From Candidatus Nanoarchaeia archaeon (lineage in GTDB: Archaea; Nanobdellota; Nanobdellia; Pacearchaeales; GW2011-AR1), in contig DATDSF010000020.1 of NCBI GenBank assembly GCA_035291345.1, forward strand, positions 1 through 61,439: 61,439 nt of DNA, written 5' to 3'. A model generated the notes under the pieces. The model was not told the DNA's origin and did no database searches. It worked only from the letters and a program-made list of their open reading frames with translations. Positions 1-61,439 of this stretch are shown one piece after another. The position numbers were made by a program, and so were the translations under genes. Every line of letters begins with the position of its first letter. Within the stretch, counting starts at the first letter, position 1.

Positions 1-50
1 CAGTAGATTTTAAATACCCTATTTTGTAGCTATTTTATATTTGTTATAAA

Positions 51-1145
51 ATGTCAGAGCAAAATTCACAGTCTGAACATTCAGATAGTAAAGAAAAATT
101 AAATAAAAAAACTCTTAAAGATAGTTTAAAGAGTTTAAATCAATTCTATAATAAACAATACAAAATTATCCTATTTATACCAATAATTCTAACAGTTTTA
201 TGTTTAATCTATCTAGCATTTTTTTACATTCAACATGGAGATATTATAAACAGGGATATTTCACTTACAGGAGGTACTTCTATACAGGTAAATGTGCCAG
301 CAGATATAGAAGCTTTACAAACTCAACTTGAATCTAATTTCGGAGAAGTTTCTATAAGAGAAATATCAGATTTATTTTCAGGAAAGCAGCTTGGTTTTAT
401 TGTTGAAACTAGTGCAGATTCTCAAGAAGTAATATCTTTTTTAGAAGACTATTTATCTGTTGCTTTAGATCAGTCAAATAGTAGTGTTGAATTTACAGGA
501 TCTGTAATTGGGCAGGGATTTTACATTCAAATATTACTAGCAATACTATTTTCATTTATTTTTATGGGAACTGTTGTTTTCTTCATATTTTCTAATAATA
601 AAAAAATTAAATATGGATTAATAGTTTTAGTTCTAATCCCTCCATTGCTCTTCTTCTTTCTAAATGCTATTTCAATTACAATAGCATTCATCCTTTCAAT
701 TATATTACTAATTACAATAGTGGGTCTTGCTATAAAATATAGTATACCTGCAGCAGCTGTTATATTTGCAGCTTTTGCAGATATTGTAATGACTCTTACA
801 ATTGTTAATTTGTTAGGTATGGAAGTATCAAGTGGAGGAATAATTGCTTTCTTGATGTTAATAGGGTACAGTATTGATACAGATATTTTACTCACAGCAA
901 GGGTTTTAAGGAGATCTGAAGGGTCTGTAAATTCAAAAATATTTGGAGCATTCAAAACAGGAATGACTATGACTCTTACAGCAATTGCAGTTATTCTAGT
1001 AGGTCTTTTTATAACATCATCATATTCAAAAGTATTAGAACAGATATTCTTTATTCTTGCAATTGGCTTGGCATTTGACATATTCAATACATGGGTCACT
1101 AACGCATCAATGATAAAATGGTATGTAGAGGTAAAAAATGATTAA
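51..1145 (+). CDS. secF: Protein-export membrane protein SecF
   Basis: 364-aa multi-TM ORF with SecF-type motifs ISLTGGTSIQV and GYSIDTDILLTARVL. Overlaps secD by 8 nt (ATGATTAA). Has an N-terminal Ser/Lys-rich tail. TATA-like TTTTATAT lies about 20 nt upstream of the ATG. Confidence 0.85.
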   Translation: MSEQNSQSEHSDSKEKLNKKTLKDSLKSLNQFYNKQYKIILFIPIILTVLCLIYLAFFYIQHGDIINRDISLTGGTSIQVNVPADIEALQTQLESNFGEVSIREISDLFSGKQLGFIVETSADSQEVISFLEDYLSVALDQSNSSVEFTGSVIGQGFYIQILLAILFSFIFMGTVVFFIFSNNKKIKYGLIVLVLIPPLLFFFLNAISITIAFILSIILLITIVGLAIKYSIPAAAVIFAAFADIVMTLTIVNLLGMEVSSGGIIAFLMLIGYSIDTDILLTARVLRRSEGSVNSKIFGAFKTGMTMTLTAIAVILVGLFITSSYSKVLEQIFFILAIGLAFDIFNTWVTNASMIKWYVEVKND

Positions 1146-2670
1146 ACTAACTTGGAGAATTTGGCTACTACTAATATTACTTATCTTTTCATTACTGGCA
1201 ATTTTCAGTTTTCCTCCATTATTTCTTAAAGAAGGAGTTATTGTTAAGAGCGTAGATTTAAATTCTTCAGCATTCACTGCAGGCTTGAGACAAGGAGATG
1301 TAATTATTTCTATAAATAATCAACCAATATCAAAATTTGAAGATTATACAACTGCAGTTGCATATCTAAATAATAATTCAAATACTTCATCAAAAATTGT
1401 AATTACTACAAACAAAGACACACTATCATTTTTTACAGATGAAGCCTTTGAAGTAATTGTTGCAGATATTCCAAATACTAATCTTAAAACAGGTTTGGAT
1501 CTCCAAGGGGGAGCAAGGGCATTAGTTAAACCAGATCAGAATATAACAGATCAACAATTGAATGATCTTATTGCAATAAGTAGTGAAAGATTTAATGTGT
1601 ATGGTATAAGTGATGTAAGCATTCGACCTGTAAGTGACCTCGCAGGAACTAACTATATGCTGGTTGAAATAGCAGGAGCAAGCCCAAAAGACTTGGATAA
1701 TTTAATTTCTCAACAAGGTAAATTTGAAGCTAAAATAGGGAATGAAACAGTTTTCATTGGAGGTAATGAAGACATAACTTATGTTTGTAGAAATGATGCA
1801 AATTGTGCAGGAATAGAATCATGTCAACAGGTTGAAGGTGGAGAAATTTGTAGATATAGATTTGTAATACATTTAAGTCAGGAAGCTGCAAAAAGGCATG
1901 CAGATATTACAAGTAAGTTATCAGTTAATGTTACTGAAGGAACACAAAGATATTTAGAAAAACAAATAGACTTTTTTGTAGATGATCAATTAACAACTTC
2001 TTTATTTATTTCAGAAGACCTTAAAGGTAGAGAAACAACTCAAATTCAAATTCAAGGAAGTGGAACAGGATCAGATAGAGACTCTGCAATTAAAGATGCA
2101 GAAGCTTCAATGAAACAGATGCAAACAATTCTATTAACAGGAAGCCTCCCATACAAATTAGAAATTGTTAAATTAGATACTATTTCTCCAACACTTGGAG
2201 ATAAATTTATCTTTGCTATACTTTTAACAGGTATACTTGGTATATTTTTAGTTTCATTAATTGTTTTTGTGAGATATAGAAAAATTAAAGCATCATTAGC
2301 CCTTCTTTTCACAAGCTTTTCAGAAATTTTAATAATTCTTGGTTTCGCTGCACTAATAAACTGGAATCTAGATCTTCCAAGCATTGTAGGTATACTAGTT
2401 ACAATAGGAACAGGAGTTGATATGCAGATAGTTATACTTGATGAAGCCAAATCTAAAAGGCTTTTAAGTCTTAAAGAAAAACTAAAAGGAGCTTTGTTTA
2501 TTGTGTTCTCAACATTCGCAGCCTCTTTTGTTTCATTAATACCATTATACTGGGCAGGTGCAGGATTGTTTAAAGGTTTCGCAGTTACAACAATACTAGG
2601 AATAACTATAGCTGTATTAGTAACTAGACCAGCATTCGCAGATATGGTAAAACTTATTAATAAAGAATAA
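1138..2670 (+). CDS. secD: Protein-export membrane protein SecD with extra PDZ-like and Cys-rich extracytoplasmic segments
   Basis: 510 aa with GLDLQGGARALV (SecD GG motif) and a C-terminal TM bundle containing TIGTGVDMQIVILDE. Follows secF in the usual archaeal secF-secD order. Confidence 0.85.
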   Translation: MIKLTWRIWLLLILLIFSLLAIFSFPPLFLKEGVIVKSVDLNSSAFTAGLRQGDVIISINNQPISKFEDYTTAVAYLNNNSNTSSKIVITTNKDTLSFFTDEAFEVIVADIPNTNLKTGLDLQGGARALVKPDQNITDQQLNDLIAISSERFNVYGISDVSIRPVSDLAGTNYMLVEIAGASPKDLDNLISQQGKFEAKIGNETVFIGGNEDITYVCRNDANCAGIESCQQVEGGEICRYRFVIHLSQEAAKRHADITSKLSVNVTEGTQRYLEKQIDFFVDDQLTTSLFISEDLKGRETTQIQIQGSGTGSDRDSAIKDAEASMKQMQTILLTGSLPYKLEIVKLDTISPTLGDKFIFAILLTGILGIFLVSLIVFVRYRKIKASLALLFTSFSEILIILGFAALINWNLDLPSIVGILVTIGTGVDMQIVILDEAKSKRLLSLKEKLKGALFIVFSTFAASFVSLIPLYWAGAGLFKGFAVTTILGITIAVLVTRPAFADMVKLINKE

Positions 2671-2676
2671 ACCAAA

Positions 2677-3135
2677 ATGCTTCCTAAAACTCATATAATT
2701 CTCGGCCTGGTATTTTCACTTATTTTATTTAATTTATTTCCAGAGATTGGTCTTTTAGGTTTTTTCACAATATTCATAGCTTCATTTATGATAGACATTG
2801 ATCATTATATTTTTTTTGTTTGGTTCAAGAAAAATCCAAGCCCAAAAGCAGCATTTTTATGGTTCATAACTAAAAACAAGTATTATCTTTCTTTACCTAC
2901 AATTGAAAGAAAAAAAGCTCCAACATCTCCATGTATCCTTCACGGATTGGAAGCTATAGTTATCTTATTAGCTCTTTCCTTGGTTAATAATTTTTTCTTT
3001 TTTATTTTAATAGGTTTTTTATTTCATGAAATACTTGACTTTATCAGTATAACTTATTACGGTTTTAGCTATAATCATATACTTTCTCAAACATATAATA
3101 TTTTAAACTTTAGAAAAGGCAATTATTCTGATTGA
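2677..3135 (+). CDS. Membrane-bound metal-dependent hydrolase-like protein (DUF457/YdjM-like)
   Basis: 152 aa, polytopic. N-terminus MLPKTHIILGLVF plus His/Asp motifs (DIDHY, LHG, FHE) are typical of DUF457. A paralog lies at 33763-34296. Confidence 0.5.
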   Translation: MLPKTHIILGLVFSLILFNLFPEIGLLGFFTIFIASFMIDIDHYIFFVWFKKNPSPKAAFLWFITKNKYYLSLPTIERKKAPTSPCILHGLEAIVILLALSLVNNFFFFILIGFLFHEILDFISITYYGFSYNHILSQTYNILNFRKGNYSD

Positions 3136-3137
3136 AA

Positions 3138-3902
3138 ATGAAACCCCTTAAAAAAAAGGTGTTTGTCTTTATCCTTTCATATAACCATAGAAAAACTATA
3201 ATCAGTTTACTTGAAAGAATACCAAAATCAATTTGGGATGGGTGTTATGAAATACTTATTGCAGATGATTGTTCTAAAGACGATACTTTTGAAAAAGCCA
3301 TGGAATATAAAGCGAAAAATAAGCTTAATAAGTTAACAATAATAAAACATAAACTAAACAAAGGGTATGGTGGAAATCAGAAATTTTGTTATAATTATGC
3401 TATTTCAAAAGGATATGATCTTGCAGTAATGGTTCATGGGGACTTACAATATCCTCCAGAATATATAGAATCTCTAGTTAAATTATTTGATAATGATAAA
3501 GTAGGAATGTCATTTGGTTCAAGAATATCTGGAAATCCAATAAAAGGAGGAATGCCCCTATATAAATTTCTTGGTAATGTTTTTTTAACAACTATTGAAA
3601 ATCTTGTATTACAAACCAGATTAACAGAATTTCATTCAGGATTTAGAGCATACTCAATGCAAGCATTAAAAGAAATTCCTTACAACAAAAATTCAGATGA
3701 TTTTCATTTTGACAGCGAAATAATAGTTCAAATGATACTGGCTGGAAAGAAAATAAGAGAAATATCAATACCAACACACTATGGAGATGAAAAATGTAAT
3801 GTTAATTCTGTAAAATACGGCTTTAATGTCTTAAAGGTAATGTCCCAGTATGTTTTACATAAAACAACTCTAAGAAACTTCGAGAAATTTAATATTAGAT
3901 AA
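3138..3902 (+). CDS. GT2 glycosyltransferase, dolichyl-phosphate-hexose synthase-like
   Basis: The ORF track starts at TTG 3132; ATG 3138 (MKPLKKK) is more likely. GT-A features: ILSYNH, IADDCSKDDT, HGDLQYPP (DxD-like), NKGYGGN. Confidence 0.75.
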   Translation: MKPLKKKVFVFILSYNHRKTIISLLERIPKSIWDGCYEILIADDCSKDDTFEKAMEYKAKNKLNKLTIIKHKLNKGYGGNQKFCYNYAISKGYDLAVMVHGDLQYPPEYIESLVKLFDNDKVGMSFGSRISGNPIKGGMPLYKFLGNVFLTTIENLVLQTRLTEFHSGFRAYSMQALKEIPYNKNSDDFHFDSEIIVQMILAGKKIREISIPTHYGDEKCNVNSVKYGFNVLKVMSQYVLHKTTLRNFEKFNIR

Positions 3903-3933
3903 ATTTATAAGTAATTATTCAACTATTTTTCAA

Positions 3934-4842
3934 ATGAAGTTATCAGATTGCAAAGTAGATTTTCATGTATCCGGGTGGATAAGTGAAGTAAAGCCAGAAA
4001 AAGGCTTTTCAAAAATACTAGCTGAATTAATAGAACCCCATCCAAAGACTCTTAAATATATTACAGATAATTTGTATTCTAGAAGCTCAAATAGAGTTGT
4101 ATTTTTACTTAATTATTTTCAACCAAAGTATGAAAGACTAAAAGGGCAAGCAATAAGTTTAACAAATCAAGGCTATGAAATTGATGATAATAACATAGAT
4201 ACCTTTATTGGAATAACCAATAACAGAAAAGATTGGATGTATTTAGTAAGAGGTTATGAAATTATGTCTGATAGAGGTCATGTGATTATTGCTGGTATTA
4301 AAGATGTATATCCATTTGAAAATTCTCATTACACATATGGTCCTAATTTAGAAAAAGTTTTAAGTTGGGCTACAAAGAAAGAAGCATTAACAATTCCTGC
4401 ACATCCATTACATACAAACTATTTAGAAAAATCATTACTAGCTTCTTTAGCCTTAGCAGGAAGAAGAGACCCTTCGGGGTTATCATTAGGATTATCTCAA
4501 GAAACTTTAGAAGAATTTAGAGATGATTTTGATGCAATTGAAGCTTTTAGTCTAAGTATATCTCCATCTCAATCAAGAAGAATAAGAGAATTTGCTAAGA
4601 AAATAGATAAACCAATTCTAGCTAATAGTGATGGAACTATAATGAGTGCATTCTCATCTTACAATGAGTTTGGATCAATAGATTTCACCTCTCCAGAATC
4701 TATGAGAGATAGTATAAGACAAGCATTACTTTCAAGAGAAAAAGTAAAGCCAATATATGTTCAGGAAACAGATGGATCTAGATTAAAGGAAAAAGTATTA
4801 CACTTCTTTATGAATTTTGTTCAAGAAAGAGAAAATTTTTAA
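3934..4842 (+). CDS. Hypothetical protein, degenerate PHP/metal-dependent phosphoesterase-like
   Basis: 302 aa, soluble. Motifs KVDFHVSG, TIPAHPLH, AIEAFS and NSDG resemble PHP-domain motifs with several His residues missing. Same motif order as the ORF at 32919-33728. Confidence 0.35.
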   Translation: MKLSDCKVDFHVSGWISEVKPEKGFSKILAELIEPHPKTLKYITDNLYSRSSNRVVFLLNYFQPKYERLKGQAISLTNQGYEIDDNNIDTFIGITNNRKDWMYLVRGYEIMSDRGHVIIAGIKDVYPFENSHYTYGPNLEKVLSWATKKEALTIPAHPLHTNYLEKSLLASLALAGRRDPSGLSLGLSQETLEEFRDDFDAIEAFSLSISPSQSRRIREFAKKIDKPILANSDGTIMSAFSSYNEFGSIDFTSPESMRDSIRQALLSREKVKPIYVQETDGSRLKEKVLHFFMNFVQERENF

Positions 4843-5585
4843 TTTTTCTCGGCAACATACATCATTATGCTTGTACTCTCTCTTGATGTAAAAAGCAATG
4901 ATATTTTTAGAATAATATATAAAATAAAATTAGCAAACATTATACTATGGAATTTGAATTTGTTTATTCTTTTGTTTTTATTCTTGTTTTTAATAAAATT
5001 TTTAACAATCGCTAATGTGAATTTTCTTTCAACTAAACTCCCGATTGGTTTTGATAATAGTATTGTAAAGCCCTTCTCCTTAAGATCAGTTTCTAATTGT
5101 TCTGGTTCAAATCTTCTATAGTGCTCTACAAATTCATCATCTACATTCCAGTATCTCTGATGTACTGGAACTGTTATAATTATTTTACCCTCTTTTTTCA
5201 AAACTCTATGTAATTCTTTCAGAGCTTTTTTATAATCTTTAATATGTTCTAAAACCTCAGAGCATAATATTACATCAAAATTATTGTTTCTAAACTTTAA
5301 TTTATTTATATTTCCAACTTCTGCCTTATAACCCCAAGAACTCATTATTTCAGCTGATTCAGGAGAAATATCGATATAAACTGTCTTTTTAGGCAATGGA
5401 GACACAGGAGAAATACCAGAGCCTATATCCATAATAGAAAAATCATTTTGTTTTAGTTTGTTTAAATCTGTAAATTTTAAAAAATATTTCTTTATTTGTT
5501 CCTTTCTATTTTTGTAATTAAATAAAGAATTCTTAATTTTAATATATGTTTTGTCTCTAAAAAATTCCCTAAATTTTTCTTCCAT
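4839..5585 (-). CDS. Class I SAM-dependent methyltransferase
   Basis: 248 aa with motif I IMDIGSGISP, a post-I acidic residue and DVILCSEVLEHI (Methyltransf_11-like). Hydrophobic C-terminal tail. Confidence 0.8.
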   Translation of the reverse strand: MEEKFREFFRDKTYIKIKNSLFNYKNRKEQIKKYFLKFTDLNKLKQNDFSIMDIGSGISPVSPLPKKTVYIDISPESAEIMSSWGYKAEVGNINKLKFRNNNFDVILCSEVLEHIKDYKKALKELHRVLKKEGKIIITVPVHQRYWNVDDEFVEHYRRFEPEQLETDLKEKGFTILLSKPIGSLVERKFTLAIVKNFIKNKNKNKRINKFKFHSIMFANFILYIILKISLLFTSRESTSIMMYVAEKN

Positions 5586-5662
5586 TTTATTATTGTTAAT
5601 TATTAATTTGTTATTAAGTTGTGTTTAAATAAGCTTATAAATTAGATGTTTTTAGTAGATAA

Positions 5663-7522
5663 ATGAATAGTGTAGAGGAAAAAAACCAAAAGAAAAGTTA
5701 TTGGAATAATACGACAAAACTGCTTTCTGATCTTATTTTCTCAAAAGACAAAAAAATTGAAAGATATTTAGTTTTAACAATTTTTGTTGGATTTATTTTA
5801 AGAATTATAGCTTCAATTAATTTAGATGTTTTTGCAGATGATATGGTTCATGTTTCCCAGAGTGCAGGTATTTTAACAGCTAAACTTCTTTCAACCCATT
5901 CAAATCCAGCTTTATTTTACTATTTAACAGACATTTCATTTAATATTTTTGGATATACTACTTTTGCATCTAGATTTTTTCCGTTAATAACTGGAACTTT
6001 GCTTATACCTTTAGCATTTCTTATAGGAACTTTAATTTTCAAAAATAAGAAAATAGGCCTTTTTGCAGCTTTAATGACTGCTCTTTCTCCATTTTTAATA
6101 AGGAATACCTTTGGAGAAGCGTCGTTAGTCGTTCTTTTCTTCTGTTTTTTTGGAGTTTATCTTGGTCTATTATATCTTAACACAAAAAAATATTTATACT
6201 TAATTCTTTCAGGAATACTTTTTGGTCTAGGCTTTTTAACAAAGTATAATGCCCCCTTCTTTATACTATCTTTTTTGATTTTTTCGCTTGTATTTTTATA
6301 TATTAAGAAAGAAAAAATAATAACTAAAAAAAATATAACTGCTTTAATTATTTTTCTAGCAATTATCTTTGTTTTTGTCATACCCCCTATAGCTTTTAAC
6401 TATCTTATTTACAAGGACAAAGGTATTACAGATGTTTACTTTAGTAGATTAATCCAGACAGAAAGAACTCAAGAGATTTATGGAGGATTAGCAGGACAGG
6501 AAAATAGCTTTATTGATAATCTTTTTAATTTAAGAAATTATAACAATTCTTATCTTTTATTTTTTGACGACCTAATAGTCTTAGTCTTTGGTGTAATCGG
6601 GCTTTTATTCCTAGCAGTAAGAAAAAAATATCTAGAGCTTTCTTTTTTTCTTATATTTTTACTAGTTCCGTTTATTCTTCAAAGTGCAGGAGCTCCTTTA
6701 GCTAAGCATTTTGTATTTATGTCTTTCTTGCTTGCTATTTCTTCTGGCCTTTTTGTTAATGAAATTTATAAAAAAATAAATAACAAAAAAATATTTTATC
6801 TTATTATAATTCTAGTATTTTTAGCAATGTTAGCCAATCTTACTGTTAATAATGGAACACCAAGATACTATTATCATACAAGCCCAACTTCAGAACTTAA
6901 ATCTTACCTGCATGATAACGTAAAACAATCTGATTTAGTAGTCTTTGACGCGAGAATTTATACTTCTAGAATGTTTTGGTTGGCAACACCAAATCATTTC
7001 ATTGATAGTTACAGATTTACATATTTTAATGAAGTAAATAATAACATATCAATAGAGCATAAAGTACCTCTAGATGTTTATTTTGTGGAGTGTGCTGTTG
7101 ATGATTGTGGCTGGGGGACTATAAAAGATCAACCTGATGTAAATACTACTTCAGAAGCATTTTTTTCATTTATTTCAGTAAATGTACCAATACATAAAAT
7201 AGTTGATTCAAAATACTATAATAATAACGAATTATTTGAAGATTCAGAAGAGATACCATTCTACAAAATTTATAAACAAACTCTTTACTTCAACCCATTA
7301 CTTATAGAACAGACAAATCAGATTAATACTTTTTACTTTGCACCTTACTTATACAATGATATGTCTAACTATCTTTATAACTATCATATAAACTCATTAC
7401 TGGATAGATTATTAGAAAAATTAGCTTACTTTATAATAATAATTTCAATCATTTTAACAATAATATCATTTATACTAGTCTTAATATTCTTAACATTATA
7501 TAACATACATAAATTAGAATAA
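5663..7522 (+). CDS. GT-C fold membrane glycosyltransferase (ArnT/PMT, GT39/GT83-like)
   Basis: 619 aa with more than 10 predicted TM segments. Early-loop acidic motif (VFADDMVHV). Large C-terminal soluble domain followed by a terminal TM. Confidence 0.65.
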   Translation: MNSVEEKNQKKSYWNNTTKLLSDLIFSKDKKIERYLVLTIFVGFILRIIASINLDVFADDMVHVSQSAGILTAKLLSTHSNPALFYYLTDISFNIFGYTTFASRFFPLITGTLLIPLAFLIGTLIFKNKKIGLFAALMTALSPFLIRNTFGEASLVVLFFCFFGVYLGLLYLNTKKYLYLILSGILFGLGFLTKYNAPFFILSFLIFSLVFLYIKKEKIITKKNITALIIFLAIIFVFVIPPIAFNYLIYKDKGITDVYFSRLIQTERTQEIYGGLAGQENSFIDNLFNLRNYNNSYLLFFDDLIVLVFGVIGLLFLAVRKKYLELSFFLIFLLVPFILQSAGAPLAKHFVFMSFLLAISSGLFVNEIYKKINNKKIFYLIIILVFLAMLANLTVNNGTPRYYYHTSPTSELKSYLHDNVKQSDLVVFDARIYTSRMFWLATPNHFIDSYRFTYFNEVNNNISIEHKVPLDVYFVECAVDDCGWGTIKDQPDVNTTSEAFFSFISVNVPIHKIVDSKYYNNNELFEDSEEIPFYKIYKQTLYFNPLLIEQTNQINTFYFAPYLYNDMSNYLYNYHINSLLDRLLEKLAYFIIIISIILTIISFILVLIFLTLYNIHKLE

Positions 7523-7527
7523 GGTAA

Positions 7528-8580
7528 TTATCTTAAATTATTAGATTTAAAATCTTGAAGAGAATCTAACAATTTAATAGCTACCTCTGTTTTTTCAATA
7601 TTTCCATTACATATATTTTTAACTAATTCCTGATTATAACTATAAATTTGCCCACCATATTCAAATCTAGCCATTTTATGGGAGAAGTTAGATTCCAAAT
7701 TTGTAGGATTCAACTTAACTTTTGGTTTTGAATGTTCCCTAAATATTACCTGTTCTAGAAGTTCGTCACTATTTACATAAAAATGACTGTTAACGATAAA
7801 ATAACTTGCTGCTAAATAATTTAGATAATCTTTTTCATTTAATCTAAATCTTAATTTATGAAATCTGTTTCTATCATTTAATTTTCTTAAAAATTTAAAA
7901 CGATCAAGAGAAAATATTTTTCTTGAAAACTTTCTTAAACCCTTTTTAATGCTTGTTTCATCGCTATATTTCTCTAATGAATTGTAAAGAATTGGATATT
8001 TTTCCAAAAAAGGATTAATAAACCTCATGATGTGTGGTCCGCCAGGTCCTAATGTATACTCCTCAAAATATTTTTTTTCATAGTTTACAAGTAATTTTAA
8101 ATCATTTTTCAGACCATAAAAGCATTCATCTGCCATATAAAAAGGTCGTGTTATTTCAAACCATGGTACCCATACCTTTGCTTTGAAAATATTTCCATTA
8201 GGTAGGTCTTCAGTTATTTCAAATAAATCTTTAGAAGTTATTATCTTTTTCAAAAAATCAGGATGTATATATACATCAGACCTAGTTTTTAATATAAAAT
8301 TATTACCTTTAATATTGCCTAAACCAACATCCAAGGCTTTCATCTGTTTCCATATATTTCCTTCCCCTCCAACTGCTGGTTCCTCACTTTCCATTATTAT
8401 TACATTCATATCCTTCATCAATTGATGTATTTCTGGATTTTTCTGAGGTTCCCCTTTCCATGTGGAAAAATATATGTTATTTACTAGGCCTTGTTTTTTT
8501 AGTTCACTTAGATCTTGAAGTGACTTTTTAAACAAATCAACAGTCCTAATCAGACCGCAAAATAAAATATCTATACTCAT
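7528..8580 (-). CDS. Hypothetical soluble protein (function unknown)
   Basis: 350-aa ORF with balanced composition that fills the whole gap between neighbouring genes. I recognise no family motif with confidence. Confidence 0.55.
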   Translation of the reverse strand: MSIDILFCGLIRTVDLFKKSLQDLSELKKQGLVNNIYFSTWKGEPQKNPEIHQLMKDMNVIIMESEEPAVGGEGNIWKQMKALDVGLGNIKGNNFILKTRSDVYIHPDFLKKIITSKDLFEITEDLPNGNIFKAKVWVPWFEITRPFYMADECFYGLKNDLKLLVNYEKKYFEEYTLGPGGPHIMRFINPFLEKYPILYNSLEKYSDETSIKKGLRKFSRKIFSLDRFKFLRKLNDRNRFHKLRFRLNEKDYLNYLAASYFIVNSHFYVNSDELLEQVIFREHSKPKVKLNPTNLESNFSHKMARFEYGGQIYSYNQELVKNICNGNIEKTEVAIKLLDSLQDFKSNNLR

Positions 8581-8619
8581 TTTTCCAATATACTTTTTAA
8601 ATTTTAACTATTTATATAC

Positions 8620-9207
8620 TTAATCGTTTAAAAAATCTAAAACTCTTCTTATATCATAAGGGTTTTTTACTTGGCATATTTTAGCTCCAGACTTATTTGC
8701 AGCCTCTAAACCAACAGGAGAATCTTCAACTATTAACACTTCATCTTTGTTTAGATTAAGCCTTTTTATAGCCTTTAAATACATTTCAGGATCAGGTTTT
8801 GGATTTAAAACCTCTTGATTTGATATTATAAATTCAAAACCCATAACTCCTCCATAGCTTAAAAGTAATTCAGTACTTTTTCTTATAGAATTACTACATA
8901 CTGCAAATGGTATTCCTTTTCTTTTTATTTCATTTATTACTTCTATAACCTCATTTATAGGTGTAATTGTTTCTGGAATCAGTTTAAATGTTATTTCTTG
9001 TTTCTCTGAATTTACCTTATCAATCATATCTTTATAAAAACCTAATTTTTCCAGTTTTTTCTTAGTAGGTAAACCATTAAGGTGATTCATATGGTATTCT
9101 TCATCTATTTCTCTGTAAGGTTTAACAGCTTCTAAAAATGCTTTCTCGTGAAGTTTTACAGCATCTACTAAAACACCATCTAAATCAAATAGTATTGCTT
9201 TTATCAT
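8620..9207 (-). CDS. HAD-superfamily hydrolase (beta-phosphoglucomutase-like subfamily IA)
   Basis: 195 aa with HAD motif I AILFDLDGVLVD, motif II CSNS and motif IV EDSPVGLEAA. Confidence 0.85.
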   Translation of the reverse strand: MIKAILFDLDGVLVDAVKLHEKAFLEAVKPYREIDEEYHMNHLNGLPTKKKLEKLGFYKDMIDKVNSEKQEITFKLIPETITPINEVIEVINEIKRKGIPFAVCSNSIRKSTELLLSYGGVMGFEFIISNQEVLNPKPDPEMYLKAIKRLNLNKDEVLIVEDSPVGLEAANKSGAKICQVKNPYDIRRVLDFLND

Positions 9208-9236
9208 TTCTAAATAGCTTAATTATAGTTAGTAAA

Positions 9237-10010
9237 TTATATTATTTCTATATTTGGAAAATTATGACTTATTTCTCCTCTTTTAAGAAATTCTAAGAAT
9301 TTTTGAGCATCATTAGGTGTTCCCAATCCGTGTACGAATCTCGGTCTTGAGAGTCTTATAGTCTTTCCTCTTCTTATCAGATAATTATAAACAGGAGCAA
9401 CATAAAATTCCCCATTTGTTCTATCATTTTCATCAATCATCTCTTCTGCAGCCCATACAAAATCTCTTCCCTTAGAAAAATAATAAGCACCTATATTAGC
9501 GTTCCGTGATATTTGAATTTTTTCAGCTGTTTCGGTAACAATTCCCTCAGAATCAGTTTTTGCAAAACTCCATTTAGGATTATTAGCATAAAATACTGGA
9601 ATTATTCCATCAACTTTTTCATAATTCTCTATATCTTTAAACAAGGTTTTTCCATCTATAAAATGATCAGAATCTGTAATTAAAAGGGGTTGATTGTTAT
9701 TAATAAATTCCCTAGCTAAAAGAGCAGTACATGCAGCTCCATCTGTTATATGATCTACAATTATTATTTTTATTTCGTTCCCAAAAATATTTCTAAGTTC
9801 TTCATCTATTTTAGATTTTTCAACATGATCTTTTAATACCAGAAATATAAGTTGATCTCCATTTTTTATTGGTAAAGAAGAAATCGCCCATTCAACCATG
9901 GGATGACCAGCTATATTTATAATTGGTTTAGGTTTTCTATATTCTGGATTCTTATCAGCTTCTACGAGGAATCTACTTCCTCTTCCAGCCATGGGAATAA
10001 GAATATTCAT
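9237..10010 (-). CDS. Sugar/alcohol-phosphate nucleotidyltransferase-like protein (GT-A fold NTP-transferase)
   Basis: The ORF track runs to 10172, but the first 54 codons look like open non-coding sequence. ATG at 10010 gives MNILIPMAGRGSRF, a G-x-G-x-R nucleotidyltransferase signature. Confidence 0.6.
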   Translation of the reverse strand: MNILIPMAGRGSRFLVEADKNPEYRKPKPIINIAGHPMVEWAISSLPIKNGDQLIFLVLKDHVEKSKIDEELRNIFGNEIKIIIVDHITDGAACTALLAREFINNNQPLLITDSDHFIDGKTLFKDIENYEKVDGIIPVFYANNPKWSFAKTDSEGIVTETAEKIQISRNANIGAYYFSKGRDFVWAAEEMIDENDRTNGEFYVAPVYNYLIRRGKTIRLSRPRFVHGLGTPNDAQKFLEFLKRGEISHNFPNIEII

Positions 10011-10206
10011 TTTTCTCTTTTTACCTTTTTCTCTTTTTATACAATTTGCAATGTTTGGTGTTTTATAAATATAATTACACAGAAGAAGATATTTAATCTC
10101 ATTAAAGTTAAGTAGTAAATTAACTTTCAGTAAATTACTAAAAATTATTTTACTATATCTTTTTGATAGCACATAATCTTTTAAATATTAATTCCTAAAA
10201 ACTAAT

Positions 10207-10530
10207 ATGAAAGTATTCAAACATAGTAATATGATAAGGGGGTGGTTTGTGGGAGAATTTACCCCTACAGCTTTTTCAACTAAAGATTGTGAAGTTATGC
10301 TTAGATCATACAAAGCTGGAGATAGTGAAGCAAAACACACACATAAAGTTGCAACTGAAATCACACTTATTTCTAAAGGAGAAGTTGAAATGAATGGAAT
10401 TAGGTATAAAGAAGGAGATATCATTGTAATGGAACCAGGAGAAGCGACAGATTTTAAGGCAATTACAGATGCAACAAATGTTGTAGTTAAAGTACCAAGT
10501 GTTAAAGGAGATAAATATTTAGTTGACTAA
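10207..10530 (+). CDS. Cupin-domain protein
   Basis: 107 aa with the cupin-like pattern HTHKVATEITLISKGEVEMNG ... GDIIVMEPGE. Confidence 0.55.
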   Translation: MKVFKHSNMIRGWFVGEFTPTAFSTKDCEVMLRSYKAGDSEAKHTHKVATEITLISKGEVEMNGIRYKEGDIIVMEPGEATDFKAITDATNVVVKVPSVKGDKYLVD

Positions 10531-11387
10531 TTATTTACTAATTCTAAGACTTCAAAAGGATAATCAGTGCAAATAGCATCAGGTTTTAAGGCAATAATTT
10601 CTTTTATTCTTTCAAATAATTTTTCTTTATTTCCTGCATCACTATGTGATTCTCCTCCTAAAAGTCCTGGAGAAGTCCCATGAAGTTCAGGAGTAACAAG
10701 AGCTATGTTATAACCTTCTTTTCTTAAAATATCAAAATTTTCTTTAGTGTAAAACTTTTTGTCACTTCCATCTTCTTTTAGAGTATCCCATTCATCAAGC
10801 CATACCCAATCATACAATTTTTTATACTCTTTAGATTGGTTAATAGATAAAAGAGTATTTCCAATTAAACTACCATATCTTTTAATATCATATTCATGTG
10901 CTACAGATGGAGCTAGTTTTATTTCAGGAATTTTACTTTTAATATACTCCGCTATTTCAGACTTTACATCAAAGATTAACAATTTATTAATAACGCTTGG
11001 AAATTCTAATATTTCTGTAATCAATCTATCAACTTTTTCCTTCGTCTGATTAATTCCCTTAAGATGAAGAGCATGTAACTCAACATTACTCTTTTCTATT
11101 AATTCTAAAACTTCAGAAAATTTAGGGATTCTGCCATCAATTTTATCTCCATACTTAAATTTTAAGATTTCTCCTGTATTTACTTCTGAAAATAATCTAA
11201 CATCTTTATTATCTGTTATTCTTTTAAGTGAGGCATCATGAAAAACAATAATTCCATCTTTTGTAAAGTTTGGATCAAATTCTAATCCAAAACCTCTTTC
11301 TATATGATTCTTAAAAGCTTCATAACTGCTTTCAGGAAAGAATTTTTCTCCATTTGGTTCTAAGCCCCTATGTGTAAGTATAATCAT
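10527..11387 (-). CDS. Glycerophosphodiester phosphodiesterase family protein
   Basis: 286 aa with GDPD motifs ILTHRG, PESSYEAF, GLEFD and IVFHDASL. Confidence 0.8.
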   Translation of the reverse strand: MIILTHRGLEPNGEKFFPESSYEAFKNHIERGFGLEFDPNFTKDGIIVFHDASLKRITDNKDVRLFSEVNTGEILKFKYGDKIDGRIPKFSEVLELIEKSNVELHALHLKGINQTKEKVDRLITEILEFPSVINKLLIFDVKSEIAEYIKSKIPEIKLAPSVAHEYDIKRYGSLIGNTLLSINQSKEYKKLYDWVWLDEWDTLKEDGSDKKFYTKENFDILRKEGYNIALVTPELHGTSPGLLGGESHSDAGNKEKLFERIKEIIALKPDAICTDYPFEVLELVNN

Positions 11388-11445
11388 TTTATCACATTAA
11401 ACTGTAAGTCTTATAATTTAAAAACATTATTTAACTGTTAAATTC

Positions 11446-12972
11446 ATGGAAAATAAGGAGAGTTTGGGTAAACAGGCTCTATTTGGGTCTTTTTGGAATT
11501 TTATTGTTGCAATAATTCAAAGGATTGGGGGATTAATTTTCACAGTAATTCTTGCTAGATTTTTATTACCAGAGGGTTTTGGGCTTTATAACTTAGTTTT
11601 GTCAGTAGCTATAATTTTTGCAATGTTTACTCAGGAAGGAATTCATAAATCTCTAATTCGGTATTTATCTGAAGCAATTAAATCTAAAAGTAAAGACAAG
11701 GAAAGAGATTACTTTAAGTTTATTTTAAAGCTTAAAATAATTATTTTATTATTTTTTTCTATAGCTATGGCTGTTTGTGCATATCCTTTAGCGTATTACA
11801 TTTACAATAAACCAATTTTATTTCCTCTTTTACTTATAGGATCTATATACATATTTGCAGCTTCTCTTGAGCAGTTCTTTTCATCATTCTTCTTTGCAGT
11901 AAAAAAAATAAAATATGTTGCATATAAAGAAATAATTTTTCAGGTAACAAGGTTATTACTTGTACTTATGTTATTTGTTTGGATTTTCAAAGACCCTTCT
12001 GTAGAAAATGCTTTATGGATATTAATTTTAGCCTCAATAGTAACGCTCATTTATACAATTTATAAATCATATAAAATTTTACCACACCTTTTTAAAGGTA
12101 GAAGCCAAGTAAACAAAAAAGATAAAAGAAGAATTACTAAATTTTCATTTTTCCTTTCAATATCAGCAATCTCTATTGTGTTTTTGGGAAACATAGACAC
12201 TTTAATGATTGGTCTTCTAATTGACGATGTTTCTTATGTCGGGTTCTATAAAGCAGCATTTATTCTAGCTGCAAGTGTTTCAGGATTGCTAGCATTTAGC
12301 CAGGTTTTATTACCTATTTTTGTTCAAATAAAGAAATATCGCCTTGAAGAAGTATTCAATAGATCATTTAGATACGCAATGCTAATCTCTGTTCCAGCTT
12401 CATTTGGTCTTGCAGTGCTAGGAAATTATTTTTTAGTTCTATTATATGGGCATGACTACTTAAATGCTACAACTTCTCTATATTTCCTTGCATTTTTAAT
12501 AGTGACTTCTATTCAAGTAGGATTTTTTACAGAACTTTTTTCAGCTAAAGAAAGACCAAAAGAACCGATAAATTTATTGGTTGGGATAATAGTGCTTAAC
12601 ATTATATTAAACTTTATTTTTATTAAGTGGTTTGCAATTTACTCTTTATCTTGGGCAATTACTGGAGCTTCTCTTGCTACTTTAATCAGTTGGTTAGTTT
12701 ATACTATAGGGCTTTTTTATCTAACAAAAAAGAAACTTAAAATAAAAACTTCAGTTTCCTCAATAATTAAACCAACAATAGCATCTATTATAATGTCTAT
12801 TTTATTAATATATTTAAGAAATTTATTTGGAAATATTAATATTGTAAATGGAGCTGTTTTAGTTATAACTGGAGTTTTAGTTTATACCTTACTTATTTTA
12901 TTAATGGGTGGAGTTAAGAAAGAAGACTATATCATAATAAAAGAATTAGTAAATAAAATAAAAGTATTTTAG
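11446..12972 (+). CDS. MOP-superfamily oligo/polysaccharide flippase (Wzx/AglR-like)
   Basis: 508 aa with about 12-14 TM segments. N-terminus (FWNFIVAIIQRIGGLIFTVILARFL) is typical of polysaccharide biosynthesis flippases. Confidence 0.8.
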   Translation: MENKESLGKQALFGSFWNFIVAIIQRIGGLIFTVILARFLLPEGFGLYNLVLSVAIIFAMFTQEGIHKSLIRYLSEAIKSKSKDKERDYFKFILKLKIIILLFFSIAMAVCAYPLAYYIYNKPILFPLLLIGSIYIFAASLEQFFSSFFFAVKKIKYVAYKEIIFQVTRLLLVLMLFVWIFKDPSVENALWILILASIVTLIYTIYKSYKILPHLFKGRSQVNKKDKRRITKFSFFLSISAISIVFLGNIDTLMIGLLIDDVSYVGFYKAAFILAASVSGLLAFSQVLLPIFVQIKKYRLEEVFNRSFRYAMLISVPASFGLAVLGNYFLVLLYGHDYLNATTSLYFLAFLIVTSIQVGFFTELFSAKERPKEPINLLVGIIVLNIILNFIFIKWFAIYSLSWAITGASLATLISWLVYTIGLFYLTKKKLKIKTSVSSIIKPTIASIIMSILLIYLRNLFGNINIVNGAVLVITGVLVYTLLILLMGGVKKEDYIIIKELVNKIKVF

Positions 12973-13895
12973 ATAATTTCCTTTATTCCATCAATTAAAC
13001 CCCTAATTCGATGGTAATCTTTTTTAATCAAAGCAATAAGAGAGTTTTTTATAATTAAACCTATAATTGACCACCAGAAAGCTATAATATATAATATGGT
13101 TTTCGGTAAATTCTTCTTGAAAAAATAATGATGATAAATAATAACTCTTTTTGTATGAGTATAACCATCAATTTTTTTATTTCTTCTAGGCATTGTATGA
13201 ATTACTTTTGCAAAAGGGGTGAAATAATTATTATATTCTTTTGAAACTCTGTAAGCAATATCATCATCATCATTCCAAGCATAACCTCCACATTTTTCAT
13301 CAAACCTGAATTTTAAAAAAACTTCTCTTCTGAAAGCCATACTAAAACCATATAGAAATTCACATTTTTTTATTTCTTTTACATCTTTACCAAAAGTTGT
13401 AGCCATACCAGAAATCTGAAATTTTCCATTTCCCTCTCTAGTTAAAAGAAAAATACTTGAAAAAACATTATTTAATAAAGCTGTTAATTTCTGCTTACTA
13501 TTTTTACGTTTAATAATAGGATTGCTTGTAACTCCTCCTATTTCTTCAAGCTTTTTTTCATTAAAAACTCTTTTTATTTCTTCAAGATAGTTTTTAGACC
13601 ATATAGTATCATCATCTGAAAATAGAATAATATCTCCTTTACTTTTTTCAGCTCCAAAATTTCTTTGATAAGGTCCACCAGCTGTTTTTATGTAAAAATA
13701 TTTTATTTTTAATAGTTTTACATTAAATTTTGATAACTCTTTTTTTACACTATCATTATCACTTGAATCAACAATTATTATTTCATCAGGTTTTAATGTC
13801 TGTAATTTTATAGACTCTAAACAATCAACTACTTCTTTAGCTCTATTTCTGGTAGGTATAATTACAGATATAGTTTGATTAGCTTGTTTTTTCAT
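12969..13895 (-). CDS. GT2 glycosyltransferase
   Basis: 308 aa with ISVIIPTRNR, IIIVDSSDND and FSDDD (DxD). C-terminal TM segment. Confidence 0.8.
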   Translation of the reverse strand: MKKQANQTISVIIPTRNRAKEVVDCLESIKLQTLKPDEIIIVDSSDNDSVKKELSKFNVKLLKIKYFYIKTAGGPYQRNFGAEKSKGDIILFSDDDTIWSKNYLEEIKRVFNEKKLEEIGGVTSNPIIKRKNSKQKLTALLNNVFSSIFLLTREGNGKFQISGMATTFGKDVKEIKKCEFLYGFSMAFRREVFLKFRFDEKCGGYAWNDDDDIAYRVSKEYNNYFTPFAKVIHTMPRRNKKIDGYTHTKRVIIYHHYFFKKNLPKTILYIIAFWWSIIGLIIKNSLIALIKKDYHRIRGLIDGIKEII

Positions 13896-13905
13896 TCTAA
13901 TAAAT

Positions 13906-14976
13906 CTAGCCCTTATTCTTATAGAATTCTTTTATCTTACTTACGATAAATTCCTGTTCTTCTTCACTAAGATCAGTAGACGATGGTAAATAAATACCCC
14001 TATGTCCAAGATCAGCAGCCTTTAACCCTTTCCATTTGTCATCATAATACATGGCCTGCTGACTCATAGGCTTAAAAAATTGTCTAGTTTCTATTCCATG
14101 ACTTTCTAAGAAACTTTGTAATTTATGTTTATCATTTTGATCGTCTAACAAGATGTCATACATCCATAAAACATTTCTTTTCGGAAGAACTTTAATTCCA
14201 GTTACATCTTTTAATTTTTCATCATATCTGGTTTCTATATCTTTCCTTTTATCAAGTATTTCATCTATTTTTTCAAGCTGGGCGAGAGCAACACCTGCCT
14301 GCATATTAGTCATTCTAAAATTATAAGCAACTTTTTTATGCACAAATGTATGGTCTGCTGTAAAAGCCATACCTCTCAAATGCACCATTTGTTTTGATAA
14401 ATGATCATCATTTGTAACGCAAATTCCACCCTCTCCAGATGAAATAATTTTATTTGCATATAAAGAAAAACAAGCTATGTCTCCTACAGGTTTTATACCA
14501 TGTGCTTCTGCAGAATCTTCCACAACTCTTAAGTTATAATTATGTGCAATATCCATAATTTTATCCATATTACATCTTCTTCCATAAATATGTACAGGCA
14601 TAATTGCTCTTGTTTTAGGTGTAATTTTTTCTTCGATTAAATCAGCATTGATATTAAGATCATCTCCACAATCCACAAAAACAGGAGTTGCTCCTGTGTA
14701 AGTTACAGCCCATGCACTTGCAACCATTGTAAATTCAGGTACAATTACTTCATCACCATCTCTTATTCCCAATGCTCTTAAAGCTAGAGTTAGAGCAGCT
14801 GTTCCAGATGAACATGCTATACCATGTTTATATTCATTAAATTCAGCAAACTTTTTCTCAAATTCTTTTACAAAATTACCCTGAGAAGAGATCCAACCAT
14901 CTTTGATTGCCTTTGTTACATATTCTAATTCATTTCCTTTTAAATATGGTCTTGAAACAGGGTATTTATATTCCAT
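13906..14976 (-). CDS. DegT/DnrJ/EryC1-family PLP-dependent sugar aminotransferase (GDP-perosamine synthase candidate)
   Basis: 356 aa with GNELEYV, SSGTAALTLAL and the PLP-lysine context SLYANKIISSGEGG. Lies directly downstream of gmd. Confidence 0.88.
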   Translation of the reverse strand: MEYKYPVSRPYLKGNELEYVTKAIKDGWISSQGNFVKEFEKKFAEFNEYKHGIACSSGTAALTLALRALGIRDGDEVIVPEFTMVASAWAVTYTGATPVFVDCGDDLNINADLIEEKITPKTRAIMPVHIYGRRCNMDKIMDIAHNYNLRVVEDSAEAHGIKPVGDIACFSLYANKIISSGEGGICVTNDDHLSKQMVHLRGMAFTADHTFVHKKVAYNFRMTNMQAGVALAQLEKIDEILDKRKDIETRYDEKLKDVTGIKVLPKRNVLWMYDILLDDQNDKHKLQSFLESHGIETRQFFKPMSQQAMYYDDKWKGLKAADLGHRGIYLPSSTDLSEEEQEFIVSKIKEFYKNKG

Positions 14977-14984
14977 TTTGTAAT

Positions 14985-16112
14985 TTACACAAATTTATTA
15001 TTTTGATCCTTTAATATTTTGATTATATCATCAACAACTACTGCTTTATGTTTAAGGTAATACTCTTTTTCAGCTAGTTTTAAATCATGTTCACACATTT
15101 TCTTTACAAGTTCTTTAAAGCTTATTTCAGGAACCCATCCTAATTTTTCTTTAGCCTTTGTAGGATCAGATAACAAAAGATCTACTTCTGTTGGCCTGAA
15201 ATATCTAGGATGGATTTTTACAATCACCTTGCCATTTTCATCTAAATATTCTTCATCAAATCCTGATTTGCCATTTGACTTTATGTTAAGTCCAAGCTCT
15301 TTAGCAGATTCTTCTAAGAAATGTCTTACACTATATTTTTCTCCAGTACCTATAATATAATCTTCTGCTTTATCTTGCTGTAGAATCATCCACATAGCTC
15401 TCACATAATCTTTAGCATGCCCCCAGTCTCTTTCAGAATCTAAATTACCTAAATAAATTTCTTTCTGTAAACCCATTTTTATTCTTGCTAATGATCTAGT
15501 TATTTTTCTAGTTACAAAACTTTCACCTCTTCTTTCTGATTCATGATTAAACAATATTCCATTACAGGCAAATATCCCATAAGCCTCTCTATAATTTATA
15601 GTTATATGATGGGCATAAACTTTAGCACAGGCATATGGGCTTCTTGGATAAAAAGGAGTAGTTTCTTTTTGAGGTGTTTCAACAACTTTCCCAAACATTT
15701 CAGATGAAGAAGCTTGGTAGAATCTGGAATTTGGACATATATTTTTTATAGATTCCAATAGTCTTAATGTTCCTAAAGAAACTGTATTTGTTGTATTCTC
15801 TGGTATATCAAAACTAATTCTAACATGGCTTTGAGCTCCAAGATTATAAACTTCATCAGGCATAACACTTCGAATTATTTTTTCAACAGAGCTCGAATCA
15901 GTTAAATCTCCATAATGTAATATCAAAGATCCTTTATCAACTCCTGTATATCCAGAAGATTTATCAATTTCAGTCAGATGATCAATTCTATCTCTATTTA
16001 CTCCACTAGACCTTCTAACAATTCCATGTACTTCATATCCCTTTTCAATAAGGAATTCAGCAAGATAACTTCCATCCTGTCCTGTAATTCCAGTTATTAG
16101 TGCTTTTTTCAT
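14985..16112 (-). CDS. gmd: GDP-mannose 4,6-dehydratase
   Basis: 375 aa with [42 protein letters not shown] (Ser/Glu catalytic pair), [10 protein letters not shown] (YxxxK) and FNHESERRG. Confidence 0.92.
16056..16091. repeat. 36-nt stretch identical to 19019-19054 (gmd versus Gmd-like domain of the fusion gene)
   Basis: TTCAGCAAGATAACTTCCATCCTGTCCTGTAATTCC occurs in both genes. It encodes [12 protein letters not shown] on the minus strand. Confidence 0.85.
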
Positions 16113-16216
16113 AACTTCTTTTTTATGCCTCTTATAATAAAAATCCTAGGAAGAAGTGATTTTTAAGATTTGTTATCCTCTAGAAATAAACTATAATGAC
16201 TACTTTGACTTAATGA

Positions 16217-17101
16217 CTAGGTAGCCATTTCATCAGGTCTTATGCTTTGAAGTGCTCCTCTTGTAGAATACATTAAATCTACACGCTTACCTGTTCCAGG
16301 AAGCCTACTTGTATTTAAAAGAGTTTGAATATCTCCATATTGTGAAATTAAAACCAATTCTTTATGTTCTCTTTCTCTTTTAGATACTTTCTCCATCCAT
16401 GCTCCACCCTCAAAATATTTATTCGGTACATCTGTAAAAACTAAATGTGAGAAATCCATATCTCCTCTATTTGCGCTCATATATCCACCCACTAAAATTA
16501 TTCTTTTTACACTTGATTTATCAATTCCTAATTCCTCCCTAGATTCTTTTAAAACTTCAGCTTCAAGATTAACATCTATAGGGTTATCTTTGTAAGTTAA
16601 ATGTCCAGTAACTCCATTTAAAGCTCCAGGTAAATCAACATTTTCAGATCTTTCTCCCACTACTATAGATCCTTGAGTTGTAATAATTAACCCCATTACT
16701 CCTGGAGCTCTTGAAAAATAAGCCCACTGGTCATTAAAATCTTTAATACCTTTTTGTTTAAGATTTTCATTTCCTTCAGGACCTCTTTCAAAGTCTTCCC
16801 TAAATGCTAAATAATGTGAAGCTCCAAGACCTAATTTTAAAGTTCCATCAACAAGGCTAGTATAATCTAATCTAAATTTTCTATCATCAAAGTGAGAATT
16901 TGTACCATCAGAAATTTTTCCACTAGCAATTAAATTGTTATGTACATTTTTAACATACCATTCTCTGTTTCTTGGTTGATTAGGATTATTAATATCTGCC
17001 ACACATAATCCTTCTACCCCTCTTACATTTATTCCTTCAACATTTTTTCTTAAAAGAGGAATTCCTTCTCTTGTTTGTTCAACAGCATAATCATATGTCA
17101 T
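16217..17101 (-). CDS. Hypothetical protein with a degenerate Nudix-like box
   Basis: 294 aa. The segment LKESREELGI approximates the REUXEEXGU Nudix core, but the upstream Gly/Glu spacing is off. The N-terminal ~150 aa are unassigned. Confidence 0.35.
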   Translation of the reverse strand: MTYDYAVEQTREGIPLLRKNVEGINVRGVEGLCVADINNPNQPRNREWYVKNVHNNLIASGKISDGTNSHFDDRKFRLDYTSLVDGTLKLGLGASHYLAFREDFERGPEGNENLKQKGIKDFNDQWAYFSRAPGVMGLIITTQGSIVVGERSENVDLPGALNGVTGHLTYKDNPIDVNLEAEVLKESREELGIDKSSVKRIILVGGYMSANRGDMDFSHLVFTDVPNKYFEGGAWMEKVSKREREHKELVLISQYGDIQTLLNTSRLPGTGKRVDLMYSTRGALQSIRPDEMAT

Positions 17102-17142
17102 AAAACCTAAATAAAATTCTTCTTTTTAAAGATATATGCAGA

Positions 17143-17622
17143 TTATTGATTATTTTTAGAATTATTCTTTATCCAATTATCTAATAATACTGAACTTGAT
17201 CTTATTTTTCCTCCACCTACATTAAAAACTATTTTGCATCCTACTTTTTCACAAGCTTCCCTTTCTTCTTTTGGAATTGTTTCTAAGCTATTTTTATCCC
17301 CGCCATTGGCAAAAACATCCGGTTTAATATGAATTATTGCATCACTAATATCACCATCACCAATTACTACAACTTCATCAACACATCTTAGTTCTTTTAT
17401 TATTGCTACTCTATCTTCGACTGGCATAAATGGAGCACCCTTTTTTTTAACTAAAAATTCATCACCATCAATTACAACAATTAACTTATCTCCCAATGCT
17501 TTAGCAGCCTGAAATGATAACAAATGTCCTAGATGTAATGGGTCAAAACCTCCACTTACCATTACAACCCTTTTTTTAGTTTCAGTTTTTTCCTCACCAT
17601 TTGTTTTTAATTCTTCGTCCAT
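17143..17622 (-). CDS. Cytidylyltransferase-family nucleotidyltransferase (TagD / HldE domain II-like)
   Basis: 159 aa with VVMVSGGFDPLHLGH (HxGH motif) and the C-terminal IRSSSVLL motif. Confidence 0.75.
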   Translation of the reverse strand: MDEELKTNGEEKTETKKRVVMVSGGFDPLHLGHLLSFQAAKALGDKLIVVIDGDEFLVKKKGAPFMPVEDRVAIIKELRCVDEVVVIGDGDISDAIIHIKPDVFANGGDKNSLETIPKEEREACEKVGCKIVFNVGGGKIRSSSVLLDNWIKNNSKNNQ

Positions 17623-17630
17623 TTTAATTT

Positions 17631-18089
17631 TTAATTACTAAATACTCCAGAAGCAATTAAAGCTCTTTTAACATAAGGGTGATAGTTCTCATCAATTTTA
17701 TTAACCCACTTATATTCAGACTGAGTGTTATCTAATTTAACACTTCCACCAATATATTTAGCCAGATAAACTCTAGCTACATAATGAACACCTGTTTTAA
17801 CATTAGGAAAATCTGTTTCATCAAATATAATATCTTCCATCATAATAAGTTTTTCAACCTTTATTTCCAAACCAACTTCTTCTATAGCTTTTCTTAAAGC
17901 TGTTTTTTCAGGCATTTCTCTCTTAAACTGTCTCCCTCCAGGAATCCACCACTGGTCTTTACAAGGATCTTGAGTTCTCTTTGCCAAAAATACTTCTCCT
18001 TTATCATTATAAATAACAACATCAACAGCTAGAATTATAGAATGTTCGAGAATTCCCTCATATATTTCACTTGGTATTTTTGAAGCCAT
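17631..18089 (-). CDS. Nudix hydrolase (GDP-mannose mannosyl hydrolase-like)
   Basis: The ORF track starts at TTG 18098; ATG 18089 (MASKIP) is more likely. Nudix box GRQFKREMPEKTALRKAIEEVGL. Sits in a gmd neighbourhood. Confidence 0.65.
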   Translation of the reverse strand: MASKIPSEIYEGILEHSIILAVDVVIYNDKGEVFLAKRTQDPCKDQWWIPGGRQFKREMPEKTALRKAIEEVGLEIKVEKLIMMEDIIFDETDFPNVKTGVHYVARVYLAKYIGGSVKLDNTQSEYKWVNKIDENYHPYVKRALIASGVFSN

Positions 18090-18094
18090 AAATC

Positions 18095-20293
18095 TCAATT
18101 ACTCTTTAACTTTATTTCTTTATCAATTTCTCTTTGTTTGTGTTCTATTAATAATTTAATTAGTTCTTTAAATTTTACTTTAGGTTCAAAGCCTAATTTT
18201 TCCCTTGCTTTGGAAATATCTCCAACCAATTCAACTTGTTTACCAGGTCTTGCAAACTTTGGATCTATTTCTACCAATCCTTTTGGATTTAATCCGACTA
18301 ATCCAAATGCTTCATCAACTAATTCTTGAATTAAATGAGATTCTCCTGTTGAGATAACAAAATCTTCAGGTTTATCATATTGCATTATTTTCCAGGCAGC
18401 TTCCATATATTCTTTTGCATATCCAATATCGACTGGTAAATCTAATGCACCAATAGTCATTTTATCCTGCATTCCTTTAGAAATTCTTACAGCAGATGAG
18501 CAGATTTTATGCAATAAGTACTCCTCACTTCTTCTTGGAGAATCATGATTGAAAAATATTGCAGTTGAAACAAACATTCCATGCACATCTCGATAATACT
18601 TAGCTAAGTAAAATGCTAATAACTTTGCACATGCATAAGGACTTTGTGGAGCAAATAAAGTTTTTTCATTTTGGGGAACTTGAATAGCATCCCCAAACAT
18701 TGTAGAGCTTAATGGTTGGAAGAATTTTATTTTAGGATTAACCTGTTTAATTATTTCTAAAACCCTTCCAACAGAAGCAGCAGTTATGTCATATGAATAA
18801 GCAGGTATTTCATAGCTCCATGCAACATGGTCCTGATCAGCTTCATTATATATTTCATCAGGCTGTACACTTGATATTATTCTATATAAAGAAGTTTGGT
18901 CAGCAAGATCTCCCTTATGTAATGTTATTTGGTTAACAATGTGATTTATATTTCTAAGATTTCCAGTTGCAGATCTTCTGTACATTCCATGCACTTCATA
19001 TCCTTTATCAAGTAAAACTTCAGCAAGATAACTTCCATCCTGTCCTGTAATTCCTAGTATTAAAGCTTTCTTTTTTTTATCTTTGATATTTTCAATTCCC
19101 TGATGACTATAAATCTCTACACTTGGAAGAGCAAAAATAAATTTCCCTCCATTTTTCAGCCATTCCTCTTCTCTCTTAATAAAAGAATCTCTGAAGGCAT
19201 AAGGTAAAACTAAAAAATAATCCGCATCTTTCTTTGCCTCACTTTCTTTGATTATTGGTATATCAGAACCAACAGTAAATTTCCCAAATTTTTCTTCACT
19301 TATTTCTGCAATTCCACTAATTTCTTTCTCCCCTAAACCATAATACTGTAAAATAGTATTCCCTTTTGTTGAAGCTCCGTAACCATAAATTTTTTTTCCT
19401 TCACTAATAAGCTGCTTTATTAACTTCGCACAATCTTCTTTATTTTTCTTAAGTCTTTCAGCAAATTCTAAATAACTTTCTTTGGTGATATTTTCATTGT
19501 AATTAATACTCCCATTTTTATAATGCCTTGCAAATAATCTGTAACTTCCCCCATTTATTGAATTTTCTTCAACTTTAAAAATTTCAAGACCATTTCTTTC
19601 AAATAATTCCTTTAATGATTGATAAGAATAATATTCAATATGCTCATGACATATGTTTCCTATGTCATTTTTTTCAAGCATTGGTTTTGAAGTCATTAAC
19701 TGAGCAACAAATATTCCATTATTGTCTAAAACTTTAACAGCATCTCTAATAAACTGATTCGGATCATCCATGTCATAAAACATACCTATAGCTGTAATTA
19801 TTTTAGCTTTTTTCTCACCAACACTTTTTAGATAATTTTCATAATTCCAAAAATCAGCAATTGGTATATCTACCCTTTTTTTCATTTCATCAATAAGATT
19901 TGTTGCAGGTTCGCAACCAACCTTTACAACATTTTTGGGATAAAAACTTAAAAGAGTTCCATCATTAGCTCCTATATCAAGTACAATTTCTCCATCTTTC
20001 AAATCAACCATTTTACTAGAAACCTCGGAAATTTCTTTCAAATCATTAATAATGATTTGATTTAGTCCTGATCTATACCAATAATGGCCAGAATACATTA
20101 GTTCTTGTGGAGCTGTATGCCTTAGTTGAACCAATGTACAATTATCACACCAGACAAGATCTAATGGAGCATTACCTATATTGTCTCCTTTAGATTTTAC
20201 AAAAGTAGAAATATATAAATCTCCCAAAGAAAATAAATCTGTTAGTTTATCAGATCCACAGATTCTGCATTTATCTATCTCCTTTATACTCAT
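18095..20293 (-). CDS. Fusion protein: Zn-ribbon NDP-hexose C-methyltransferase (TylCIII-like) + Gmd-like short-chain dehydrogenase/reductase
   Basis: 732 aa. N-terminal part has CRICGS...WCDNC, VLDIGANDGTLL and IYGYGASTKGNT (C-methyltransferase C-terminal domain). C-terminal part, from about aa 417, has [37 protein letters not shown] and FNHDSPRR, but LSSTMFG replaces SSSEMFG. Confidence 0.8.
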   Translation of the reverse strand: MSIKEIDKCRICGSDKLTDLFSLGDLYISTFVKSKGDNIGNAPLDLVWCDNCTLVQLRHTAPQELMYSGHYWYRSGLNQIIINDLKEISEVSSKMVDLKDGEIVLDIGANDGTLLSFYPKNVVKVGCEPATNLIDEMKKRVDIPIADFWNYENYLKSVGEKKAKIITAIGMFYDMDDPNQFIRDAVKVLDNNGIFVAQLMTSKPMLEKNDIGNICHEHIEYYSYQSLKELFERNGLEIFKVEENSINGGSYRLFARHYKNGSINYNENITKESYLEFAERLKKNKEDCAKLIKQLISEGKKIYGYGASTKGNTILQYYGLGEKEISGIAEISEEKFGKFTVGSDIPIIKESEAKKDADYFLVLPYAFRDSFIKREEEWLKNGGKFIFALPSVEIYSHQGIENIKDKKKKALILGITGQDGSYLAEVLLDKGYEVHGMYRRSATGNLRNINHIVNQITLHKGDLADQTSLYRIISSVQPDEIYNEADQDHVAWSYEIPAYSYDITAASVGRVLEIIKQVNPKIKFFQPLSSTMFGDAIQVPQNEKTLFAPQSPYACAKLLAFYLAKYYRDVHGMFVSTAIFFNHDSPRRSEEYLLHKICSSAVRISKGMQDKMTIGALDLPVDIGYAKEYMEAAWKIMQYDKPEDFVISTGESHLIQELVDEAFGLVGLNPKGLVEIDPKFARPGKQVELVGDISKAREKLGFEPKVKFKELIKLLIEHKQREIDKEIKLKSN
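19019..19054. repeat. Second copy of the 36-nt identical stretch
   Basis: Same 36-mer as 16056-16091, read directly from the sequence. Confidence 0.85.
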
Positions 20294-20371
20294 GAATTTA
20301 TGTTTAATTGAGTATATATAAATTTTTAGATAATTTGTATAATTAAAGATTAAATTACTACTACTTTCAGA

Positions 20372-21550
20372 TTACTTTAAAGTCTTTAATCTCTTTTTGT
20401 TATTTATGAAATCATTAATTGCAGACATAACTTCATTTAATTCAATAAGATTCATACACCATACTCCTCCTGGCTTTATGCATGGCTTAGACCAATCACA
20501 TGGGCAACTAATTGTTTTTCCATTACAATGAATATCATGGTAAATTATTTTAGTATTTCTTAAAGGTCCAAAAACTTTTCTATCAACTGGACCTGAAAGC
20601 TCTATAAGATTTCCACCACTAACCCAGCTAATATCAGTTGCAACCCCATCATTTGCAATAACACAATCAGCCTTACCAAAAATAACAGACATTCCTCTTA
20701 AATTAAAGTTAACAACTGGTACACAAAAACTTTTTCTATTATTAGAAAGCCTTTTAATCATTCCTTCATCATTTCCAGCCCCCGAAATTAATATTTTATG
20801 TTTGGGATATTTTTTATGGAACAAATCTATAAGTTTATCAAATTTCTTTTCAGGCCATCTTTTTGTATCACTTGTAGCCCCTGGCGAAAAAACTACATAT
20901 TTTTCAACTTTATTTTTCTTAAGAAAATCATTAGCAAGTTTTTTATCATTTTCATCAACTTCTATTTTAGGCCAGATATTATCTATCTTAATATCAAAAG
21001 CTCTTTCAATAAGTCTAACATGCTCTTTTATTACATGTGTTATTTCATCATAAAAAACAGGGTGTGTTAAAAACACTTTTCCACCATTAATATTATAATA
21101 ACTAACACGATTTTTTATTATTGGAAGAAATAAAAAGAAAAACATATTTAGTTTACTTCTTCTAAGATCAATTCCCACATCAAATTTTTCTTTTCTAATT
21201 TTCCTAAATACTTTAATATAGTCTTTTAAAGCCTGCAGATTTTTTCTCCTCCAAAAAAGATCTATTTCAATTATCTTATCAACATTTTTATCTTTTTCAA
21301 TTATAGTTCTGTTTCCATCAGTAGCAAGAACACAAATCTCAATATTGGGAAAGTGTTTCTTTAGTTCTCTGAAAACAGTTGTAGAATAAACCATATCTCC
21401 TAAATGGTCGTTTCTTATAAAAAGAACTTTTTTAGGATTTTTAATAGGCTTAAATTTATCACTTTTAAAAAAAGCAGTTATTTTATCAAAGTAATAATCA
21501 GAACTTCCAGAATTTTTATCTCTAATTTTGTATAATTGGGAACCTTTCAT
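20372..21550 (-). CDS. GT9-like glycosyltransferase (heptosyltransferase family)
   Basis: 392 aa. VLFIRNDHLGDMVYSTTVFRELKKHFP is a GT9 N-terminal signature. PGATSDTKRWPEKKF matches the family's conserved (R/K)WP motif. Confidence 0.7.
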   Translation of the reverse strand: MKGSQLYKIRDKNSGSSDYYFDKITAFFKSDKFKPIKNPKKVLFIRNDHLGDMVYSTTVFRELKKHFPNIEICVLATDGNRTIIEKDKNVDKIIEIDLFWRRKNLQALKDYIKVFRKIRKEKFDVGIDLRRSKLNMFFFLFLPIIKNRVSYYNINGGKVFLTHPVFYDEITHVIKEHVRLIERAFDIKIDNIWPKIEVDENDKKLANDFLKKNKVEKYVVFSPGATSDTKRWPEKKFDKLIDLFHKKYPKHKILISGAGNDEGMIKRLSNNRKSFCVPVVNFNLRGMSVIFGKADCVIANDGVATDISWVSGGNLIELSGPVDRKVFGPLRNTKIIYHDIHCNGKTISCPCDWSKPCIKPGGVWCMNLIELNEVMSAINDFINNKKRLKTLK

Positions 21551-21559
21551 TTTAGCCCC

Positions 21560-21928
21560 TTATGCAGAAGGATGATTCTTTTTTATCTCTTTAAATCCAA
21601 TTCCTGTAGACTCCACGATTATATTTTTTGCCTGACTTCTCTGCTTGTTTACAAGTTCTGTTTCTAAATACAACTCTCCAATTTTAGCATAATTCTTTTC
21701 ACCCTCTCTTTCTTTATTCATAGCCTCTAACAAATCCCATTCTTTTTTATTAATTTCATATAATTCTTCAATCCAAGAATCCTCAATTTTCACACCCTTA
21801 TTTTCAAATTCACTAAGTGCCTTTTTTAGAGCAGAAAATTCATCATGTAACTCTGGTTTTCCAATTCTTTCAATTTTGAGTTTAACAATACTTATCCTAT
21901 CAATTATTTCAGCAGGTGGTACTTCCAT
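21560..21928 (-). CDS. Small helical hypothetical protein
   Basis: 122 aa, predicted helical and charged. Ends 9 nt upstream of the GT9 gene in the same gene train. Confidence 0.5.
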   Translation of the reverse strand: MEVPPAEIIDRISIVKLKIERIGKPELHDEFSALKKALSEFENKGVKIEDSWIEELYEINKKEWDLLEAMNKEREGEKNYAKIGELYLETELVNKQRSQAKNIIVESTGIGFKEIKKNHPSA

Positions 21929-21972
21929 ATTACTCTCCCGAAATTTTGCTTTAAATAATTATTGGTTCTGTG

Positions 21973-22872
21973 CTAATACCATTCAGTTAATTTTCTATTT
22001 ATCAATTTTTCTAGATCTTTGGTGTCTTTTTCATAGACTTTTCTTATTTTTTCGAACAATTCAGAACTCATTTGCTCCTTCTTCACCTTTTTTTTATTTG
22101 CTTTATTTATAGACTCAAAGAAACTATTAATTTTTGTAGATCTTTTGATAAAAGAAATTATTTTTCCCAAACCCACATTTTCAAGAAATAAAGTTATTTT
22201 TCTCAGAAAATTTATAATGTATCTTAAAGACTTGACTTTTGTAGCCTGTTGAGGATTTACCTTTTCATGCAAAGATTTAGGTTTAAAATTAGGGTTAACT
22301 CCTAGGAATCTATAAAGTTCTTTGACAACTTTCTCAGGATTTTTATTTATATCTTCATAAATAATGACATGAATATTCTTCCTAGGAAATAAATCAAAAT
22401 AAACCTTCAAGTGTTTGTAATACATGCCCCTTTCCATATAATTGTCTAGATCATTTTCCTTCTTCTTTCTGAAAAAAGCTTGCTCAAAATCCTCTTTCTC
22501 TTTTAGATCACTTAATTTTATATTATTCCAGTCAGAGTAGGCCCTTGAAACAGGTTCTCTTAAAGAAACTATTAGCTTAATATTTGGAAAGTACTTTTTT
22601 ATTATTTTACTAGCATCTGGATCATATAAATAATAAGTACTAAATTCTCCCTTTTTTTTACCCTTTGAGTTTTTAAATAACTCAAAATACCCATTTATAC
22701 CTCTTATTTCATACTCACTTTTTGTGTTATTTGCCCTAGTTTTTGAGAAATAATTAAGCTCTTTAGTGTATGGAAAAAATATTTCTGGATGTTCCATTAA
22801 ACACTCAGCAATCCAGGTTGTTCCACTTCTTGCAGCCCCTATACCAGCAAAATCTATCTCAATGTTACTCAT
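21973..22872 (-). CDS. Sulfotransferase-domain protein (PAPS-dependent type)
   Basis: 299 aa with a 5'-PSB-like loop GIGAARSGTTWI and a 3'-PB-like motif SLREPVSRAYS. Confidence 0.72.
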   Translation of the reverse strand: MSNIEIDFAGIGAARSGTTWIAECLMEHPEIFFPYTKELNYFSKTRANNTKSEYEIRGINGYFELFKNSKGKKKGEFSTYYLYDPDASKIIKKYFPNIKLIVSLREPVSRAYSDWNNIKLSDLKEKEDFEQAFFRKKKENDLDNYMERGMYYKHLKVYFDLFPRKNIHVIIYEDINKNPEKVVKELYRFLGVNPNFKPKSLHEKVNPQQATKVKSLRYIINFLRKITLFLENVGLGKIISFIKRSTKINSFFESINKANKKKVKKEQMSSELFEKIRKVYEKDTKDLEKLINRKLTEWY

Positions 22873-22930
22873 TTCAACCAGTCTTTCCGAGTATAGACAA
22901 CTTTTTAATTATTGCTAATCAAGAATAGCC

Positions 22931-23725
22931 ATGGAGGTTGCGATTACTTTTGATGTCGAGCCTGATTTACACTCAGGCAACTTTAAAAGTATAATTGAGG
23001 GAATACCAAAAATAATGGGTATTCTTGAAAAATATAATGTAAAAGGTACTTTTTTTACTACAAGTGACTGTATTGAAAAGAATCCAGAGGTATTTAGAGA
23101 ATTAATCCGAAGAGGTCATGAAATAGCCTCTCATGGACACAGGCACGCAAGATTTGACGAGCTGACTTTTGAAGAAACAGAACTTTCGCTAATAAATTCT
23201 AAAAAAACTTTCAAGAAATATTTAAATCAACAACCAAAAGGTTTTAGAGCTCCTCAATTATCTATTGATAAAAAAACACTTTATCTACTCAAAAAACACA
23301 AATTTACTTATGATTCTTCATTTGCACCTTTAGACTTAATGCTTCTCTTCTTCCTTCCAAGTAAATTTAAGCAATGGTTATGGCATTTTTTTTCAAATAA
23401 AAAAGTATATGAAATAAAAAAGGATTTGTATGAAATACCAACCTCTGCAATTATAATTCCTTTTGTTTCTCTAGTATTTAGGGTACTCAACCCCCAAATG
23501 ATTAAAACTTATTCAGAACTAGTAAAGATATTTAATAAACAGTTAGTGATTTATTTTCACTCTTGGGACTTTATTGATGTTCCAGAGAGCAAAATAGATA
23601 GATTGTGGAGTAAAGAAAAACTTATATATAACCTAGACAAATTTCTTGAATATTCAACAAAAAAATATGAATTTAAAAAGCTATACGAAATGGTGAAAAA
23701 AGATGGTACAAAAAAATACGCCTGA
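22931..23725 (+). CDS. Polysaccharide deacetylase (CE4 family)
   Basis: 264 aa with TFDVEPD, GHEIASHGHRH and FRAPQL (NodB-type motifs). Confidence 0.8.
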   Translation: MEVAITFDVEPDLHSGNFKSIIEGIPKIMGILEKYNVKGTFFTTSDCIEKNPEVFRELIRRGHEIASHGHRHARFDELTFEETELSLINSKKTFKKYLNQQPKGFRAPQLSIDKKTLYLLKKHKFTYDSSFAPLDLMLLFFLPSKFKQWLWHFFSNKKVYEIKKDLYEIPTSAIIIPFVSLVFRVLNPQMIKTYSELVKIFNKQLVIYFHSWDFIDVPESKIDRLWSKEKLIYNLDKFLEYSTKKYEFKKLYEMVKKDGTKKYA

Positions 23726-24476
23726 GTTGTGGGATACTTTATGGGATCCGGTTTCAAAAGAAGAGGACATTTTTAATTTGAAAAAAGAAGAAAGTTCAAT
23801 AAGATGGAGAAGAATAGAAAAAGAGGTATTAAAGAAATTTGGATCATTTAAGGGTCTAAAAGTTATTGAACTTGGTGCAGGAGGAGGGACAAATGCACTC
23901 TTATTTGCTCTTAGGGGATCAGAAGTTTATGTTTTAGACTACTCAAGTAAGGCTTTGAAAAGAAGTCAGGAATTTTTTTCAAGGCATGATATAAAATCTA
24001 ATATGATTATGCAAGATGCATTAAACCTTGATAAAAATCTTTTTGGAAAGTTTGATGTATCAATGTCTTTTGGTTTAGCAGAACATTTTACAGGAAAGAA
24101 TAGGATACAAATAATAAAGTCACATTTTGATGTCCTGAATAATAAAGGGGTATCATTTATATCAGTTCCAAATAAGTGGAATATTCCATATAGAATACAT
24201 AAATCTATTTTTGAAATAATTGGTATATGGAGAGTTGGAGAGGAATATCCATTTTCCCGAAAAGAACTGAAACTAATATCATTAAAGTTAGGGAAGAATA
24301 TTAATTTTATAGGTAGTTCGTTTATTTCTTCTTTAAACTATATTAATCCCTTCCAGATAATTAGAAAAAAACAAATAAAGAAAAATTTTGAAATGGAAAA
24401 AATAAAACCTCAAAAAGGCAATTATTTAGACCGGTATTTAGGGTATGCTCTGGTATTAGTTGGTAAAAATAGTTAG
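23703..24476 (+). CDS. Class I SAM-dependent methyltransferase
   Basis: 257 aa with VIELGAGGGTNA (motif I), VLDYS and SFGLAEHF. Overlaps the deacetylase gene by 23 nt. Confidence 0.8.
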   Translation: MVQKNTPELWDTLWDPVSKEEDIFNLKKEESSIRWRRIEKEVLKKFGSFKGLKVIELGAGGGTNALLFALRGSEVYVLDYSSKALKRSQEFFSRHDIKSNMIMQDALNLDKNLFGKFDVSMSFGLAEHFTGKNRIQIIKSHFDVLNNKGVSFISVPNKWNIPYRIHKSIFEIIGIWRVGEEYPFSRKELKLISLKLGKNINFIGSSFISSLNYINPFQIIRKKQIKKNFEMEKIKPQKGNYLDRYLGYALVLVGKNS

Positions 24477-24514
24477 ATAGGTAGTTTTTTATAGATATTT
24501 AGTGATTATTTTTT

Positions 24515-25633
24515 ATGGAAAAGCTTAAGATTTTGGAACTGACAAACTTTTCAGCAGGTGCGTGCGGAGTATTTGCAAGAGTTATTCAGGAAAGCATTGA
24601 ACTTAAGAAATTAGGTTATGAAGTAAGAGTTTTTTCATCAAATTTGGAAAAAGGCACAAATAAAATAGTTAATAATAGTGCAGAAATACAAGGAATTAAA
24701 ATATCTCGTTTTCCAGCAAAACAGCTTGGAGGAGAGAGCTATATGAAATGGTTTTCAAAAGAATCTGAAAAACTAGCAGTCACATTTAAACCAGATGTGA
24801 TAATAGCTCATTCTTACAGACATAAACATACTCATTCAGCTTTAGATCTTGGTAAAAAAATTAACTCTAAAGTCTTTCTTGTAACTCACGCCCCATTTGG
24901 TAGAAATAGGGGTTTTACTAATAATATTATAGTTTCATTATATGATTTTTTTCTTGGAAGGAGAAAATTAAAGAAATTTAATAAAGTCATAGCAATAACT
25001 AAATGGGAAATATCTTATCTTGAAAAACTGGGTTTGGAAAGAGATAGAATAGTTTACATTCCTAACGGAATACCTAATATTTTCTTCACACAAAAACCAA
25101 AAAAAGAACAAAATAAAATACTGTTTTTAGGAAGAATTTCACCAATTAAAAACCTAGAAACCTTGATAAAATCAATACATTTTTTAAGTGATAAAAAAAT
25201 AACTTTAGAGATTGTTGGACCAGCAGAAGAGGATTACAAGTTAAATTTAATATCTTTAATAAAGAACTTAAAAGTAGAATCTAGAGTTGTTTTCTATCCA
25301 GCAGTTTACGACTTAAAAGAAAAAATAGAAAAAATAGATTCTTGTAAAATATTTGTTCTTCCAAGCTTTAGTGAAGGTATGCCTCAATCGCTAATAGAAG
25401 CCATGGCTAGGAAAAAAATAGTTATCTCAAGCGATAATCTTGGGGGTAAAGAATTAATAGAAAATAATAGTAATGGTTTTATTTTTGAAACAGGAGATTA
25501 TAACCAACTAGCAGAAGTTATTGATAAGTCAATAGATCTGAAAGATAAAAAAATACAAGCCCATGCAGAAAAATCAGTAGAAAAATTTAAATGGAGCATA
25601 CTTATAAAAAATCTAGAGAGTTTGTTTAATTAA
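24515..25633 (+). CDS. GT4 (GT-B fold) glycosyltransferase
   Basis: 372 aa with the C-terminal E-x7-E region PSFSEGMPQSLIEAMA and GRISPIKN. Confidence 0.85.
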   Translation: MEKLKILELTNFSAGACGVFARVIQESIELKKLGYEVRVFSSNLEKGTNKIVNNSAEIQGIKISRFPAKQLGGESYMKWFSKESEKLAVTFKPDVIIAHSYRHKHTHSALDLGKKINSKVFLVTHAPFGRNRGFTNNIIVSLYDFFLGRRKLKKFNKVIAITKWEISYLEKLGLERDRIVYIPNGIPNIFFTQKPKKEQNKILFLGRISPIKNLETLIKSIHFLSDKKITLEIVGPAEEDYKLNLISLIKNLKVESRVVFYPAVYDLKEKIEKIDSCKIFVLPSFSEGMPQSLIEAMARKKIVISSDNLGGKELIENNSNGFIFETGDYNQLAEVIDKSIDLKDKKIQAHAEKSVEKFKWSILIKNLESLFN

Positions 25634-27550
25634 ATGGAAATACTAATAATAAAAACAGGAGCTCTTGGAGATGTATTAAGGACAAGCTTTGTAGCTCAAG
25701 CATTGAAAGATAAATATAAATCAAAAAACCCAGAAATATACTGGATTGTAGACTCATCTGGAGTTCCTTTATTAGCAAATAATCCTCATATTGGCAAAAT
25801 AATAGAAACAAAAGACAAAGATTCCCTTTCAAATAAACATTTTGATTTAGTTATTAACCTAGAGGAGTCTGTTGAATTATGCAAATTTTCCAGCTCTTTA
25901 AATTCTAATGAAATTATAGGCTTTTTGTTTAGAGATGATAAAATTATTCCTAGCCATTCTGCTAAAGAATGGTTTAATATGTCTATGTTGGGTAAAAAGC
26001 CAGATAATGATATTTTAAAAAAGAAAAACAAAAAAACACACAGACAGATAATATCTGAAATTATAGGGGTGAAATATGGAAATCAAGAGCCATTTTTGAG
26101 GTTAAATGAAAAACAAAAAAATTTTACAGAAGATTTCTTAAGAAGATATAAAATAACTAAAGGAGACTTAATAATTGGTTTAAATACTGGGTCCTCAGAT
26201 AGGTGGCCGAAAGAACTTCCAATAAAAAAAACTGTCAAATTAACAGAAGAGATATATAAAAAATTTAATGCTAAAATACTTCTTTTTGGTGGACCTCAAG
26301 AATCTGAAAGGAATAAGGAAATAATAAGACTATCAAAAGCTCCAATAATTGATACTGGCTGTGGAAACGATCTTTTTGAATTTCCAGCTCTTTTAAGTAT
26401 TTGTAGTATTATAATTACTACAGACAGTTTAGGTCTTCATATGGCTCTAGCTTTAAAGAGAAAAACTATTTGTTTAGTTGGTCCAACTTCTTCAGCAGAA
26501 CTAGATATGTATAATTTAGGGGAGAAAATTATTGCAGATTCAAATTGTTTGTGTTGTTATAAAACAAGTTGCAAAAGTATGGATAAAATCAAATTAAGTA
26601 AAATAATTAAAACTCTAAATAAAATAGTAGATCAAAAAATTACTCTTTTAATCACAGCTTTCAAGGAACCAAATATAGGAAAGGCTATAGAATCTGCACA
26701 ATTACAAAAAACTAATTTTCAATATAAAATATTAATTTCTGCACCAGACGAAGAAACTCTTAAAATAGCAGAATCATATAAGGAAAAAGATAAAAGAATA
26801 AGTATTTTTCAGGATCCTGGAAAGGGAAAAAGTTATGCATTAAACATGATTTTTAGTAAAATAAAAACAGATATACTTATATTAACAGATGGAGATGTTT
26901 TCATTAGTAAAAATTCAGTAAATGAAATATGTAACCTATTTTTAGATCCACAAGTTGGTTGTATTACTGGAAGACCAGTTCCATTTGAAAGTAGGGACTC
27001 AAAATATGGATACTGGGCGAATTTCTTATTCAACGCAGCTCACATAATAAGAAAAGAAGCTTTTGAAAACGAAAAATTTATTGAGTGTTCTGGTTATCTT
27101 TTTGCATTTAGAAAAAATAAAATAACTGAAATTCCGTTGGACGTTGCAGAAGATACAGTTATTCCTTATTACTTTTGGGAAAAAGGTTATAAAATTGGAT
27201 ATGCTGAAAAAGCAGAAGTTTATGTGAGAAATGCAATGACTTGGAAAGACTGGGTAACACAAAAAACTAGAACTAGTAAAGCTCACGAAACTCTTTCTAA
27301 GTATGTAGACATTTCAACAACTCCCCGAGTTAAATCTTTTAAAAACGAATTTTTACAAGGGATAAGTTTAATGATTACTTATCCAAATTCGTTTAAAGAA
27401 GCATTCTGGACTCTAGAATTAGGTTTATCAAGGTTTTACATGTGGTTAAGAGTATTTTCTGACACTAAAGTAAAAAATAAACACTATGGTGATGCATGGG
27501 AAAGAATTGAAAGTACTAAATCACAAACAATAAAAACCATATCTAGATAG
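25634..27550 (+). CDS. Fusion protein: GT9-like domain + GT2 domain
   Basis: 638 aa. N-terminal part has MEILIIKTGALGDVLRTSFVAQAL and GSSDRWPKE (GT9-like). From about aa 335 it has ITLLITAFKEPN and LILTDGDV (GT2 DxD). Confidence 0.68.
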   Translation: MEILIIKTGALGDVLRTSFVAQALKDKYKSKNPEIYWIVDSSGVPLLANNPHIGKIIETKDKDSLSNKHFDLVINLEESVELCKFSSSLNSNEIIGFLFRDDKIIPSHSAKEWFNMSMLGKKPDNDILKKKNKKTHRQIISEIIGVKYGNQEPFLRLNEKQKNFTEDFLRRYKITKGDLIIGLNTGSSDRWPKELPIKKTVKLTEEIYKKFNAKILLFGGPQESERNKEIIRLSKAPIIDTGCGNDLFEFPALLSICSIIITTDSLGLHMALALKRKTICLVGPTSSAELDMYNLGEKIIADSNCLCCYKTSCKSMDKIKLSKIIKTLNKIVDQKITLLITAFKEPNIGKAIESAQLQKTNFQYKILISAPDEETLKIAESYKEKDKRISIFQDPGKGKSYALNMIFSKIKTDILILTDGDVFISKNSVNEICNLFLDPQVGCITGRPVPFESRDSKYGYWANFLFNAAHIIRKEAFENEKFIECSGYLFAFRKNKITEIPLDVAEDTVIPYYFWEKGYKIGYAEKAEVYVRNAMTWKDWVTQKTRTSKAHETLSKYVDISTTPRVKSFKNEFLQGISLMITYPNSFKEAFWTLELGLSRFYMWLRVFSDTKVKNKHYGDAWERIESTKSQTIKTISR

Positions 27551-27557
27551 TATTATA

Positions 27558-29150
27558 ATGGAAGCTTTAGAGAAAAAAAAAGAAGAGAAAAAATATGGTG
27601 ATAAAAAAGAGAAATTTGAAGCCTGGTTGCAAGATAAGTATAATTTAGGTCTCTTAGGCATTATTTTACTTTCTATAGTATTTAGGTTATATTATTTTTT
27701 CATAACTAAAAATCAAGCCCACTGGTGGGATACTCTCGCTTATGGAGGCCTGGCAAAACAAATGATTTCAGGTATGTGGAGTTATTCAGAGTTTTTATCA
27801 CATGAAGCTATTATTCGTCCACCATTACTGCCATTTGTGTGGTCTCTACTTTTAAGAATTAATATTCCAGATGTAGGAACAATATTTTTGCTTGAGATAA
27901 TTCCCTCTGTCCTTTCAGTATTTTTTATATTTCTAATAGCAAAAGAGCTTTATAACAAAAAGGTGGCTCTTATTTCATCATTTATTCTTTCAATTTTATG
28001 GATTCACTTATTTTACTCTATGAGAATTATGACTGATGTTCCAGCTCTATTCTTTTGCATAATGAGTTTCTACTTTTTTGTCAAATCATACAAAGACTTT
28101 AATTTAACCTTTTTTTCAATAGCTATTTTTTCAATAGCACTCTCAATACTACTGAGATATAATTATGGAATAATAGGAGCATTATACATATTAATTATAT
28201 TGGTTCACCATAAACATAGATTTGTGAGCAAAAAAAACTTTTGGATAGGGGGAATAATAGGATTTATACCAATCATTTTATTTTTCGTATACAATCTAAT
28301 TATATTTTCAAGTATTTTCCCTGCAGGAGGAGTTTATTCTGCGAGTGCTGAAAATCAGGCATCCTTTGCATTTTATACAATTGACCATATAGGCTACATT
28401 TTAAGCCCATCAATTTCAAATACTCCTTACATAAAATTTTCCCCAATTAGCTTTAACCCTCTTTCAGTAGGATTGATTATAAATAGTCTTTTTATTTTCT
28501 TTATAATTGGATTTTTCATAGCCTTAGTTGAACTTGTGATCGGTTTTGACTCTTTAAATAAAATAAATAAACTTAAATCTCATTTCTTATTACTTTTAAT
28601 TTTAATAGCTTCATTAATCTTCTTTATTTTCATAATTAAGGCAGCTGAAGATCGTTATTTATTCCTTTGCTTAATTCCAATAATAATATTATGTTCAATT
28701 GGATTAGTATGGGTTTATGAATTGATTAAAAAGCACAATAAGATTGTAGCAACTGTAATTATCATATTTATTTTAATAACGGCTCTTTATTCTCAGACAA
28801 TATTTGGAAATGCTTTGATAAAAAGCAAAGTTTCTTCATATGCAGAAATGAAAGAAGCTTTCTTATGGATTAAAGATAACACGCAAGAAAATGCAGTTAT
28901 TCTAGGTGAAGGAACAGACCCTTATGCTATTTTTTACTCAGAGAGAAATATAGCAAACTGGAATCTTACAAATCTTGAAGATTCTTTTTCAAAGGCTGAC
29001 TATATAGTTCTTCATGGTTTTGAACATCAAACACAGGAAACACTAAACTTTATTAATAATAATTCAGATAGAATAATTCCCGAAAGAATAATACCTTTCC
29101 AGAATACAAATAACCAAATAGCTGTTGGAATTTATAGAGTTAAGAAATAA
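27558..29150 (+). CDS. GT-C fold membrane glycosyltransferase (ArnT/PMT_2-like)
   Basis: 530 aa, polytopic, followed by a soluble C-terminal domain of about 130 aa. Architecture resembles the ORF at 5663-7522. Confidence 0.6.
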   Translation: MEALEKKKEEKKYGDKKEKFEAWLQDKYNLGLLGIILLSIVFRLYYFFITKNQAHWWDTLAYGGLAKQMISGMWSYSEFLSHEAIIRPPLLPFVWSLLLRINIPDVGTIFLLEIIPSVLSVFFIFLIAKELYNKKVALISSFILSILWIHLFYSMRIMTDVPALFFCIMSFYFFVKSYKDFNLTFFSIAIFSIALSILLRYNYGIIGALYILIILVHHKHRFVSKKNFWIGGIIGFIPIILFFVYNLIIFSSIFPAGGVYSASAENQASFAFYTIDHIGYILSPSISNTPYIKFSPISFNPLSVGLIINSLFIFFIIGFFIALVELVIGFDSLNKINKLKSHFLLLLILIASLIFFIFIIKAAEDRYLFLCLIPIIILCSIGLVWVYELIKKHNKIVATVIIIFILITALYSQTIFGNALIKSKVSSYAEMKEAFLWIKDNTQENAVILGEGTDPYAIFYSERNIANWNLTNLEDSFSKADYIVLHGFEHQTQETLNFINNNSDRIIPERIIPFQNTNNQIAVGIYRVKK

Positions 29151-29993
29151 CTATAATTTAATTATAACTTCTGCACAAGGAGAGTTTTTATCAGGCAGAC
29201 TGTAATTTAAAATAATAGGCTTAATTTTTTTATTATTTTTTATCCAATCTAAAATATTATCTAAATTACCATCACTTTTTCGTTTAACTGAAACTTCAAT
29301 ATATAAATAATCAAAATTTATATTTTTCAAAGACTTTAAGACTTCCATCTCAGCTCCTTCAACATCAATTTTTACAAGGTCATATTTATTTGGTAAATTA
29401 AGCTTGTTAATTTGCTTAACATCTAAAGCTATTGTGTCAACTATTATCTCCTTTTTTTCACTTCTTGTATAGTTCTGATCCAAGTTTTCTTGGTAAAAGC
29501 TTGCTTCAGCAGATGCTTCCGGAGAATAATGGAGTTTTCTTTTAGAAGTTTTTTGAGAGATGCCATAATTGTACACATACCAATCTCTAACATTTCCAGA
29601 ATTTCTTTTCAGTATATTAAATACTTCTTTGTTAGGTTCAAAAGAATAAATCTTCAATCTAGGGTAAAATTTCTTCAAGGTGAAAGCCCACTGACCAATA
29701 TTAGCACCTATATCTAACACATTTGAAAGAGTGTCTAAAGGAATATATGTTTTAATCTTAGATATTTCAGAAGGATACTGTTGAAGTATTGCTGGAACAA
29801 ATCGGTTATCATAAAAAAATGTTTTACCAAGATATTTTATATTCCTTTTATTTGATAAGATAGAGTAATATTTTGTAAAAATATATAATACTCTTTCAAA
29901 AAAAGAAATATTCCTTGTAGATAAAAAAATAGAATCAAACTTAAAGTTATAGTAAATTCTCTTCAGATTTTCTTTTATAAATTTAGATACCAT
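29151..29993 (-). CDS. FkbM-family methyltransferase
   Basis: 280 aa with VLDIGANIGQW, YSFEPN and KIDVEGAEMEVL, all characteristic of FkbM-type methyltransferases. Confidence 0.72.
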   Translation of the reverse strand: MVSKFIKENLKRIYYNFKFDSIFLSTRNISFFERVLYIFTKYYSILSNKRNIKYLGKTFFYDNRFVPAILQQYPSEISKIKTYIPLDTLSNVLDIGANIGQWAFTLKKFYPRLKIYSFEPNKEVFNILKRNSGNVRDWYVYNYGISQKTSKRKLHYSPEASAEASFYQENLDQNYTRSEKKEIIVDTIALDVKQINKLNLPNKYDLVKIDVEGAEMEVLKSLKNINFDYLYIEVSVKRKSDGNLDNILDWIKNNKKIKPIILNYSLPDKNSPCAEVIIKL

Positions 29994-30968
29994 TTATTTA
30001 TTAAGTGTGTTAGAAATAACCCCATATATTATTGAGTAAGTTGAAACCAAATTTAGCATTGGCTCATTTAGAAAGCAGATGTCTCTATATTTAAAACTTT
30101 TATATACTGCATTAGCTATTGGAAAAATAAAAAAATGAGTATAAATTAACCATATTCCTATTTTAATCCAATCTTTCTTCCAGTTTATCCATTTAAACTT
30201 TCTTTGAATTACATTAGGATAATAAGTTCTTTGCAAATTTCTAATTCTTTTTTTCCATAACTCTTTCAAATTTCTTAATAAAAGATGCTCAACACCTGTA
30301 TCTGGAATAAAGGCAAAATAACTAAAACCCATTTCAACAAGCACAGCTGGGATTTCATTATCTATGAGCTGTTTCTGAGTTTTTGCATAATCTAAAATTA
30401 ACTCCCTCCTATAAATCATAAGTCCTTGTGGAGGAACTTCCTCTTTACTACATTCACATAACCAGTAGTTTTTATTCTTTTTAACTAATATATCTTTAAT
30501 TCCTATAGTAAAAAACTTGAATATAGGATCTCTCTGAAATTCATCATAAGATAAAGTTCTTGTTAAGCTAGGATGACTCTTATTTACCTTAAATCCTACA
30601 AAATTACCAACAATCCCTTTATTGTCTTTAAATGGAAAAAGCATTTTTTTAATAAATTGGTTATCAGAAAATTTCATGTCAGCATCAAGATACATAAAGA
30701 ATTCTCCATCAGCGCTGTTAAACCCAATCATTTTACTTACCTCAGCATCTTTAATTTTATTTTTTAAAATCTTTATATTAATTTTCCCAGAAAAGCTTTT
30801 AGCAACCTCAATTGTCTTATCACTAGAGTAATTATCAATTATTAAAACCTCAATTAGCTTTTTTGGATAGTTCTGAGAAGCTATAGCATTCAAGCAAACT
30901 TCTAAATCATGTTCTTCATTATATGTCGGAATTGCTATGCTAAGTTTTTCATTTACTATTTTTTTCAT
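29994..30968 (-). CDS. GT2 glycosyltransferase
   Basis: 324 aa with LSIAIPTYNE, LIIDNYSSDKT and YLDADM (DxD). C-terminal TM segments. Confidence 0.8.
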   Translation of the reverse strand: MKKIVNEKLSIAIPTYNEEHDLEVCLNAIASQNYPKKLIEVLIIDNYSSDKTIEVAKSFSGKINIKILKNKIKDAEVSKMIGFNSADGEFFMYLDADMKFSDNQFIKKMLFPFKDNKGIVGNFVGFKVNKSHPSLTRTLSYDEFQRDPIFKFFTIGIKDILVKKNKNYWLCECSKEEVPPQGLMIYRRELILDYAKTQKQLIDNEIPAVLVEMGFSYFAFIPDTGVEHLLLRNLKELWKKRIRNLQRTYYPNVIQRKFKWINWKKDWIKIGIWLIYTHFFIFPIANAVYKSFKYRDICFLNEPMLNLVSTYSIIYGVISNTLNK

Positions 30969-31996
30969 TTGAATCTAAGATTGGAAAATTTATTTTTACC
31001 ATCCAGAAAATAATCTAAAGCTATGCTTCTTTTATAGATTAATTTCAAATCTTCAAGTTCTTTATCACTAACTTTTCTTTTAGACTGTACTTCCTTCCTT
31101 TTTTTACTATATGTAAATATATAATCAAATGGAAGAATAAAAAATGTTAGAATAGCTGCAATAGTTTTATTTGGGAAAAATCTAACAGCAGAAATAATTT
31201 CTAAAAGAAGTCTAACAGGTAAAATTCTAACCAGATTTGTAAAGGAATAGTTTTTTATCAATAATAAAATATGATTTCTAGAGTGTAAATAATCTTTCTT
31301 TAAATTTATCTTCTCTTTATTAACACTATAACTTCCAATATGGTAAATAACTGATTTTGGACAGAAAATAATTTCTTTTCCATAAATATTTGCTCTCCAG
31401 CAAAAATCTGTTTCTTCTCCATACATGAAAAAATTTTTATCAAAGCCACCAATATCTAAAAATTCTCTTCTTTTAACAACTAAACAAACTCCACATCCCC
31501 AAAAAACCCGTATTTCATCATTATACTGCCCTTTATCTTTTTCCAAACTATCAAAAATTCTGCCTCTACAGAAAGGATAACCATATTTGTCAATAAAACC
31601 ACCTGCAGCTCCTGCATACTCAAACATTTCCCTATCTGAATATGACTTTATCTTTGGTTGACAGGCAATGTAATTTGATTTTTTATTAATTATCTTTAAC
31701 ATTTCACTAAGCCACCCCTTAGAAACTTCTGTATCATTGTTTAAAAAAACAGCATAGTCAGATTTAGCCTTTTTAGCCAGAAAGTTAGAAGCCTCTGCAA
31801 AACCAATTATTTTGTCAGTTTTGAATATAAAAGATTTAGAATATGTTTTATTTATAACCTCTTCACTTTTATCAGTTGTACCATTTAATAAGATGTAAAT
31901 ATCAAAATCTTTTGTATATTTTTTAATTGATTCTAAACAATTCTTAATAACACTCTCTCCGTTTAGATGCACAATTAAAATATCTGTTTTTGTCAT
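30965..31996 (-). CDS. GT2 glycosyltransferase (rhamnosyltransferase-like)
   Basis: 343 aa with ILIVHLNG, FLNNDTEV and FMYGEETDFCWR (typical GT2_3 motif). Overlaps the next GT2 gene by 4 nt. Confidence 0.8.
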   Translation of the reverse strand: MTKTDILIVHLNGESVIKNCLESIKKYTKDFDIYILLNGTTDKSEEVINKTYSKSFIFKTDKIIGFAEASNFLAKKAKSDYAVFLNNDTEVSKGWLSEMLKIINKKSNYIACQPKIKSYSDREMFEYAGAAGGFIDKYGYPFCRGRIFDSLEKDKGQYNDEIRVFWGCGVCLVVKRREFLDIGGFDKNFFMYGEETDFCWRANIYGKEIIFCPKSVIYHIGSYSVNKEKINLKKDYLHSRNHILLLIKNYSFTNLVRILPVRLLLEIISAVRFFPNKTIAAILTFFILPFDYIFTYSKKRKEVQSKRKVSDKELEDLKLIYKRSIALDYFLDGKNKFSNLRFK

Positions 31997-32039
31997 TTTT
32001 GTCTTATTTGTTTAACATAAGTTTTGTAATTTGAGGGTT

Positions 32040-32061
32040 GATAAGGGATACTTCCCTTATC
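32040..32061. repeat. Perfect 9-bp inverted repeat with 4-nt loop (GATAAGGGA-TACT-TCCCTTATC)
   Basis: Relatively G+C-rich hairpin overlapping the stop codon of the Dol-P-hexose-synthase-like GT2 gene. Lies in the 63-nt gap before the next GT2 gene. Confidence 0.7.
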
Positions 32062-32821
32062 AATGATGTATTTTTAAAATTTCTGGAGATTTATCATAAA
32101 TACCAACAATGAACTTAAATGGAGAGTATAATAATCTTAATCTAATAACTCCTGCAGCCATTTGTAGTGGTACTCTAAATGAAATTTTCGACCCTTCTTT
32201 ATCAGACCATTCAGTTGGGTGTTCTTTTATTTTTAATTTATTTTTTCTGCAAAAATATAGTAGATTAACATCAAATGCCCATTTTATACTTTTGATATTA
32301 TTTACAAAACCAATTATTTTATCCTTCACAAAGATTTTTGCTCCACACTGGGTATCTTTATATGGAAAAAAGAATAATAATCTAACTAAAAAATTAAACC
32401 CTTTACTTCTGATATATTTTCCAAGACTCCTTTCAGTTTTAGAATTTTTTAACCATCTACTTCCAATAATTCCATCAAAATTATTAATATTTTTATAAAT
32501 GTCATAAAAAGCTTCTGGAGATGTAGACATGTCTGCATCAACAAATCCAACCAAATCACCATTTGAAGATTTAAAACCTTCTAGAATAGCATACCCCTTT
32601 CCTCCCTGCTCCAAATCAATATATCTTATTTGTTTGTATTTCTTTGAAAACTTCTTAATAATATCAAGGGTATTATCTTTAGAAGCATTGTTAACAACTA
32701 TTATTTCGAACTTTTCTTTTCTATCTTTCTTGGTTTTTAATTCAAAAAATTTTCCATATGATTCTAAAGTAGGCTCAATTCTGTCAGCCTCATTATGTGC
32801 AGGAATTATTATACTTAACAT
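32060..32821 (-). CDS. GT2 glycosyltransferase, dolichyl-phosphate-hexose synthase-like
   Basis: 253 aa with LSIIIPAHNE, IIVVNNASKDNT, FVDADMS and TQCGAKIF (Dpm1/Alg5-like motifs). Confidence 0.75.
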   Translation of the reverse strand: MLSIIIPAHNEADRIEPTLESYGKFFELKTKKDRKEKFEIIVVNNASKDNTLDIIKKFSKKYKQIRYIDLEQGGKGYAILEGFKSSNGDLVGFVDADMSTSPEAFYDIYKNINNFDGIIGSRWLKNSKTERSLGKYIRSKGFNFLVRLLFFFPYKDTQCGAKIFVKDKIIGFVNNIKSIKWAFDVNLLYFCRKNKLKIKEHPTEWSDKEGSKISFRVPLQMAAGVIRLRLLYSPFKFIVGIYDKSPEILKIHH

Positions 32822-32918
32822 TTTAACATTATAGCTAAAAAATGATGATTTAAAGGTTTTTGTGTATTTTTATATTTACTACAGAAAATCTTATAAACAG
32901 AGCATAATTTGGTTTTTT

Positions 32919-33728
32919 ATGGTAGATAACTATGCACTAACTTTTGTAAAAGCTGATTTACACAATTATCTTAGAACAAGCAATATATTTTCAGAAGGAT
33001 TTGCTGAAAAAGCTTTAGAAAGAGCAAGTAAAAAATTAGGTAAAGGAGCAGTTATAGGAGTTGCAGATGTTGACGAACATAGGTACTCAAAGGTAAAAAG
33101 AGGAGTAGAAAATTATTTAACACACGACTTAGGGGTAGGGTTTTGTGTGTTGGGACTGGATATAACAGTATTAAGGGGTGAAAGAGTTTTTACAAAAGAA
33201 GGAAATATACTTGTTTTAGGTTTAAATGAAGATGAACATGTTCAAAGCGGAAGAAGTATAGAAGATACTTTAAAACAGGCAAAGGATTATAATGCATCAA
33301 TAGTACTGAGTAATTTTTCATCTAGAAATAAATCAAGAGAAGTTATACTCACAAATTTAAATCTCTTAACTTATGTAGATGCAGTTGAAGTGCATAATGG
33401 TTCTCAGGTATTTACAGATCAGAATAATACAGCCCAGTTATTTTATGAAGTTTATAGAAATAAGTTCGATATAGGAGCTATTATTACCTCTGGAGGCCAC
33501 TCGGGTTATGAAATAGGCTCTAGTTGGACATTGATCCCTACTCTGGACTATACATCAGAAGCTCATTTAAAAAAATCTATAAAAGAAGTTTTAAAACAAA
33601 GAAGAACTCCTGAAATGGAGCATAGAAGCAATTCATATATTGGAGCTACTCACCATTTAGTTAAACACTATTTATGGAGCAAGCAGGCTGGAAAAAGAAA
33701 AATTGACGAAAGAGGAATGGCAGAATAA
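32919..33728 (+). CDS. Hypothetical protein, PHP/metal-dependent phosphoesterase-like
   Basis: The ORF track starts at GTG 32862; ATG 32919 (MVDNYALTF) is more likely. Motifs VKADLHNY, DAVEVHNGS and TSGGHSGYE resemble PHP motifs. Same motif order as the ORF at 3934-4842. Confidence 0.4.
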   Translation: MVDNYALTFVKADLHNYLRTSNIFSEGFAEKALERASKKLGKGAVIGVADVDEHRYSKVKRGVENYLTHDLGVGFCVLGLDITVLRGERVFTKEGNILVLGLNEDEHVQSGRSIEDTLKQAKDYNASIVLSNFSSRNKSREVILTNLNLLTYVDAVEVHNGSQVFTDQNNTAQLFYEVYRNKFDIGAIITSGGHSGYEIGSSWTLIPTLDYTSEAHLKKSIKEVLKQRRTPEMEHRSNSYIGATHHLVKHYLWSKQAGKRKIDERGMAE

Positions 33729-33762
33729 CCAAATTTAAAAAACTCCTTTTCTTTAGATAATA

Positions 33763-34296
33763 ATGCCCTTAGCAGTAACTCACTTTGTTATAACAGTAAT
33801 TATATTTACACTAATTAGGGACTTTTTTATAAAGAATAAGAAAAAGTTTCCAGTTTACTATGTTTTTCTTGGAGGGTTGGCAGGACTTTTGCCAGATTTT
33901 GATTTCGCAATTTCTATATTGCTATTTATCTTTAGCATAAACTATAATGCTCACAGAACATTTACACATACTTTATTTATGCCTTTGATATTTTTTATAG
34001 CTTCAGTAGTCACAATAAAATTAAAGCCATTTAAAATAAAAACAAAAATATTTCATTATACTACTTTGTTATGGGTAATTGGTTTAGGTATTTTAATTCA
34101 CTTAATTCTTGATTCTACAATAGGTGGATATATTTATCCCCTTTATCCTATTAGTAATATATCTCTAGGCTTGAACTTTCCAGATTACCTTCCAGATAAA
34201 CTTATAGAAGTATTTTTTCCAATTTTAGATGCAGCACTTTTAATTATATGGATATCTTATTTGGAGTTTAAACATAAAATAAGTTCTTTCTTCTAA
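33763..34296 (+). CDS. Membrane-bound metal-dependent hydrolase-like protein (DUF457/YdjM-like)
   Basis: 177 aa, polytopic, with MPLAVTHFVI, LPDFD, HRTFTHT and HLILDS. Paralog of the ORF at 2677-3135. Confidence 0.5.
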   Translation: MPLAVTHFVITVIIFTLIRDFFIKNKKKFPVYYVFLGGLAGLLPDFDFAISILLFIFSINYNAHRTFTHTLFMPLIFFIASVVTIKLKPFKIKTKIFHYTTLLWVIGLGILIHLILDSTIGGYIYPLYPISNISLGLNFPDYLPDKLIEVFFPILDAALLIIWISYLEFKHKISSFF

Positions 34297-35564
34297 GCTT
34301 TTTTATTAGCTTCATCTGGCTTTTTCAACAGAATTAGCATACTCCCTAAGAATAAAAGTAAGCATGATATAATCATACCAATTGAAAAGTTTAATAAATT
34401 ATCCTTTAAGAACCAGAGCAATACAGCCTGAATAAATACAAAAATGATGAATGATGCAAGATATTTAATTCCAATTTTTTTATTAATAGAAAGTCCATAA
34501 AGTAAAATTATATTTGCAACAGAAATGAATGTAAATGCAACTCCAATATTAAAAACAATACTGCTTATTTCAAGATATTCGTTACCAAACAATAATCTGA
34601 TTATTAAATCAGGGAATAATAATAGAGCAATTAAAGATAATCCGCATAAGCTTAGAACCATAATTAAAGACTTATAGAAAATCTTCCTTGTTTTACTATT
34701 ATCACTACCTGAATTTTCAAACTTTTCAGAGCTTAAAGGAAACATTGTTTTTCCTATAGCTAGAGTTCCGAAGAAAATCATCTTTCCAATTAAATTAGCA
34801 ACTGCATAATGGCCTGCAATCTCTGGAGAAAAAAATCTTCTGGCAAGGAAAACATCAATGCTTTGCATTAATAATATTGGTAGAAAAATAATTATTACTG
34901 GTGATCCATATTTGTATATTCCTGATAAATCAGCACTTTCAATTTTACTTTTCATAACATCTTTTAACGGAATTAAAGATATTGATAGTGCTACAAGTCC
35001 ACCAATAATGATACTTCCAACTGCAGCATAAACTCCAAAACCAAGATAAACCAATATCACGGCTATTACGACTTTTATCAAAGAATCTAAAATCATATTA
35101 CTACCAAGAGCACCAAACTTCTTCATTCCCTGCATAACTCCTCTTGTGGTAGGTATAAGGAAGAATGAAAACAAAACAACACCTGATAGAGCAACTAAAC
35201 TGAAAGGTATATCTAAAAAATAACCAAACAAAAAGAAAATAGGCAAAAGGAGAATAAAAAGTATTAAAGCTACTAAACTGCTCTTTTTTAAAGATTTAAT
35301 CAATAGATTTTTTATTTTCCCATTTTCTTTTTTAACATTGAACTTTGAAGTATATCTTGATACTATTGTCTGTATACTTTCAGATGGTAAAGCTAAGAAA
35401 TAAAGAAGAGTCATTATTGATGCTAAAACACTAAAATCAGCAGGTCCTAACATTCTAGCCATTGAAAATTGGAAAATGAAATTAAGAAGGTTAAATATGT
35501 TAAATGTAATGAAAAGAATCAAACTACCTCTCATTAATTCATTGGAAAATATCTTTTTGATCAT
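34293..35564 (-). CDS. MOP-superfamily oligosaccharide flippase
   Basis: 423 aa with about 12 TM segments. Separated by 1 nt from the upstream GPT gene, in the aglB operon. Confidence 0.72.
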   Translation of the reverse strand: MIKKIFSNELMRGSLILFITFNIFNLLNFIFQFSMARMLGPADFSVLASIMTLLYFLALPSESIQTIVSRYTSKFNVKKENGKIKNLLIKSLKKSSLVALILFILLLPIFFLFGYFLDIPFSLVALSGVVLFSFFLIPTTRGVMQGMKKFGALGSNMILDSLIKVVIAVILVYLGFGVYAAVGSIIIGGLVALSISLIPLKDVMKSKIESADLSGIYKYGSPVIIIFLPILLMQSIDVFLARRFFSPEIAGHYAVANLIGKMIFFGTLAIGKTMFPLSSEKFENSGSDNSKTRKIFYKSLIMVLSLCGLSLIALLLFPDLIIRLLFGNEYLEISSIVFNIGVAFTFISVANIILLYGLSINKKIGIKYLASFIIFVFIQAVLLWFLKDNLLNFSIGMIISCLLLFLGSMLILLKKPDEANKKA

Positions 35565-35565
35565 T

Positions 35566-36570
35566 TTATTTTAAGAATACTAAAAAACCGATTACAATTA
35601 AAATAAGCTGAAATATGTTGATTAACATTACAACTTCCCATTCGTAAGCTTTCTTAGATTTTTTAATTTTTTCAAGAATTAAAATAGCTAGATGTTCAAG
35701 ACCATAAATTTTACTATATTGATTTTTTATAGATCCATCTTTTTGAGGTTTTCCAAAAGAAGATTTCTTTAATTTTCCTCTTAATTTTAGAATTGTTTCT
35801 AAAATATAAGGCATAAATATAAACAACGCAAACATTTCATAATTCCCAAGTATAGCCATAATTGCTATTAATGCTCCTATACTATATGTTAAAATATCTC
35901 CTGGAAAAACTCTTGCGGGGAATTTATTATAATATAAAAATCCAACTAAAGAAAAGACCATACACATAGAAATTAAGCTTAACCATGTACTTCCTGTAAT
36001 AAAAGAAGCTAATGAAAGAGATGATAAAATTATTATGCCCTGGCTAGCTTCCAGTCCATTATAACCTGCCAGAAAATTAAATGTTGTAGATGCTCCAATA
36101 ATGCCTATTGGAATAAATATCAATGGATATATAATACCAAGAGAAATCTGACCTATAAATGGAATATAAATTACATGATTTCCAGCATTTATTACCATCA
36201 AAGGTATTGCTGCAAATGCAATTAATACTAATCTTGACCAAACAGACAACCCTCCTTTCTGCCAGCCAAAAAGATCATCTATTAACCCTACCCCTCCAAC
36301 AATTAACACAACTGATAAAAGGGAAAAAATTTCAACTATATTCTCCGATGAGTTTAAATAAAAAGTTTTAATGGCAATATACAACAAAACTCCTAGTACA
36401 AATCCAAGAACAACAATAATTCCTCCAGAACCAGCAACTTTTTCAGCTTTGGTCTTATTCATATCATCCCAAATTAAACCTATTTCCTTAGCTTTTTTTA
36501 TCCAGAAAGGAATTAAAAATACAGTTGTAGCTAGAGAAATAATAAATGACAAAATTAAAAGCGGTTCCAT
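35566..36570 (-). CDS. Polyprenyl-phosphate HexNAc-1-phosphate transferase (MraY/WecA/Alg7 family, AglH-like)
   Basis: 334 aa, polytopic, with GLIDDLFGW (DDxxG motif), NFLAGYNGLE and FPGDILTYSIG. Confidence 0.8.
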   Translation of the reverse strand: MEPLLILSFIISLATTVFLIPFWIKKAKEIGLIWDDMNKTKAEKVAGSGGIIVVLGFVLGVLLYIAIKTFYLNSSENIVEIFSLLSVVLIVGGVGLIDDLFGWQKGGLSVWSRLVLIAFAAIPLMVINAGNHVIYIPFIGQISLGIIYPLIFIPIGIIGASTTFNFLAGYNGLEASQGIIILSSLSLASFITGSTWLSLISMCMVFSLVGFLYYNKFPARVFPGDILTYSIGALIAIMAILGNYEMFALFIFMPYILETILKLRGKLKKSSFGKPQKDGSIKNQYSKIYGLEHLAILILEKIKKSKKAYEWEVVMLINIFQLILIVIGFLVFLK

Positions 36571-36600
36571 ATAACTTAATATTAAATCTGTTTTAAAAAC

Positions 36601-39372
36601 TTACCTGCCAACTTCTTTAAGTTTTTCGTCAGGGTATTCTGTAACTAGGTAATCTGGATTAAACTTTATATTTTGGGGGTAATTTATTTCCCATATTTTA
36701 ATAGGACCAAGGAAACTTCCTTGGTAATAAACAAAGTCATCTAATTCTAAGCCTTGGTTTCTTAAATCAGCAATAATTAAATTCGGTTCGCTGTGAACAA
36801 GCTTAAAATTTCCTTCTTCTTCAAATAAATATTTTCTTACAAGTAAACCATCAACAGTTCTTTCACTTAAGAAAAGAAGAGCCCCTTTATCATTAACTTG
36901 GATTTGATTGTTACTTTGTTGAATTGTTTCAACGATAAACACTCCTGAATTAAGACCTGTGTTGAAGTTATATAGCTTATTCTTATAATAGAGATATTTT
37001 AGTGGGATATTAACCTGAGTCCCATCTCTTTGAATGAAAATAATTTCAGGCTGTTTTAATATTGAATTATTATTCTCAATTATTTCATCAATTACAAAAC
37101 CACCTATTACAGATGTTTCTTTAGCAAAGAATGTTTTTGTTCCATTTTCTTCCCATATTATATCATCATCAAGTCCCGACCCTCCAGTATATACGTAAGA
37201 AAGTCCATTAGAAGTCTCTCTAGTTCCACGAGCATCCATAACAAAAGTAGGGATATAACTAAGTCTATCATAATTTTCATCAGATCCAATACTACTAAAT
37301 GCAGAATATTTACCTATGTCAGTGGAATCTATAAGTAAATGTGTTGAATTATGAGTATAAAGAAACTCTAAGGCTGTTCTATCATCAGGAGTTGTTAAAA
37401 CATGCCTCCCCATAAGGTAATTCCAATAAACAATAGCATTACCTCCATCTAAAACAGTCGCCCTTTTTCCTATACTCTGTACCCAATAACCATAATCCCA
37501 CCAATGTGCAAATACAGCGTCTTCTTCAGTATTGTTTCTTACCCAGTCCATGGCTTTCTGCCACTGCCAATTATATACTGAAGGATAAAATCCACTAGCC
37601 TGAGACTTACTATAGTTATAAAAACTAAACGCACTAAACAAAGCAGCCAAAACAACAATAATCGCTAAAATTATAGCAATTATTTTATTTGTTTCATCTT
37701 TTTTATTTTTTACACTTAAAACACTTGATACTACAAAATAACCAACAATTGCACTTGTTGGGGGAACAAGCATCATAATAAATCTAACTCCACTTCTTGC
37801 AGCTAAAATACTTACAAAAAACAAAGTGAAAATAACTATATATCCAAAATCAATCTTAAGACCTTCTTTATAACTATTTTTGTTATATTTATATAATAAA
37901 AATAAAGACCATCCAAGGAATAAGATTATACCTCCAAAATACACCATAAGACTTAAACCACTTTCCCCATTTAACTGGCTATTTGGAGAATATTTACTTA
38001 ACATTAAGCAAATAATAGAAATAAAATAAACTAATGTTAAAGAAATTCTATCCTTAAACTCAAATTTCTTTATCATATTGTAGAATAAGAAACATGAACC
38101 TATAATAAACAGCCAGAAATATAAAGCTATTTTTGCTAAAACAGGCCCAAAACTACCTGTTAATTCACTGAAATACGGCTGTCTGTTTTCAGCAACTGTA
38201 ACTGTAAATCTATTAGCACTTAAAGGTTTTAATAAAGCTGTAAAAGCATCATTAATCTGATAGGAAATAAAATCTATACCAAATATTAATATTGATAAGA
38301 TTACTCCAATTAAACCAATTAAAACTAAAGATGTTATCTGTCTTGGTATTTTATACTTATCATTTATTTTCTTGAATATTGTAATTTTATCATATAAAAA
38401 TAAATCAAATGCAATCAATAAAATTAAAGCAAATATAGGGATTGTGGTTGTTGATGTTAAAAGATTGTATAAACTATATCTTGTTGAAAATATCATAGCA
38501 ATAGGAGCGAATAAAATAACCCATGAAAAATACCCTACAAATCTTTTTTTATCTATAAGACCTAACATAAAAAATACAAATACTGAGAGGCTGATTGTAG
38601 CAAAAACAAATGTTACCCCTCCCCATATCAATCCAAGTAATGCTGTGGAAATCCCTGCCAATCCTCCAAATATTCCGGATTTTAGGTAATCTTTTGACTT
38701 AAAAGAACATATAAAAAAATACAAAACAAGAAATATAAACAAGAAACCTGCAGCTTCTTTTTCAGGTATTCCTGCAATTGTTCTTGGTAAAATTTCAGGC
38801 AATATAGCTAAAAATAATGTAGATATTAAAGCAATGGTACTAGAAGCATATTTATTTTCAAAACTATTTTCAAATATTTTTCTTACAAGAAAAAAGAAAG
38901 CAATACAAGTAAGTGCAAACATAAAAACAGGGAAAATTATAGCGGCATAAGTTATACTAACTTCACTATTAAAAATAGAAAGAATCTGATAAAACCATGC
39001 AATTAAGTAAGACAATAATTTCCCCTCACCAGCAGTATTATATCCTAATGGGATATATCTCATATTGTCAATAATCATTAACTTACCATGTTCAACAATA
39101 TATTCTGCCCATCTTAAAAATAAAAATGGGTCTAAGTCAGGTCCAAGCGTCCAGGTACCAGTTGTTATATCTTTAAGGTTGTTTATATTTCGTGTTCTTA
39201 TAAAAACAGCAATAAATGTGATAAACGCAAGTATAATGTATATGATTATATTCCAGAAATAACTAATTTTAATTTTGAAAACACTCGCTAATTTTTCTTT
39301 TCTTTTCTCAACTATTTCTTTTGCTTCTTTTTCATCTGTTGTATGTTTTTCACTAGATTCACTCATCTTCAC
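36601..39372 (-). CDS. aglB: Archaeal oligosaccharyltransferase AglB (STT3 family)
   Basis: 923 aa with 13 or so N-terminal TM segments. First-loop acidic motif GPDLDPFLF and the catalytic signature HWWDYGYWV. Start is either GTG 39372 or ATG 39366. Confidence 0.93.
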   Translation of the reverse strand: MKMSESSEKHTTDEKEAKEIVEKRKEKLASVFKIKISYFWNIIIYIILAFITFIAVFIRTRNINNLKDITTGTWTLGPDLDPFLFLRWAEYIVEHGKLMIIDNMRYIPLGYNTAGEGKLLSYLIAWFYQILSIFNSEVSITYAAIIFPVFMFALTCIAFFFLVRKIFENSFENKYASSTIALISTLFLAILPEILPRTIAGIPEKEAAGFLFIFLVLYFFICSFKSKDYLKSGIFGGLAGISTALLGLIWGGVTFVFATISLSVFVFFMLGLIDKKRFVGYFSWVILFAPIAMIFSTRYSLYNLLTSTTTIPIFALILLIAFDLFLYDKITIFKKINDKYKIPRQITSLVLIGLIGVILSILIFGIDFISYQINDAFTALLKPLSANRFTVTVAENRQPYFSELTGSFGPVLAKIALYFWLFIIGSCFLFYNMIKKFEFKDRISLTLVYFISIICLMLSKYSPNSQLNGESGLSLMVYFGGIILFLGWSLFLLYKYNKNSYKEGLKIDFGYIVIFTLFFVSILAARSGVRFIMMLVPPTSAIVGYFVVSSVLSVKNKKDETNKIIAIILAIIVVLAALFSAFSFYNYSKSQASGFYPSVYNWQWQKAMDWVRNNTEEDAVFAHWWDYGYWVQSIGKRATVLDGGNAIVYWNYLMGRHVLTTPDDRTALEFLYTHNSTHLLIDSTDIGKYSAFSSIGSDENYDRLSYIPTFVMDARGTRETSNGLSYVYTGGSGLDDDIIWEENGTKTFFAKETSVIGGFVIDEIIENNNSILKQPEIIFIQRDGTQVNIPLKYLYYKNKLYNFNTGLNSGVFIVETIQQSNNQIQVNDKGALLFLSERTVDGLLVRKYLFEEEGNFKLVHSEPNLIIADLRNQGLELDDFVYYQGSFLGPIKIWEINYPQNIKFNPDYLVTEYPDEKLKEVGR

Positions 39373-39502
39373 TTAACAAGTCCGCAGCACTTTTTTCAAA
39401 TTCAACGCCTTTACTTTCACCACAATTTGGGCAAACTCTTGGAAGGCCGTTGCTGAAGGTGTTTGCAGAGTAGTTACATCTTTTACATCTGAATTTTGCC
39501 AT
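39359..39502 (-). CDS. Small Zn-ribbon protein (47 aa), not in the ORF track
   Basis: My translation is MAKFRCKRCNYSANTFSNGLPRVCPNCGESKGVEFEKSAADLLSEDE, with CxxC-x14-CxxC and an acidic tail. Its TGA stop overlaps the aglB ATG (ATGAGTGA). A TATA-like element lies upstream. Confidence 0.6.
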   Translation of the reverse strand: MAKFRCKRCNYSANTFSNGLPRVCPNCGESKGVEFEKSAADLLSEDE

Positions 39503-39525
39503 TTTATTCTTTGTATTTTATAATT

Positions 39526-39540
39526 CTATATATTTTATAG
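39526..39540 (-). promoter_or_regulatory. TATA-box-like element upstream of the Zn-ribbon/aglB operon
   Basis: The minus strand reads CTATAAAATATATAG, 24-38 nt upstream of the small-ORF ATG. This implies a very short leader or none. Confidence 0.35.
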
Positions 39541-39574
39541 CATTAATAAACTAGATGGTATATCAAATTAATCC

Positions 39575-40441
39575 CTAAAATAATAAAGGAGTTATAAATA
39601 CTTCTATAATTGCTGCAATTACTAAGATAACAACTGCAGAAAGAATTAATAAAAATGAATCTTTGAGTATAGCCCAGAATTTATCAGTCTTAAATTCTTT
39701 TCTTATTATAGAAATACCAATTATCCCTCCTGCCAGAGTTCCAATAAAATAAGCAGCAATCTCTGGTAATCCATGAATCATATATCTAATTAATCCAAAA
39801 GGTAAATTAACAATTTCTGATTTTGAGAAAATAACCATTGCAGCTGATATAACACTAGCATTCCAAGCTAAGATAAATATCCCTCCAGCCCCAAAAATCA
39901 AAGAGAATATAATTGCAAACAAAAGAACATAAAGGTTATTTGTAAATATAGCTTCAAAAAATGAAAGACTTGTTGAGAAACCAGTTACACTATTTTTTAC
40001 CAATCCATGTTGACTTACACAATCATTAAAGCTACTTTTATAATTTATAGAGCAGTAAGTTTCAATTTGTGCCCCTAGATTTTCTGGAGATCCGAGAATA
40101 ATATACCATGAAGAAAACGCAATTATAAATCCAATAAACAAGAATAAAAATGTGGCTATAGCTTTCCAGTGTTCTTCTAATAACCTAAATGCCCCAGTTA
40201 TATGTAAATCTTTATACTCTTCAAATTTAATAGTATAATAAACATAAGGCATTGAAAACATTACGGCAAAAGTTACGACCAATATCCCAGAATACTTTGA
40301 AAGCACTGGATCTCCTGAAAATATCCAATGAACTAACAATATTGAAAGGGTTGCGTAAAAAAATCCAACAAATAAAAGTTCCCATGGTCTTCTCTCAGAT
40401 CTTTTAGGATTTAATAACATTTCAAACATCTTTTTACACAC
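39575..40441 (-). CDS. SpoIIM/DUF95-like integral membrane protein
   Basis: 288 aa with 6 or so TM segments and IHGLPEIAAYFIGTLAGG, typical of the stage II sporulation protein M family. Confidence 0.55.
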   Translation of the reverse strand: MCKKMFEMLLNPKRSERRPWELLFVGFFYATLSILLVHWIFSGDPVLSKYSGILVVTFAVMFSMPYVYYTIKFEEYKDLHITGAFRLLEEHWKAIATFLFLFIGFIIAFSSWYIILGSPENLGAQIETYCSINYKSSFNDCVSQHGLVKNSVTGFSTSLSFFEAIFTNNLYVLLFAIIFSLIFGAGGIFILAWNASVISAAMVIFSKSEIVNLPFGLIRYMIHGLPEIAAYFIGTLAGGIIGISIIRKEFKTDKFWAILKDSFLLILSAVVILVIAAIIEVFITPLLF

Positions 40442-40476
40442 ACCAGCTTAGTTTAAAATAAGCTAAAAGGTTATTT

Positions 40477-40496
40477 AAAACTTCTCAAGAAGTTTT
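40477..40496. promoter_or_regulatory. 20-bp palindrome AAAACTTCT-CA-AGAAGTTTT in a divergent promoter region
   Basis: Perfect 9-bp arms with a 2-nt spacer. Located between the SpoIIM-like gene (minus) and the eIF-2B-family gene (plus). Confidence 0.5.
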
Positions 40497-40610
40497 GAGT
40501 CAAAATAACTTATTTAAAAACAAAGATAAAACTAATGGTTCATAAAGAGAAATTTATATTATTTTTACCAGATATTGTTAATCACTAAGTTTTTTATATG
40601 CAAAAAGCAT

Positions 40611-41444
40611 ATGTTTCTTATGAAAGATAAAAAATTGTATACTAAAAGTATATTTTCAGACATTAAATCAATTAAGATTCAGGGAGCTACAAATATAGCA
40701 AAAGCTGCATTCAATGCTTATAATTTATTCCCAAATAAAAAAACCATCTTAAAATTAAAGTCTCTCAGGCCAACAGAACCTATGTTGGAAAATGTTTTAA
40801 ATAGACTTGAAAAAGGAGAAGATAAAAAAGAAATTTTAAGCCACTTCAAAACAGCCCAAGATAATATTAATTTAAATGTTCTCAAAATAGTAAAAAATAA
40901 TCAAGTTATTTTTACACACTGCCATTCAACAAATGTTATAAAAAGTCTTATTTATACAAAAAAGAACAAAAAAAAAATTGAGGTTTATAATACAGAAACA
41001 AGGCCTTTATTTCAGGGAAGAAAAACAGCTGTTGAATTGTCAATGGCTGGGATTAAAGTAACTAATTTTGTAGATTCAGCAATTGCCATTGCTCTTGAAG
41101 GAAAGCAAGGCAATAAAAGAACAGATCTTGTTTTTCTTGGTTCAGATGCTATTTTATCTAATGGAGATGTAATAAACAAGGTAGGTAGTAATTTAATTGC
41201 AGAAATTGCAAAAATAAACAAAATACCTGTATTTATAATTGCAGACTCTTGGAAATTTGCAAAGAAAAACATTCATTTAGAACAGAGAAAATATAATGAA
41301 ATTTGGGATAACGCACCAAAAAATATAAAAGTTAAAAATCCTGCCTTTGAAAAAATACCATCAAAAAATATTTCTTACATAATCTCAGAGTTAGGTATAT
41401 TAAAGCCAAAAGAATTTGCAAGAAAAGCCAGTAATCTTATTTAG
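40611..41444 (+). CDS. eIF-2B alpha/beta/delta-family protein (ribose-1,5-bisphosphate isomerase candidate)
   Basis: The ORF track starts at TTG 40575; ATG 40611 or 40620 is more likely. Motifs IQGATNIAKAA, VFTHCHSTNV, YNTETRPLFQGRKTA and GSDAILSNGDVINKVGS. Confidence 0.8.
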   Translation: MFLMKDKKLYTKSIFSDIKSIKIQGATNIAKAAFNAYNLFPNKKTILKLKSLRPTEPMLENVLNRLEKGEDKKEILSHFKTAQDNINLNVLKIVKNNQVIFTHCHSTNVIKSLIYTKKNKKKIEVYNTETRPLFQGRKTAVELSMAGIKVTNFVDSAIAIALEGKQGNKRTDLVFLGSDAILSNGDVINKVGSNLIAEIAKINKIPVFIIADSWKFAKKNIHLEQRKYNEIWDNAPKNIKVKNPAFEKIPSKNISYIISELGILKPKEFARKASNLI

Positions 41445-41904
41445 TTTTTTTAATACTCTTTAAATCATTTTTATCAGGTTTTTTAGTATTCTTGCCTTCA
41501 GATTTTTTTCCTTCGTTCTCTCTATCAATTTTTGCATTACTTACTATTTCATCTAATTTTAGATTTATCTGTTGTATATTTGAAGCTATTTCTGGTTTTA
41601 TACCCTCAAATTTATTTATTTGATCTTCAATAATTTCTCTTACATTATCAAATGTTTTTGGGATAAGGACTTTTGCTCCAACATCAACAAGGAGTTCTTT
41701 ATCCTTAATTGAAGATTTAAAGTATATTCCTTTTCCAAATTCTGAAAAAACTTCTGTTTCTTTAGAACTTTGAAAATCAATGAGATTTTTTTTAAGCATT
41801 TTTAATTCTTCTATCTGTTGATCAATAACCTGGAGTTGTTCTTCAAAATGCCCTGCCTGCTGCTCAAGAAGTTGCAATTCCATTAAATATTCGCTTGTTT
41901 CCAT
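41437..41904 (-). CDS. pfdA: Prefoldin alpha subunit
   Basis: 155 aa with coiled-coil, beta-hairpin region (VFSEFGKGIYFKSSI...LLVDVGAKVLIPK), coiled-coil layout. Lys-rich C-terminal tail. Confidence 0.68.
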   Translation of the reverse strand: METSEYLMELQLLEQQAGHFEEQLQVIDQQIEELKMLKKNLIDFQSSKETEVFSEFGKGIYFKSSIKDKELLVDVGAKVLIPKTFDNVREIIEDQINKFEGIKPEIASNIQQINLKLDEIVSNAKIDRENEGKKSEGKNTKKPDKNDLKSIKKTK

Positions 41905-41905
41905 T

Positions 41906-42442
41906 TTATTCTACCTTCAAAAGTTTTCTTAGAATTATGCTAAAAATAATTGAAACGATTATGTAGAACCAGAACCATGTAAATATGCCAAAGAACTTAG
42001 GATTTCCAGCAACTAAAAAATAATCAAAAAACCACCGGAAAAAAAGAACTATTGGTACTCCTGTGTAAATTACAGGTCTCATTGTCATAGGCATCATTTT
42101 CCAGAACATTTCCATTTGCTTTTTATTAAATTCCATCATCTTGCTTGGATTATCTTTATGCTCTTTCATTTCTGTCTGTAATTTCTTCTGTTCAGCTTTC
42201 ATTTCTTTTATTGACTTTTGATCTGTAGCATATTTTTGGATTATAGTTGTGGCTAGAGTTATTAAGAAAATAATTATAATCATACCATAAGTAAGATTCC
42301 AGTTTAGAAGCAAACCAACACTCGGATCTAAGATAGAATGTCCAGCATTTTTAATAAAAGGAATAGCATCCCATAAAAAACCTATAAGTAAAGAAGCTAT
42401 CAATACAACGAATATCCACCTAAAACTTCCTTGTTTGTCCAT
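41906..42442 (-). CDS. DUF106/EMC3-TMCO1-like membrane protein (archaeal YidC/Oxa1-like insertase)
   Basis: 178 aa with 3 TM segments and a charged Met-rich coiled region (KKQMEMFWKMMPMTMRP). Occupies the conserved position downstream of secY. Confidence 0.68.
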   Translation of the reverse strand: MDKQGSFRWIFVVLIASLLIGFLWDAIPFIKNAGHSILDPSVGLLLNWNLTYGMIIIIFLITLATTIIQKYATDQKSIKEMKAEQKKLQTEMKEHKDNPSKMMEFNKKQMEMFWKMMPMTMRPVIYTGVPIVLFFRWFFDYFLVAGNPKFFGIFTWFWFYIIVSIIFSIILRKLLKVE

Positions 42443-42503
42443 CTTTCTCTTTTATACTTAATTTAAATACAAAAAGTATTTACCTTTTTTAAATATGTCT
42501 TTA

Positions 42504-43865
42504 TTACTTAATAATTTTCCTCAGAGCAGGATACATATCCATTGAGTGCTGCTGAGCAATATTTTGATAGAACTGATACATAATCATTATTACTAACAAT
42601 AACGAAGTTCCTCCAACTAAAGCTCCTGAAATATCTGAAATAGCTGAAAGTAGTCCTATTGCAGCTCCACCCATTACAGTAAGTGGGAAAATATACCTCT
42701 CCAATACACTCTCTAGAATTCTTTCATCTTTTCTAAATCCTGGAATTGTTAAACCAGAAGACATAATATTTTTTGCCTGACTTTGTGCATCCATACCGCT
42801 TGTTTTAACCCAAAATATAGCAAAAATTATACTAAAAAATATGTAAAATGATAAATGACCTAAAACCTGTAAAAACATATAATTTGCAAAACTTCCTGTA
42901 ATTATAAGATTAGGAATATTAATTGGACTTATCCATAAAGATAATCCTGATATAGGTATTCCTTGTGAAAATCCACCAATAATTGTAGGTTTCCCAAGCC
43001 AACTTTCTAATAATCCTCCTGCTAACTGTATATTCGCAGCTAAGGCAGCAACTAATATCACTGGTAAAACAGAAGCATAAAAGAAATTTATAGGCCATTT
43101 CATTCCATAACCTCTTAACCTATCAAAAGAAAGAGGGATTTCCACTTTTAGCGATTGAGCCCATACAACAATAAAGAAAATAACTATTGTTATTATAATT
43201 GTTAAAGCAGCAAGGAAAGCTCCTGTAGTGTTTGCAGTAATTATAGAATTAATTAAAACTAATACCTGACCGCTTGGTGCAAATGTACCTTCATTACTTA
43301 AAAATTGGAATAGTCTTGTAAATATAGTTCTGCTAACTCCTGCAGCTATAAACAATGAAGTTCCAGACCCAAAGCCCCATTTAGTTGTAATTTCATCCAT
43401 TAAAAATATCGCAAGTCCTCCAAAACAAAGTTGAAGAATTACAATCCCTGTATATCCTGGGGCTGCCTGAAGTCCATTCATTAAAACATAAACACTTGCT
43501 TCAAAAATTATAAAAAATAATACAAGAATCTTTTGAATTCCTTGGAAGAATTTTTTCCCTTCAGGATTTGTTGTATCTATATTAAGAATCTTTGACCCAA
43601 CAAGTAATTGTAGGATAATAGATGCCATTACTATAGGTCCTATACCTAGAGAAATAAGACTTCCAAAATCTGCTCCAAGTATAACAGCTAAACTTTCAAA
43701 TCTTTCAAGACTATTATTCGCTAAGCCGTATAATGGAATATTTGCAAGTATAAAAAAAGCAACCAATACAATTAATGTCCATTTTGCTTTTACATTAAAA
43801 CTAAGTTTCTTTTCAGTAGGATTTTCTATTTCTGGAAGATACTGGAAGATATTTTTTATATTCAT
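42504..43865 (-). CDS. secY: Preprotein translocase subunit SecY
   Basis: 453 aa with 10 TM segments. N-terminus LPEIENPTEKKLSFNVKAKWT. Follows rpl15 at the end of the ribosomal operon. Confidence 0.92.
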   Translation of the reverse strand: MNIKNIFQYLPEIENPTEKKLSFNVKAKWTLIVLVAFFILANIPLYGLANNSLERFESLAVILGADFGSLISLGIGPIVMASIILQLLVGSKILNIDTTNPEGKKFFQGIQKILVLFFIIFEASVYVLMNGLQAAPGYTGIVILQLCFGGLAIFLMDEITTKWGFGSGTSLFIAAGVSRTIFTRLFQFLSNEGTFAPSGQVLVLINSIITANTTGAFLAALTIIITIVIFFIVVWAQSLKVEIPLSFDRLRGYGMKWPINFFYASVLPVILVAALAANIQLAGGLLESWLGKPTIIGGFSQGIPISGLSLWISPINIPNLIITGSFANYMFLQVLGHLSFYIFFSIIFAIFWVKTSGMDAQSQAKNIMSSGLTIPGFRKDERILESVLERYIFPLTVMGGAAIGLLSAISDISGALVGGTSLLLVIMIMYQFYQNIAQQHSMDMYPALRKIIK

Positions 43866-43888
43866 ATTTACTCTTCTTCTAAACCTTA

Positions 43889-44314
43889 TTATAAAGCCTC
43901 ATCACTTTTTTCAGGATTAATTTTAAGTGTCAATTTTCCACCAACTTTTTCTATTTTAGACACAGCTGATTTAGATGCTGAATAAGCTTTTATACTAATT
44001 GGATTTTTTATTACCCCCTTACCAAGTATTTTATATTTTCCGAGATCAAGTTCTTTTTTCCCCTTGCTTAATTTTTCAATTTCTGATAAATTTATTACTT
44101 CATATCTTTTCTTTTTAGCTCTTAGGCCTTTTTTCCCAAAATAGTCTTCTGGAAGATTCAGTATAAGTGTCTTTTTCTGATCAGCTCTTTTTCCAGTTCC
44201 AGACATACCTCTTCCACCTCTATGTCCCTTTCCTCTACCTTTCTTCTTAAAACCTCTACCATAAGTATTTGTTCCCATCATTCTAACAGATTTTTTTTTC
44301 TTTTTAAGTTTCAT
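43889..44314 (-). CDS. rpl15: Ribosomal protein uL15
   Basis: The ORF track runs to 44365; ATG 44314 (MKLKKKKK) fits the packing. Contains GRGKGHRGGRGMSGTGKRADQKK. Confidence 0.85.
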   Translation of the reverse strand: MKLKKKKKSVRMMGTNTYGRGFKKKGRGKGHRGGRGMSGTGKRADQKKTLILNLPEDYFGKKGLRAKKKRYEVINLSEIEKLSKGKKELDLGKYKILGKGVIKNPISIKAYSASKSAVSKIEKVGGKLTLKINPEKSDEAL

Positions 44315-44315
44315 G

Positions 44316-44507
44316 TTAATAAAATTCCTCCTCTTCCAGTAATTTCTCTTCCATCTCTTCAGCAATAGCTTTAGGAACTTTTATAAATTTTCCAATTTCG
44401 CCACATTCAGGACATTCTTCAGGAGAAATTTTAAAATAATCTGTAAATCCACATTCACATTCCCACATAACTTTTTTTACACTTGGAATCAAAGTTTTCT
44501 TTGCCAT
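44316..44507 (-). CDS. Small Zn-ribbon protein (63 aa) inserted between rpl30 and rpl15
   Basis: Sequence MAKKTLIPSVKKVMWECECGFT...CPECGEIGKF with an acidic tail EEMEEKLLEEEEFY. Zero nt after the rpl30 stop and 1 nt before the rpl15 ATG. Confidence 0.65.
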   Translation of the reverse strand: MAKKTLIPSVKKVMWECECGFTDYFKISPEECPECGEIGKFIKVPKAIAEEMEEKLLEEEEFY

Positions 44508-44933
44508 TTATAACATTCTCCTGATTAAATTATTTATTTCTAATTTATGATTTCCCAAAACTCCGTTAGGGAAATGTTGTTTTGTATTTATTCCCTTCCT
44601 TGGGGGGTGTAATGCAAAAAAAGGTTTTAATCCAGTGTCATCAAAATTACCAGTTTTTAATATAATATCTGCTGCTTTTTCAACATCAATTTTTTTGTTT
44701 TTATCTAAACTTTTACCTCTTTTTCTAATCAATTCTATAAGAGTTTCTTTATCAATATCACCATATGCAATAAAACTTCTTACTTTTTTTACCATCCCTG
44801 AAACTTCTTTAGTTTCTAAAACAATACTGCATGTGTATTTTTTTCTTAATCTTAAATTATGTAATGTATTAGAAATATCATGAGTTCTGTTTACCATCCC
44901 TGCTATTCTTATAAGTGCTATAACTTTATTCAT
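44508..44933 (-). CDS. rpl30: Ribosomal protein uL30
   Basis: 141 aa with VIALIRIAGMVN...TLHNLRLRKK. Canonical operon position. Confidence 0.85.
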   Translation of the reverse strand: MNKVIALIRIAGMVNRTHDISNTLHNLRLRKKYTCSIVLETKEVSGMVKKVRSFIAYGDIDKETLIELIRKRGKSLDKNKKIDVEKAADIILKTGNFDDTGLKPFFALHPPRKGINTKQHFPNGVLGNHKLEINNLIRRML

Positions 44934-45670
44934 TTTAATTTAGATAATGCTTGCATTATCGCCCTCCCATAATTTATTGTAGTCCGAGTTTGACCCCATG
45001 ATTTACTATAAACATCTTTTATTCCTGCAAGTTTAAGTATTTTCTTTCCTTCATTACCAATAACAAGTCCGGTACCTAGAGGTGCAGGCATTAAAATAAT
45101 TTTACAACTACCGCATTTGCCTTCAACTTTATATGGTATACTATGTAATTCTGTTGAAGAACCTTCAAAACTTCCAGAACCTCTCTTTATTTTTATTAAA
45201 TTTAATTTTGCCTTTCTAAATGCTTTTTCCCTTGCAGGTAATGTTTCCTTCGCTTTTCCTATGCCTAATCCCACATGCCCATCTTTATCACCTACAACTG
45301 CTAATGCCGAAAATGTAATAACATTACCTTCTTTTGTTTTTTTCTGAGACTGTCTCCAAGCTCTTCTTTTACCTCCACCAAATTTTCCTTTAGATTGTCC
45401 AGCAAATAACAAATCACTATCAACTTTTATCAAGGAATCTACAATTTCAGGTTCAAGAATTTTTAAGCCATTATCAAGTATTTCATCTATATTTTTTACT
45501 TTTCCATTTTTAATCATTTCACCAAGCTTGGTTTTCGGAACCCATGAGCTAAGTTTTTCCCTTTTCTCTTCGTTTCTTCTATCTAAAAATCTATTTCTTT
45601 CTTCCTGTTTCCTATCTAAAACTACAGGTTCTTCTTGAATCTTTTCTTCCTGAATTTCTTTTGTTTTCAT
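44930..45670 (-). CDS. rps5: Ribosomal protein uS5
   Basis: 246 aa with WVPKTKLGEMI, AVVGDKDGHVGLGIGKA and GTGLVIG. N-terminal Glu/Lys-rich extension. Confidence 0.9.
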   Translation of the reverse strand: MKTKEIQEEKIQEEPVVLDRKQEERNRFLDRRNEEKREKLSSWVPKTKLGEMIKNGKVKNIDEILDNGLKILEPEIVDSLIKVDSDLLFAGQSKGKFGGGKRRAWRQSQKKTKEGNVITFSALAVVGDKDGHVGLGIGKAKETLPAREKAFRKAKLNLIKIKRGSGSFEGSSTELHSIPYKVEGKCGSCKIILMPAPLGTGLVIGNEGKKILKLAGIKDVYSKSWGQTRTTINYGRAIMQALSKLK

Positions 45671-45678
45671 TTTATTTT

Positions 45679-46170
45679 TTATTTTAATTTAGATTTTACC
45701 TCTTCAAAATTCTTTTGAACATTTTTACTTAAATGTTTTCCTTCAATCCTGTCTTTATCAGGAAATACAGCTTCACTATGTTTTATTTTCAGACCAGAAT
45801 CTACTAAGCCTTTAAGAGAAGCATACAATCTTGAACCAGATATGTTTCTCGCCAAACCTATATCAAAAATAACATTAACATTTTTTTCCTTCTCTGTTAT
45901 TTTTTTCCCAAGATAATATCCAGTTAGATAACAGGCAGGTATTGATTTCAAAGATCCACTAGATTCATTTGACCACCCTAATTTTAAAAGGTCCTTCGAA
46001 CTAGTTCCATAAACTACTTTATCAACAGCTTCATTACTTTTTATATACTGTAGAATAATATACTTGTTTGTTTTTCTAACAACAATTCTAGGCATTCCTG
46101 ACTTCAGAAGTTCCAACCTAGTTCTGTAATCTGTTTTATTTTTCCTTCTTCTCAATTTATCTAATTTCAT
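45679..46170 (-). CDS. rpl18: Ribosomal protein uL18
   Basis: 163 aa with RRRKNKTDYRTRLELL and RIVVRKTNKYIILQ. Confidence 0.87.
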   Translation of the reverse strand: MKLDKLRRRKNKTDYRTRLELLKSGMPRIVVRKTNKYIILQYIKSNEAVDKVVYGTSSKDLLKLGWSNESSGSLKSIPACYLTGYYLGKKITEKEKNVNVIFDIGLARNISGSRLYASLKGLVDSGLKIKHSEAVFPDKDRIEGKHLSKNVQKNFEEVKSKLK

Positions 46171-46566
46171 TTAACTTAAATTCTCCTTTAATTGTCTTTT
46201 ACTTTTGAACGCTTTATTTCTTATCTTTTTTCTTATCTCTATATATTTATCCCTATCCATTTTTCCTTGGTTTTTAAGCTCTTTAATATATTTCCTAAGT
46301 TTTTTTGTAATAATAACATAATTTTTCTTCCTATTTTTTGGCTTTTTCTTGATTTTTCCAGCTCTCCTTCTCCTTTGCCTTTTCTCAACAGTTTTTCTTC
46401 CACTCACTTCTTTAATTTTTATAGCACCGCTACTAACAAGATCTTTAATATCTTGTCTTGTGATAGCTTCTTTAACCTCATCAAGTCTATTTTTATCTAT
46501 AACTATTCTTTTAATACCAACATTTAATGTTCTTGCAGCAAGCTTTTTCTTTGTTTCAAGATTCAT
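46171..46566 (-). CDS. rpl19e: Ribosomal protein eL19
   Basis: 131 aa with KKKLAARTLNVGIKRI and a basic C-terminal half. Confidence 0.85.
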   Translation of the reverse strand: MNLETKKKLAARTLNVGIKRIVIDKNRLDEVKEAITRQDIKDLVSSGAIKIKEVSGRKTVEKRQRRRRAGKIKKKPKNRKKNYVIITKKLRKYIKELKNQGKMDRDKYIEIRKKIRNKAFKSKRQLKENLS

Positions 46567-46967
46567 TTCTTTTCCTCCTTCTTCCTTCCAGTTTTATTTT
46601 TCTCAACAGACTTTAATAATTTATTGTAATTAAAATTAACAAAATCTATTCCCTTTTCTTTAGATATTTTAGCAATTTCTATTTTTTTCTTCCCTCCAAT
46701 TTTTCCGAGAGAATATTTAAATTTTTTATCAGCATTTTTTATGTCAGAGATGTTTTTAATTGTCTTAATTTCCATACCTTTACTCTTCCCCCTCTCTCTC
46801 AAATCCTTTTTATATCCAATACTAACTACAGGACCTTTACCTTTTACCTTTAATCTCATTTTATTATCTCTTCCAGTAGGCCGTCTCCATTTTTGTAATT
46901 TCTTTCTTTTCCTCCCAAGTCTTGAATACTGTGTAGTATTTCTTCTTAAGAACATTCTTTTAGTCAT
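46563..46967 (-). CDS. rpl32e: Ribosomal protein eL32
   Basis: 134 aa with QKWRRPTGRDNKMRLKVKGKG. Confidence 0.82.
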   Translation of the reverse strand: MTKRMFLRRNTTQYSRLGRKRKKLQKWRRPTGRDNKMRLKVKGKGPVVSIGYKKDLRERGKSKGMEIKTIKNISDIKNADKKFKYSLGKIGGKKKIEIAKISKEKGIDFVNFNYNKLLKSVEKNKTGRKKEEKK

Positions 46968-47516
46968 TTAAATAGGCCTCCCACATTTTTCTACAATAAA
47001 TATACCATCTTGGAATTTTCTTCTATCTCTATTTCTTATTTTAGTAGCTGTCTCAAGATTAGCAGCATTTTGACCAGCTATATTTTTATCACTAGATTTG
47101 ATTATTATAGTATTTTTATTAATCTCTATCTCTGCTCCAGGTAAAAGTTTGCATTTTCTTGGTTTTTTCTCTCCAAGGAAATTCTTGATAGTTATCTCAT
47201 TTCTGTCTTTATTCAATTCAAGGGTTACTGGAAAATGAACATAGACAACCTCAAGCTTATATTCAAACTTCTCTCTCAAACCATTAATCATATTAGTAAC
47301 ATGAGCCTTTATTGTATTAATCATTTTTTTCTCTCTTTTTGTTGCTTTTTTTGATTCTAAAACTAAATCAAGACCATTCTTTTTCACTTCTATATTTTTT
47401 GTGTTAAATTTTTTAGTTAAATGCTCATTTCCCTTTTTGACAGTAATACTATTATTTTCAATTTCAAAATCAAAACCTTCAGGAAAAGATATTTTTTCGT
47501 TAATATTTTCTTTCAT
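46968..47516 (-). CDS. rpl6: Ribosomal protein uL6
   Basis: 182 aa with two repeated alpha/beta domains. Contains YVHFPVTLE and QDGIFI. Canonical operon position. Confidence 0.85.
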   Translation of the reverse strand: MKENINEKISFPEGFDFEIENNSITVKKGNEHLTKKFNTKNIEVKKNGLDLVLESKKATKREKKMINTIKAHVTNMINGLREKFEYKLEVVYVHFPVTLELNKDRNEITIKNFLGEKKPRKCKLLPGAEIEINKNTIIIKSSDKNIAGQNAANLETATKIRNRDRRKFQDGIFIVEKCGRPI

Positions 47517-47517
47517 T

Positions 47518-47892
47518 TCAGTAAAAATAAGCGATTAAACTTCCTCCTATGTTTTTATCTATAGCATCAACATGTGTAATCAAGCCCTGATTTGTAGAGA
47601 TAATAAGTATACCTAAGTTTCTTGCAGGCAGGAATCTTTTCATGTAGAAAAGAATTTTATCCTTTTTTACATTAAATCTTGGTTTTACTGCACCACAATT
47701 AGAAATGTCTCCAATTTTTATCTCAAGATTATTTTTTTCTGTCTTATAGCTTTCTATATATCCTTCTTTTTTTGCCATTTCCATTATCTTTAAAAGTAAA
47801 ATAGAGTGTCTGTTTACAACTACTTCTTTCTTTCCGCTTCTTTTAGCATTCATTATTTTATTCAGCGCATCTGAAATGATATCTTGACTCAT
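47518..47892 (-). CDS. rps8: Ribosomal protein uS8
   Basis: 124 aa with DIISDALNKIMNAKRSGKKEV and GGSLIAYFY. Confidence 0.87.
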   Translation of the reverse strand: MSQDIISDALNKIMNAKRSGKKEVVVNRHSILLLKIMEMAKKEGYIESYKTEKNNLEIKIGDISNCGAVKPRFNVKKDKILFYMKRFLPARNLGILIISTNQGLITHVDAIDKNIGGSLIAYFY

Positions 47893-47905
47893 TTTTCTCC
47901 TTAGT

Positions 47906-48136
47906 TTATGAATATTTTTTAAATCCTATCTCTTCTGATATTTCTCTAAAGCATTGTCTGCAGAAGTTTAATCCATACTGTCCGACATGAGCTCCTATTC
48001 TTCCACATCTTTCACACTTTTTACTTGCTACTCCTATTTTTCTGTCTTTTGGTTTATTATGTTTAACAAATTTTCTGGCTACAGCTGGCTTGTTTTTCAG
48101 TTGTTTGTAAAGTTTTTTCCAATCGCTTGCAGTCAT
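47906..48136 (-). CDS. rps14: Ribosomal protein uS14 (zinc-binding type)
   Basis: 76 aa with CERCGR...CRQCFRE. Longer N-terminus than typical archaeal S14. Confidence 0.85.
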   Translation of the reverse strand: MTASDWKKLYKQLKNKPAVARKFVKHNKPKDRKIGVASKKCERCGRIGAHVGQYGLNFCRQCFREISEEIGFKKYS

Positions 48137-48137
48137 T

Positions 48138-48662
48138 TTATCTCATATTCACCTTAAATTTCGTTTCCAGGAATTTAATAATTTCTTCCTTTTTTACAAT
48201 CTGCTTTTGCGGAAGTTTTCCGCGTCTAGCTTTTTTTATAATCACTCTTTTACCTTTTCTTATAAAAGTAACAGTGGTATTAAATCCCATCATTCCAATT
48301 TCTCTGTCATATTCTTCTCCAGGTATTTCAATATACTCTTTAATTCCAAATGAAAAATGATTATTTTGGATTTGTTTTTTCTTTAATTGGTTGTCAACAG
48401 CAGCAAATAACCTTAATAGTAAATTATTTGCCTCTTTTCCTCTAATAGTTACCATACAACCAACTTCTAATTTTGGTCTTACTCCAAATCCAGGTATTCT
48501 TTTAGTACTTATTCTTATTGATGGTTTCTTCTTGCTTATTTTAGTTAATAATTTAACTTCTTTTTCAAGTACATCTTTTACTCCACCACAAGATAGAACT
48601 ACCTTTTCTATGAATATTTCTCTCATATGGTTTTCTTTTCCTGTATTGTTTTTCTTTTCCAT
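48138..48662 (-). CDS. rpl5: Ribosomal protein uL5
   Basis: 174 aa with MREIFIEKVVLSCGGV and FSFGIKEYIEIPG. Confidence 0.87.
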   Translation of the reverse strand: MEKKNNTGKENHMREIFIEKVVLSCGGVKDVLEKEVKLLTKISKKKPSIRISTKRIPGFGVRPKLEVGCMVTIRGKEANNLLLRLFAAVDNQLKKKQIQNNHFSFGIKEYIEIPGEEYDREIGMMGFNTTVTFIRKGKRVIIKKARRGKLPQKQIVKKEEIIKFLETKFKVNMR

Positions 48663-48663
48663 T

Positions 48664-49305
48664 TTATCCTACCACAATTAAATCTTTATTTTTTGTCTCA
48701 AATTCATTTTTTTCTGATTCAACTATAATTTTTCTTTCATCTATTTTTTTGATAATACCATAACTTCCTTTATGTTTCCCATTTATGATGAGGACCTTAG
48801 ATTTATCTTTAACAGGAAGGATGCTTTCTATTTTTTTTGATTTAAAATTAACAATTACAGAATCTCCTACAGTTATTTTATCATTACTCAAAATATTCCT
48901 TCCATCGATAAGATTAATTTGTATTTTTTTCCCATCTAAAACCTTCTTGTTTATAACCTTTGAAATTTTATTATGACTATCTTTTTCATTAACTTCATCT
49001 AAAACTAGCTTTCCATTTTTAGAAAAATTAACACTATAATTTTTATTGGAATCTTTAATAGAAACTTTATCAAATAAAAGCAAGGAAAGATTATCATTCC
49101 TAGCAATCTTTCCATTTACAGTTATTTTTCCTTCATGTAAAATTTTTTCAAGTTCTTTTCTTCTGCTAACTAATTTTAAATCATCTCTTAACGCAATTAA
49201 TAGAGGAATTCCTCTATTTTTTTCGTGACTTGGTACAACTAAGTATTTTGTTCCCTTTCTGGCAATTGGCCACATTTTGCTTGCAGAATGTCTTTTTAGA
49301 TGCAT
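48664..49305 (-). CDS. rps4e: Ribosomal protein eS4
   Basis: 213 aa with MHLKRHSASKMWPIARKGTKYLV. Confidence 0.88.
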   Translation of the reverse strand: MHLKRHSASKMWPIARKGTKYLVVPSHEKNRGIPLLIALRDDLKLVSRRKELEKILHEGKITVNGKIARNDNLSLLLFDKVSIKDSNKNYSVNFSKNGKLVLDEVNEKDSHNKISKVINKKVLDGKKIQINLIDGRNILSNDKITVGDSVIVNFKSKKIESILPVKDKSKVLIINGKHKGSYGIIKKIDERKIIVESEKNEFETKNKDLIVVG

Positions 49306-49306
49306 T

Positions 49307-49801
49307 TTATTTTTTCTCCTTTACTGATTTGTCTGATTTAGTTTTGTCTAATATTTGTCTTTTAGTTTCTGTTTTTTCAACGTTTTTATTTTCTTTAACT
49401 TGCTTTTCTTTCCTTACTGTAGATTTTCTACTTAAACTTTCAACCCTGAATTTATCATTTAAATTAAGGTTTAATATTTGAATGTTTGAAGGATCAAAAT
49501 AAACATTAATTTTTGTTCCATCTTTCTTTTTTCTCTGAATTCCATCAACTGAAACTCTTAATTTTTTTCTATCTACAAAATTTATCTTTCCAGTTTTTCC
49601 TTTAAATTTTCCAGTTATTATCTTAACTTCATCTTCATTTCTTAGGGGGAAATTTCTCTTCCCGTATTTTTTTCTCAGATCTTTTGAAAGATTGGCTGAT
49701 AATAATTTAGTTGCAAGGTGAAGAGGAATATTCTCTCTATATTTTCTTTGCTTTCTTGGTTGCTTACTTCCTTTCCATGAAAGTGAAAATTCTTTTTTCA
49801 T
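49307..49801 (-). CDS. rpl24: Ribosomal protein uL24
   Basis: 164 aa with SKQPRKQRKY and EVKIITGKFKGKTGKI (KOW motif). Lys-rich C-terminal extension of about 40 aa. Confidence 0.86.
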   Translation of the reverse strand: MKKEFSLSWKGSKQPRKQRKYRENIPLHLATKLLSANLSKDLRKKYGKRNFPLRNEDEVKIITGKFKGKTGKINFVDRKKLRVSVDGIQRKKKDGTKINVYFDPSNIQILNLNLNDKFRVESLSRKSTVRKEKQVKENKNVEKTETKRQILDKTKSDKSVKEKK

Positions 49802-49802
49802 T

Positions 49803-50204
49803 TTATACTACAATTTTAGCGATTTTGGCTACAGATGCCCATCTCTCTAAAACCTCCCTTGCAATTGGCCCCTTTATCTGTGTTCCTTTTGGATTTCCTT
49901 TTTCATCCTTAAGTAAAGCAACAGCATTATCACTAAACGCAATTCTTTCTCCAGTCTTTCTTCTGAAAGGTTTTCTTTGTCTGATTACAACAGCATCAAA
50001 TACCTCTCCTTTCATCTCTGGTTTCCCTACTCGTACACTAACTTTAACCCAGTCAGATATTTTAGCAGATTGCTGTCTTTTTTTAGTTGTTTTTCCCTTT
50101 TTAACCGAAACTATTCTTACTATCTGTGCTCCACTATTATCAGAAGCTAATACTACACTTCCTATATTTAATCCCCTTGTTGCTTTAGCAGATATAGCTT
50201 TCAT
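49803..50204 (-). CDS. rpl14: Ribosomal protein uL14
   Basis: 133 aa with LASDNSGAQIVRIVSV and DAVVIRQRKPFRR. Confidence 0.92.
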   Translation of the reverse strand: MKAISAKATRGLNIGSVVLASDNSGAQIVRIVSVKKGKTTKKRQQSAKISDWVKVSVRVGKPEMKGEVFDAVVIRQRKPFRRKTGERIAFSDNAVALLKDEKGNPKGTQIKGPIAREVLERWASVAKIAKIVV

Positions 50205-50566
50205 TTTTCTTTAACTCCTCCGCTTACAGTTTTCTCATCAGCATCTCTAATTTTTTTTACTACAATATGATGTATAATTTTACTTAATGGTCTGCACTCT
50301 CTTATTTGAATATAATCTCCAATCTTAATTTGACTTTTAAGTTCAGAAGGAAGTCTTGCATGAATTTTTGTTTTTGATTTAGCATATCGTTCATATTTTT
50401 TTATATGTTTAACTCTTTCAAATTCAATAGTAACTCTATTATCAAACTTTCTTATAATATATCCGTCAAACTTTCTTCCTCTTATAGAGTAATTAGCTTT
50501 TTTTGAAGATAAAGTTTCAACTACATTTTTTTCTATTCCAGACTTTTCGTTTTGTTTTTTCGCCAT
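50201..50566 (-). CDS. rps17: Ribosomal protein uS17
   Basis: 121 aa with RGRKFDGYIIRKFDNRVTIEFE...KYERYAKSKTKIHA. Confidence 0.86.
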   Translation of the reverse strand: MAKKQNEKSGIEKNVVETLSSKKANYSIRGRKFDGYIIRKFDNRVTIEFERVKHIKKYERYAKSKTKIHARLPSELKSQIKIGDYIQIRECRPLSKIIHHIVVKKIRDADEKTVSGGVKEK

Positions 50567-50610
50567 TTCTTTATTATTTTACATGTGTGTTCAATCTATT
50601 TTCGTAGTTT

Positions 50611-50910
50611 TTACGAACTTATTGAGCTTTCAGAAAAACCAAGCCTCACTAAAATTGGCTTTATTTTTCTTATGTGGTCTCCCTGTAATTCTATTACGTT
50701 TTCTCTTACAGTTCCTCCGCAACCTAACTCTGCTTTTAGGTCTTTTGCTATCTTCTTGATGTCTATTCCTTTTTCTATTCCAGACACCAAGGTTACTACC
50801 TTTCCGAATTTTTTCTTGGTAGTTGCCAACTGGATTCTCTGTTCACTCTTCGCGATTTCTTCACACACGCAAGCCTGTTTTGGCAGGCCGCATTTAGGGC
50901 ATATATCCAT
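50611..50910 (-). CDS. sui1: Translation initiation factor aSUI1 (eIF1 homolog)
   Basis: 99 aa with N-terminal CPKCGLPKQACVC followed by GKVVTLVSGI...LKAELGCGGTV...IELQGDH. Confidence 0.86.
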   Translation of the reverse strand: MDICPKCGLPKQACVCEEIAKSEQRIQLATTKKKFGKVVTLVSGIEKGIDIKKIAKDLKAELGCGGTVRENVIELQGDHIRKIKPILVRLGFSESSISS

Positions 50911-50912
50911 TG

Positions 50913-51110
50913 TTATTTTGTTTTTGTATTTTTGAGCATGATTAATCTTGCTAGAGTTTTTTTCATTTCTTTCATTTTTACCTTTCCTCCCTTACTGGCA
51001 CTAACTCTCGCTTTTATAAGATCTACTTTTATCTCATTAATCTTGTTTTCTAAATCTGATTTTGATAGCTTTGATAGCTCTTTAAACTTTGTCATTTGTC
51101 TTATCCACAA
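50913..51110 (-). CDS. rpl29: Ribosomal protein uL29
   Basis: 65 aa (or 60 aa from MTKFKEL), helical, with LSKSDLENKINEIKVDLIKAR. Sits between rps3 and sui1. Confidence 0.78.
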   Translation of the reverse strand: MWIRQMTKFKELSKLSKSDLENKINEIKVDLIKARVSASKGGKVKMKEMKKTLARLIMLKNTKTK

Positions 51111-51714
51111 AATGTAATGGTTTTTTATTTAAATCTATCTGATCATGTATTTTTGCATCTGGATGAAGTATACTTACAGTAATTCCAACTGTTCCAGGTC
51201 TTGTTCTAGCAACTGCAGAGGCTTTATCTACAATTTTAGCACTATCTCCTACCTTTTTTAGATAACCTTTCTTAAATCTCCAAGTCTTAGCCCTTGCACT
51301 TGGTAATTTCCCAGCCAATTTTATTTCAACTCCAAGTGCTCCAGCATCAATTATTTGTTGCATTAATTTGTAAGAGACAATTTTAAATTTTACAGGACCT
51401 GTATTTTCAAGATTTATAGCAATTTCGTCAGCAACTGCCTGTGCATCAAGATTAATATTTTTTATTTCTTGGATTTCAATATGTGGATTTTCAAAATGAA
51501 ATGTTTTCCTCAAAACTTCAGTTAACTTTTCTATTTTTTCTCCCCCTCTTCCAATTATCAATCCTGGCTTACTAGTAAGCATTATAACTTTTTCTCCAAT
51601 AGGAGTATATTCAATATTAACCTTGCTTACTCTTCCTTTACCTAAGTAATTTTTTACAAATTCTTTTATTTCAAATTCTTCTTTCTTAAATTTTACAAAC
51701 TTTCTTTCTTCCAT
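51082..51714 (-). CDS. rps3: Ribosomal protein uS3
   Basis: 210 aa with the KH-domain motif IIGRGGEKIEKL and C-terminal GITVSI. Confidence 0.9.
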   Translation of the reverse strand: MEERKFVKFKKEEFEIKEFVKNYLGKGRVSKVNIEYTPIGEKVIMLTSKPGLIIGRGGEKIEKLTEVLRKTFHFENPHIEIQEIKNINLDAQAVADEIAINLENTGPVKFKIVSYKLMQQIIDAGALGVEIKLAGKLPSARAKTWRFKKGYLKKVGDSAKIVDKASAVARTRPGTVGITVSILHPDAKIHDQIDLNKKPLHFVDKTNDKV

Positions 51715-52362
51715 TTATTTTTTCTCCTTGCTTTTTATTTTATTCATTTCCTTTGATTTAATTAAAACATGAGTTCTCTTAAAAATAGTATTTCCAAATC
51801 TATGATGTTGTGTTGGAGCCTTATTTGCAATAACTTCAGATATCACTGTTTTATCAAGGTCCATTCCATTAGCAGAACTATTTGAAGATAAACTTTTTAA
51901 TAAAATAATAAATTCTTTTGAAGCATTAATAGGGTATTTCCCAGTCATCATTTTCTTACCATTAAGCTGCAAACCCTTTCTATGAGCCATCTCTCCTTTA
52001 AATGGGATAGCAATTTTATAAGCAACAACTCTTTCAAGATTCTTAATAGCTTCGTCAATCTTCCTGTATTTTATAAATCTTCCAATACCAACAGCCTGTT
52101 TCAATGATATATTGGCACTTCTTGTATAAACACTAGCTTCATATTTCTTTATTTTTTTCTCAGCCTTTTTAACTTCTTTTTTTGTTTCTTCAATTTTAGA
52201 ATCCTTTTCTAAAGGTTTGTCTTCATGGCTATGATCGTGCTGATTGCTATGCTGATGATTACTTGTATTTTTATCAATAGGTGTTTCAACTATCATTTTC
52301 TTATTTTCTTTTGGTATTTTTACCTTCTGTATCTTTGTTTGATTTAATTGTTCGTCTGCCAT
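51715..52362 (-). CDS. rpl22: Ribosomal protein uL22 with a His-rich N-terminal extension
   Basis: 215 aa. The core starts near ASVYTRSANISLKQAVGIGRFI. An N-terminal extension of about 65 aa contains NHQHSNQHDHSHED. Confidence 0.85.
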   Translation of the reverse strand: MADEQLNQTKIQKVKIPKENKKMIVETPIDKNTSNHQHSNQHDHSHEDKPLEKDSKIEETKKEVKKAEKKIKKYEASVYTRSANISLKQAVGIGRFIKYRKIDEAIKNLERVVAYKIAIPFKGEMAHRKGLQLNGKKMMTGKYPINASKEFIILLKSLSSNSSANGMDLDKTVISEVIANKAPTQHHRFGNTIFKRTHVLIKSKEMNKIKSKEKK

Positions 52363-52369
52363 TTTCTTA

Positions 52370-52801
52370 TTATTTTACACTTCTAGAAGCACTTGACCTT
52401 GTTGCTCCAATTCCTGCTGATCCATGCTTAACTGTTCTTCTAGTTAATGAAAATTCGCCTAATCTATGACCTATCATTTCAGGAATTATTCTTATCTGTT
52501 CGAATGTTTTTCCATTATGAACATAAACAGTAAGACCAACCATTGTAGGTACAATTACTAATTCTCTTAAATGTGTTTTAATGTTTTTGCCCTTATCCAA
52601 ATATTTATTTGATTTTGAAATAAAATTTTCAAGTTTATCAGAATTTTTTAAAATACTTCTTCTTTCTCTAGCAGGCAGAAATTTTGCAAATTCTCTTATA
52701 TCAAGTTTTTTCAACTCTTCCAGACTTTTACCTCTATAAGAAAATTCTTTTTTCTTATGTAAACTTATTTCAGGGTTTTGTTCAATGTTTTCTTCAGCCA
52801 T
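52370..52801 (-). CDS. rps19: Ribosomal protein uS19
   Basis: 143 aa with VYVHNGKTFEQIRIIPEMIGHRLGEF and HGSAGIGATRSS. Confidence 0.9.
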   Translation of the reverse strand: MAEENIEQNPEISLHKKKEFSYRGKSLEELKKLDIREFAKFLPARERRSILKNSDKLENFISKSNKYLDKGKNIKTHLRELVIVPTMVGLTVYVHNGKTFEQIRIIPEMIGHRLGEFSLTRRTVKHGSAGIGATRSSASRSVK

Positions 52802-53529
52802 TATTTCTTACCCCCTTTTCTTTTACCAGTTCTTCTCGCTCTTATAGATCCTACCTTTGCACCTGGTGGAGCATTTCTTTTAGGTATTTTTCCTAAAATT
52901 CCATGGCTTAAATTTTTACCTCTACCAGATCCAAATGGATGATCAATAGCATTAACCTTAACAGCCGAAGTTCTAGGCCATAATTTACTTTTAGCTTTTT
53001 TAATAAAATACATTTTACCAGCTTTCATAATAGGTTTTTCATCTCTTCCAGAACCAGCAATAGTTCCAATTGTAGCTCTACATTCTTCATTGAATATTTT
53101 TTCTTTTTTTGAAGGCATCATAACATAAACTTTCCCATTTTCTTTTTTTGTAATAACTGCACTAGAACCAGCAGTCTTTATGAATTTTCCACCATCATTA
53201 GGCATAGATTCTATATTAAATATAGAGATTTTTGTAGGTATCTCTTTTAATTTAGAAACATTTCCAATTTCATTATCTCCTACATTGCCTACAACTAATT
53301 TTTTCCCAACATATAATCCATCAGCAGCAGGATTGTAAAAAATATAATTACCAAGTTTTATTTTAGCTATTGGTGCTGAATGACCTGCAGAGTGTATAAG
53401 ATTAATTACTTCTCCCTCACCAGTCATATTAGAATCAAGATACTTTAGTTTATGTAAAAATGCCTTTCTTCTTACTCTATATGTAAGGCTTCCATGCCCT
53501 CTTGCCTGTGAAATTATTGTCTTTCCCAT
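52801..53529 (-). CDS. rpl2: Ribosomal protein uL2
   Basis: 242 aa with SAGHSAPIAKI, VNAIDHPFGSGRGKN and GAKVGSIRARRTG. Confidence 0.92.
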   Translation of the reverse strand: MGKTIISQARGHGSLTYRVRRKAFLHKLKYLDSNMTGEGEVINLIHSAGHSAPIAKIKLGNYIFYNPAADGLYVGKKLVVGNVGDNEIGNVSKLKEIPTKISIFNIESMPNDGGKFIKTAGSSAVITKKENGKVYVMMPSKKEKIFNEECRATIGTIAGSGRDEKPIMKAGKMYFIKKAKSKLWPRTSAVKVNAIDHPFGSGRGKNLSHGILGKIPKRNAPPGAKVGSIRARRTGKRKGGKK

Positions 53530-53530
53530 A

Positions 53531-53773
53531 TTATATCATTCCTAACTTTGTTGCAATATCTATTGCAGGATTGTTTTTATTTAATCTAATATAAGCAATT
53601 TTTATTGATCCTCTGTTAATCACATTAACCTTTTCAACTTTAACTTTAAACATTTTTTCTATACTGTTTTTGATACTTTCTTTATTTTCTTTGCTATCAA
53701 CCTCAAATACAAGAGTGTTGTCTATCTCAACAAGTCTTATTGCCTTTTCAGTATTTACTGGTTTTTTTATCAT
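53531..53773 (-). CDS. rpl23: Ribosomal protein uL23
   Basis: The ORF track runs to 53806. ATG 53773 (MIKKPVNTEKA) lies 1 nt after the rpl4 stop. Confidence 0.85.
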   Translation of the reverse strand: MIKKPVNTEKAIRLVEIDNTLVFEVDSKENKESIKNSIEKMFKVKVEKVNVINRGSIKIAYIRLNKNNPAIDIATKLGMI

Positions 53774-53774
53774 T

Positions 53775-54584
53775 TTATTTTTCCTTTTCCTGTTTATTTT
53801 TAACACCTATACTTGAAAGATCTTTTACAGCAGATTCAGTATAGACTGTTATTCTCCCTAATGGATAAAAATCATCTATTTGTAGGTCTTTAACTTTTTT
53901 AGAATCAAATATCTTAGTTTTAAGATTTTCTTCATTTCCAGTTACTATTAAAAGTCCCTGAGATACTTTATATTTTCTTCCTCTTAATTTACCTCTTCCT
54001 GATCTAAGAGATTTTTGTTTCTCAGCAATATTTTTATTATCTCCAAGCATTTTACCAATTAAACTGCTTAATTCTTTTGATTTAGCAGAAGAAATTTTTG
54101 ATTCGACAACTAATGGAAATTTTCTTAATTTTTTATTAATTGTTCCATATCTTTTAGAAACAACCTCCTCTTTTCCTGTAGAAGCTATAGCAGATTTTAA
54201 CGCGAGAATTAATTCCTTCTTGTTTATTTTTTTATAGTCTACAAACTGCAATATTTTAGGTCCATGGGCTCTTCTTCCTCCTCTTGTTCCAGAAATTTCT
54301 GCACCAATCCAATAAAATTGTGTTCCACGTCTCCACATAGTTTTTCTAGGAATTCTTGAAATACCTCTCCCATAGGCACTTCTCCATTTATGTCTTATGT
54401 GTCTTATTCTTCCTGATGCACTATGTTTTCTTCCAGCTTCAGGATCAGGACCATAAGGGTGAGCAGTTTTTTGAGCTTCAAATACTTTCTGGACAATATC
54501 CTCTCTTATTTCATCAGAGAAAAAACTAGGAAGTTCAATTTCTTTTATTTTTTCCCCACTAAGTGATATTACTTCTGCTTTCAT
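53775..54584 (-). CDS. rpl4: Ribosomal protein uL4
   Basis: The ORF track starts at GTG 54599; ATG 54584 (MKAEVISLSGEK) is more likely. Contains HSASGRIRHIRHKWRSAYGRGISRIPRK. Confidence 0.88.
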   Translation of the reverse strand: MKAEVISLSGEKIKEIELPSFFSDEIREDIVQKVFEAQKTAHPYGPDPEAGRKHSASGRIRHIRHKWRSAYGRGISRIPRKTMWRRGTQFYWIGAEISGTRGGRRAHGPKILQFVDYKKINKKELILALKSAIASTGKEEVVSKRYGTINKKLRKFPLVVESKISSAKSKELSSLIGKMLGDNKNIAEKQKSLRSGRGKLRGRKYKVSQGLLIVTGNEENLKTKIFDSKKVKDLQIDDFYPLGRITVYTESAVKDLSSIGVKNKQEKEK

Positions 54585-54589
54585 CTTAA

Positions 54590-54865
54590 TTATGCACACA
54601 TCCTTTTTTCAATTTCTTCATATGGATCAACTTTAAAGTCTTCTGGAGTGATTAATGATTCAAAATATCCAGTTACTTTTCCAAGACCAAGTATTGTAGG
54701 AAGATTTCTTGTATCACAATTTCTTGAATCTGCCATCTCTAACATTAATAAATATCTTGCTTGAACTTCTACAGGAACTTTAAGAATATGGTGATATTTA
54801 TCAGCAAGTCTTATAGCTTCTCTCAAATTTTCCATGCCAGGGTTATAATAATTTTCTCTTATCAT
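54590..54865 (-). CDS. Hypothetical 91-aa protein inserted between rpl3 and rpl4
   Basis: Composition is balanced and not low-complexity (MIRENYYNPGMENLREAIRLADKYHH...). Lies 1 nt after the rpl3 stop and 5 nt before the rpl4 ATG. I recognise no family. Confidence 0.6.
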   Translation of the reverse strand: MIRENYYNPGMENLREAIRLADKYHHILKVPVEVQARYLLMLEMADSRNCDTRNLPTILGLGKVTGYFESLITPEDFKVDPYEEIEKRMCA

Positions 54866-54866
54866 T

Positions 54867-55826
54867 TTATCTTATCTCAATTAACTCATAATTTTTTTTA
54901 TCTTGTTTTTTAGTTTTTCTTAATGGGAATGTTAATACTAAAGCTCTTTTTTGTGGACCCTGAACACTTCCGTTAAGTAAAATATAATCAGTATTTATAT
55001 TTCCAAAATGCTTAAATCCTGATGATGGATTAATATTACTTTGTTCTACACTATTAACATCAATTACTTTAAGATTGTATGTAGGTCTTGTAAACATGCC
55101 TAGCTGACCTGCTTGAGGTACTCTGAACGTTACTCTTGCAGGATGCCATGGACCTAAACTACCTGATCTTCTTCTACCTTTTTCAGCTTTATGTGATTTT
55201 AAACCAATCCCATATCTTTTTACTGCTCCCTGTAGCCCTTTCCCTTTTGTAACTCCTCTTATATCTACAAGTTGCATTTTAGAAAATACATCTATAACTT
55301 TAATATCTTTACCAAGATGGTCTTTAACAAAATTAATTTTTTCTTCTAAACTTCCTCCAAGAGCAATTTCCAATAAGTCTGGAGTTTTTTTAAGTTTAGT
55401 TTTTTTAACAAGTGAATAAACAATAACTTTAATATCATCATAATCAGAATTTTTAACATCATCAATTTTTTTATATTTTTTTGGAATTTTTAACACTCTT
55501 TTAAGTTCTTTATCAAGGTTTTGAGAAACAACCTCGCTAAAGAGTCTCTTATTTTTATAAAATCTAACAGAAAGAATTTTAACAGGTGGACATTCTAATA
55601 TAGTTATAGGGATAGAAATTTTCTTATTTTTAGTCATAGAATCTGCAGTGTTATCTTTTACATAAACACTTGCCATTCCAACTTTGTATCCAATAAATCC
55701 TAATAATTTTTTATCTTTATTATTCTCTAGAATTCCAGTCCAGTTTACACTAGGCAATAGCTCTTTAACTCTCTTTCTGGGCCAATATTGCAGGCTGCCC
55801 CTTCTGGGTCTTGATAGTTTTGCCAT
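54867..55826 (-). CDS. rpl3: Ribosomal protein uL3
   Basis: 319 aa with AKLSRPRRGSLQYWPRKR, FIGYKVGM and GVTKGKGLQGAVKRYG. First gene of the operon. Confidence 0.9.
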   Translation of the reverse strand: MAKLSRPRRGSLQYWPRKRVKELLPSVNWTGILENNKDKKLLGFIGYKVGMASVYVKDNTADSMTKNKKISIPITILECPPVKILSVRFYKNKRLFSEVVSQNLDKELKRVLKIPKKYKKIDDVKNSDYDDIKVIVYSLVKKTKLKKTPDLLEIALGGSLEEKINFVKDHLGKDIKVIDVFSKMQLVDIRGVTKGKGLQGAVKRYGIGLKSHKAEKGRRRSGSLGPWHPARVTFRVPQAGQLGMFTRPTYNLKVIDVNSVEQSNINPSSGFKHFGNINTDYILLNGSVQGPQKRALVLTFPLRKTKKQDKKNYELIEIR

Positions 55827-55884
55827 AGTTTAGTATACTGGTAAAGATTACCATCATTCCACCTATTTTATTCAGAAAAAAATG

Positions 55885-55894
55885 CTTTATAAAG
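55885..55894 (-). promoter_or_regulatory. TATA-box-like palindrome (CTTTATAAAG) upstream of the ribosomal-protein operon
   Basis: Lies 59-68 nt upstream of the rpl3 ATG. A GGTAA-AGA-TTACC hairpin (55840-55852) would fall in the predicted 5' leader. Confidence 0.35.
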
Positions 55895-55899
55895 TTATT

Positions 55900-55934
55900 C
55901 TTTTTGCTTTCTACTTTAAGCTTTTTGCTTTCTA
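55900..55934. repeat. Two copies of the 14-nt direct repeat CTTTTTGCTTTCTA, 21 nt apart start to start
   Basis: Copies at 55900-55913 and 55921-55934, read directly from the sequence. Located in the intergenic region just upstream of the putative operon TATA box. Confidence 0.7.
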
Positions 55935-55961
55935 GGTTTGCTTTAACCTCGGTAAAAATAG

Positions 55962-56663
55962 TTAGGCCTGAAAAGCAGACTCTTTTTTAGAAATATTTCC
56001 ATCAAGACTGATTTCTCTTATGATTTTTCCCTTTCTTATAGCCATTTCTCTCATTTTAGCAGGATCTTTTTCCAATTTTGGCACGATTATATCGTTAATT
56101 ATAAATGTGTGATTTATCTCAACCTTCTTAAAATCAGTTATATCAAACAATAAATTTTTAACCAAGCCTAAGTCAGAAGATTTAATTTTACAGAAATCAG
56201 GAGTTGGCTTTTTATCTCCAGTATTTGGTTTAGCTGATTTTGGAGCTTTGGCCTTTATTTTTAATTCTGTATTATCGACTGAAAATGAAAGCCCTAAAAA
56301 TGAATTTGGAAATTTATCACATAAATTAATTATATCTTCTTTTGAAAACTCATCTTCAATAATATACTGTTTAATGCCCATAAACTGTTTTTTATCTTTA
56401 AATTTTAATTCTCCAGTAAGATCTCTTGTGGAAACAACTACCCCGCTAACTTTAACTTTTTTCCCTGAGGGTATTTTATTTGCAACAATTCTTACGAGAT
56501 CAGAAGCAAATTCATAAGTTGTAGAAATATTATATCTATCTTTAACTTTAGAAACATTAATCAAAGCTTTATATCTAAACTCGCCTTTGCTGAATTTTTG
56601 AAATTGGATATGTACTAGATTATCGACCTTTCCGTCGAATATTTTCTTGATAAAGTTATCCAT
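55962..56663 (-). CDS. Hypothetical 233-aa soluble protein
   Basis: Clean ORF with balanced composition that appears beta-rich. A central Lys/Pro linker (KAKAPKSAKPNTGDKKPTPD) separates two halves. No family recognised. Confidence 0.55.
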   Translation of the reverse strand: MDNFIKKIFDGKVDNLVHIQFQKFSKGEFRYKALINVSKVKDRYNISTTYEFASDLVRIVANKIPSGKKVKVSGVVVSTRDLTGELKFKDKKQFMGIKQYIIEDEFSKEDIINLCDKFPNSFLGLSFSVDNTELKIKAKAPKSAKPNTGDKKPTPDFCKIKSSDLGLVKNLLFDITDFKKVEINHTFIINDIIVPKLEKDPAKMREMAIRKGKIIREISLDGNISKKESAFQA

Positions 56664-56735
56664 AATAAACTTTCAGAAAGCAAATATATAAATATTTTGG
56701 TAAGCTTTATATATAATAGTGTCAATTCAATATAT

Positions 56736-57758
56736 ATGTTAAGTGAAACATCAGTTAAACAGATTATTACAGGAGTATTAATTATAATTTTGTTAATTTT
56801 TGCCTTTTTGATAATAAAACCTTTATTTCTAGCAATTCTTTTCGGACTTATTTTAGCTTACACATTTTACCCAATATACAGTTTTTTACTAAAATATATA
56901 AAAAGCAGGACAATTTCTGCATTAATAACATGTGCAGTAGTGATTGCTTTACTTATTATTATCCTTTGGTTTTCAGTACCTTTACTTATAGAGCAAATAT
57001 TCCAAAGTTATATAACAATTCAATCATTTGATACTCTTGGCTTTTTAAAAAGAGTATTTCCTCCTTTATTTTCATCACCTCAAGTATCTGCTAATTTTGC
57101 AGCAGTTTATACAAACTTCTTGTCAAGCTCTGCAAATAATGCACTTACAAAAATCTCAACTCTTTTAATTGACCTTCCATCACTCGCACTTAAGTTACTT
57201 GTAGTTTTAATTACATTTTTTTATGGACTCAGGGATGGGAAAAAAATAATAGATATTCTAAAAGATACTCTACCATTTAATAGAGCTACAACAAATAAAT
57301 TTATACAAAAATCAGAACAAATAACATTTTCAGTAGTTTATGGAAGAGTTGTCATTGGAATAATAACTGGAACTCTTGCAGGAATAGGTTATTATTTCGC
57401 AGGTTTTGATAATGCTATTCTTTTGTCTGTAATAACTATGTTTGTTAGTATAATTCCCTTAATAGGGCCATGGATAGTCTGGGCCCCATTAGTCATAGGT
57501 TTATTCTTTGCAGGAAGCATTGGTTCTGCAATTTTCTTATTAATATATTGTTTGTTAGTTGTTACTTTATTTGAAAATTTAGCCACCCCTTTAGTTGTTT
57601 CAAAAAGATCTAATATACCAACATCTTTAACATTAATAGCACTTATAGGAGGGATACTTGTTTTTGGGATATTTGGTATAATTTTAGGTCCTCTTATTAT
57701 AGCTTATTTAATAATTTTATTTGAAATCTATAGAGAATACAGTGTTAAAAAAGAGTGA
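56736..57758 (+). CDS. AI-2E family transporter (PerM/UPF0118)
   Basis: The ORF track starts at TTG 56697; ATG 56736 (MLSETSV) is more likely. About 8 TM segments. Contains GRVVIGIITG and IIPLIGPWIVWAP, typical of the family. Confidence 0.78.
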   Translation: MLSETSVKQIITGVLIIILLIFAFLIIKPLFLAILFGLILAYTFYPIYSFLLKYIKSRTISALITCAVVIALLIIILWFSVPLLIEQIFQSYITIQSFDTLGFLKRVFPPLFSSPQVSANFAAVYTNFLSSSANNALTKISTLLIDLPSLALKLLVVLITFFYGLRDGKKIIDILKDTLPFNRATTNKFIQKSEQITFSVVYGRVVIGIITGTLAGIGYYFAGFDNAILLSVITMFVSIIPLIGPWIVWAPLVIGLFFAGSIGSAIFLLIYCLLVVTLFENLATPLVVSKRSNIPTSLTLIALIGGILVFGIFGIILGPLIIAYLIILFEIYREYSVKKE

Positions 57759-57762
57759 TCTA

Positions 57763-59235
57763 ATGAAACTAAAAGTTAAAAAATATAAACTATCTGCTGG
57801 AAGACCAATTGCAATAATAAATAAGGAAACGGCAAAAACGCTATTAGCCAGTTTAAATGATAGGATATTAATTAAATATAATTCAAAAAAGATAGTAGCT
57901 GTCTTAGATTTCTCTTCCCAGATGTCTGGTAAAAAAGAAATTGTTCTTTCAAGTGAAATATTAGAGTACTTGGGAATTCATGGTGGGGAAAGTGTAATAG
58001 TTGATATTGCTAAAAAGCCAAGAGTGATACAGACAATAAATAAGAAATTAAGGGGCGACAAACTCTCGAAAGAGGAAATTTTGTCAATAATTAAATCAAT
58101 AGTAAATAATGAACTAACAGAAACAGAAATAGCATTTTTTATATCAGCAATTTACGAATATGGTATGTCTATGGATGAAATAGTTTGGATGACTGAAGCT
58201 ATTTTTAAAACAGGTAAAAAACTAAACTTAAATAAAAAAATAATAGTTGATAAACATTCAATAGGTGGTATTGCTGGAAATAGAACAACTCCCTTAGTTG
58301 TTTCAATTTGTGCAGCAGCAGGTTTAATATTTCCAAAAACATCTTCTAGGGCAATTACAAGCGCAGCAGGTACTGCAGACGTAATGGAAGCTATATGTAG
58401 GGTTGATTTTTCTCCGATAGAACTAAAAAAAATAATAAACAAGACAAATGCATGTTTAGCTTGGGGAGGATCACTTGGTTTTGCACCAGCAGATGATAAA
58501 ATAATTCGTGTTGAAAGTCAAATAAATATAGATCCTGAACCAAATTTATTAGCGTCAATAATGGCTAAAAAATTATCTGTTGGGAGTAAATTTATTCTTA
58601 TTGATATTCCGTATGGAAAATATGCCAAAGTAAACAAAGATAAAGCTTTTGACCTTAAAAAAAAGTTTGAGGAGATGGGGAAAAGATTTAATTTAAAACT
58701 AAAGTGTGTTATTACTAATGGAAGTGAACCAATAGGCCGAGGTGTAGGCCCTGTAATGGAATTAATTGACATAGTAAAAATTCTTAAATGTGAAAAAGAT
58801 GCTCCTTCAGACTTAAGGAATAAATCATTATTTTTATCAGGACAAATTTTAGAGCTTGCAGGTAAATCAAAAAAAGGACAAGGGGAAAAATTAGCATTAG
58901 GGATTTTAAACTCTGGAAAAGCATTCACTAAATTTAAGGAAATAGTTGAAGCTCAGGATGGAAAGCTGGTTGAATTAAAACCTGGGAAATTTTCCCATGA
59001 AATAAAATCTGGTAAAACTTCTAAAGTAATATCAATAGATAATAAAAAAATAAATATTTTAGCAAGAGTTGCAGGTTCACCAAATGATAAAAAAGCAGGA
59101 TTATATATATACAAACATATTGGGGAAAAATTAAACAAAGGAGATGGTATTATAACTATATATTCAAGTTCAAAACATAAACTAAAAGATGCAGTTGATT
59201 TTTATAAAGAAAATAAAATAATACAAATAAAATAA
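57763..59235 (+). CDS. AMP phosphorylase (archaeal thymidine-phosphorylase family, DeoA-like)
   Basis: The ORF track starts at TTG 57721; ATG 57763 (MKLKVKKYKLSAGRP) is more likely. Contains DKHSIGGIAGNRTTPLVV, PKTSSRAITSAAGTADVME, WGGSLGFAPADD and IDIPYGK. Confidence 0.88.
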   Translation: MKLKVKKYKLSAGRPIAIINKETAKTLLASLNDRILIKYNSKKIVAVLDFSSQMSGKKEIVLSSEILEYLGIHGGESVIVDIAKKPRVIQTINKKLRGDKLSKEEILSIIKSIVNNELTETEIAFFISAIYEYGMSMDEIVWMTEAIFKTGKKLNLNKKIIVDKHSIGGIAGNRTTPLVVSICAAAGLIFPKTSSRAITSAAGTADVMEAICRVDFSPIELKKIINKTNACLAWGGSLGFAPADDKIIRVESQINIDPEPNLLASIMAKKLSVGSKFILIDIPYGKYAKVNKDKAFDLKKKFEEMGKRFNLKLKCVITNGSEPIGRGVGPVMELIDIVKILKCEKDAPSDLRNKSLFLSGQILELAGKSKKGQGEKLALGILNSGKAFTKFKEIVEAQDGKLVELKPGKFSHEIKSGKTSKVISIDNKKINILARVAGSPNDKKAGLYIYKHIGEKLNKGDGIITIYSSSKHKLKDAVDFYKENKIIQIK

Positions 59236-59245
59236 AGGGTGGACC

Positions 59246-60958
59246 ATGACAGAAGAAATTTTTATACAACTAACATTACTTATACTTATTGCTCTTGCTC
59301 TTTCATTTATAGCGAGAGTTCTTAAACAGCCACTTATCATAGCATATATATTGACCGGATTATTATCAGGCCCTATATTTTTTAACATACTTAAAAATAC
59401 AGAGACTATTCAAATTTTTTCACAGTTTGGAATAGCTTTTTTACTTTTTATTGTTGGAATTCATTTAAATCCAAGAGTTATAAAAGAGGTTGGTAAAATT
59501 TCTTTGATTACTGGAATTGGACAGGTTTTATTTACATCTATTGTTGGTTACTTCATAGGAATTCTACTTGGACTTTCTCCAATGTATGCATTATATGTCG
59601 CTGTTGCCCTCACATTTAGCAGTACAATAATAATAATGAAGCTTCTCTCAGATAAAGAAGATCTTGATAAGCTATATGGTAAAATATCAGTTGGGTTTTT
59701 AATAGTGCAAGATTTAATTGCTGTTTTAATATTAATGGTTGTATCTTCATTTTCAAATAATTCTAATGCTTTAATGGATATTGGAAAGACACTTGGGCTT
59801 GGATTTATTATTACTGTTGCCTTAACTTTACTAAGTCTTTTTATTTTGCCAAGATTAGACAAGATCTTCTCAAAATCTCAGGAATTTTTATTTATATTTG
59901 CCATTGGGTGGGGTCTTGGTATAGCAGCATTGTTTTTTTATATGGGCATGTCGTTAGAAATAGGAGCTTTAATTGCAGGAGTTTTGCTATCAGTATCCCC
60001 TTATTATCAGGAAGTCTCCTCAAAACTAAAACCTCTCAGGGATTTTTTCATAATTCCATTTTTCATAATTCTTGGTTCACAAATAGTTTTTCAGGATATT
60101 AGTATGTTTATTTGGCCAATTATTATTTTTTCTTTATTTATTCTCGTAGGAAATCCACTTATAGTAATGGTTTTGATGGGAATTTTTGGATATAGCAGAA
60201 AAACAGGTTTTATGGCAGGGTTAACTGTTGCCCAGATAAGTGAATTTTCAATGATCCTCGTAGCATTAGGGGTCAGTCTTGGACACTTACCATTGAATAT
60301 TTTATCTTTAGTAACAACTATTGGAATGATAACAATTGCAGGTTCAACATATATGATTCTTTACAACGAAAAACTTTACTCTTTAATAGAAAAACCATTA
60401 AGAATATTTGAGAGAAAGAAAATAATTGAAAGAGATACTAAAATTGATCAAAATTATGAATATTTCTTATTAGGTTATAACAGAATCGGGTTTTCAATTC
60501 TGCAGGCATTTGATAAGATAAACAAAAAAGGAATTGTTATTGATTTTAATCCGGAAATAATAAAAAAACTCTCAAAAAGAAAAATACCTTGCGTATATGG
60601 GGATATAGATGATTTAGAATTGCTGGATCAGCTTAAAGTTCATAGAGCAAAGTTTGTGTTATCAACTGTGCCTGAAACAGACACAAATTTACTATTAATT
60701 AAAAAAATAAGAAGTGTAAATAAAGAATGTGTTATAATTGTTACATCAAGACAAATAACTGATGCATTTAAATTATATAACGCAGGAGCAGATTACGTAA
60801 TTCTTCCACATTTCTTAGGTGGAGAATATACAGCAAGATTAATTGAAAAATATGGTGCAAATAGAGATATGTACGAAAAGGAAAGAAAACAAAATATTAA
60901 GGACTTAAAAGAAAGAGAAAAAGAAGGTCAGAAACACCCAATTGTAGAAAGAGATTAG
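59246..60958 (+). CDS. Monovalent cation:proton antiporter (CPA2/Kef-type) with C-terminal RCK/TrkA-N domain
   Basis: 570 aa. N-terminal 12 or so TM segments with LKQPLIIAYILTGLLSGP. The C-terminal Rossmann-like domain begins at LLGYNRIGFSI. Confidence 0.85.
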   Translation: MTEEIFIQLTLLILIALALSFIARVLKQPLIIAYILTGLLSGPIFFNILKNTETIQIFSQFGIAFLLFIVGIHLNPRVIKEVGKISLITGIGQVLFTSIVGYFIGILLGLSPMYALYVAVALTFSSTIIIMKLLSDKEDLDKLYGKISVGFLIVQDLIAVLILMVVSSFSNNSNALMDIGKTLGLGFIITVALTLLSLFILPRLDKIFSKSQEFLFIFAIGWGLGIAALFFYMGMSLEIGALIAGVLLSVSPYYQEVSSKLKPLRDFFIIPFFIILGSQIVFQDISMFIWPIIIFSLFILVGNPLIVMVLMGIFGYSRKTGFMAGLTVAQISEFSMILVALGVSLGHLPLNILSLVTTIGMITIAGSTYMILYNEKLYSLIEKPLRIFERKKIIERDTKIDQNYEYFLLGYNRIGFSILQAFDKINKKGIVIDFNPEIIKKLSKRKIPCVYGDIDDLELLDQLKVHRAKFVLSTVPETDTNLLLIKKIRSVNKECVIIVTSRQITDAFKLYNAGADYVILPHFLGGEYTARLIEKYGANRDMYEKERKQNIKDLKEREKEGQKHPIVERD

Positions 60959-60989
60959 AAATATTAACTTATACAAAATTAAAAAGGAA

Positions 60990-61071
60990 CGCCGCCGCCC
61001 GGAATCGAACCGGGAAATCCCGAAGGAAACCTGCTCTCAAGGCAGGCGGAGTACCATTGTCCCACAGCGGC
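60990..61071 (-). tRNA. tRNA-Ser (anticodon UGA), type II with long variable arm
   Basis: Folded by hand. Acceptor GCCGCUG/CGGCGGC (one G-U pair). Anticodon stem CCUGC/GCAGG with loop CUUGAGA. 15-nt variable arm. T arm CCCGG-UUCGAUU-CCGGG. Discriminator G. No encoded CCA and no intron. Confidence 0.88.
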
Positions 61072-61095
61072 ACATTTATCTGAGAATAATTTAGT

Positions 61096-61106
61096 TTTTA
61101 AATATT
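61096..61106 (-). promoter_or_regulatory. TATA-box-like element upstream of tRNA-Ser
   Basis: The minus strand reads ATATTTAAAAA, about 25-35 nt upstream of the tRNA 5' end. This is the usual archaeal TATA spacing. Confidence 0.45.
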
Positions 61107-61232
61107 GAGATTAAATTGTTTTTAATTTTAATTTTAATCTTTTTGTAAAAGAATTATAATTAGAAGTCTGAAAAGGCTCAGCGTAACTACTATCTGTAAG
61201 AAGGTCTGTTTATCTATTTTAATAAAATAAAA

Positions 61233-61439
61233 TTAACCAAATAGAGATGACAAACCTTCAGCTGCTGCTGAAGCCTTTTCTTCTTTCTTTTCTTCTTTCT
61301 TAGCCTCTGCTGCACCTGCATGTGAACCAGCTGCTGGAGCTGCTGCCATTAAACTAGCACTTTCTAGTTCTTTGTCAATGTCCACACCATTCAAACTTGC
61401 AACAAGAACTTTTATCTTGCCTTCATCAACTGAAGCACC
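61233..61439 (-). CDS. rpl12: Ribosomal stalk protein P1 (aP1/L12e), 3' part only; the gene continues beyond the window
   Basis: My translation is ...VLVASLNGVDIDKELESASLMAAAPAAG...EAKKEEKKEEKASAAAEGLSSLFG*. It shows the Ala-rich hinge, the acidic/Lys region and the conserved GL..LFG C-terminus. A T-rich tract follows the stop. Confidence 0.85.
   Translation of the reverse strand, partial: GASVDEGKIKVLVASLNGVDIDKELESASLMAAAPAAGSHAGAAEAKKEEKKEEKASAAAEGLSSLFG

Follow-up and report, generated by a model that had tools for sequence, protein, structure and literature searches.

A probable native surface-glycan locus at a fixed chromosomal position in a groundwater Pacearchaeota archaeon

INTRODUCTION

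Archaea are already known to make sulfated N-glycans, methylated ones and ones that bear deoxyhexoses (PMC11407970, PMC3871713), and glycan steps on the outer face of the membrane have archaeal precedents in AglD/AglR/AglS and Agl22/Agl23 (PMC3871713, PMC11182771). Here we analyzed a 61,439-nucleotide stretch of DNA, hereafter the window, from a groundwater Candidatus Pacearchaeota (DPANN) archaeon; AglB and SecD homologues carry Pacearchaeota/Nanoarchaeota names, and identical contigs derive from groundwater samples. A first-pass annotation had described an aglB-anchored glycosylation island in this window and considered its enzyme set unusual for an archaeon, no characterized archaeal Agl pathway being known to it to combine these activities; the individual modifications have the precedents above. 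We consider it quite likely that the island is a native surface-glycan locus of groundwater Pacearchaeota, serving mainly protein N-glycosylation.

RESULTS

With a minimum length of 80 aa, the ORF listing shows 35 non-overlapping ORFs from position 2677 to 39372, and a 47-aa ORF at 39359-39502 brings the total to 36 (2677-39502). The island comprises 36,696 bp, i.e., 59.7% of the window, is 97.7% coding, and switches strand 11 times, versus once in the SpoIIM-to-L3 block. Pfam and NCBIfam matched carbohydrate-specific families in 20 of the 35 ORFs, and glycan-related families in 28 of 35 when generic compatible families were also counted, versus no match in the 32 flank ORFs that were scanned (p = 5e-8 and 7e-13, respectively, by Fisher's test with 33 flank ORFs entered, including one of 91 aa that was unscanned). 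The earlier description of an island taking up some 60% of the window, repeatedly changing strand and almost entirely glycan related from secD to the SpoIIM-like gene thus holds, and the HMM annotation proposed as a check did not move most ORFs to other functions. Every enzyme named in it was recovered, among them five stand-alone GT2s, one GT4, one GT9 and one GT9::GT2 fusion, two Polysacc_synt (MOP) flippases, two PMT_2-type GT-C proteins, and four methyltransferase domains (Methyltransf_11, Methyltransf_25, FkbM and a TylC3-type C-methyltransferase), most of the specific NCBIfam matches (AglJ, Agl16, Agl23, heptosyltransferases, RfaE domain II, Gmm) lying below curated cut-offs. Six ORFs (152, 302, 350, 294, 122 and 288 aa) had no Pfam/NCBIfam family, and no PAPS or GDP-mannose synthesis genes were confidently identified in the window. 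Twelve loci from independent samples reproduce positions 4985-46570 colinearly at 99.87 to 99.99% nucleotide identity, and the block is therefore not an assembly artefact.

The chromosomal position of the island is fixed: it is bounded by secFD and by a SpoIIM-eIF2B-prefoldin-YidC-like-SecY-ribosomal block. SecF (51-1145) precedes the left anchor SecD (1138..2670, +; Pfam SecD_SecF_C and PDZ), which lies outside the glycan machinery proper, and the right anchor is a SpoIIM-family membrane protein (39575..40441, -; Pfam SpoIIM, 61 bits) which in 65/70 loci lies upstream of aglB at a distance of no more than 1.5 kb. Of the 22 metagenome loci that extend 9 kb or more past SecD, 19 have glycan genes after it and 11 a flippase homologue. 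Directly after SecD lies u152 (2677..3135, +), a small membrane ORF with two hydrophobic segments and weak YdjM similarity (Pfam E=0.012 only). A homologue occupies this place in 18/36 loci, and likewise in L010, L011 and L093.

The order SpoIIM-AglB-GPT-(flippase)-GT2 is near-universal across 80 species-level relatives, and this layout is the Pacearchaeota norm (80/80 species-level loci). The island is therefore typical of its lineage rather than exceptional, contrary to the first-pass view. In two relatives, secDF and aglB lie on one contig, 38.1 and 41.6 kb apart, the island measuring 36.7 kb here, and synteny thus upholds secD and aglB as conserved anchors around a variable cassette. Amino acid identity with the closest relative (L093) is 84-89% for the anchors (SecD, 89%) and 69% for AglB, versus 53-54% for the GT-C proteins and 47% for the flippase, and several island genes are replaced. 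These comparisons depict an island with conserved ends and a mosaic, rapidly exchanged center; as relatives were read 10 kb either side of the anchors, the variable middle was compared directly in few genomes only.

The aglB end forms a conserved core. AglB (36601..39372, -; Pfam STT3 and STT3/PglB core), which likely starts at the ATG at 39366 to give 921 aa, carries the motifs WWDYGYW, GPDLDPF, IPEKE, TVAENRQP and DIGK, and a profile alignment places its DPF, DNE-equivalent and WWDYG in line with human STT3B. The 47-aa zinc-ribbon micro-ORF (39359..39502, -) overlaps the aglB start and encodes a CxxC...CxxC peptide; the motif lies upstream of aglB in 28 to 31 of 77 loci, versus 1.4 to 3.8 expected, and the L008 counterpart weakly matches Pfam Zn_ribbon_8. 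An AglH/Alg7-like polyprenyl-phosphate HexNAc-1-phosphate transferase, or GPT (35566..36570, -; PF00953, 105 bits), closer to human DPAGT1 (73 bits, best PDB match) than to MraY (36 bits), immediately follows aglB in 67/77 loci. The 423-aa MOP/Wzx-type core flippase (34293..35564, -; Pfam Polysacc_synt_3, 59 bits) lies no more than 5 kb from aglB in 39/59 loci. GT2_253 (32060..32821, -; Pfam GT2, 103 bits) is a short DPMS/GtrB-like GT2, best matched in the PDB by 5mlz, the P. furiosus Dol-P-Man synthase (46 bits), and then by GtrB (38 bits); 49/59 species-level loci have a homologue in the 5 kb downstream of aglB. The earlier N-glycosylation reading is upheld. The core region also holds a YdjM-family membrane protein (33763-34296, +; YdjM, 61 bits) and u288 (32862-33728, +), without Pfam/NCBIfam family, which has a 33% homologue in the closest relative.

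Further from aglB, the GDP-sugar module predicted by the first-pass annotation was refined to Gmd, a perosamine-synthase-like DegT protein and a C-methyl branch. GDP-mannose 4,6-dehydratase (Gmd; 14985..16112, -) exceeds the TIGR01472 equivalog cut-off (530 versus 415 bits) and has an intact active site with SSSEMFG and PYACAK motifs. It adjoins a DegT-family PLP aminotransferase (13906..14976, -; Pfam DegT, 339 bits) resembling GDP-perosamine synthase, with Caulobacter perosamine synthetase 3bn1/3dr4 as best PDB match (273 bits). The C-methyl branch centers on a fusion (18095..20293, -; Pfam Methyltransf_13/14 and GDP_Man_Dehyd) of a TylC3/TcaB9-type NDP-hexose 3-C-methyltransferase (residues 1-395; PDB 4rv9, 138 bits) to a GMD paralogue (residues 405-732), which matches GMD 1n7g at 292 bits versus 82 bits for RMD 2pk3. 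The latter domain had been taken for a second dehydratase; where E. coli has STSELYG it reads LSSTMFG, with Thr in place of Glu135, and Thr or Asn occupies this position in 31/50 fusion homologues. As the catalytic Glu is missing, it is probably not a dehydratase, and we propose from this one residue and the context that it may perform 4-ketoreduction beside C-methylation.

Elsewhere, the fusion is accompanied by stand-alone GMD, DegT, GT9 and sulfur-activation genes. In the island, the neighboring GT9-family gene (20372..21550, -; Pfam GT9, 73 bits) scores below cut-off for all heptosyltransferase equivalogs, and on an unrelated contig GT9 again lies beside the fusion. A GDP-mannose mannosyl hydrolase-like NUDIX hydrolase (17631..18098, -; Pfam NUDIX, 56 bits; PRK15434, 51 bits, below cut-off) and a small RfaE-domain-II/TagD-like nucleotidyltransferase (17143..17622, -; Pfam CTP_transf_like, 62 bits; rfaE_dom_II, 80.6 bits, below the cut-off of 181) are linked to the C-methyltransferase by fusions in other genomes: the C-MT::NUDIX protein P0286 has a NUDIX domain 52% identical to the former, and the C-MT::CTP_transf protein P0283 a C-terminal domain 76% identical to the latter. 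Two further genes lie here, the small u122 (21560..21928, -; weak DUF6165, Pfam E=0.002, below cut-off), whose equivalent module on another contig holds ORFs of 122 and 133 aa, and u294 (16217..17101, -), which shows a degenerate Nudix-like box by eye, has no Pfam/NCBIfam match and gave an unusable AF2 single-sequence model (pLDDT 31).

The SecD side opens with GT2_256 (3132..3902, +; Pfam GT2), which resembles polyprenyl-phosphate hexose synthases (DPMS/AglJ/Agl22/ArnC). Its top NCBIfam matches, AglJ, Dol-P hexose transferase and ArnC, are all below cut-off, and its best PDB match is DPMS 5mlz over residues 8-221, followed by ArnC. It has no predicted TM segment; the membrane anchor present in PfDPMS, GtrB and ArnC is missing from each of the two DPMS-like GT2s. 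GT2_256 adjoins a PMT_2 protein in L010, L011, L093 and several further loci. The island's PMT_2-type GT-C-fold proteins are GTC_619 (5663..7522, +; Pfam PMT_2, 56 bits, and PMT, 32 bits; 11 hydrophobic segments) and GTC_530 (27558..29150, +; Pfam PMT_2, 55 bits; 10 hydrophobic segments), neither with a PDB sequence match; GTC_530 homologues lie at most 10 kb from aglB in many relatives.

Near GT2_256 and GTC_619 lie u302 (3934..4842, +), with weak, below-cut-off similarity to CehA/McbA (PHP-like) metallohydrolases (NF038032, E=2e-5) and no counterpart among the ORFs of the closest relative, and a Methyltransf_11-class SAM methyltransferase (4839..5585, -; Pfam) with a 52% identical counterpart there; three independent contigs end within or beside the latter gene. 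The soluble protein u350 (7528..8580, -; very weak Galactosyl_T match, Pfam E=0.042 only) was not found in the closest relative. A HAD-IA phosphatase/beta-phosphoglucomutase-family enzyme (8620..9207, -; Pfam HAD_2, 120 bits; NCBIfam beta-PGM, 104 bits, below the cut-off of 153) would handle sugar phosphates. A sugar-1-phosphate nucleotidyltransferase-like ORF (9237..10172, -; Pfam NTP_transferase, 31 bits) contains MNILIPMAGRGSRF; NCBIfam alignments begin at residue 55-58, and its true start is probably Met55. There follow a small cupin (10207..10530, +; Pfam Cupin_2, E=3e-4, below cut-off), a glycerophosphodiester phosphodiesterase-family protein (10527..11387, -; Pfam GDPD, 39.7 bits), a 508-aa MOP/Wzx-type flippase (11446..12972, +; Pfam Polysacc_synt, 124 bits, and MurJ; NCBIfam MOP flippase below cut-off; 14 hydrophobic segments), and a 308-aa GT2 (12969..13895, -; Pfam GT2, 84 bits) in whose place the closest relative has a GT34-family gene.

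Central tailoring genes encode a PAPS-type carbohydrate sulfotransferase (21973..22872, -; Pfam Sulfotransfer_1, 66 bits), which matches PDB 3rnl (101 bits) and heparan-sulfate 3-O-sulfotransferases and whose GAARSGTT and SLREPVSRAYS line up with PAPS-binding motifs, a CE4 polysaccharide deacetylase (22931..23725, +; Pfam Polysacc_deac_1, 86 bits), and Methyltransf_25-class (23703..24476, +; Pfam) and FkbM-family (29151..29993, -; Pfam Methyltransf_21, 69 bits; TIGR01444, 98 bits, above the cut-off of 37.7) SAM methyltransferases, relatives carrying a different methyltransferase in place of the latter. The GT4 (24515..25633, +; Pfam Glycos_transf_1, 111 bits) has NCBIfam Agl16 as best curated match (96 bits, cut-off 575) and a 51% homologue in L008. 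The GT9::GT2 fusion (25634..27550, +; Pfam GT9 and GT2) adjoins GTC_530, as also in L007 and L008 (71% identity in L008); only two full-length counterparts occur among 1.84 billion cluster representatives, its halves usually being separate proteins, and the fusion is lineage restricted. GT2s of 324 aa (29994-30968, -; Pfam GT2) and 343 aa (30965-31996, -; Pfam GT2) are 75 to 77% identical in the closest relative and present in only some others.

DISCUSSION

Composition gives no sign of a foreign origin, and the island is free of mobility genes. Compared with the flanks, the island has a G+C content of 0.288 versus 0.295, a GC3 of 0.181 versus 0.185 and a synonymous codon use correlated at r = 0.995, and it contains no tRNA, IS element or integrase. 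The composition check proposed earlier, run here against the flanks, thus found no deviation, and the island is native to the genome.

Two Dol-P-hexose synthases had been proposed to support extension on the outer face. For GT2_256, the GT-C neighbor favors this, and together with GTC_619 it would form a conserved Dol-P-hexose-synthase/GT-C pair. GT2_253, unlike GT2_256, has no GT-C partner, and because it lies within the AglB-GPT-flippase core, a core or initiating lipid-linked glycosyltransferase, like AglJ/AglK, is the more likely assignment. Outer-face extension agrees with the archaeal precedents and with the conserved GT2_256/GTC_619 adjacency. Agl23 is a flippase-associated protein. Since it is the best curated match of GTC_619 (TIGR03663, 39.6 bits, cut-off 126), a transferase role of GTC_619 is not certain: both GT-C proteins may be flippase-like instead of transferases, and GTC_619 would either use Dol-P-sugar as a transferase or flip it as Agl23 might.

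The sugar chemistry, substrates and linkages of the island's glycans we infer from enzyme families. On the cytoplasmic face, the GPT would load HexNAc-1-P onto dolichyl phosphate; GT2_253 may instead, or additionally, make Dol-P-sugar, as AglJ/AglK do. The soluble GT2, GT4, GT9 and GT9::GT2 enzymes would then lengthen the lipid-linked glycan with island-made nucleotide sugars. One of these would be GDP-perosamine, from Gmd and the Per-like aminotransferase, and the second GDP-3-C-methyl-6-deoxyhexose: Gmd would give the 4-keto intermediate, the TylC3-like domain would methylate C3, and the fused GMD paralogue, which lost the dehydratase Glu and kept Ser/Tyr/Lys, would reduce C4. Three SAM methyltransferases, the sulfotransferase and the CE4 deacetylase would tailor the glycan, the two Wzx-like flippases would move lipid-linked glycans outward, and AglB would transfer them to Asn of secreted proteins. 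GT2_256 would produce Dol-P-hexose for GTC_619 to flip or use outside the membrane, GTC_530 probably acting likewise, and these outer-face steps would lengthen N-glycans or attach O-linked sugars. The island probably represents a normal, position-fixed, fast-varying surface-glycan locus and is neither foreign nor unique.

RESULTS

Gene content of the island

The interval at 2677-39502, between the SecD gene on its left and a SpoIIM gene on its right, with aglB beside the latter, contains 35 non-overlapping ORFs of at least 80 aa (2677-39372). A 47-aa ORF at 39359-39502 brings the number to 36, as counted in the first-pass annotation. The island spans 36,696 bp and is 97.7% coding. It takes up 59.7% of the window, in agreement with the earlier estimate of about 60%, and its repeated strand switching was likewise borne out, with 11 switches versus 1 in the adjacent SpoIIM-to-L3 block. 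Pfam and NCBIfam searches recovered every enzyme named at that stage: AglB with its WWDYGYW motif and a PF00953 initiating transferase (GPT; 35566-36570), two MOP flippases (508 and 423 aa), five stand-alone GT2s, one GT4, one GT9 and one GT9::GT2 fusion, two PMT_2-type GT-C proteins (619 aa, 5663-7522; 530 aa, 27558-29150), four methyltransferase domains, a sulfotransferase, a CE4 deacetylase, and a GDP-mannose 4,6-dehydratase (Gmd) accompanied by a DegT aminotransferase.

Carbohydrate-specific families were matched by 20 of the 35 ORFs, and generic, compatible ones by 8 more (methyltransferases, HAD, NUDIX, nucleotidyltransferase, GDPD, cupin); the others are one YdjM-type membrane protein and six ORFs without family. 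The family annotation that the first-pass annotation had proposed as a check thus classes 28 of 35 island ORFs as glycan-related or compatible, as opposed to none of the 32 flank ORFs scanned (one 91-aa flank ORF was left out). The flanks encode SecF/SecD, ribosomal proteins, SUI1, SecY, a YidC/EMC3-like protein, prefoldin, eIF2B, SpoIIM, transporters and a nucleoside-phosphorylase-like protein. The enrichment was significant by Fisher's exact test, run with 33 flank ORFs though 32 were scanned (strict count, p = 5e-8; broad count, p = 7e-13). Within the flanks, the SUI1/eIF1 gene (50611-50910, minus strand) is located in the ribosomal operon, and the Glycos_trans_3N/PYNP_C protein encoded beyond the ribosomal block (57721-59235, plus strand) resembles AMP or nucleoside phosphorylases and is not glycan-related.

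The unassigned island ORFs gave marginal matches at best in relaxed Pfam and NCBIfam scans. Two of them, of 302 aa (u302; 3934-4842) and 288 aa (32862-33728), have no detectable paralogy with each other, and a single-sequence AlphaFold model of the 294-aa one (16217-17101) was unusable (pLDDT 31). The NTP_transferase ORF (9237-10172, minus strand) is listed with a GTG start and a 54-residue lysine/leucine-rich extension; as family alignments begin at residue 55-58 (MNILIPMAGRGSRF), the true start is probably Met55.

Conserved ends and a mosaic center

For the aglB side, a survey with one genome per GTDB species brought up at least 503 relatives, of which we mapped the best 80 loci onto the window proteins. 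In this set, aglB is clustered with glycosyltransferases, a flippase and sugar-processing genes, as in the window. GPT is the next gene after aglB in 67 of 77 loci, and in 65 of 70 a SpoIIM gene is located upstream at a distance of at most 1.5 kb. The first 5 kb downstream contain a homologue of GT2_253, a short DPMS-like GT2 (32060-32821), in 49 of 59 loci and one of the 423-aa flippase in 39 of 59. Farther away, the gene sets vary by genome (GT-C, GT4, GT9::GT2, CE4, methyltransferases, B12-radical-SAM). On the SecD side, 19 of the 22 metagenome loci that extend 9 kb or more beyond SecD have homologues of island genes downstream, including Gmd (11 loci), a flippase (11), GT-C (6) and DegT (6), and an ORF like the family-less 152-aa one (u152) comes next after SecD in 18 of 36 loci.

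The secD-to-aglB interval measures 36.7 kb in the window, 38.1 kb in JBAZWF010000001.1 and 41.6 kb in Ga0209202_1000025, in the same relative orientation. Relatives were read to 10-kb flanks, so that the comparison covers these two both-anchor islands except for their central 15-20 kb. Protein-export genes bracket the island: SecF/SecD are encoded at 51-2670, and the opposite side (39575-55826) holds a YidC/EMC3-like gene together with SecY and the ribosomal operon. This bracketing is kept in relatives, SecY being at most 10 kb from aglB in 29 of 49 loci.

In the closest relative, from the Hainich aquifer, amino acid identity declines from the anchors toward the center. It amounts to 84-89% for SecF, SecD and SpoIIM (SecD, 89%), 79% for DegT and GT2_256, the second short DPMS-like GT2 (3132-3902), 75-77% for GPT, the 423-aa flippase and the core GT2s, 69% for AglB, 53-54% for both GT-Cs, 52% for the methyltransferase at 4839-5585 and 47% for the 508-aa flippase. 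The readable parts of that locus hold no counterpart of u302, the GT2 at 12969-13895, FkbM, or a 3.9-kb run at 7528-11387 (350-aa unknown, HAD, NTP-transferase, cupin, GDPD); present instead are a GT34 gene, other methyltransferases, a B12-radical-SAM gene beside GT-C and a double-SDR fusion. The locus thus has conserved anchors at secD and aglB and a mosaic center, as the first-pass annotation had surmised. That annotation also called the enzyme set unusual for an archaeon, which is not supported: the layout is standard for this lineage.

Other features were noted in the relatives. Locus L007 carries a DDE_3 transposase between SpoIIM and aglB (8368-9366) and a ParE/RHH toxin-antitoxin pair near SecY (3231-3952), and L009 an intein-bearing (LAGLIDADG) RadA/Rad51 gene in the same region (5334-8327). 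L010 encodes an HldE-like kinase/nucleotidyltransferase fusion (CTP_transf+PfkB; 17648-19174), and the islands of L007, L009, L011 and L012 encode E1_dh/transketolase-like small subunits and many B12-binding/SPASM radical-SAM enzymes. These enzymes, none of which occurs in the window, point to further unusual sugar modifications in the lineage. L022 (DAOTCN010000002.1) and two proteins (P0015, P0131) are labeled "Candidatus Paceibacterota bacterium" at NCBI, yet they come with archaeal L32e, L19e and AglB and the same synteny, which looks like a Pacearchaeota/Paceibacterota mix-up.

The AglB core and a zinc-ribbon micro-ORF

AglB (36601-39372) scored above cut-off with both Pfam STT3 (49 bits) and STT3-PglB_core (24.4 bits) and has 14 hydrophobic segments. 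HWWDYGYW (residues 621-628) is invariant in 12 homologues and aligns with WWDYGY of human STT3B. GPDLDPF, GIPEKE and TVAENRQP are also invariant in the family alignment, the first two aligning with DPW and DNE of STT3B; the loop-5 (TIXE/SVSE-type) motif was assigned by eye. After WWDYG, where a DK or MI motif is expected, a DxxK motif (D680-S-T-D-I-G-K686) is conserved, with the solved archaeal reference, A. fulgidus AglB, absent from the matches. The STT3 domains, WWDYG and the acidic loop motifs support the N-glycosylation reading proposed initially. The AglB profile gave about 66 bits with eukaryotic STT3A/B versus about 38 bits with Pyrococcus AglB fragments.

Among PDB proteins, GPT matched human DPAGT1 with 73 bits versus 36 bits for MraY. 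That it is nearer DPAGT1 suggests that the glycan starts as Dol-PP-HexNAc, which is the eukaryotic and crenarchaeal way. GT2_253, a DPMS- and GtrB-like member of the conserved aglB core, could be the second-step transferase or an AglJ/AglK-type initiator acting on Dol-P.

The 47-aa ORF (39359-39502, minus strand) codes for a zinc-ribbon protein (MAKFRCKRCNY...CPNCGE...SAADLL) and overlaps the start of aglB by 14 nt. A peptide with the pattern CxxC...CxxC...acidic tail is encoded just upstream of aglB in 28 to 31 of 77 species-level loci (best 80 of at least 503), for 1.4 to 3.8 loci expected by chance from random pieces of the same loci. This protein may be an AglB accessory factor.

A predicted GDP-sugar module

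The stand-alone Gmd scored 530 bits with TIGR01472 (cut-off, 415) and has SSSEMFG and PYACAK, with the catalytic S-x-E, Y and K. The best PDB match of DegT was GDP-perosamine synthase (273 bits; the next, 217 bits). Its best NCBIfam match was the LegC family, below cut-off, in a collection where a curated model for perosamine synthase does not exist. Gmd and Per constitute the classic two-step biosynthesis of GDP-perosamine, and Gmd and the adjacent DegT would provide this route here.

The ORF at 18095-20293 codes for a 732-aa fusion of a complete TylC3/TcaB9-type 3-C-methyltransferase (C-MT) with a GMD paralogue. The C-MT part reached the cut-offs of PF08421, PF13489 and PF08484 (Zn-binding, SAM and Methyltransf_14 domains) and aligned with 4rv9 (TcaB9) over residues 5-392. 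As with TylC3/TcaB9, the match is full length and includes the Zn-binding N-terminal domain. The fused GMD domain scored 260-293 bits with GMDs and has kept the NAD(P) motif and Tyr-x3-Lys. In HMMER alignments with the E. coli, Arabidopsis and Aquifex GMDs, Thr replaces the catalytic Glu (E. coli Glu135), FFQPLSSTMFG being aligned with FYQASTSELYG of E. coli. Glu135 is reportedly needed for dehydration by E. coli GMD, a finding attributed to Somoza et al. in 2000. With TIGR01472 the domain scored 324 bits, below the cut-off of 415, and lacking the catalytic Glu it is a GMD homologue that, judged by sequence, we do not file as a dehydratase. Of 50 homologues of the fusion, the 31 closest carry Thr or Asn at the Glu site and the 19 distant, Patescibacteria-type ones keep Glu. 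Wherever the neighborhood of a Glu-less fusion was visible (the window and two other contigs), a stand-alone GMD was present.

The Glu-to-Thr change suggests a GMD-derived, reductase-like role for the fused domain. Identity with RMD-type reductases was rejected, as the domain scored 292 bits with GMD versus 82 with RMD; a reductase function, if present, would have evolved separately from RMD. In the route that we propose, Gmd would form GDP-4-keto-6-deoxymannose, the methyltransferase domain would add a C-methyl group and the Glu-less SDR domain would reduce C4. A similar path, in which Gmd acts on GDP-mannose before methylation and reduction take place, has been proposed for virenose, a 3-C-methyl-6-deoxyhexose of Coxiella burnetii (PMC3539893). 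The fusion differs from TylC3/TcaB9 and the Coxiella route in that the C-MT is joined to a Glu-less, GMD-derived SDR domain with links to a NUDIX protein and a nucleotidyltransferase, its role being predicted.

In other genomes, C-MT is fused to a NUDIX domain 52% identical to the window NUDIX protein (17631-18098), or to a small nucleotidyltransferase 76% identical to that of the window (17143-17622), which places both window genes in the C-methyl module. They may hydrolyze the GDP-sugar and reactivate the sugar. Related architectures (P0241-P0360) comprise C-MT::NUDIX, C-MT::CTP_transf_like and a 1102-aa protein with two NUDIX, C-MT and GMD domains.

Next to the fusion lies a GT9 gene, and an unrelated contig has this neighborhood as well. 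The GT9 fold was recognized by PF01075 in the stand-alone protein (73 bits) and in GT9::GT2 (53 bits), with all heptosyltransferase equivalogs below cut-off (e.g., 80 versus 134.6 bits). For ADP-heptose supply, the window encodes neither GmhA nor a PfkB kinase, and its small RfaE-domain-II-like protein scored below cut-off. In this window, an ADP-heptose reading of the GT9 and RfaE-domain-II-like genes is thus not supported, and against it the C-MT fusions also argue by tying the small nucleotidyltransferase to the C-methyl module. As the heptosyltransferase equivalogs were not reached and the window has no visible heptose pathway, GT9 may use the product of the C-methyl module instead of heptose. 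The GT9::GT2 fusion has two full-length representatives among 1.84 billion cluster representatives and is lineage restricted.

Tailoring and proposed outer-face steps

The sulfotransferase has kept both PAPS-binding motifs and resembles carbohydrate sulfotransferases; an APS-kinase/CysQ-like gene is found close to the C-MT fusion in another genome. The tailoring set also includes three more SAM methyltransferases and the CE4 deacetylase.

GT2_256 matches the catalytic domain of Pyrococcus furiosus DPMS over nearly its whole length, and 5mlz is the top PDB match of both short GT2s, neither of which has a TM segment in a hydrophobic-segment scan. Curated families were far from reached by GT2_256 (AglJ, 55.7 versus a cut-off of 325 bits; Dol-P hexose transferase, 37.7 versus 375). 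A role as a Dol-P-hexose synthase is plausible from context, as its gene adjoins that of a 620- to 640-aa PMT_2 protein in the window and several relatives. The sole curated match of the 619-aa GT-C was the Agl23 family (39.6 bits; cut-off, 126), so that it is possibly a transferase or a flippase; neither GT-C protein had a sequence match in the PDB.

In the AglD/AglR/AglS and Agl22/Agl23 systems, the Dol-P-hexose is made inside, flipped, and used outside. Like the island, these systems, the latter from Haloarcula hispanica, combine a DPMS-like GT2 with a polytopic PMT/ArnT-like protein and a nearby MOP flippase. AglD, AglR and AglS perform the Dol-P-hexose steps in Haloferax (PMC3871713), and purified Agl23 of Haloarcula translocates a lipid-linked oligosaccharide (PMC11182771). 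The island departs from these systems by family scores far below cut-offs, a GT2_256 without membrane anchor and two GT-C genes. The GT2_256/PMT_2 adjacency mirrors these archaeal precedents and supports the earlier idea of glycan extension on the outer face.

Origin and product of the island

The window comes from a metagenome assembly, and three independent contigs stop at about 4845-5125, in or beside the Methyltransf_11 gene, which could betray a chimera of unrelated contigs or an incidental clustering of genes. However, proteins identical to GPT and Gmd of the window are encoded on 22 to 23 contigs (NCBI GCA_036745955.1, ENA groundwater metagenomes, JGI, Logan), and 12 of these loci, which stem from independent samples and assemblers, match window positions 4985-46570 in colinear order at 99.87-99.99% nucleotide identity, which rules out a chimera. 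Moreover, the closest relative has SecD-u152-GT2-MT-GT-C-flippase-DegT in the same order over the break region, and the enrichment in glycan families speaks against chance, making this explanation scarcely credible. The contig ends, next to u302, which is missing from the closest relative, may mark a strain-level breakpoint in the population. AglB and SecD homologues (50-89% identity) are labeled Candidatus Pacearchaeota, Nanoarchaeota or Woesearchaeota, which makes the source organism a Pacearchaeota-type DPANN archaeon. Acquisition of the whole block by horizontal transfer, e.g., from bacteria, would account for its strand switches and bacterial-looking genes (GT9, TylC3-like, perosamine and sulfotransferase): the GT9, Per, TylC3-type and CE4 families are known best from bacteria, class-2 C-MT::GMD fusions are found in Patescibacteria, close relatives have mosaic gene content and one has a transposase between SpoIIM and aglB. 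Nevertheless, the test for deviant composition that had been suggested earlier found island and flank genes alike in G+C (0.288 versus 0.295, p = 0.33), GC3 (0.181 versus 0.185, p = 0.77) and synonymous codon fractions (r = 0.995), and tRNA, Rfam and repeat scans showed the island and its surroundings to be free of tRNA genes, integrases, IS elements and bounding repeats. The features of a genomic island, i.e., deviant composition, mobile-element borders and patchy presence, are thus lacking. The sole long internal DNA repeat of the window (16008-16126 and 18971-19089; 119 nt, 77% identity) corresponds to the 5' ends of both GMD-type coding regions, which fits paralogy and not mobile DNA. The island also occupies the same site lineage-wide, with orthologues 45-89% identical. 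Together with the native composition, this implies that transfers, if any, were old or exchanged cassettes within the lineage, and a single recent import is very improbable.

The product could also be something other than a glycoprotein. The secD-proximal and central parts (GT9, GT9::GT2, second flippase, CE4, GDPD, GT-Cs) would then build a non-protein-linked glycoconjugate, such as an exopolysaccharide, a capsule-like layer or a glycolipid/lipoglycan, with only the AglB-GPT-flippase-GT2 core serving N-glycosylation. Two separate Wzx-type flippases imply two lipid-linked products, GT9 enzymes are classically lipid-core (LPS) transferases, and GDPD and the TagD/RfaE-like nucleotidyltransferase recall teichoic-acid-type chemistry. 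The near-universal genes are the aglB-proximal ones only, among the best 80 of at least 503 loci, and haloarchaeal sulfated exopolysaccharides are made with DPMS-like GT2s (PMC9943897). Yet two flippases need not mean a second class of product, since Haloferax has two coexisting N-glycan pathways with one flippase each (PMC3871713), and the whole interval holds its place between secFD and aglB in relatives. Of the hallmarks of a Wzx/Wzy locus, the island has Wzx (two Polysacc_synt proteins) and gave no Pfam match for a Wzy polymerase or a chain-length regulator; an O-antigen-ligase-like protein and an ABC exporter were likewise not found among its 35 ORFs, with no polytopic protein among the unassigned ones. 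We consider this division of the island unlikely.

DISCUSSION

The island is an aglB-anchored variable glycosylation cluster, a type of system that is familiar from archaea; what we propose on its sugars and their linkage is predicted. The nearest known systems are the agl cluster of Haloferax volcanii (aglJ...aglB...aglM, HVO_1517-1531) and its second, variable Agl5-15 cluster, in which, as here, an oligosaccharyltransferase gene is found beside glycosyltransferases, a flippase, a methyltransferase and sugar-nucleotide enzymes (PMC3871713). Glycans of this type can bear methyl groups, sulfate and 6-deoxyhexose, each of which is on record in archaeal N-glycans (PMC3871713, PMC11407970). The anchor/mosaic pattern also recurs in the variable agl clusters of haloarchaea, whose content differs among close relatives in a serotype-like fashion (PMC11407970, PMC5867893). 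Unlike those of H. volcanii, the island belongs to a DPANN lineage, takes up about 37 kb of a genome that is probably smaller than 1 Mb, and is fixed between secFD and the SecY/ribosomal block. Its Alg7-like GPT is encoded beside aglB, and both AglB and GPT are nearer to eukaryotic STT3 and DPAGT1. GT9 enzymes, a C-methyltransferase fusion and a perosamine module have not been reported in characterized Agl pathways. That no such pathway combines these activities, as stated in the first-pass annotation, is probably literally true; it is a weak argument, because every characterized archaeal glycan differs.

The same pattern is familiar from bacterial O-antigen and capsule loci, which share with the island a fixed site, conserved flanks, replaceable central sets and a Wzx flippase. 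Genes for GDP-perosamine (Gmd and Per) and for Gmm-type NUDIX proteins are classic components of O-antigen and colanic-acid loci. Unlike these loci, the island is archaeal, has no recognizable Wzy, ligase or chain-length regulator, and its acceptor is probably protein, via AglB.

A literature search found no published account of glycosylation or glycans specific to DPANN or Pacearchaeota, and glycosylation terms were absent from the DPANN papers examined that name Pacearchaeota. To our knowledge, no DPANN glycosylation pathway has been characterized. We have not seen prior descriptions of the fixed position between Sec-pathway genes, the size of the island in proportion to a reduced genome, the family of Glu-less GMD::C-methyltransferase fusions, the lineage-restricted GT9::GT2 fusion, or the zinc-ribbon micro-ORF overlapping the start of aglB. 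As enzyme leads, the Glu-less GMD domain fused to a C-methyltransferase and a GT9 in an archaeon without evident heptose pathway stand out.

Taken jointly, the data allow a tentative proposal, which we regard as possible rather than probable: Pacearchaeota and related DPANN would possess a fixed, hypervariable "serotype" locus, wedged between Sec-pathway genes, that diversifies surface glycans, along with an undescribed GDP-sugar route and a zinc-ribbon AglB factor. In that route, a TylC3-type C-MT would be fused to a GMD-derived domain turned 4-ketoreductase, and a dedicated NUDIX protein and small nucleotidyltransferase would possibly move the sugar onto another nucleotide. The resulting C-methyl/amino 6-deoxyhexoses would feed GT9-family transferases that are not heptosyltransferases, and the zinc-ribbon microprotein, apparently translationally coupled to aglB, would be an oligosaccharyltransferase accessory factor.

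The 38-kb island of one relative represents about 4% of its 857-kb contig, which suggests a heavy investment in surface glycans for a reduced genome. With its fixed position and variable content, this investment makes the locus a target for population genomics of surface types and metagenome-guided glycoproteomics. A cell-attached lifestyle is assumed for DPANN archaea, whose surface is the interface with hosts and viruses. If the joint proposal is true, diversification of surface glycans would matter for host attachment or virus evasion.

What the first reader, a model, noticed from the sequence alone, without database searches (positions are those of the whole stretch)
18095..20293. Fusion of a sugar C-methyltransferase to a Gmd-like SDR that has lost the dehydratase glutamate
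Seen: one 732-aa ORF joins a Zn-ribbon/TylCIII-type NDP-hexose C-methyltransferase to a domain clearly paralogous to GDP-mannose 4,6-dehydratase. The methyltransferase part has CRICGS..WCDNC, VLDIGANDGTLL and IYGYGASTKGNT. The SDR part has [19 protein letters not shown] and FNHDSPRR. The bona fide gmd 2 kb away has QASSSEMFG, whereas the fused copy has QPLSSTMFG. The Glu that aligns with the catalytic acid/base of E. coli Gmd is therefore Thr. Established knowledge: TylCIII-type enzymes methylate 4-keto-6-deoxy nucleotide sugars, and Gmd-like SDRs without dehydratase activity (Rmd type) act as 4-keto reductases. Inference: Gmd makes GDP-4-keto-6-deoxymannose, and the fusion then C-methylates and reduces it to a branched-chain GDP-6-deoxy-C-methylhexose. 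I do not know of such a route in archaea. Caveat: the domain junction falls on an A8/T8 homopolymer (19071-19078, encoding DKKKKA). The fusion could therefore be an assembly or indel artefact joining two genes.
Basis: partly seen in the sequence, partly recalled or inferred. Interest (0 to 1): 0.68.

Follow-up and report, generated by a model that had tools for sequence, protein, structure and literature searches.

The report
C-methyltransferase fused to Glu-less Gmd paralog
This is a real two-domain archaeal enzyme joining a sugar C-methyltransferase to a relative of GDP-mannose dehydratase that has lost its dehydration residue; it probably makes a rare methyl-branched surface sugar, and the same uncharacterised gene pair is widespread in bacteria, archaea and phages, where it is routinely mislabelled as a dehydratase.

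Summary
ORF 18095-20293 (-) encodes 732 aa: a TylCIII/MtmC-type NDP-hexose C-methyltransferase (MT), a short disordered linker, and a Gmd-like SDR. The Ser-Tyr-Lys triad is kept, but the Gmd catalytic Glu is Thr531.

The fusion is not a homopolymer artefact. Three near-identical but distinct sequences carry the same A8 and an intact ORF. At least 39 diverged homologs are fused in frame, and those checked at DNA level have no long A-run. The A-run is the ancestral MKKKALI start of the SDR gene.

- The SDR is not Rmd-type. It belongs to one Gmd-derived clade with Asn/Thr/His at the Glu position.
- That clade is an almost obligate partner of the MT: 27/30 SDR-seeded loci have it directly upstream, against 0/9 Gmd controls.
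- The pair is usually unfused and occurs in SAR11, CPR, Planctomycetes, DPANN and phages.
- A perosamine-synthase-like DegT (24/27) and a Nudix (14/27) travel with it; a true Gmd does so in only 11/27.

Best reading here (about 0.45): Gmd, then C-methylation, then C4 reduction. Strong rival (about 0.33): the SDR oxidises C4 without dehydration and feeds the MT. This is an uncharacterised variant of known chemistry. Interest is moderate.

The parts
18095..20293 (-). Whole fused gene (732 aa plus stop): NDP-hexose C-methyltransferase, linker, Glu-less Gmd-like SDR
   Evidence: ORF. Pfam domains. At least 39 full-length fused homologs. AF2 model with pLDDT 87.7.
20093..20269 (-). Zn-ribbon domain of the MT (residues 9-67; Cys9, Cys12, Cys49, Cys52)
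   Evidence: PF08421. The four Cys are invariant in 36 fused homologs.
19580..20008 (-). SAM-binding Rossmann domain of the MT (residues 96-238). It contains VLDIGANDG and the HEH motif; Glu217/His218 are at 19640-19645.
   Evidence: PF13489. Glu217/His218 align with KijD1 E226/H227, which correspond to TcaB9 E224/H225. D106, G108, N110-G112, H216, E217 and H218 are invariant.
19124..19486 (-). C-methyltransferase C-terminal (NDP-sugar-binding) domain, residues 270-390
   Evidence: PF08484, 116 bits. Foldseek TM about 0.86 to MtmC, KijD1 and TcaB9.
19073..19123 (-). Inter-domain linker (residues 391-407). It includes the A8 run at 19071-19078, which encodes the Lys-run.
   Evidence: pLDDT is below 50 for residues 399-405. 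The K-run matches the conserved MKK(K)ALI N-terminus of unfused SDR genes, whose ATG overlaps the MT stop codon.
18098..19072 (-). Gmd-derived extended SDR domain (residues 408-732): GITGQDG, RRS, Ser529, Thr531 in place of Glu, Tyr553, Lys557, NHDSPRR
   Evidence: PF16363, 317 bits. TM 0.94 and rmsd 1.4 A to Gmd 1n7g. Catalytic columns. Clade-specific substitutions.
18701..18703 (-). Thr531 codon (ACA), at the position of the Gmd catalytic Glu (E. coli Glu135)
   Evidence: Glu in 27/27 Gmd-type sequences; Asn 32, Thr 6 and His 1 in 39 MT-SDR fusions.
17631..18098 (-). Nudix hydrolase gene (weakly Gmm-like). By the ORF listing TTG start it overlaps the fusion's stop by 4 nt. It is a recurrent member of the module.
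   Evidence: It lies between MT and SDR in bacterial cassettes, and is fused to the MT or to MT-SDR in other proteins.
14985..16112 (-). Canonical GDP-mannose 4,6-dehydratase (SSE motif) in the same operon
   Evidence: TIGR01472, 530 bits, above the cut-off of 415. Motif.
13906..14976 (-). DegT-family aminotransferase, GDP-perosamine-synthase-like, immediately downstream of gmd
   Evidence: 273 bits to Caulobacter perosamine synthetase 3bn1, with the Lys-containing NKII motif aligned. A DegT co-occurs with the pair in 24/27 loci.
20372..21550 (-). GT9-family glycosyltransferase immediately upstream; candidate transferase for the product
   Evidence: PF01075. It is also adjacent to the fusion in L012, L007 and the P0016 locus.

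Best explanation
**What it is.** The gene encodes a genuine bifunctional nucleotide-sugar enzyme. It arose by fusion of a widely conserved, co-directional gene pair.

**N-terminal half.** This is a Zn-ribbon, SAM-dependent NDP-4-keto-hexose C-methyltransferase of the TylCIII/MtmC/TcaB9 type.

**C-terminal half.** This is a paralog of GDP-mannose 4,6-dehydratase. It keeps the NADP-type Rossmann motifs and the Ser-Tyr-Lys redox triad. It has lost the single Glu that Gmd needs for beta-elimination, so it can only do C4 oxidation or reduction.

**Proposed pathway in this archaeon.**
1. The stand-alone Gmd in the same operon makes GDP-4-keto-6-deoxymannose.
2. The MT domain deprotonates a carbon next to the keto group and methylates it. 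By analogy this is C3; C5 is not excluded.
3. The SDR domain reduces the C4 keto group with NADPH.
4. The product is a GDP-6-deoxy-C-methylhexose of the evalose or 6-deoxy-3-C-methyltalose type. A neighbouring glycosyltransferase, possibly the GT9, would install it in a surface glycan.

**Shown here:** the architecture, the residues, conservation of the pair, and the operon context.

**Inferred:** the GDP substrate, the site of methylation, and the direction of the redox step.
For: **The fusion is real**
- At least 39 fused homologs at 50-79% identity and 97-100% coverage.
- Three near-identical but distinct sequences share the A8 run and the intact ORF.
- Homolog junctions are in frame without a long A-run.
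- AF2 gives two confident domains and a disordered linker.

**The MT is competent**
- All three TylCIII-type Pfam domains are present.
- 141 bits to MtmC, and TM about 0.86 to MtmC, KijD1 and TcaB9.
- The four Zn Cys, the SAM motif and the Glu217/His218 pair are invariant.

**The SDR is not a dehydratase**
- Published signatures place the acid/base of every known NS-SDR 4,6-dehydratase right after the catalytic Ser/Thr. For Gmd this is [ST]SE, with Glu as the sole extra residue (PMC8987622; PMC3584063).
- Here the motif is SST. Across the clade it is SS[N/T/H] in 39/39, against Glu in 27/27 Gmd-type sequences. Ser, Tyr and Lys are kept.

**Support for a reductase role**
- The Gmd scaffold can reduce the 4-keto product: three characterised Gmds have Rmd side activity (bioRxiv 10.1101/854612; PMC3539893).
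- A true Gmd lies in the operon here and in 6/6 fused loci with full flanks.
- Independent reverse-order fusions of a Glu-bearing Gmd to the same MT family link this MT family to the Gmd product.
- The NADP-type RRS motif is kept. Pocket-lining motifs are heavily remodelled relative to Gmd, which suggests a substrate other than GDP-mannose.
- The SDR is an obligate MT partner: 27/30 against 0/9 controls.
Against: - No biochemical data exist for any member of the clade.
- A canonical Gmd lies within 10 kb in only 11/27 cellular loci (5/21 unfused) and in 0/17 phage loci.
- MT-Nudix-SDR trios exist with neither Gmd nor DegT nearby (L030, L031).
- A perosamine-synthase-like DegT also consumes a 4-keto group. 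It accompanies the pair in 24/27 loci, which a simple MT-then-KR pathway does not explain.
- In other clades the MT's SDR partner is the keto-generating dehydratase.
- The clade has lost the phosphate-binding Arg of the RDWG motif (Val/Ile in 38/38). It has also replaced the invariant Gmd Glu of FRPAEVD, with Lys in 28/38. GDP specificity is therefore assumed, not shown.
- The role of the conserved Nudix is unexplained.
Confidence: 0.45

Rival explanations
1. **Keto-generating partner.** The Glu-less SDR oxidises C4 of GDP-mannose (or another NDP-hexose) without dehydrating it, and so supplies the 4-keto substrate for the MT. Two outcomes are possible:

(a) It takes the hydride back after methylation. 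This 'borrowed-hydrogen' C-methylation would give GDP-3-C-methylmannose.

(b) The methylated 4-keto sugar is transaminated by the co-conserved DegT, giving a 4-amino-4-deoxy-3-C-methylhexose.

In this window both this route and the Gmd (6-deoxy) route could run and share the downstream enzymes.
For: - The pair usually lacks a canonical Gmd nearby: 16/27 cellular loci and 17/17 phage loci have none.
- Self-contained MT-Nudix-SDR trios exist.
- A Per-like DegT travels with this SDR in 24/27 loci. By my own knowledge, such genes normally sit beside gmd.
- In three other configurations the MT's partner is the Glu-bearing, keto-generating enzyme.
- Oxidation of C4 by bound NADP+ is exactly Gmd's first half-reaction, and only the elimination residue is gone.
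- Precedent: Cj1427 is a GDP-heptose C4-dehydrogenase. In some C. jejuni clusters it coexists with a 4,6-dehydratase and shares downstream enzymes (PMC10680097).
- 3-C-methyl-D-mannose, with the 6-OH retained, occurs in an H. pylori O-antigen (PMC12961483).
- A physical fusion makes most sense if an unstable intermediate shuttles between the two sites.
Against: - All fused loci with full flanks, including this window, do carry Gmd.
- The NADP-type cofactor motif favours reduction in vivo. The oxidising precedents I recall use NAD+: ArnA and WbpB from my own knowledge, and Cj1427, whose NADH is recycled with alpha-ketoglutarate.
- Heavy remodelling of pocket motifs is unexpected if the substrate were still GDP-mannose.
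- Release and recapture of a keto intermediate by an SDR has no precedent.
- Sub-model (a) leaves the DegT association unexplained.
Confidence: 0.33
2. **Non-canonical 4,6-dehydratase.** The SDR still dehydrates, using relocated acid/base residues. Candidates are the clade-invariant Asp486 and Asp488 in NEADQDHV, which replaces Gmd's NLAAQSHV. The cassette would then be the ordinary dehydratase -> C-methyltransferase -> 4-aminotransferase route to a 4-amino-4,6-dideoxy-3-C-methylhexose of the kansosamine or sibirosamine type.
For: - It would use SDR, MT and DegT in the textbook order, and would explain Gmd-less cassettes.
- Two new invariant acidic residues appear in the loop after strand beta4. 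From my own knowledge, that loop forms one wall of the sugar pocket in related SDRs.
- Different dehydratase families use different acid/base pairs (PMC8987622).
Against: - All known NS-SDR 4,6-dehydratases place the acid/base directly after the catalytic Ser/Thr. This clade has Asn, Thr or His there.
- By this reading the protein would be redundant with the true Gmd encoded 2 kb away.
- I could not measure distances in the model, so the proximity of the Asp residues to C5/C6 is untested.
Confidence: 0.08
3. **Inert SDR domain.** The SDR domain is catalytically inactive. It acts as a nucleotide-sugar-binding or oligomerisation module that presents substrate to the MT.
For: - It has lost the Glu, the phosphate-binding Arg of RDWG and the last Arg of the RR loop.
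Against: - The Gly-rich motif, Ser, Tyr, Lys and NH[ED]SPRR are invariant or nearly so across a deep clade. That pattern points to selection on catalysis.
Confidence: 0.05
4. **Assembly artefact.** The fusion is an assembly or indel error at the A8 homopolymer that joins two adjacent genes.
For: - In most relatives the two genes are separate and overlap as ATGA just before an A-rich MKKK start.
- A simulated A9 run would give an MT of 424 aa and a TTG-start SDR of 333 aa.
Against: - The window and two contigs from different runs differ by SNPs but share A8 and the intact ORF.
- At least 39 diverged fused homologs exist. The four checked at DNA level lack long A-runs at the junction.
- The window has neither an MT stop codon nor an ATG for the SDR at the junction. 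A simulated A7 run leaves no usable SDR start.
Confidence: 0.01

Closest known systems
TylCIII / MtmC / TcaB9 / KijD1 NDP-4-keto-hexose C3-methyltransferases (PDB 4rv9, 3ndi, 5t64)
   Same: - The same three-domain architecture: Zn ribbon, SAM Rossmann domain, and C-terminal sugar-nucleotide domain.
- TM about 0.86.
- The Glu-His pair and one Tyr of the TcaB9 active site are retained.
   Different: - Only 21-25% identity.
- The known enzymes use dTDP-2,6-dideoxy or 3-amino sugars in actinomycete antibiotic pathways.
- Two residues differ: TcaB9 Tyr222 corresponds to Cys215, and His181 to Asp174.
- This MT is fused or paired with a Gmd-like SDR and is presumably GDP-linked.
[quoted passage not shown]
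   Same: - Closest relative of the SDR half: 291 bits, 37-45% identity, TM 0.94-0.96.
- GxxGxxG, GxxRR, the Ser/Tyr/Lys triad and NHxSPRR are retained.
   Different: - The catalytic Glu is Thr here, and Asn or His in relatives.
- The last RR-loop Arg is Asn.
- NLAAQSHV has become NEADQDHV.
- The Arg of RDWG is Val or Ile, and the Glu of FRPAEVD is Lys.
- It falls below the NCBIfam equivalog cut-off.
[quoted passage not shown]
   Same: - The same extended-SDR fold (TM 0.94).
- It carries out the reaction proposed for the SDR half, namely C4 reduction of a GDP-4-keto-6-deoxyhexose.
   Different: - Only 22% identity, and 84 and 54 bits.
- The fused SDR is an independent, Gmd-derived lineage and not a member of the Rmd family.
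- Its substrate would carry a C-methyl branch.
[quoted passage not shown]
   Same: - A GDP-sugar enzyme that oxidises C4 without dehydration.
- It can coexist with a 4,6-dehydratase in one cluster and share downstream enzymes (PMC10680097).
- It is the model for the main rival explanation.
   Different: - It does not appear among the 60 best PDB sequence matches listed for the SDR half.
[quoted passage not shown]
- It is not paired with a methyltransferase.
Proposed GDP route to virenose in Coxiella burnetii (CBU_0689 Gmd, CBU_0691 TylCIII-like MT, CBU_0688 GMER-like reductase); also D-evalose and 3-C-methyl-D-mannose as natural products
   Same: - The same logic of Gmd -> C3-methylation -> C4 reduction on a GDP-sugar (PMC3539893).
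- The predicted products are known natural sugars (PMC12961483).
   Different: - The Coxiella route is an in silico proposal.
- It uses separate enzymes and a GMER-type reductase, not a Glu-less Gmd paralog.
Multidomain nucleotide-sugar enzymes formed by gene fusion (for example bi- and trifunctional UDP-rhamnose synthases)
   Same: - Consecutive steps around an NDP-4-keto sugar are joined in one polypeptide by fusion of neighbouring genes (PMC8987622).
   Different: - Those fusions join SDR dehydratase and epimerase/reductase domains.
- I found no description of a C-methyltransferase-SDR fusion in the literature searched.

Membership tests
[quoted passage not shown] | Glycine-rich GxxGxxG cofactor motif | tested here: met
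   GITGQDG at residues 414-420. G414, G417, D419 and G420 are invariant. The feature list comes from PMC3584063.
[quoted passage not shown] | GxxRR motif at the start of the RR loop | tested here: met
   HGMYRRS is present. R439 is invariant, and the second position is R or K in relatives.
[quoted passage not shown] | Complete RR loop, including the terminal Arg (E. coli Arg43) | tested here: not met
   Arg43 corresponds to Asn448. It is Asn in 100% of the fused clade and Arg in 96% of Gmds.
[quoted passage not shown] | Catalytic triad Ser/Thr ... YxxxK | tested here: met
   Ser529, Tyr553 and Lys557 align with Thr133, Tyr157 and Lys161.
[quoted passage not shown] | Glu two residues after the catalytic Ser/Thr ([ST]SE), the acid/base for C5/C6 elimination | tested here: not met
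   Thr531 occupies this position. The clade has Asn 32, Thr 6 and His 1, against Glu in 27/27 Gmd-type sequences. The signature is from PMC8987622.
[quoted passage not shown] | Conserved Arg of NHESPRR that orients substrate and cofactor | tested here: met
   NHDSPRR is present. N582, H583 and S585 are invariant, and R587 and R588 are at least 90% conserved.
[quoted passage not shown] | Score above the curated equivalog cut-off (TIGR01472) | tested here: not met
   324.5 bits against a cut-off of 415. The neighbouring true gmd scores 530.
[quoted passage not shown] | Dehydratase activity on GDP-mannose | not testable with these tools
   This needs an enzyme assay.
TylCIII/TcaB9-type NDP-hexose C-methyltransferase | N-terminal four-Cys Zn-ribbon (PF08421) | tested here: met
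   47 bits, above the cut-off of 31. C9, C12, C49 and C52 are invariant.
TylCIII/TcaB9-type NDP-hexose C-methyltransferase | Class I SAM-binding fold with the DxGxxxG motif | tested here: met
   PF13489 at 48 bits. VLDIGANDG is present, with D106, G108 and N110-G112 invariant.
TylCIII/TcaB9-type NDP-hexose C-methyltransferase | C-methyltransferase C-terminal domain (PF08484) | tested here: met
   116 bits, above the cut-off of 23.5. TM 0.85-0.88 to MtmC, KijD1 and TcaB9.
TylCIII/TcaB9-type NDP-hexose C-methyltransferase | Active-site Glu-His pair (TcaB9 Glu224/His225) and Tyr76 | tested here: met
   E217/H218 and Y71 align with these residues and are invariant. TcaB9 Tyr222 corresponds to Cys215, and His181 to Asp174. 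The residue roles rest on my own knowledge and on the PDB mutant titles.
TylCIII/TcaB9-type NDP-hexose C-methyltransferase | SAM-dependent C-methylation of an NDP-4-keto sugar; the position (C3 or C5) and the nucleotide | not testable with these tools
   This needs an assay with product NMR.
[quoted passage not shown] | Sequence membership: closest to characterised Rmds | tested here: not met
   84 bits (2pk3) and 54 bits (6x3b), against 239-291 bits to Gmds. Identity is 22% in Foldseek.
[quoted passage not shown] | Residue at the Gmd-Glu position in characterised Rmds | not tested
   I could not obtain an Rmd alignment. King et al. 2009 is not held.
GalE-like redox-only NS-SDR signature ([ST]...Yx3K with no adjacent acid/base) | No acidic or basic catalytic residue after the catalytic Ser/Thr | tested here: met
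   The motif is SST here and SSN in most relatives. E. coli GalE has SAT (my own knowledge). The signature table is in PMC8987622. This is a match in mechanism class only; by similarity the domain is Gmd-derived.

The most novel reading that the evidence does not exclude
The Glu-less Gmd paralog is not a ketoreductase. It is the keto-generating half of a two-enzyme 'borrowed-hydrogen' machine.

1. It oxidises C4 of GDP-mannose with its bound NADP+ and does not dehydrate.
2. It hands the transient 4-keto sugar to the fused or adjacent C-methyltransferase.
3. It then either returns the hydride, giving GDP-3-C-methylmannose (the sugar of the atypical H. pylori O-antigen), or leaves the methylated keto sugar for the co-conserved perosamine-synthase-like DegT.

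This would be a Gmd-independent route to branched, and branched amino, hexoses. It would be shared by SAR11, CPR bacteria, DPANN archaea and phages.
Probability: 0.3. Interest if true: 0.75.

Novelty: new variant of a known kind. Interest (0 to 1): 0.52.

Why it matters
**Annotation.** A large, deep clade is currently annotated as 'GDP-mannose 4,6-dehydratase' (COG1089/K01711). These proteins lack the dehydratase residue and are obligate partners of a sugar C-methyltransferase. Metabolic reconstructions that read them as Gmd are therefore wrong. The affected groups include SAR11, CPR, DPANN and phages.

**Biochemistry.** In the literature I could search, GDP-linked C-methyl-branched sugars have only been proposed in silico. 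This pair, and the natural fusion, which is convenient for expression, gives a direct handle on how sugars such as evalose or 3-C-methylmannose are made. If the rival reading holds, it would reveal a new way to C-methylate an unactivated sugar carbon.

**Biology.** The product is probably a surface-glycan determinant. The cluster also encodes GT9 and GT2 glycosyltransferases, a sulfotransferase and a flippase-type (Polysacc_synt/MurJ) protein, and an AglB oligosaccharyltransferase gene lies about 16 kb away. The pair's presence in phages suggests a role in host-virus surface interactions.

Tried and rejected
**Homopolymer artefact: rejected.**
- I compared independent assemblies and homolog junction DNA.
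- I simulated A7 and A9 run lengths.

**Rmd membership: rejected** on sequence similarity.

**DegT as a ColD/E1-type 3-dehydratase: rejected.**
- Such an enzyme would let DegT, MT and a ketoreductase act in one line.
- The best match is perosamine synthase, with the Lys motif aligned.

**Gene or domain order as a clue to reaction order: uninformative.** The MT also precedes true Gmd in the loci where those two are paired.

**Sources I could not obtain**
- King et al. 2009 (GMD/RMD structures) and Webb et al. 2004 are not held. Rmd's residue at the Glu position and Gmd's GDP contacts therefore rest on other sources or remain untested.
- The TcaB9 mechanism papers were not found.

**Searches that gave nothing useful**
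- The listing of cluster members gave no taxonomy.
- The 294-aa neighbour has no Pfam, NCBIfam or PDB match.
- Literature searches for a GDP-sugar C-methyltransferase found only the in silico virenose paper.

**Limits of the tools**
- I could not measure distances in the AF2 model, because coordinates are not exposed.


Full report
**1.

The window has one uninterrupted ORF at 18095..20293 on the minus strand, 732 aa with an ATG start.

Pfam finds the three domains that define TylCIII-type sugar C-methyltransferases:
- Methyltransf_13 Zn-ribbon, residues 9-67.
- Methyltransf_23, residues 96-238.
- Methyltransf_14, residues 270-390.

These are followed by GDP_Man_Dehyd at residues 411-713 (317 bits).

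The SDR half scores 324 bits on the NCBIfam gmd equivalog model, below the curated cut-off of 415. The gene at 14985..16112 scores 530 and carries [11 protein letters not shown].

HMMER alignments to four Gmd crystal-structure sequences put the fused copy's QPLSSTMFG opposite Q-A-[ST]-[ST]-S-E. Thr531 therefore sits at E. coli Glu135, Ser529 at Thr133, Tyr553 at Tyr157 and Lys557 at Lys161.

**2. The fusion is not an artefact.**

The A8 run is at 19071-19078 and encodes the Lys-run of DKKKKA.

- Contigs assembled from two different sequencing runs of a groundwater project carry the same gene.
- They differ from the window by 18 of 22,199 nt and 23 of 10,181 nt, including 2 nt inside the gene. 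All three share the A8 and the open frame.
- A database search returned at least 39 distinct proteins of 692-1102 aa with the same MT-then-SDR architecture. The 38 listed with at least 93% query coverage are 51-79% identical.
- In four of these, read at DNA level, the junction is in frame and has no long A-run.

Unfused relatives explain the A-run. There the SDR gene begins ATG AAA AAA (AAA) GCN, which encodes MKK(K)ALI. In L044 and L051 the ATG overlaps the MT stop codon as ATGA. The window's homopolymer is that ancestral Lys-run.

The window has neither the MT stop nor an ATG at the junction. A simulated A7 run leaves the SDR without a usable start. A simulated A9 run would require a TTG start and a 77-nt overlap.

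AlphaFold2 with a 36-sequence alignment gives two confident domains (mean pLDDT 87.7). The linker is disordered at residues 399-405, and pTM is 0.55, so the relative orientation of the domains is undefined.

**3. What each half is.**

Foldseek places the SDR half on Gmd structures with TM 0.94-0.96, rmsd 1.3-1.5 A and 37-45% identity. It places the MT half on MtmC, KijD1 and TcaB9 with TM 0.85-0.88 and 21-25% identity.

In the MT, the following are invariant in the fused family:
- the four Zn cysteines;
- the SAM motif;
- Tyr71;
- the Glu217/His218 pair, which corresponds to TcaB9 Glu224/His225.

The SDR half is not Rmd-type. Rmd (2pk3) scores 84 bits and 22% identity, against 291 bits and 44% for Gmd.

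Published Gmd features (PMC3584063; PMC8987622) give a clean membership test.

*Features kept:*
- GxxGxxG.
- GxxRR.
- The Ser/Tyr/Lys triad.
- The NHxSPRR arginine.

*Features lost:*
- The catalytic Glu. According to the review it is the only extra residue Gmd uses for dehydration, and in every known NS-SDR dehydratase the acid/base sits directly after the catalytic Ser/Thr.
- The terminal RR-loop Arg.

**4. The loss of Glu defines a clade.**

In a 66-sequence alignment the Glu column is as follows:

| Group | Sequences | Residue at the Glu column |
|---|---|---|
| PDB Gmds | 3 | Glu |
| Stand-alone Gmds next to fusions | 5 | Glu |
| Reverse-order Gmd-MT fusions | 19 | Glu |
| MT-SDR fusions | 39 | Asn 32, Thr 6, His 1 |

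Ser/Thr and Lys are retained in all the MT-SDR fusions, and Tyr in 38 of 39.

The clade carries further fixed changes:
- NLAAQSHV has become NEADQDHV.
- YQA has become FQP.
- PRSPY has become PQSPY.
- The Arg of RDWG is Val or Ile in 38/38. From my own knowledge of GalE and RmlB, that Arg binds the diphosphate in related SDRs.
- The Glu of FRPAEVD is Lys, Asn, Thr, Arg or Ser.

An NJ tree, without support values, places all Glu-less sequences in one clade derived from within the Gmds. Fused and unfused members are interleaved in its archaeal part, so fusion or fission happened more than once.

An exhaustive HMMER search also finds many stand-alone proteins of about 320 aa with the same FQPxS[SA][NT]xFG signature.

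**5. Organism and local context.**

The window is archaeal. It has archaeal-type uS5, uL6, S4e, uS3 and uL3, plus SecY. An STT3/AglB gene lies at 36601-39372.

The operon on the minus strand reads, in order:
1. sulfotransferase
2. 122-aa unknown
3. GT9
4. the fusion
5. Nudix
6. cytidylyltransferase-like gene
7. 294-aa unknown
8. Gmd
9. DegT
10. GT2

The DegT is closest to GDP-perosamine synthase (273 bits), with the Lys-containing motif aligned.

**6. The pair is widespread and usually unfused.**

A scan of one genome per GTDB species found the MT followed by the Glu-less SDR in a wide range of lineages:
- Archaea: Woesearchaeota, Nanoarchaeia, Iainarchaeum, Micrarchaeaceae and MAGs labelled Methanosarcinales.
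- Candidate-phylum bacteria: Peribacteria, Omnitrophota and Ratteibacteria.
- Other bacteria: Pelagibacter (including a complete genome), Planctomycetes, delta-proteobacteria, Nitrospinota and further lineages.

Counts from these loci:
- Together with the loci fetched earlier, 46 loci have the pair: 8 fused (all in archaeal or archaeal-like MAGs or metagenome contigs) and 38 adjacent.
- Many bacteria share a tightly packed cassette: [~139 aa]-DegT-MT-Nudix-SDR-GT2....
- Among 27 loci with full 10-kb flanks, DegT is present in 24, Nudix in 14 and a canonical Gmd in 11. The Gmd count is 6/6 for fused loci and 5/21 for unfused loci.
- Eight loci pair the MT with a true Gmd instead. Of these, 1/8 has DegT and 0/8 has Nudix.
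- Two loci have MT-Nudix-SDR with neither Gmd nor DegT within 10 kb.

To remove the bias of seeding on the MT, I also seeded a metagenome scan on the SDR. Of 30 Glu-less SDR loci with at least 1.8 kb of upstream sequence, 27 have the MT directly upstream. Among true-Gmd hits in the same scan the figure is 0 of 9.

In viral contigs, 17 phage-like loci carry the MT next to a Thr-type Glu-less SDR. None has a Gmd within 6 kb, and 6 have a DegT.

Other fusions of the same MT exist:
- MT-Nudix.
- MT-cytidylyltransferase.
- A Nudix-MT-SDR triple fusion.
- Reverse-order Gmd-MT.
- MT fused to a different SDR type that keeps the Glu, including in giant-virus MAGs.

**7. Mechanism.**

*Firmly supported:* the protein couples SAM-dependent C-methylation next to a C4 keto group with a C4 redox step. 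That redox step is carried out by a Gmd-derived domain that cannot dehydrate by the known mechanism.

*Not settled:* the direction of the redox step.

The reasons are:
- Gmd is in the operon here and in every fused locus with full flanks.
- Characterised Gmds have an Rmd-like side activity.
- The cofactor motif is NADP-type.
- The sugar pocket is remodelled, as expected for a branched substrate.

The expected product is a GDP-6-deoxy-C-methylhexose. Evalose, 6-deoxy-3-C-methyl-D-mannose, is a known natural sugar.

The comparative data weaken this reading. The pair mostly lacks a nearby Gmd, and it travels with an aminotransferase that also needs a 4-keto group. In other clades the MT's SDR partner is the keto generator.

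The main rival (about 0.33) is that the SDR oxidises C4 without dehydration. It would then either take the hydride back after methylation or leave the keto sugar to DegT. The precedents are Cj1427, which coexists with a dehydratase in some C. jejuni clusters, and the natural occurrence of 3-C-methyl-D-mannose.

Minor rivals:

| Rival | Confidence |
|---|---|
| Relocated-acid/base dehydratase | 0.08 |
| Inert domain | 0.05 |
| Assembly artefact | 0.01 |

**8. Comparison with what is known, and novelty.**

The chemistry class is textbook for dTDP-sugars in actinomycetes: dehydratase, then C-methyltransferase, then ketoreductase or aminotransferase. Multidomain nucleotide-sugar enzymes formed by gene fusion are also known.

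The new elements are:
- A deep, uncharacterised Gmd-derived clade that lost the dehydratase Glu and became an obligate partner of a C-methyltransferase.
- The fusion of that pair in DPANN-type archaea.
- Its presumed GDP linkage.
- Its breadth, across SAR11, CPR, DPANN and phages.
- Its systematic mis-annotation as Gmd (K01711).

The only GDP-route C-methyl sugar pathway I found in the literature is an in silico proposal for Coxiella virenose.

I rate this a new variant of a known kind, with moderate interest (0.52). Interest would rise if the borrowed-hydrogen or C4-dehydrogenase reading proves correct.

Noticed in passing
window 17631-18098 (-); loci L027, L029, L031-L037, L039, L045; proteins P0031, P0046, P0050, P0055, P0058, P0060: A small, weakly Gmm-like Nudix hydrolase is an integral member of the module. 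It sits between the MT and the SDR in bacterial cassettes, and is fused to the MT or to MT-SDR in other organisms. Its role in a C-methyl sugar pathway is unexplained.
   Followed up: partly
window 20372-21550 (-); L012 12162-13295; L007 12277-13413: A GT9 (heptosyltransferase-family) glycosyltransferase lies directly next to the fusion in several DPANN loci. It may be the transferase for the product. A cytidylyltransferase-like gene resembling RfaE domain II is also in the window operon (17143-17622).
   Followed up: partly
window 16217-17101 (-) and 21560-21928 (-): Two operon genes, of 294 aa and 122 aa, have no Pfam or NCBIfam match, and the 294-aa protein has no PDB match either. Both are nevertheless conserved next to the pair: the 294-aa gene in archaeal loci (L008, L013, L014, L016, L023, L050), and the 122-aa gene in L012 (Woesearchaeota) and L070 (Pelagibacteraceae).
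   Followed up: partly
IMG/VR loci L119-L121, L126, L130-L131, L134-L137, L144, L146-L148, L154, L156-L157; L162, L164-L171; L010: Phage-like contigs carry the MT next to a Thr-type Glu-less SDR, with no Gmd within 6 kb. Loci L162 and L164-L171, six of them giant-virus MAGs, carry MT-SDR fusions with a different SDR type that keeps the Glu (NASSSE[IM]YK).
   Followed up: partly
proteins P0063-P0119 (about 770 aa); loci L004 and L005: Reverse-order fusions exist, with a true Glu-bearing Gmd at the N-terminus and the MT at the C-terminus. One example is in a Patescibacteria genome, directly after a B12-binding radical-SAM gene.
   Followed up: partly
proteins P0086, P0093: Homologs of the C-methyltransferase carry intein and homing-endonuclease domains (PF14528, PF14890, PF05204).
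   Followed up: no
SDR half, residues 486/488, about 622, and about 682-686 (window about 18236-18837): The Glu-less clade gained two invariant Asp residues (NEADQDHV). It lost the Arg of RDWG, which becomes Val or Ile. It also swapped the Glu of FRPAEVD for Lys. The nucleotide and sugar pocket is therefore remodelled, and GDP specificity is an assumption.
   Followed up: partly
window 36601-39372 (-), 42504-55826 (-), 21973-22872 (-): An STT3/AglB oligosaccharyltransferase, an archaeal ribosomal-protein/SecY operon and a sulfotransferase flank the glycan cluster. The product may end up in an N-linked or S-layer glycan that is also sulfated.
   Followed up: no
L015 6145-6230: In a Peregrinibacteria locus the short spacer between the MT and SDR genes consists of tandem GGAATATT repeats.
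   Followed up: no
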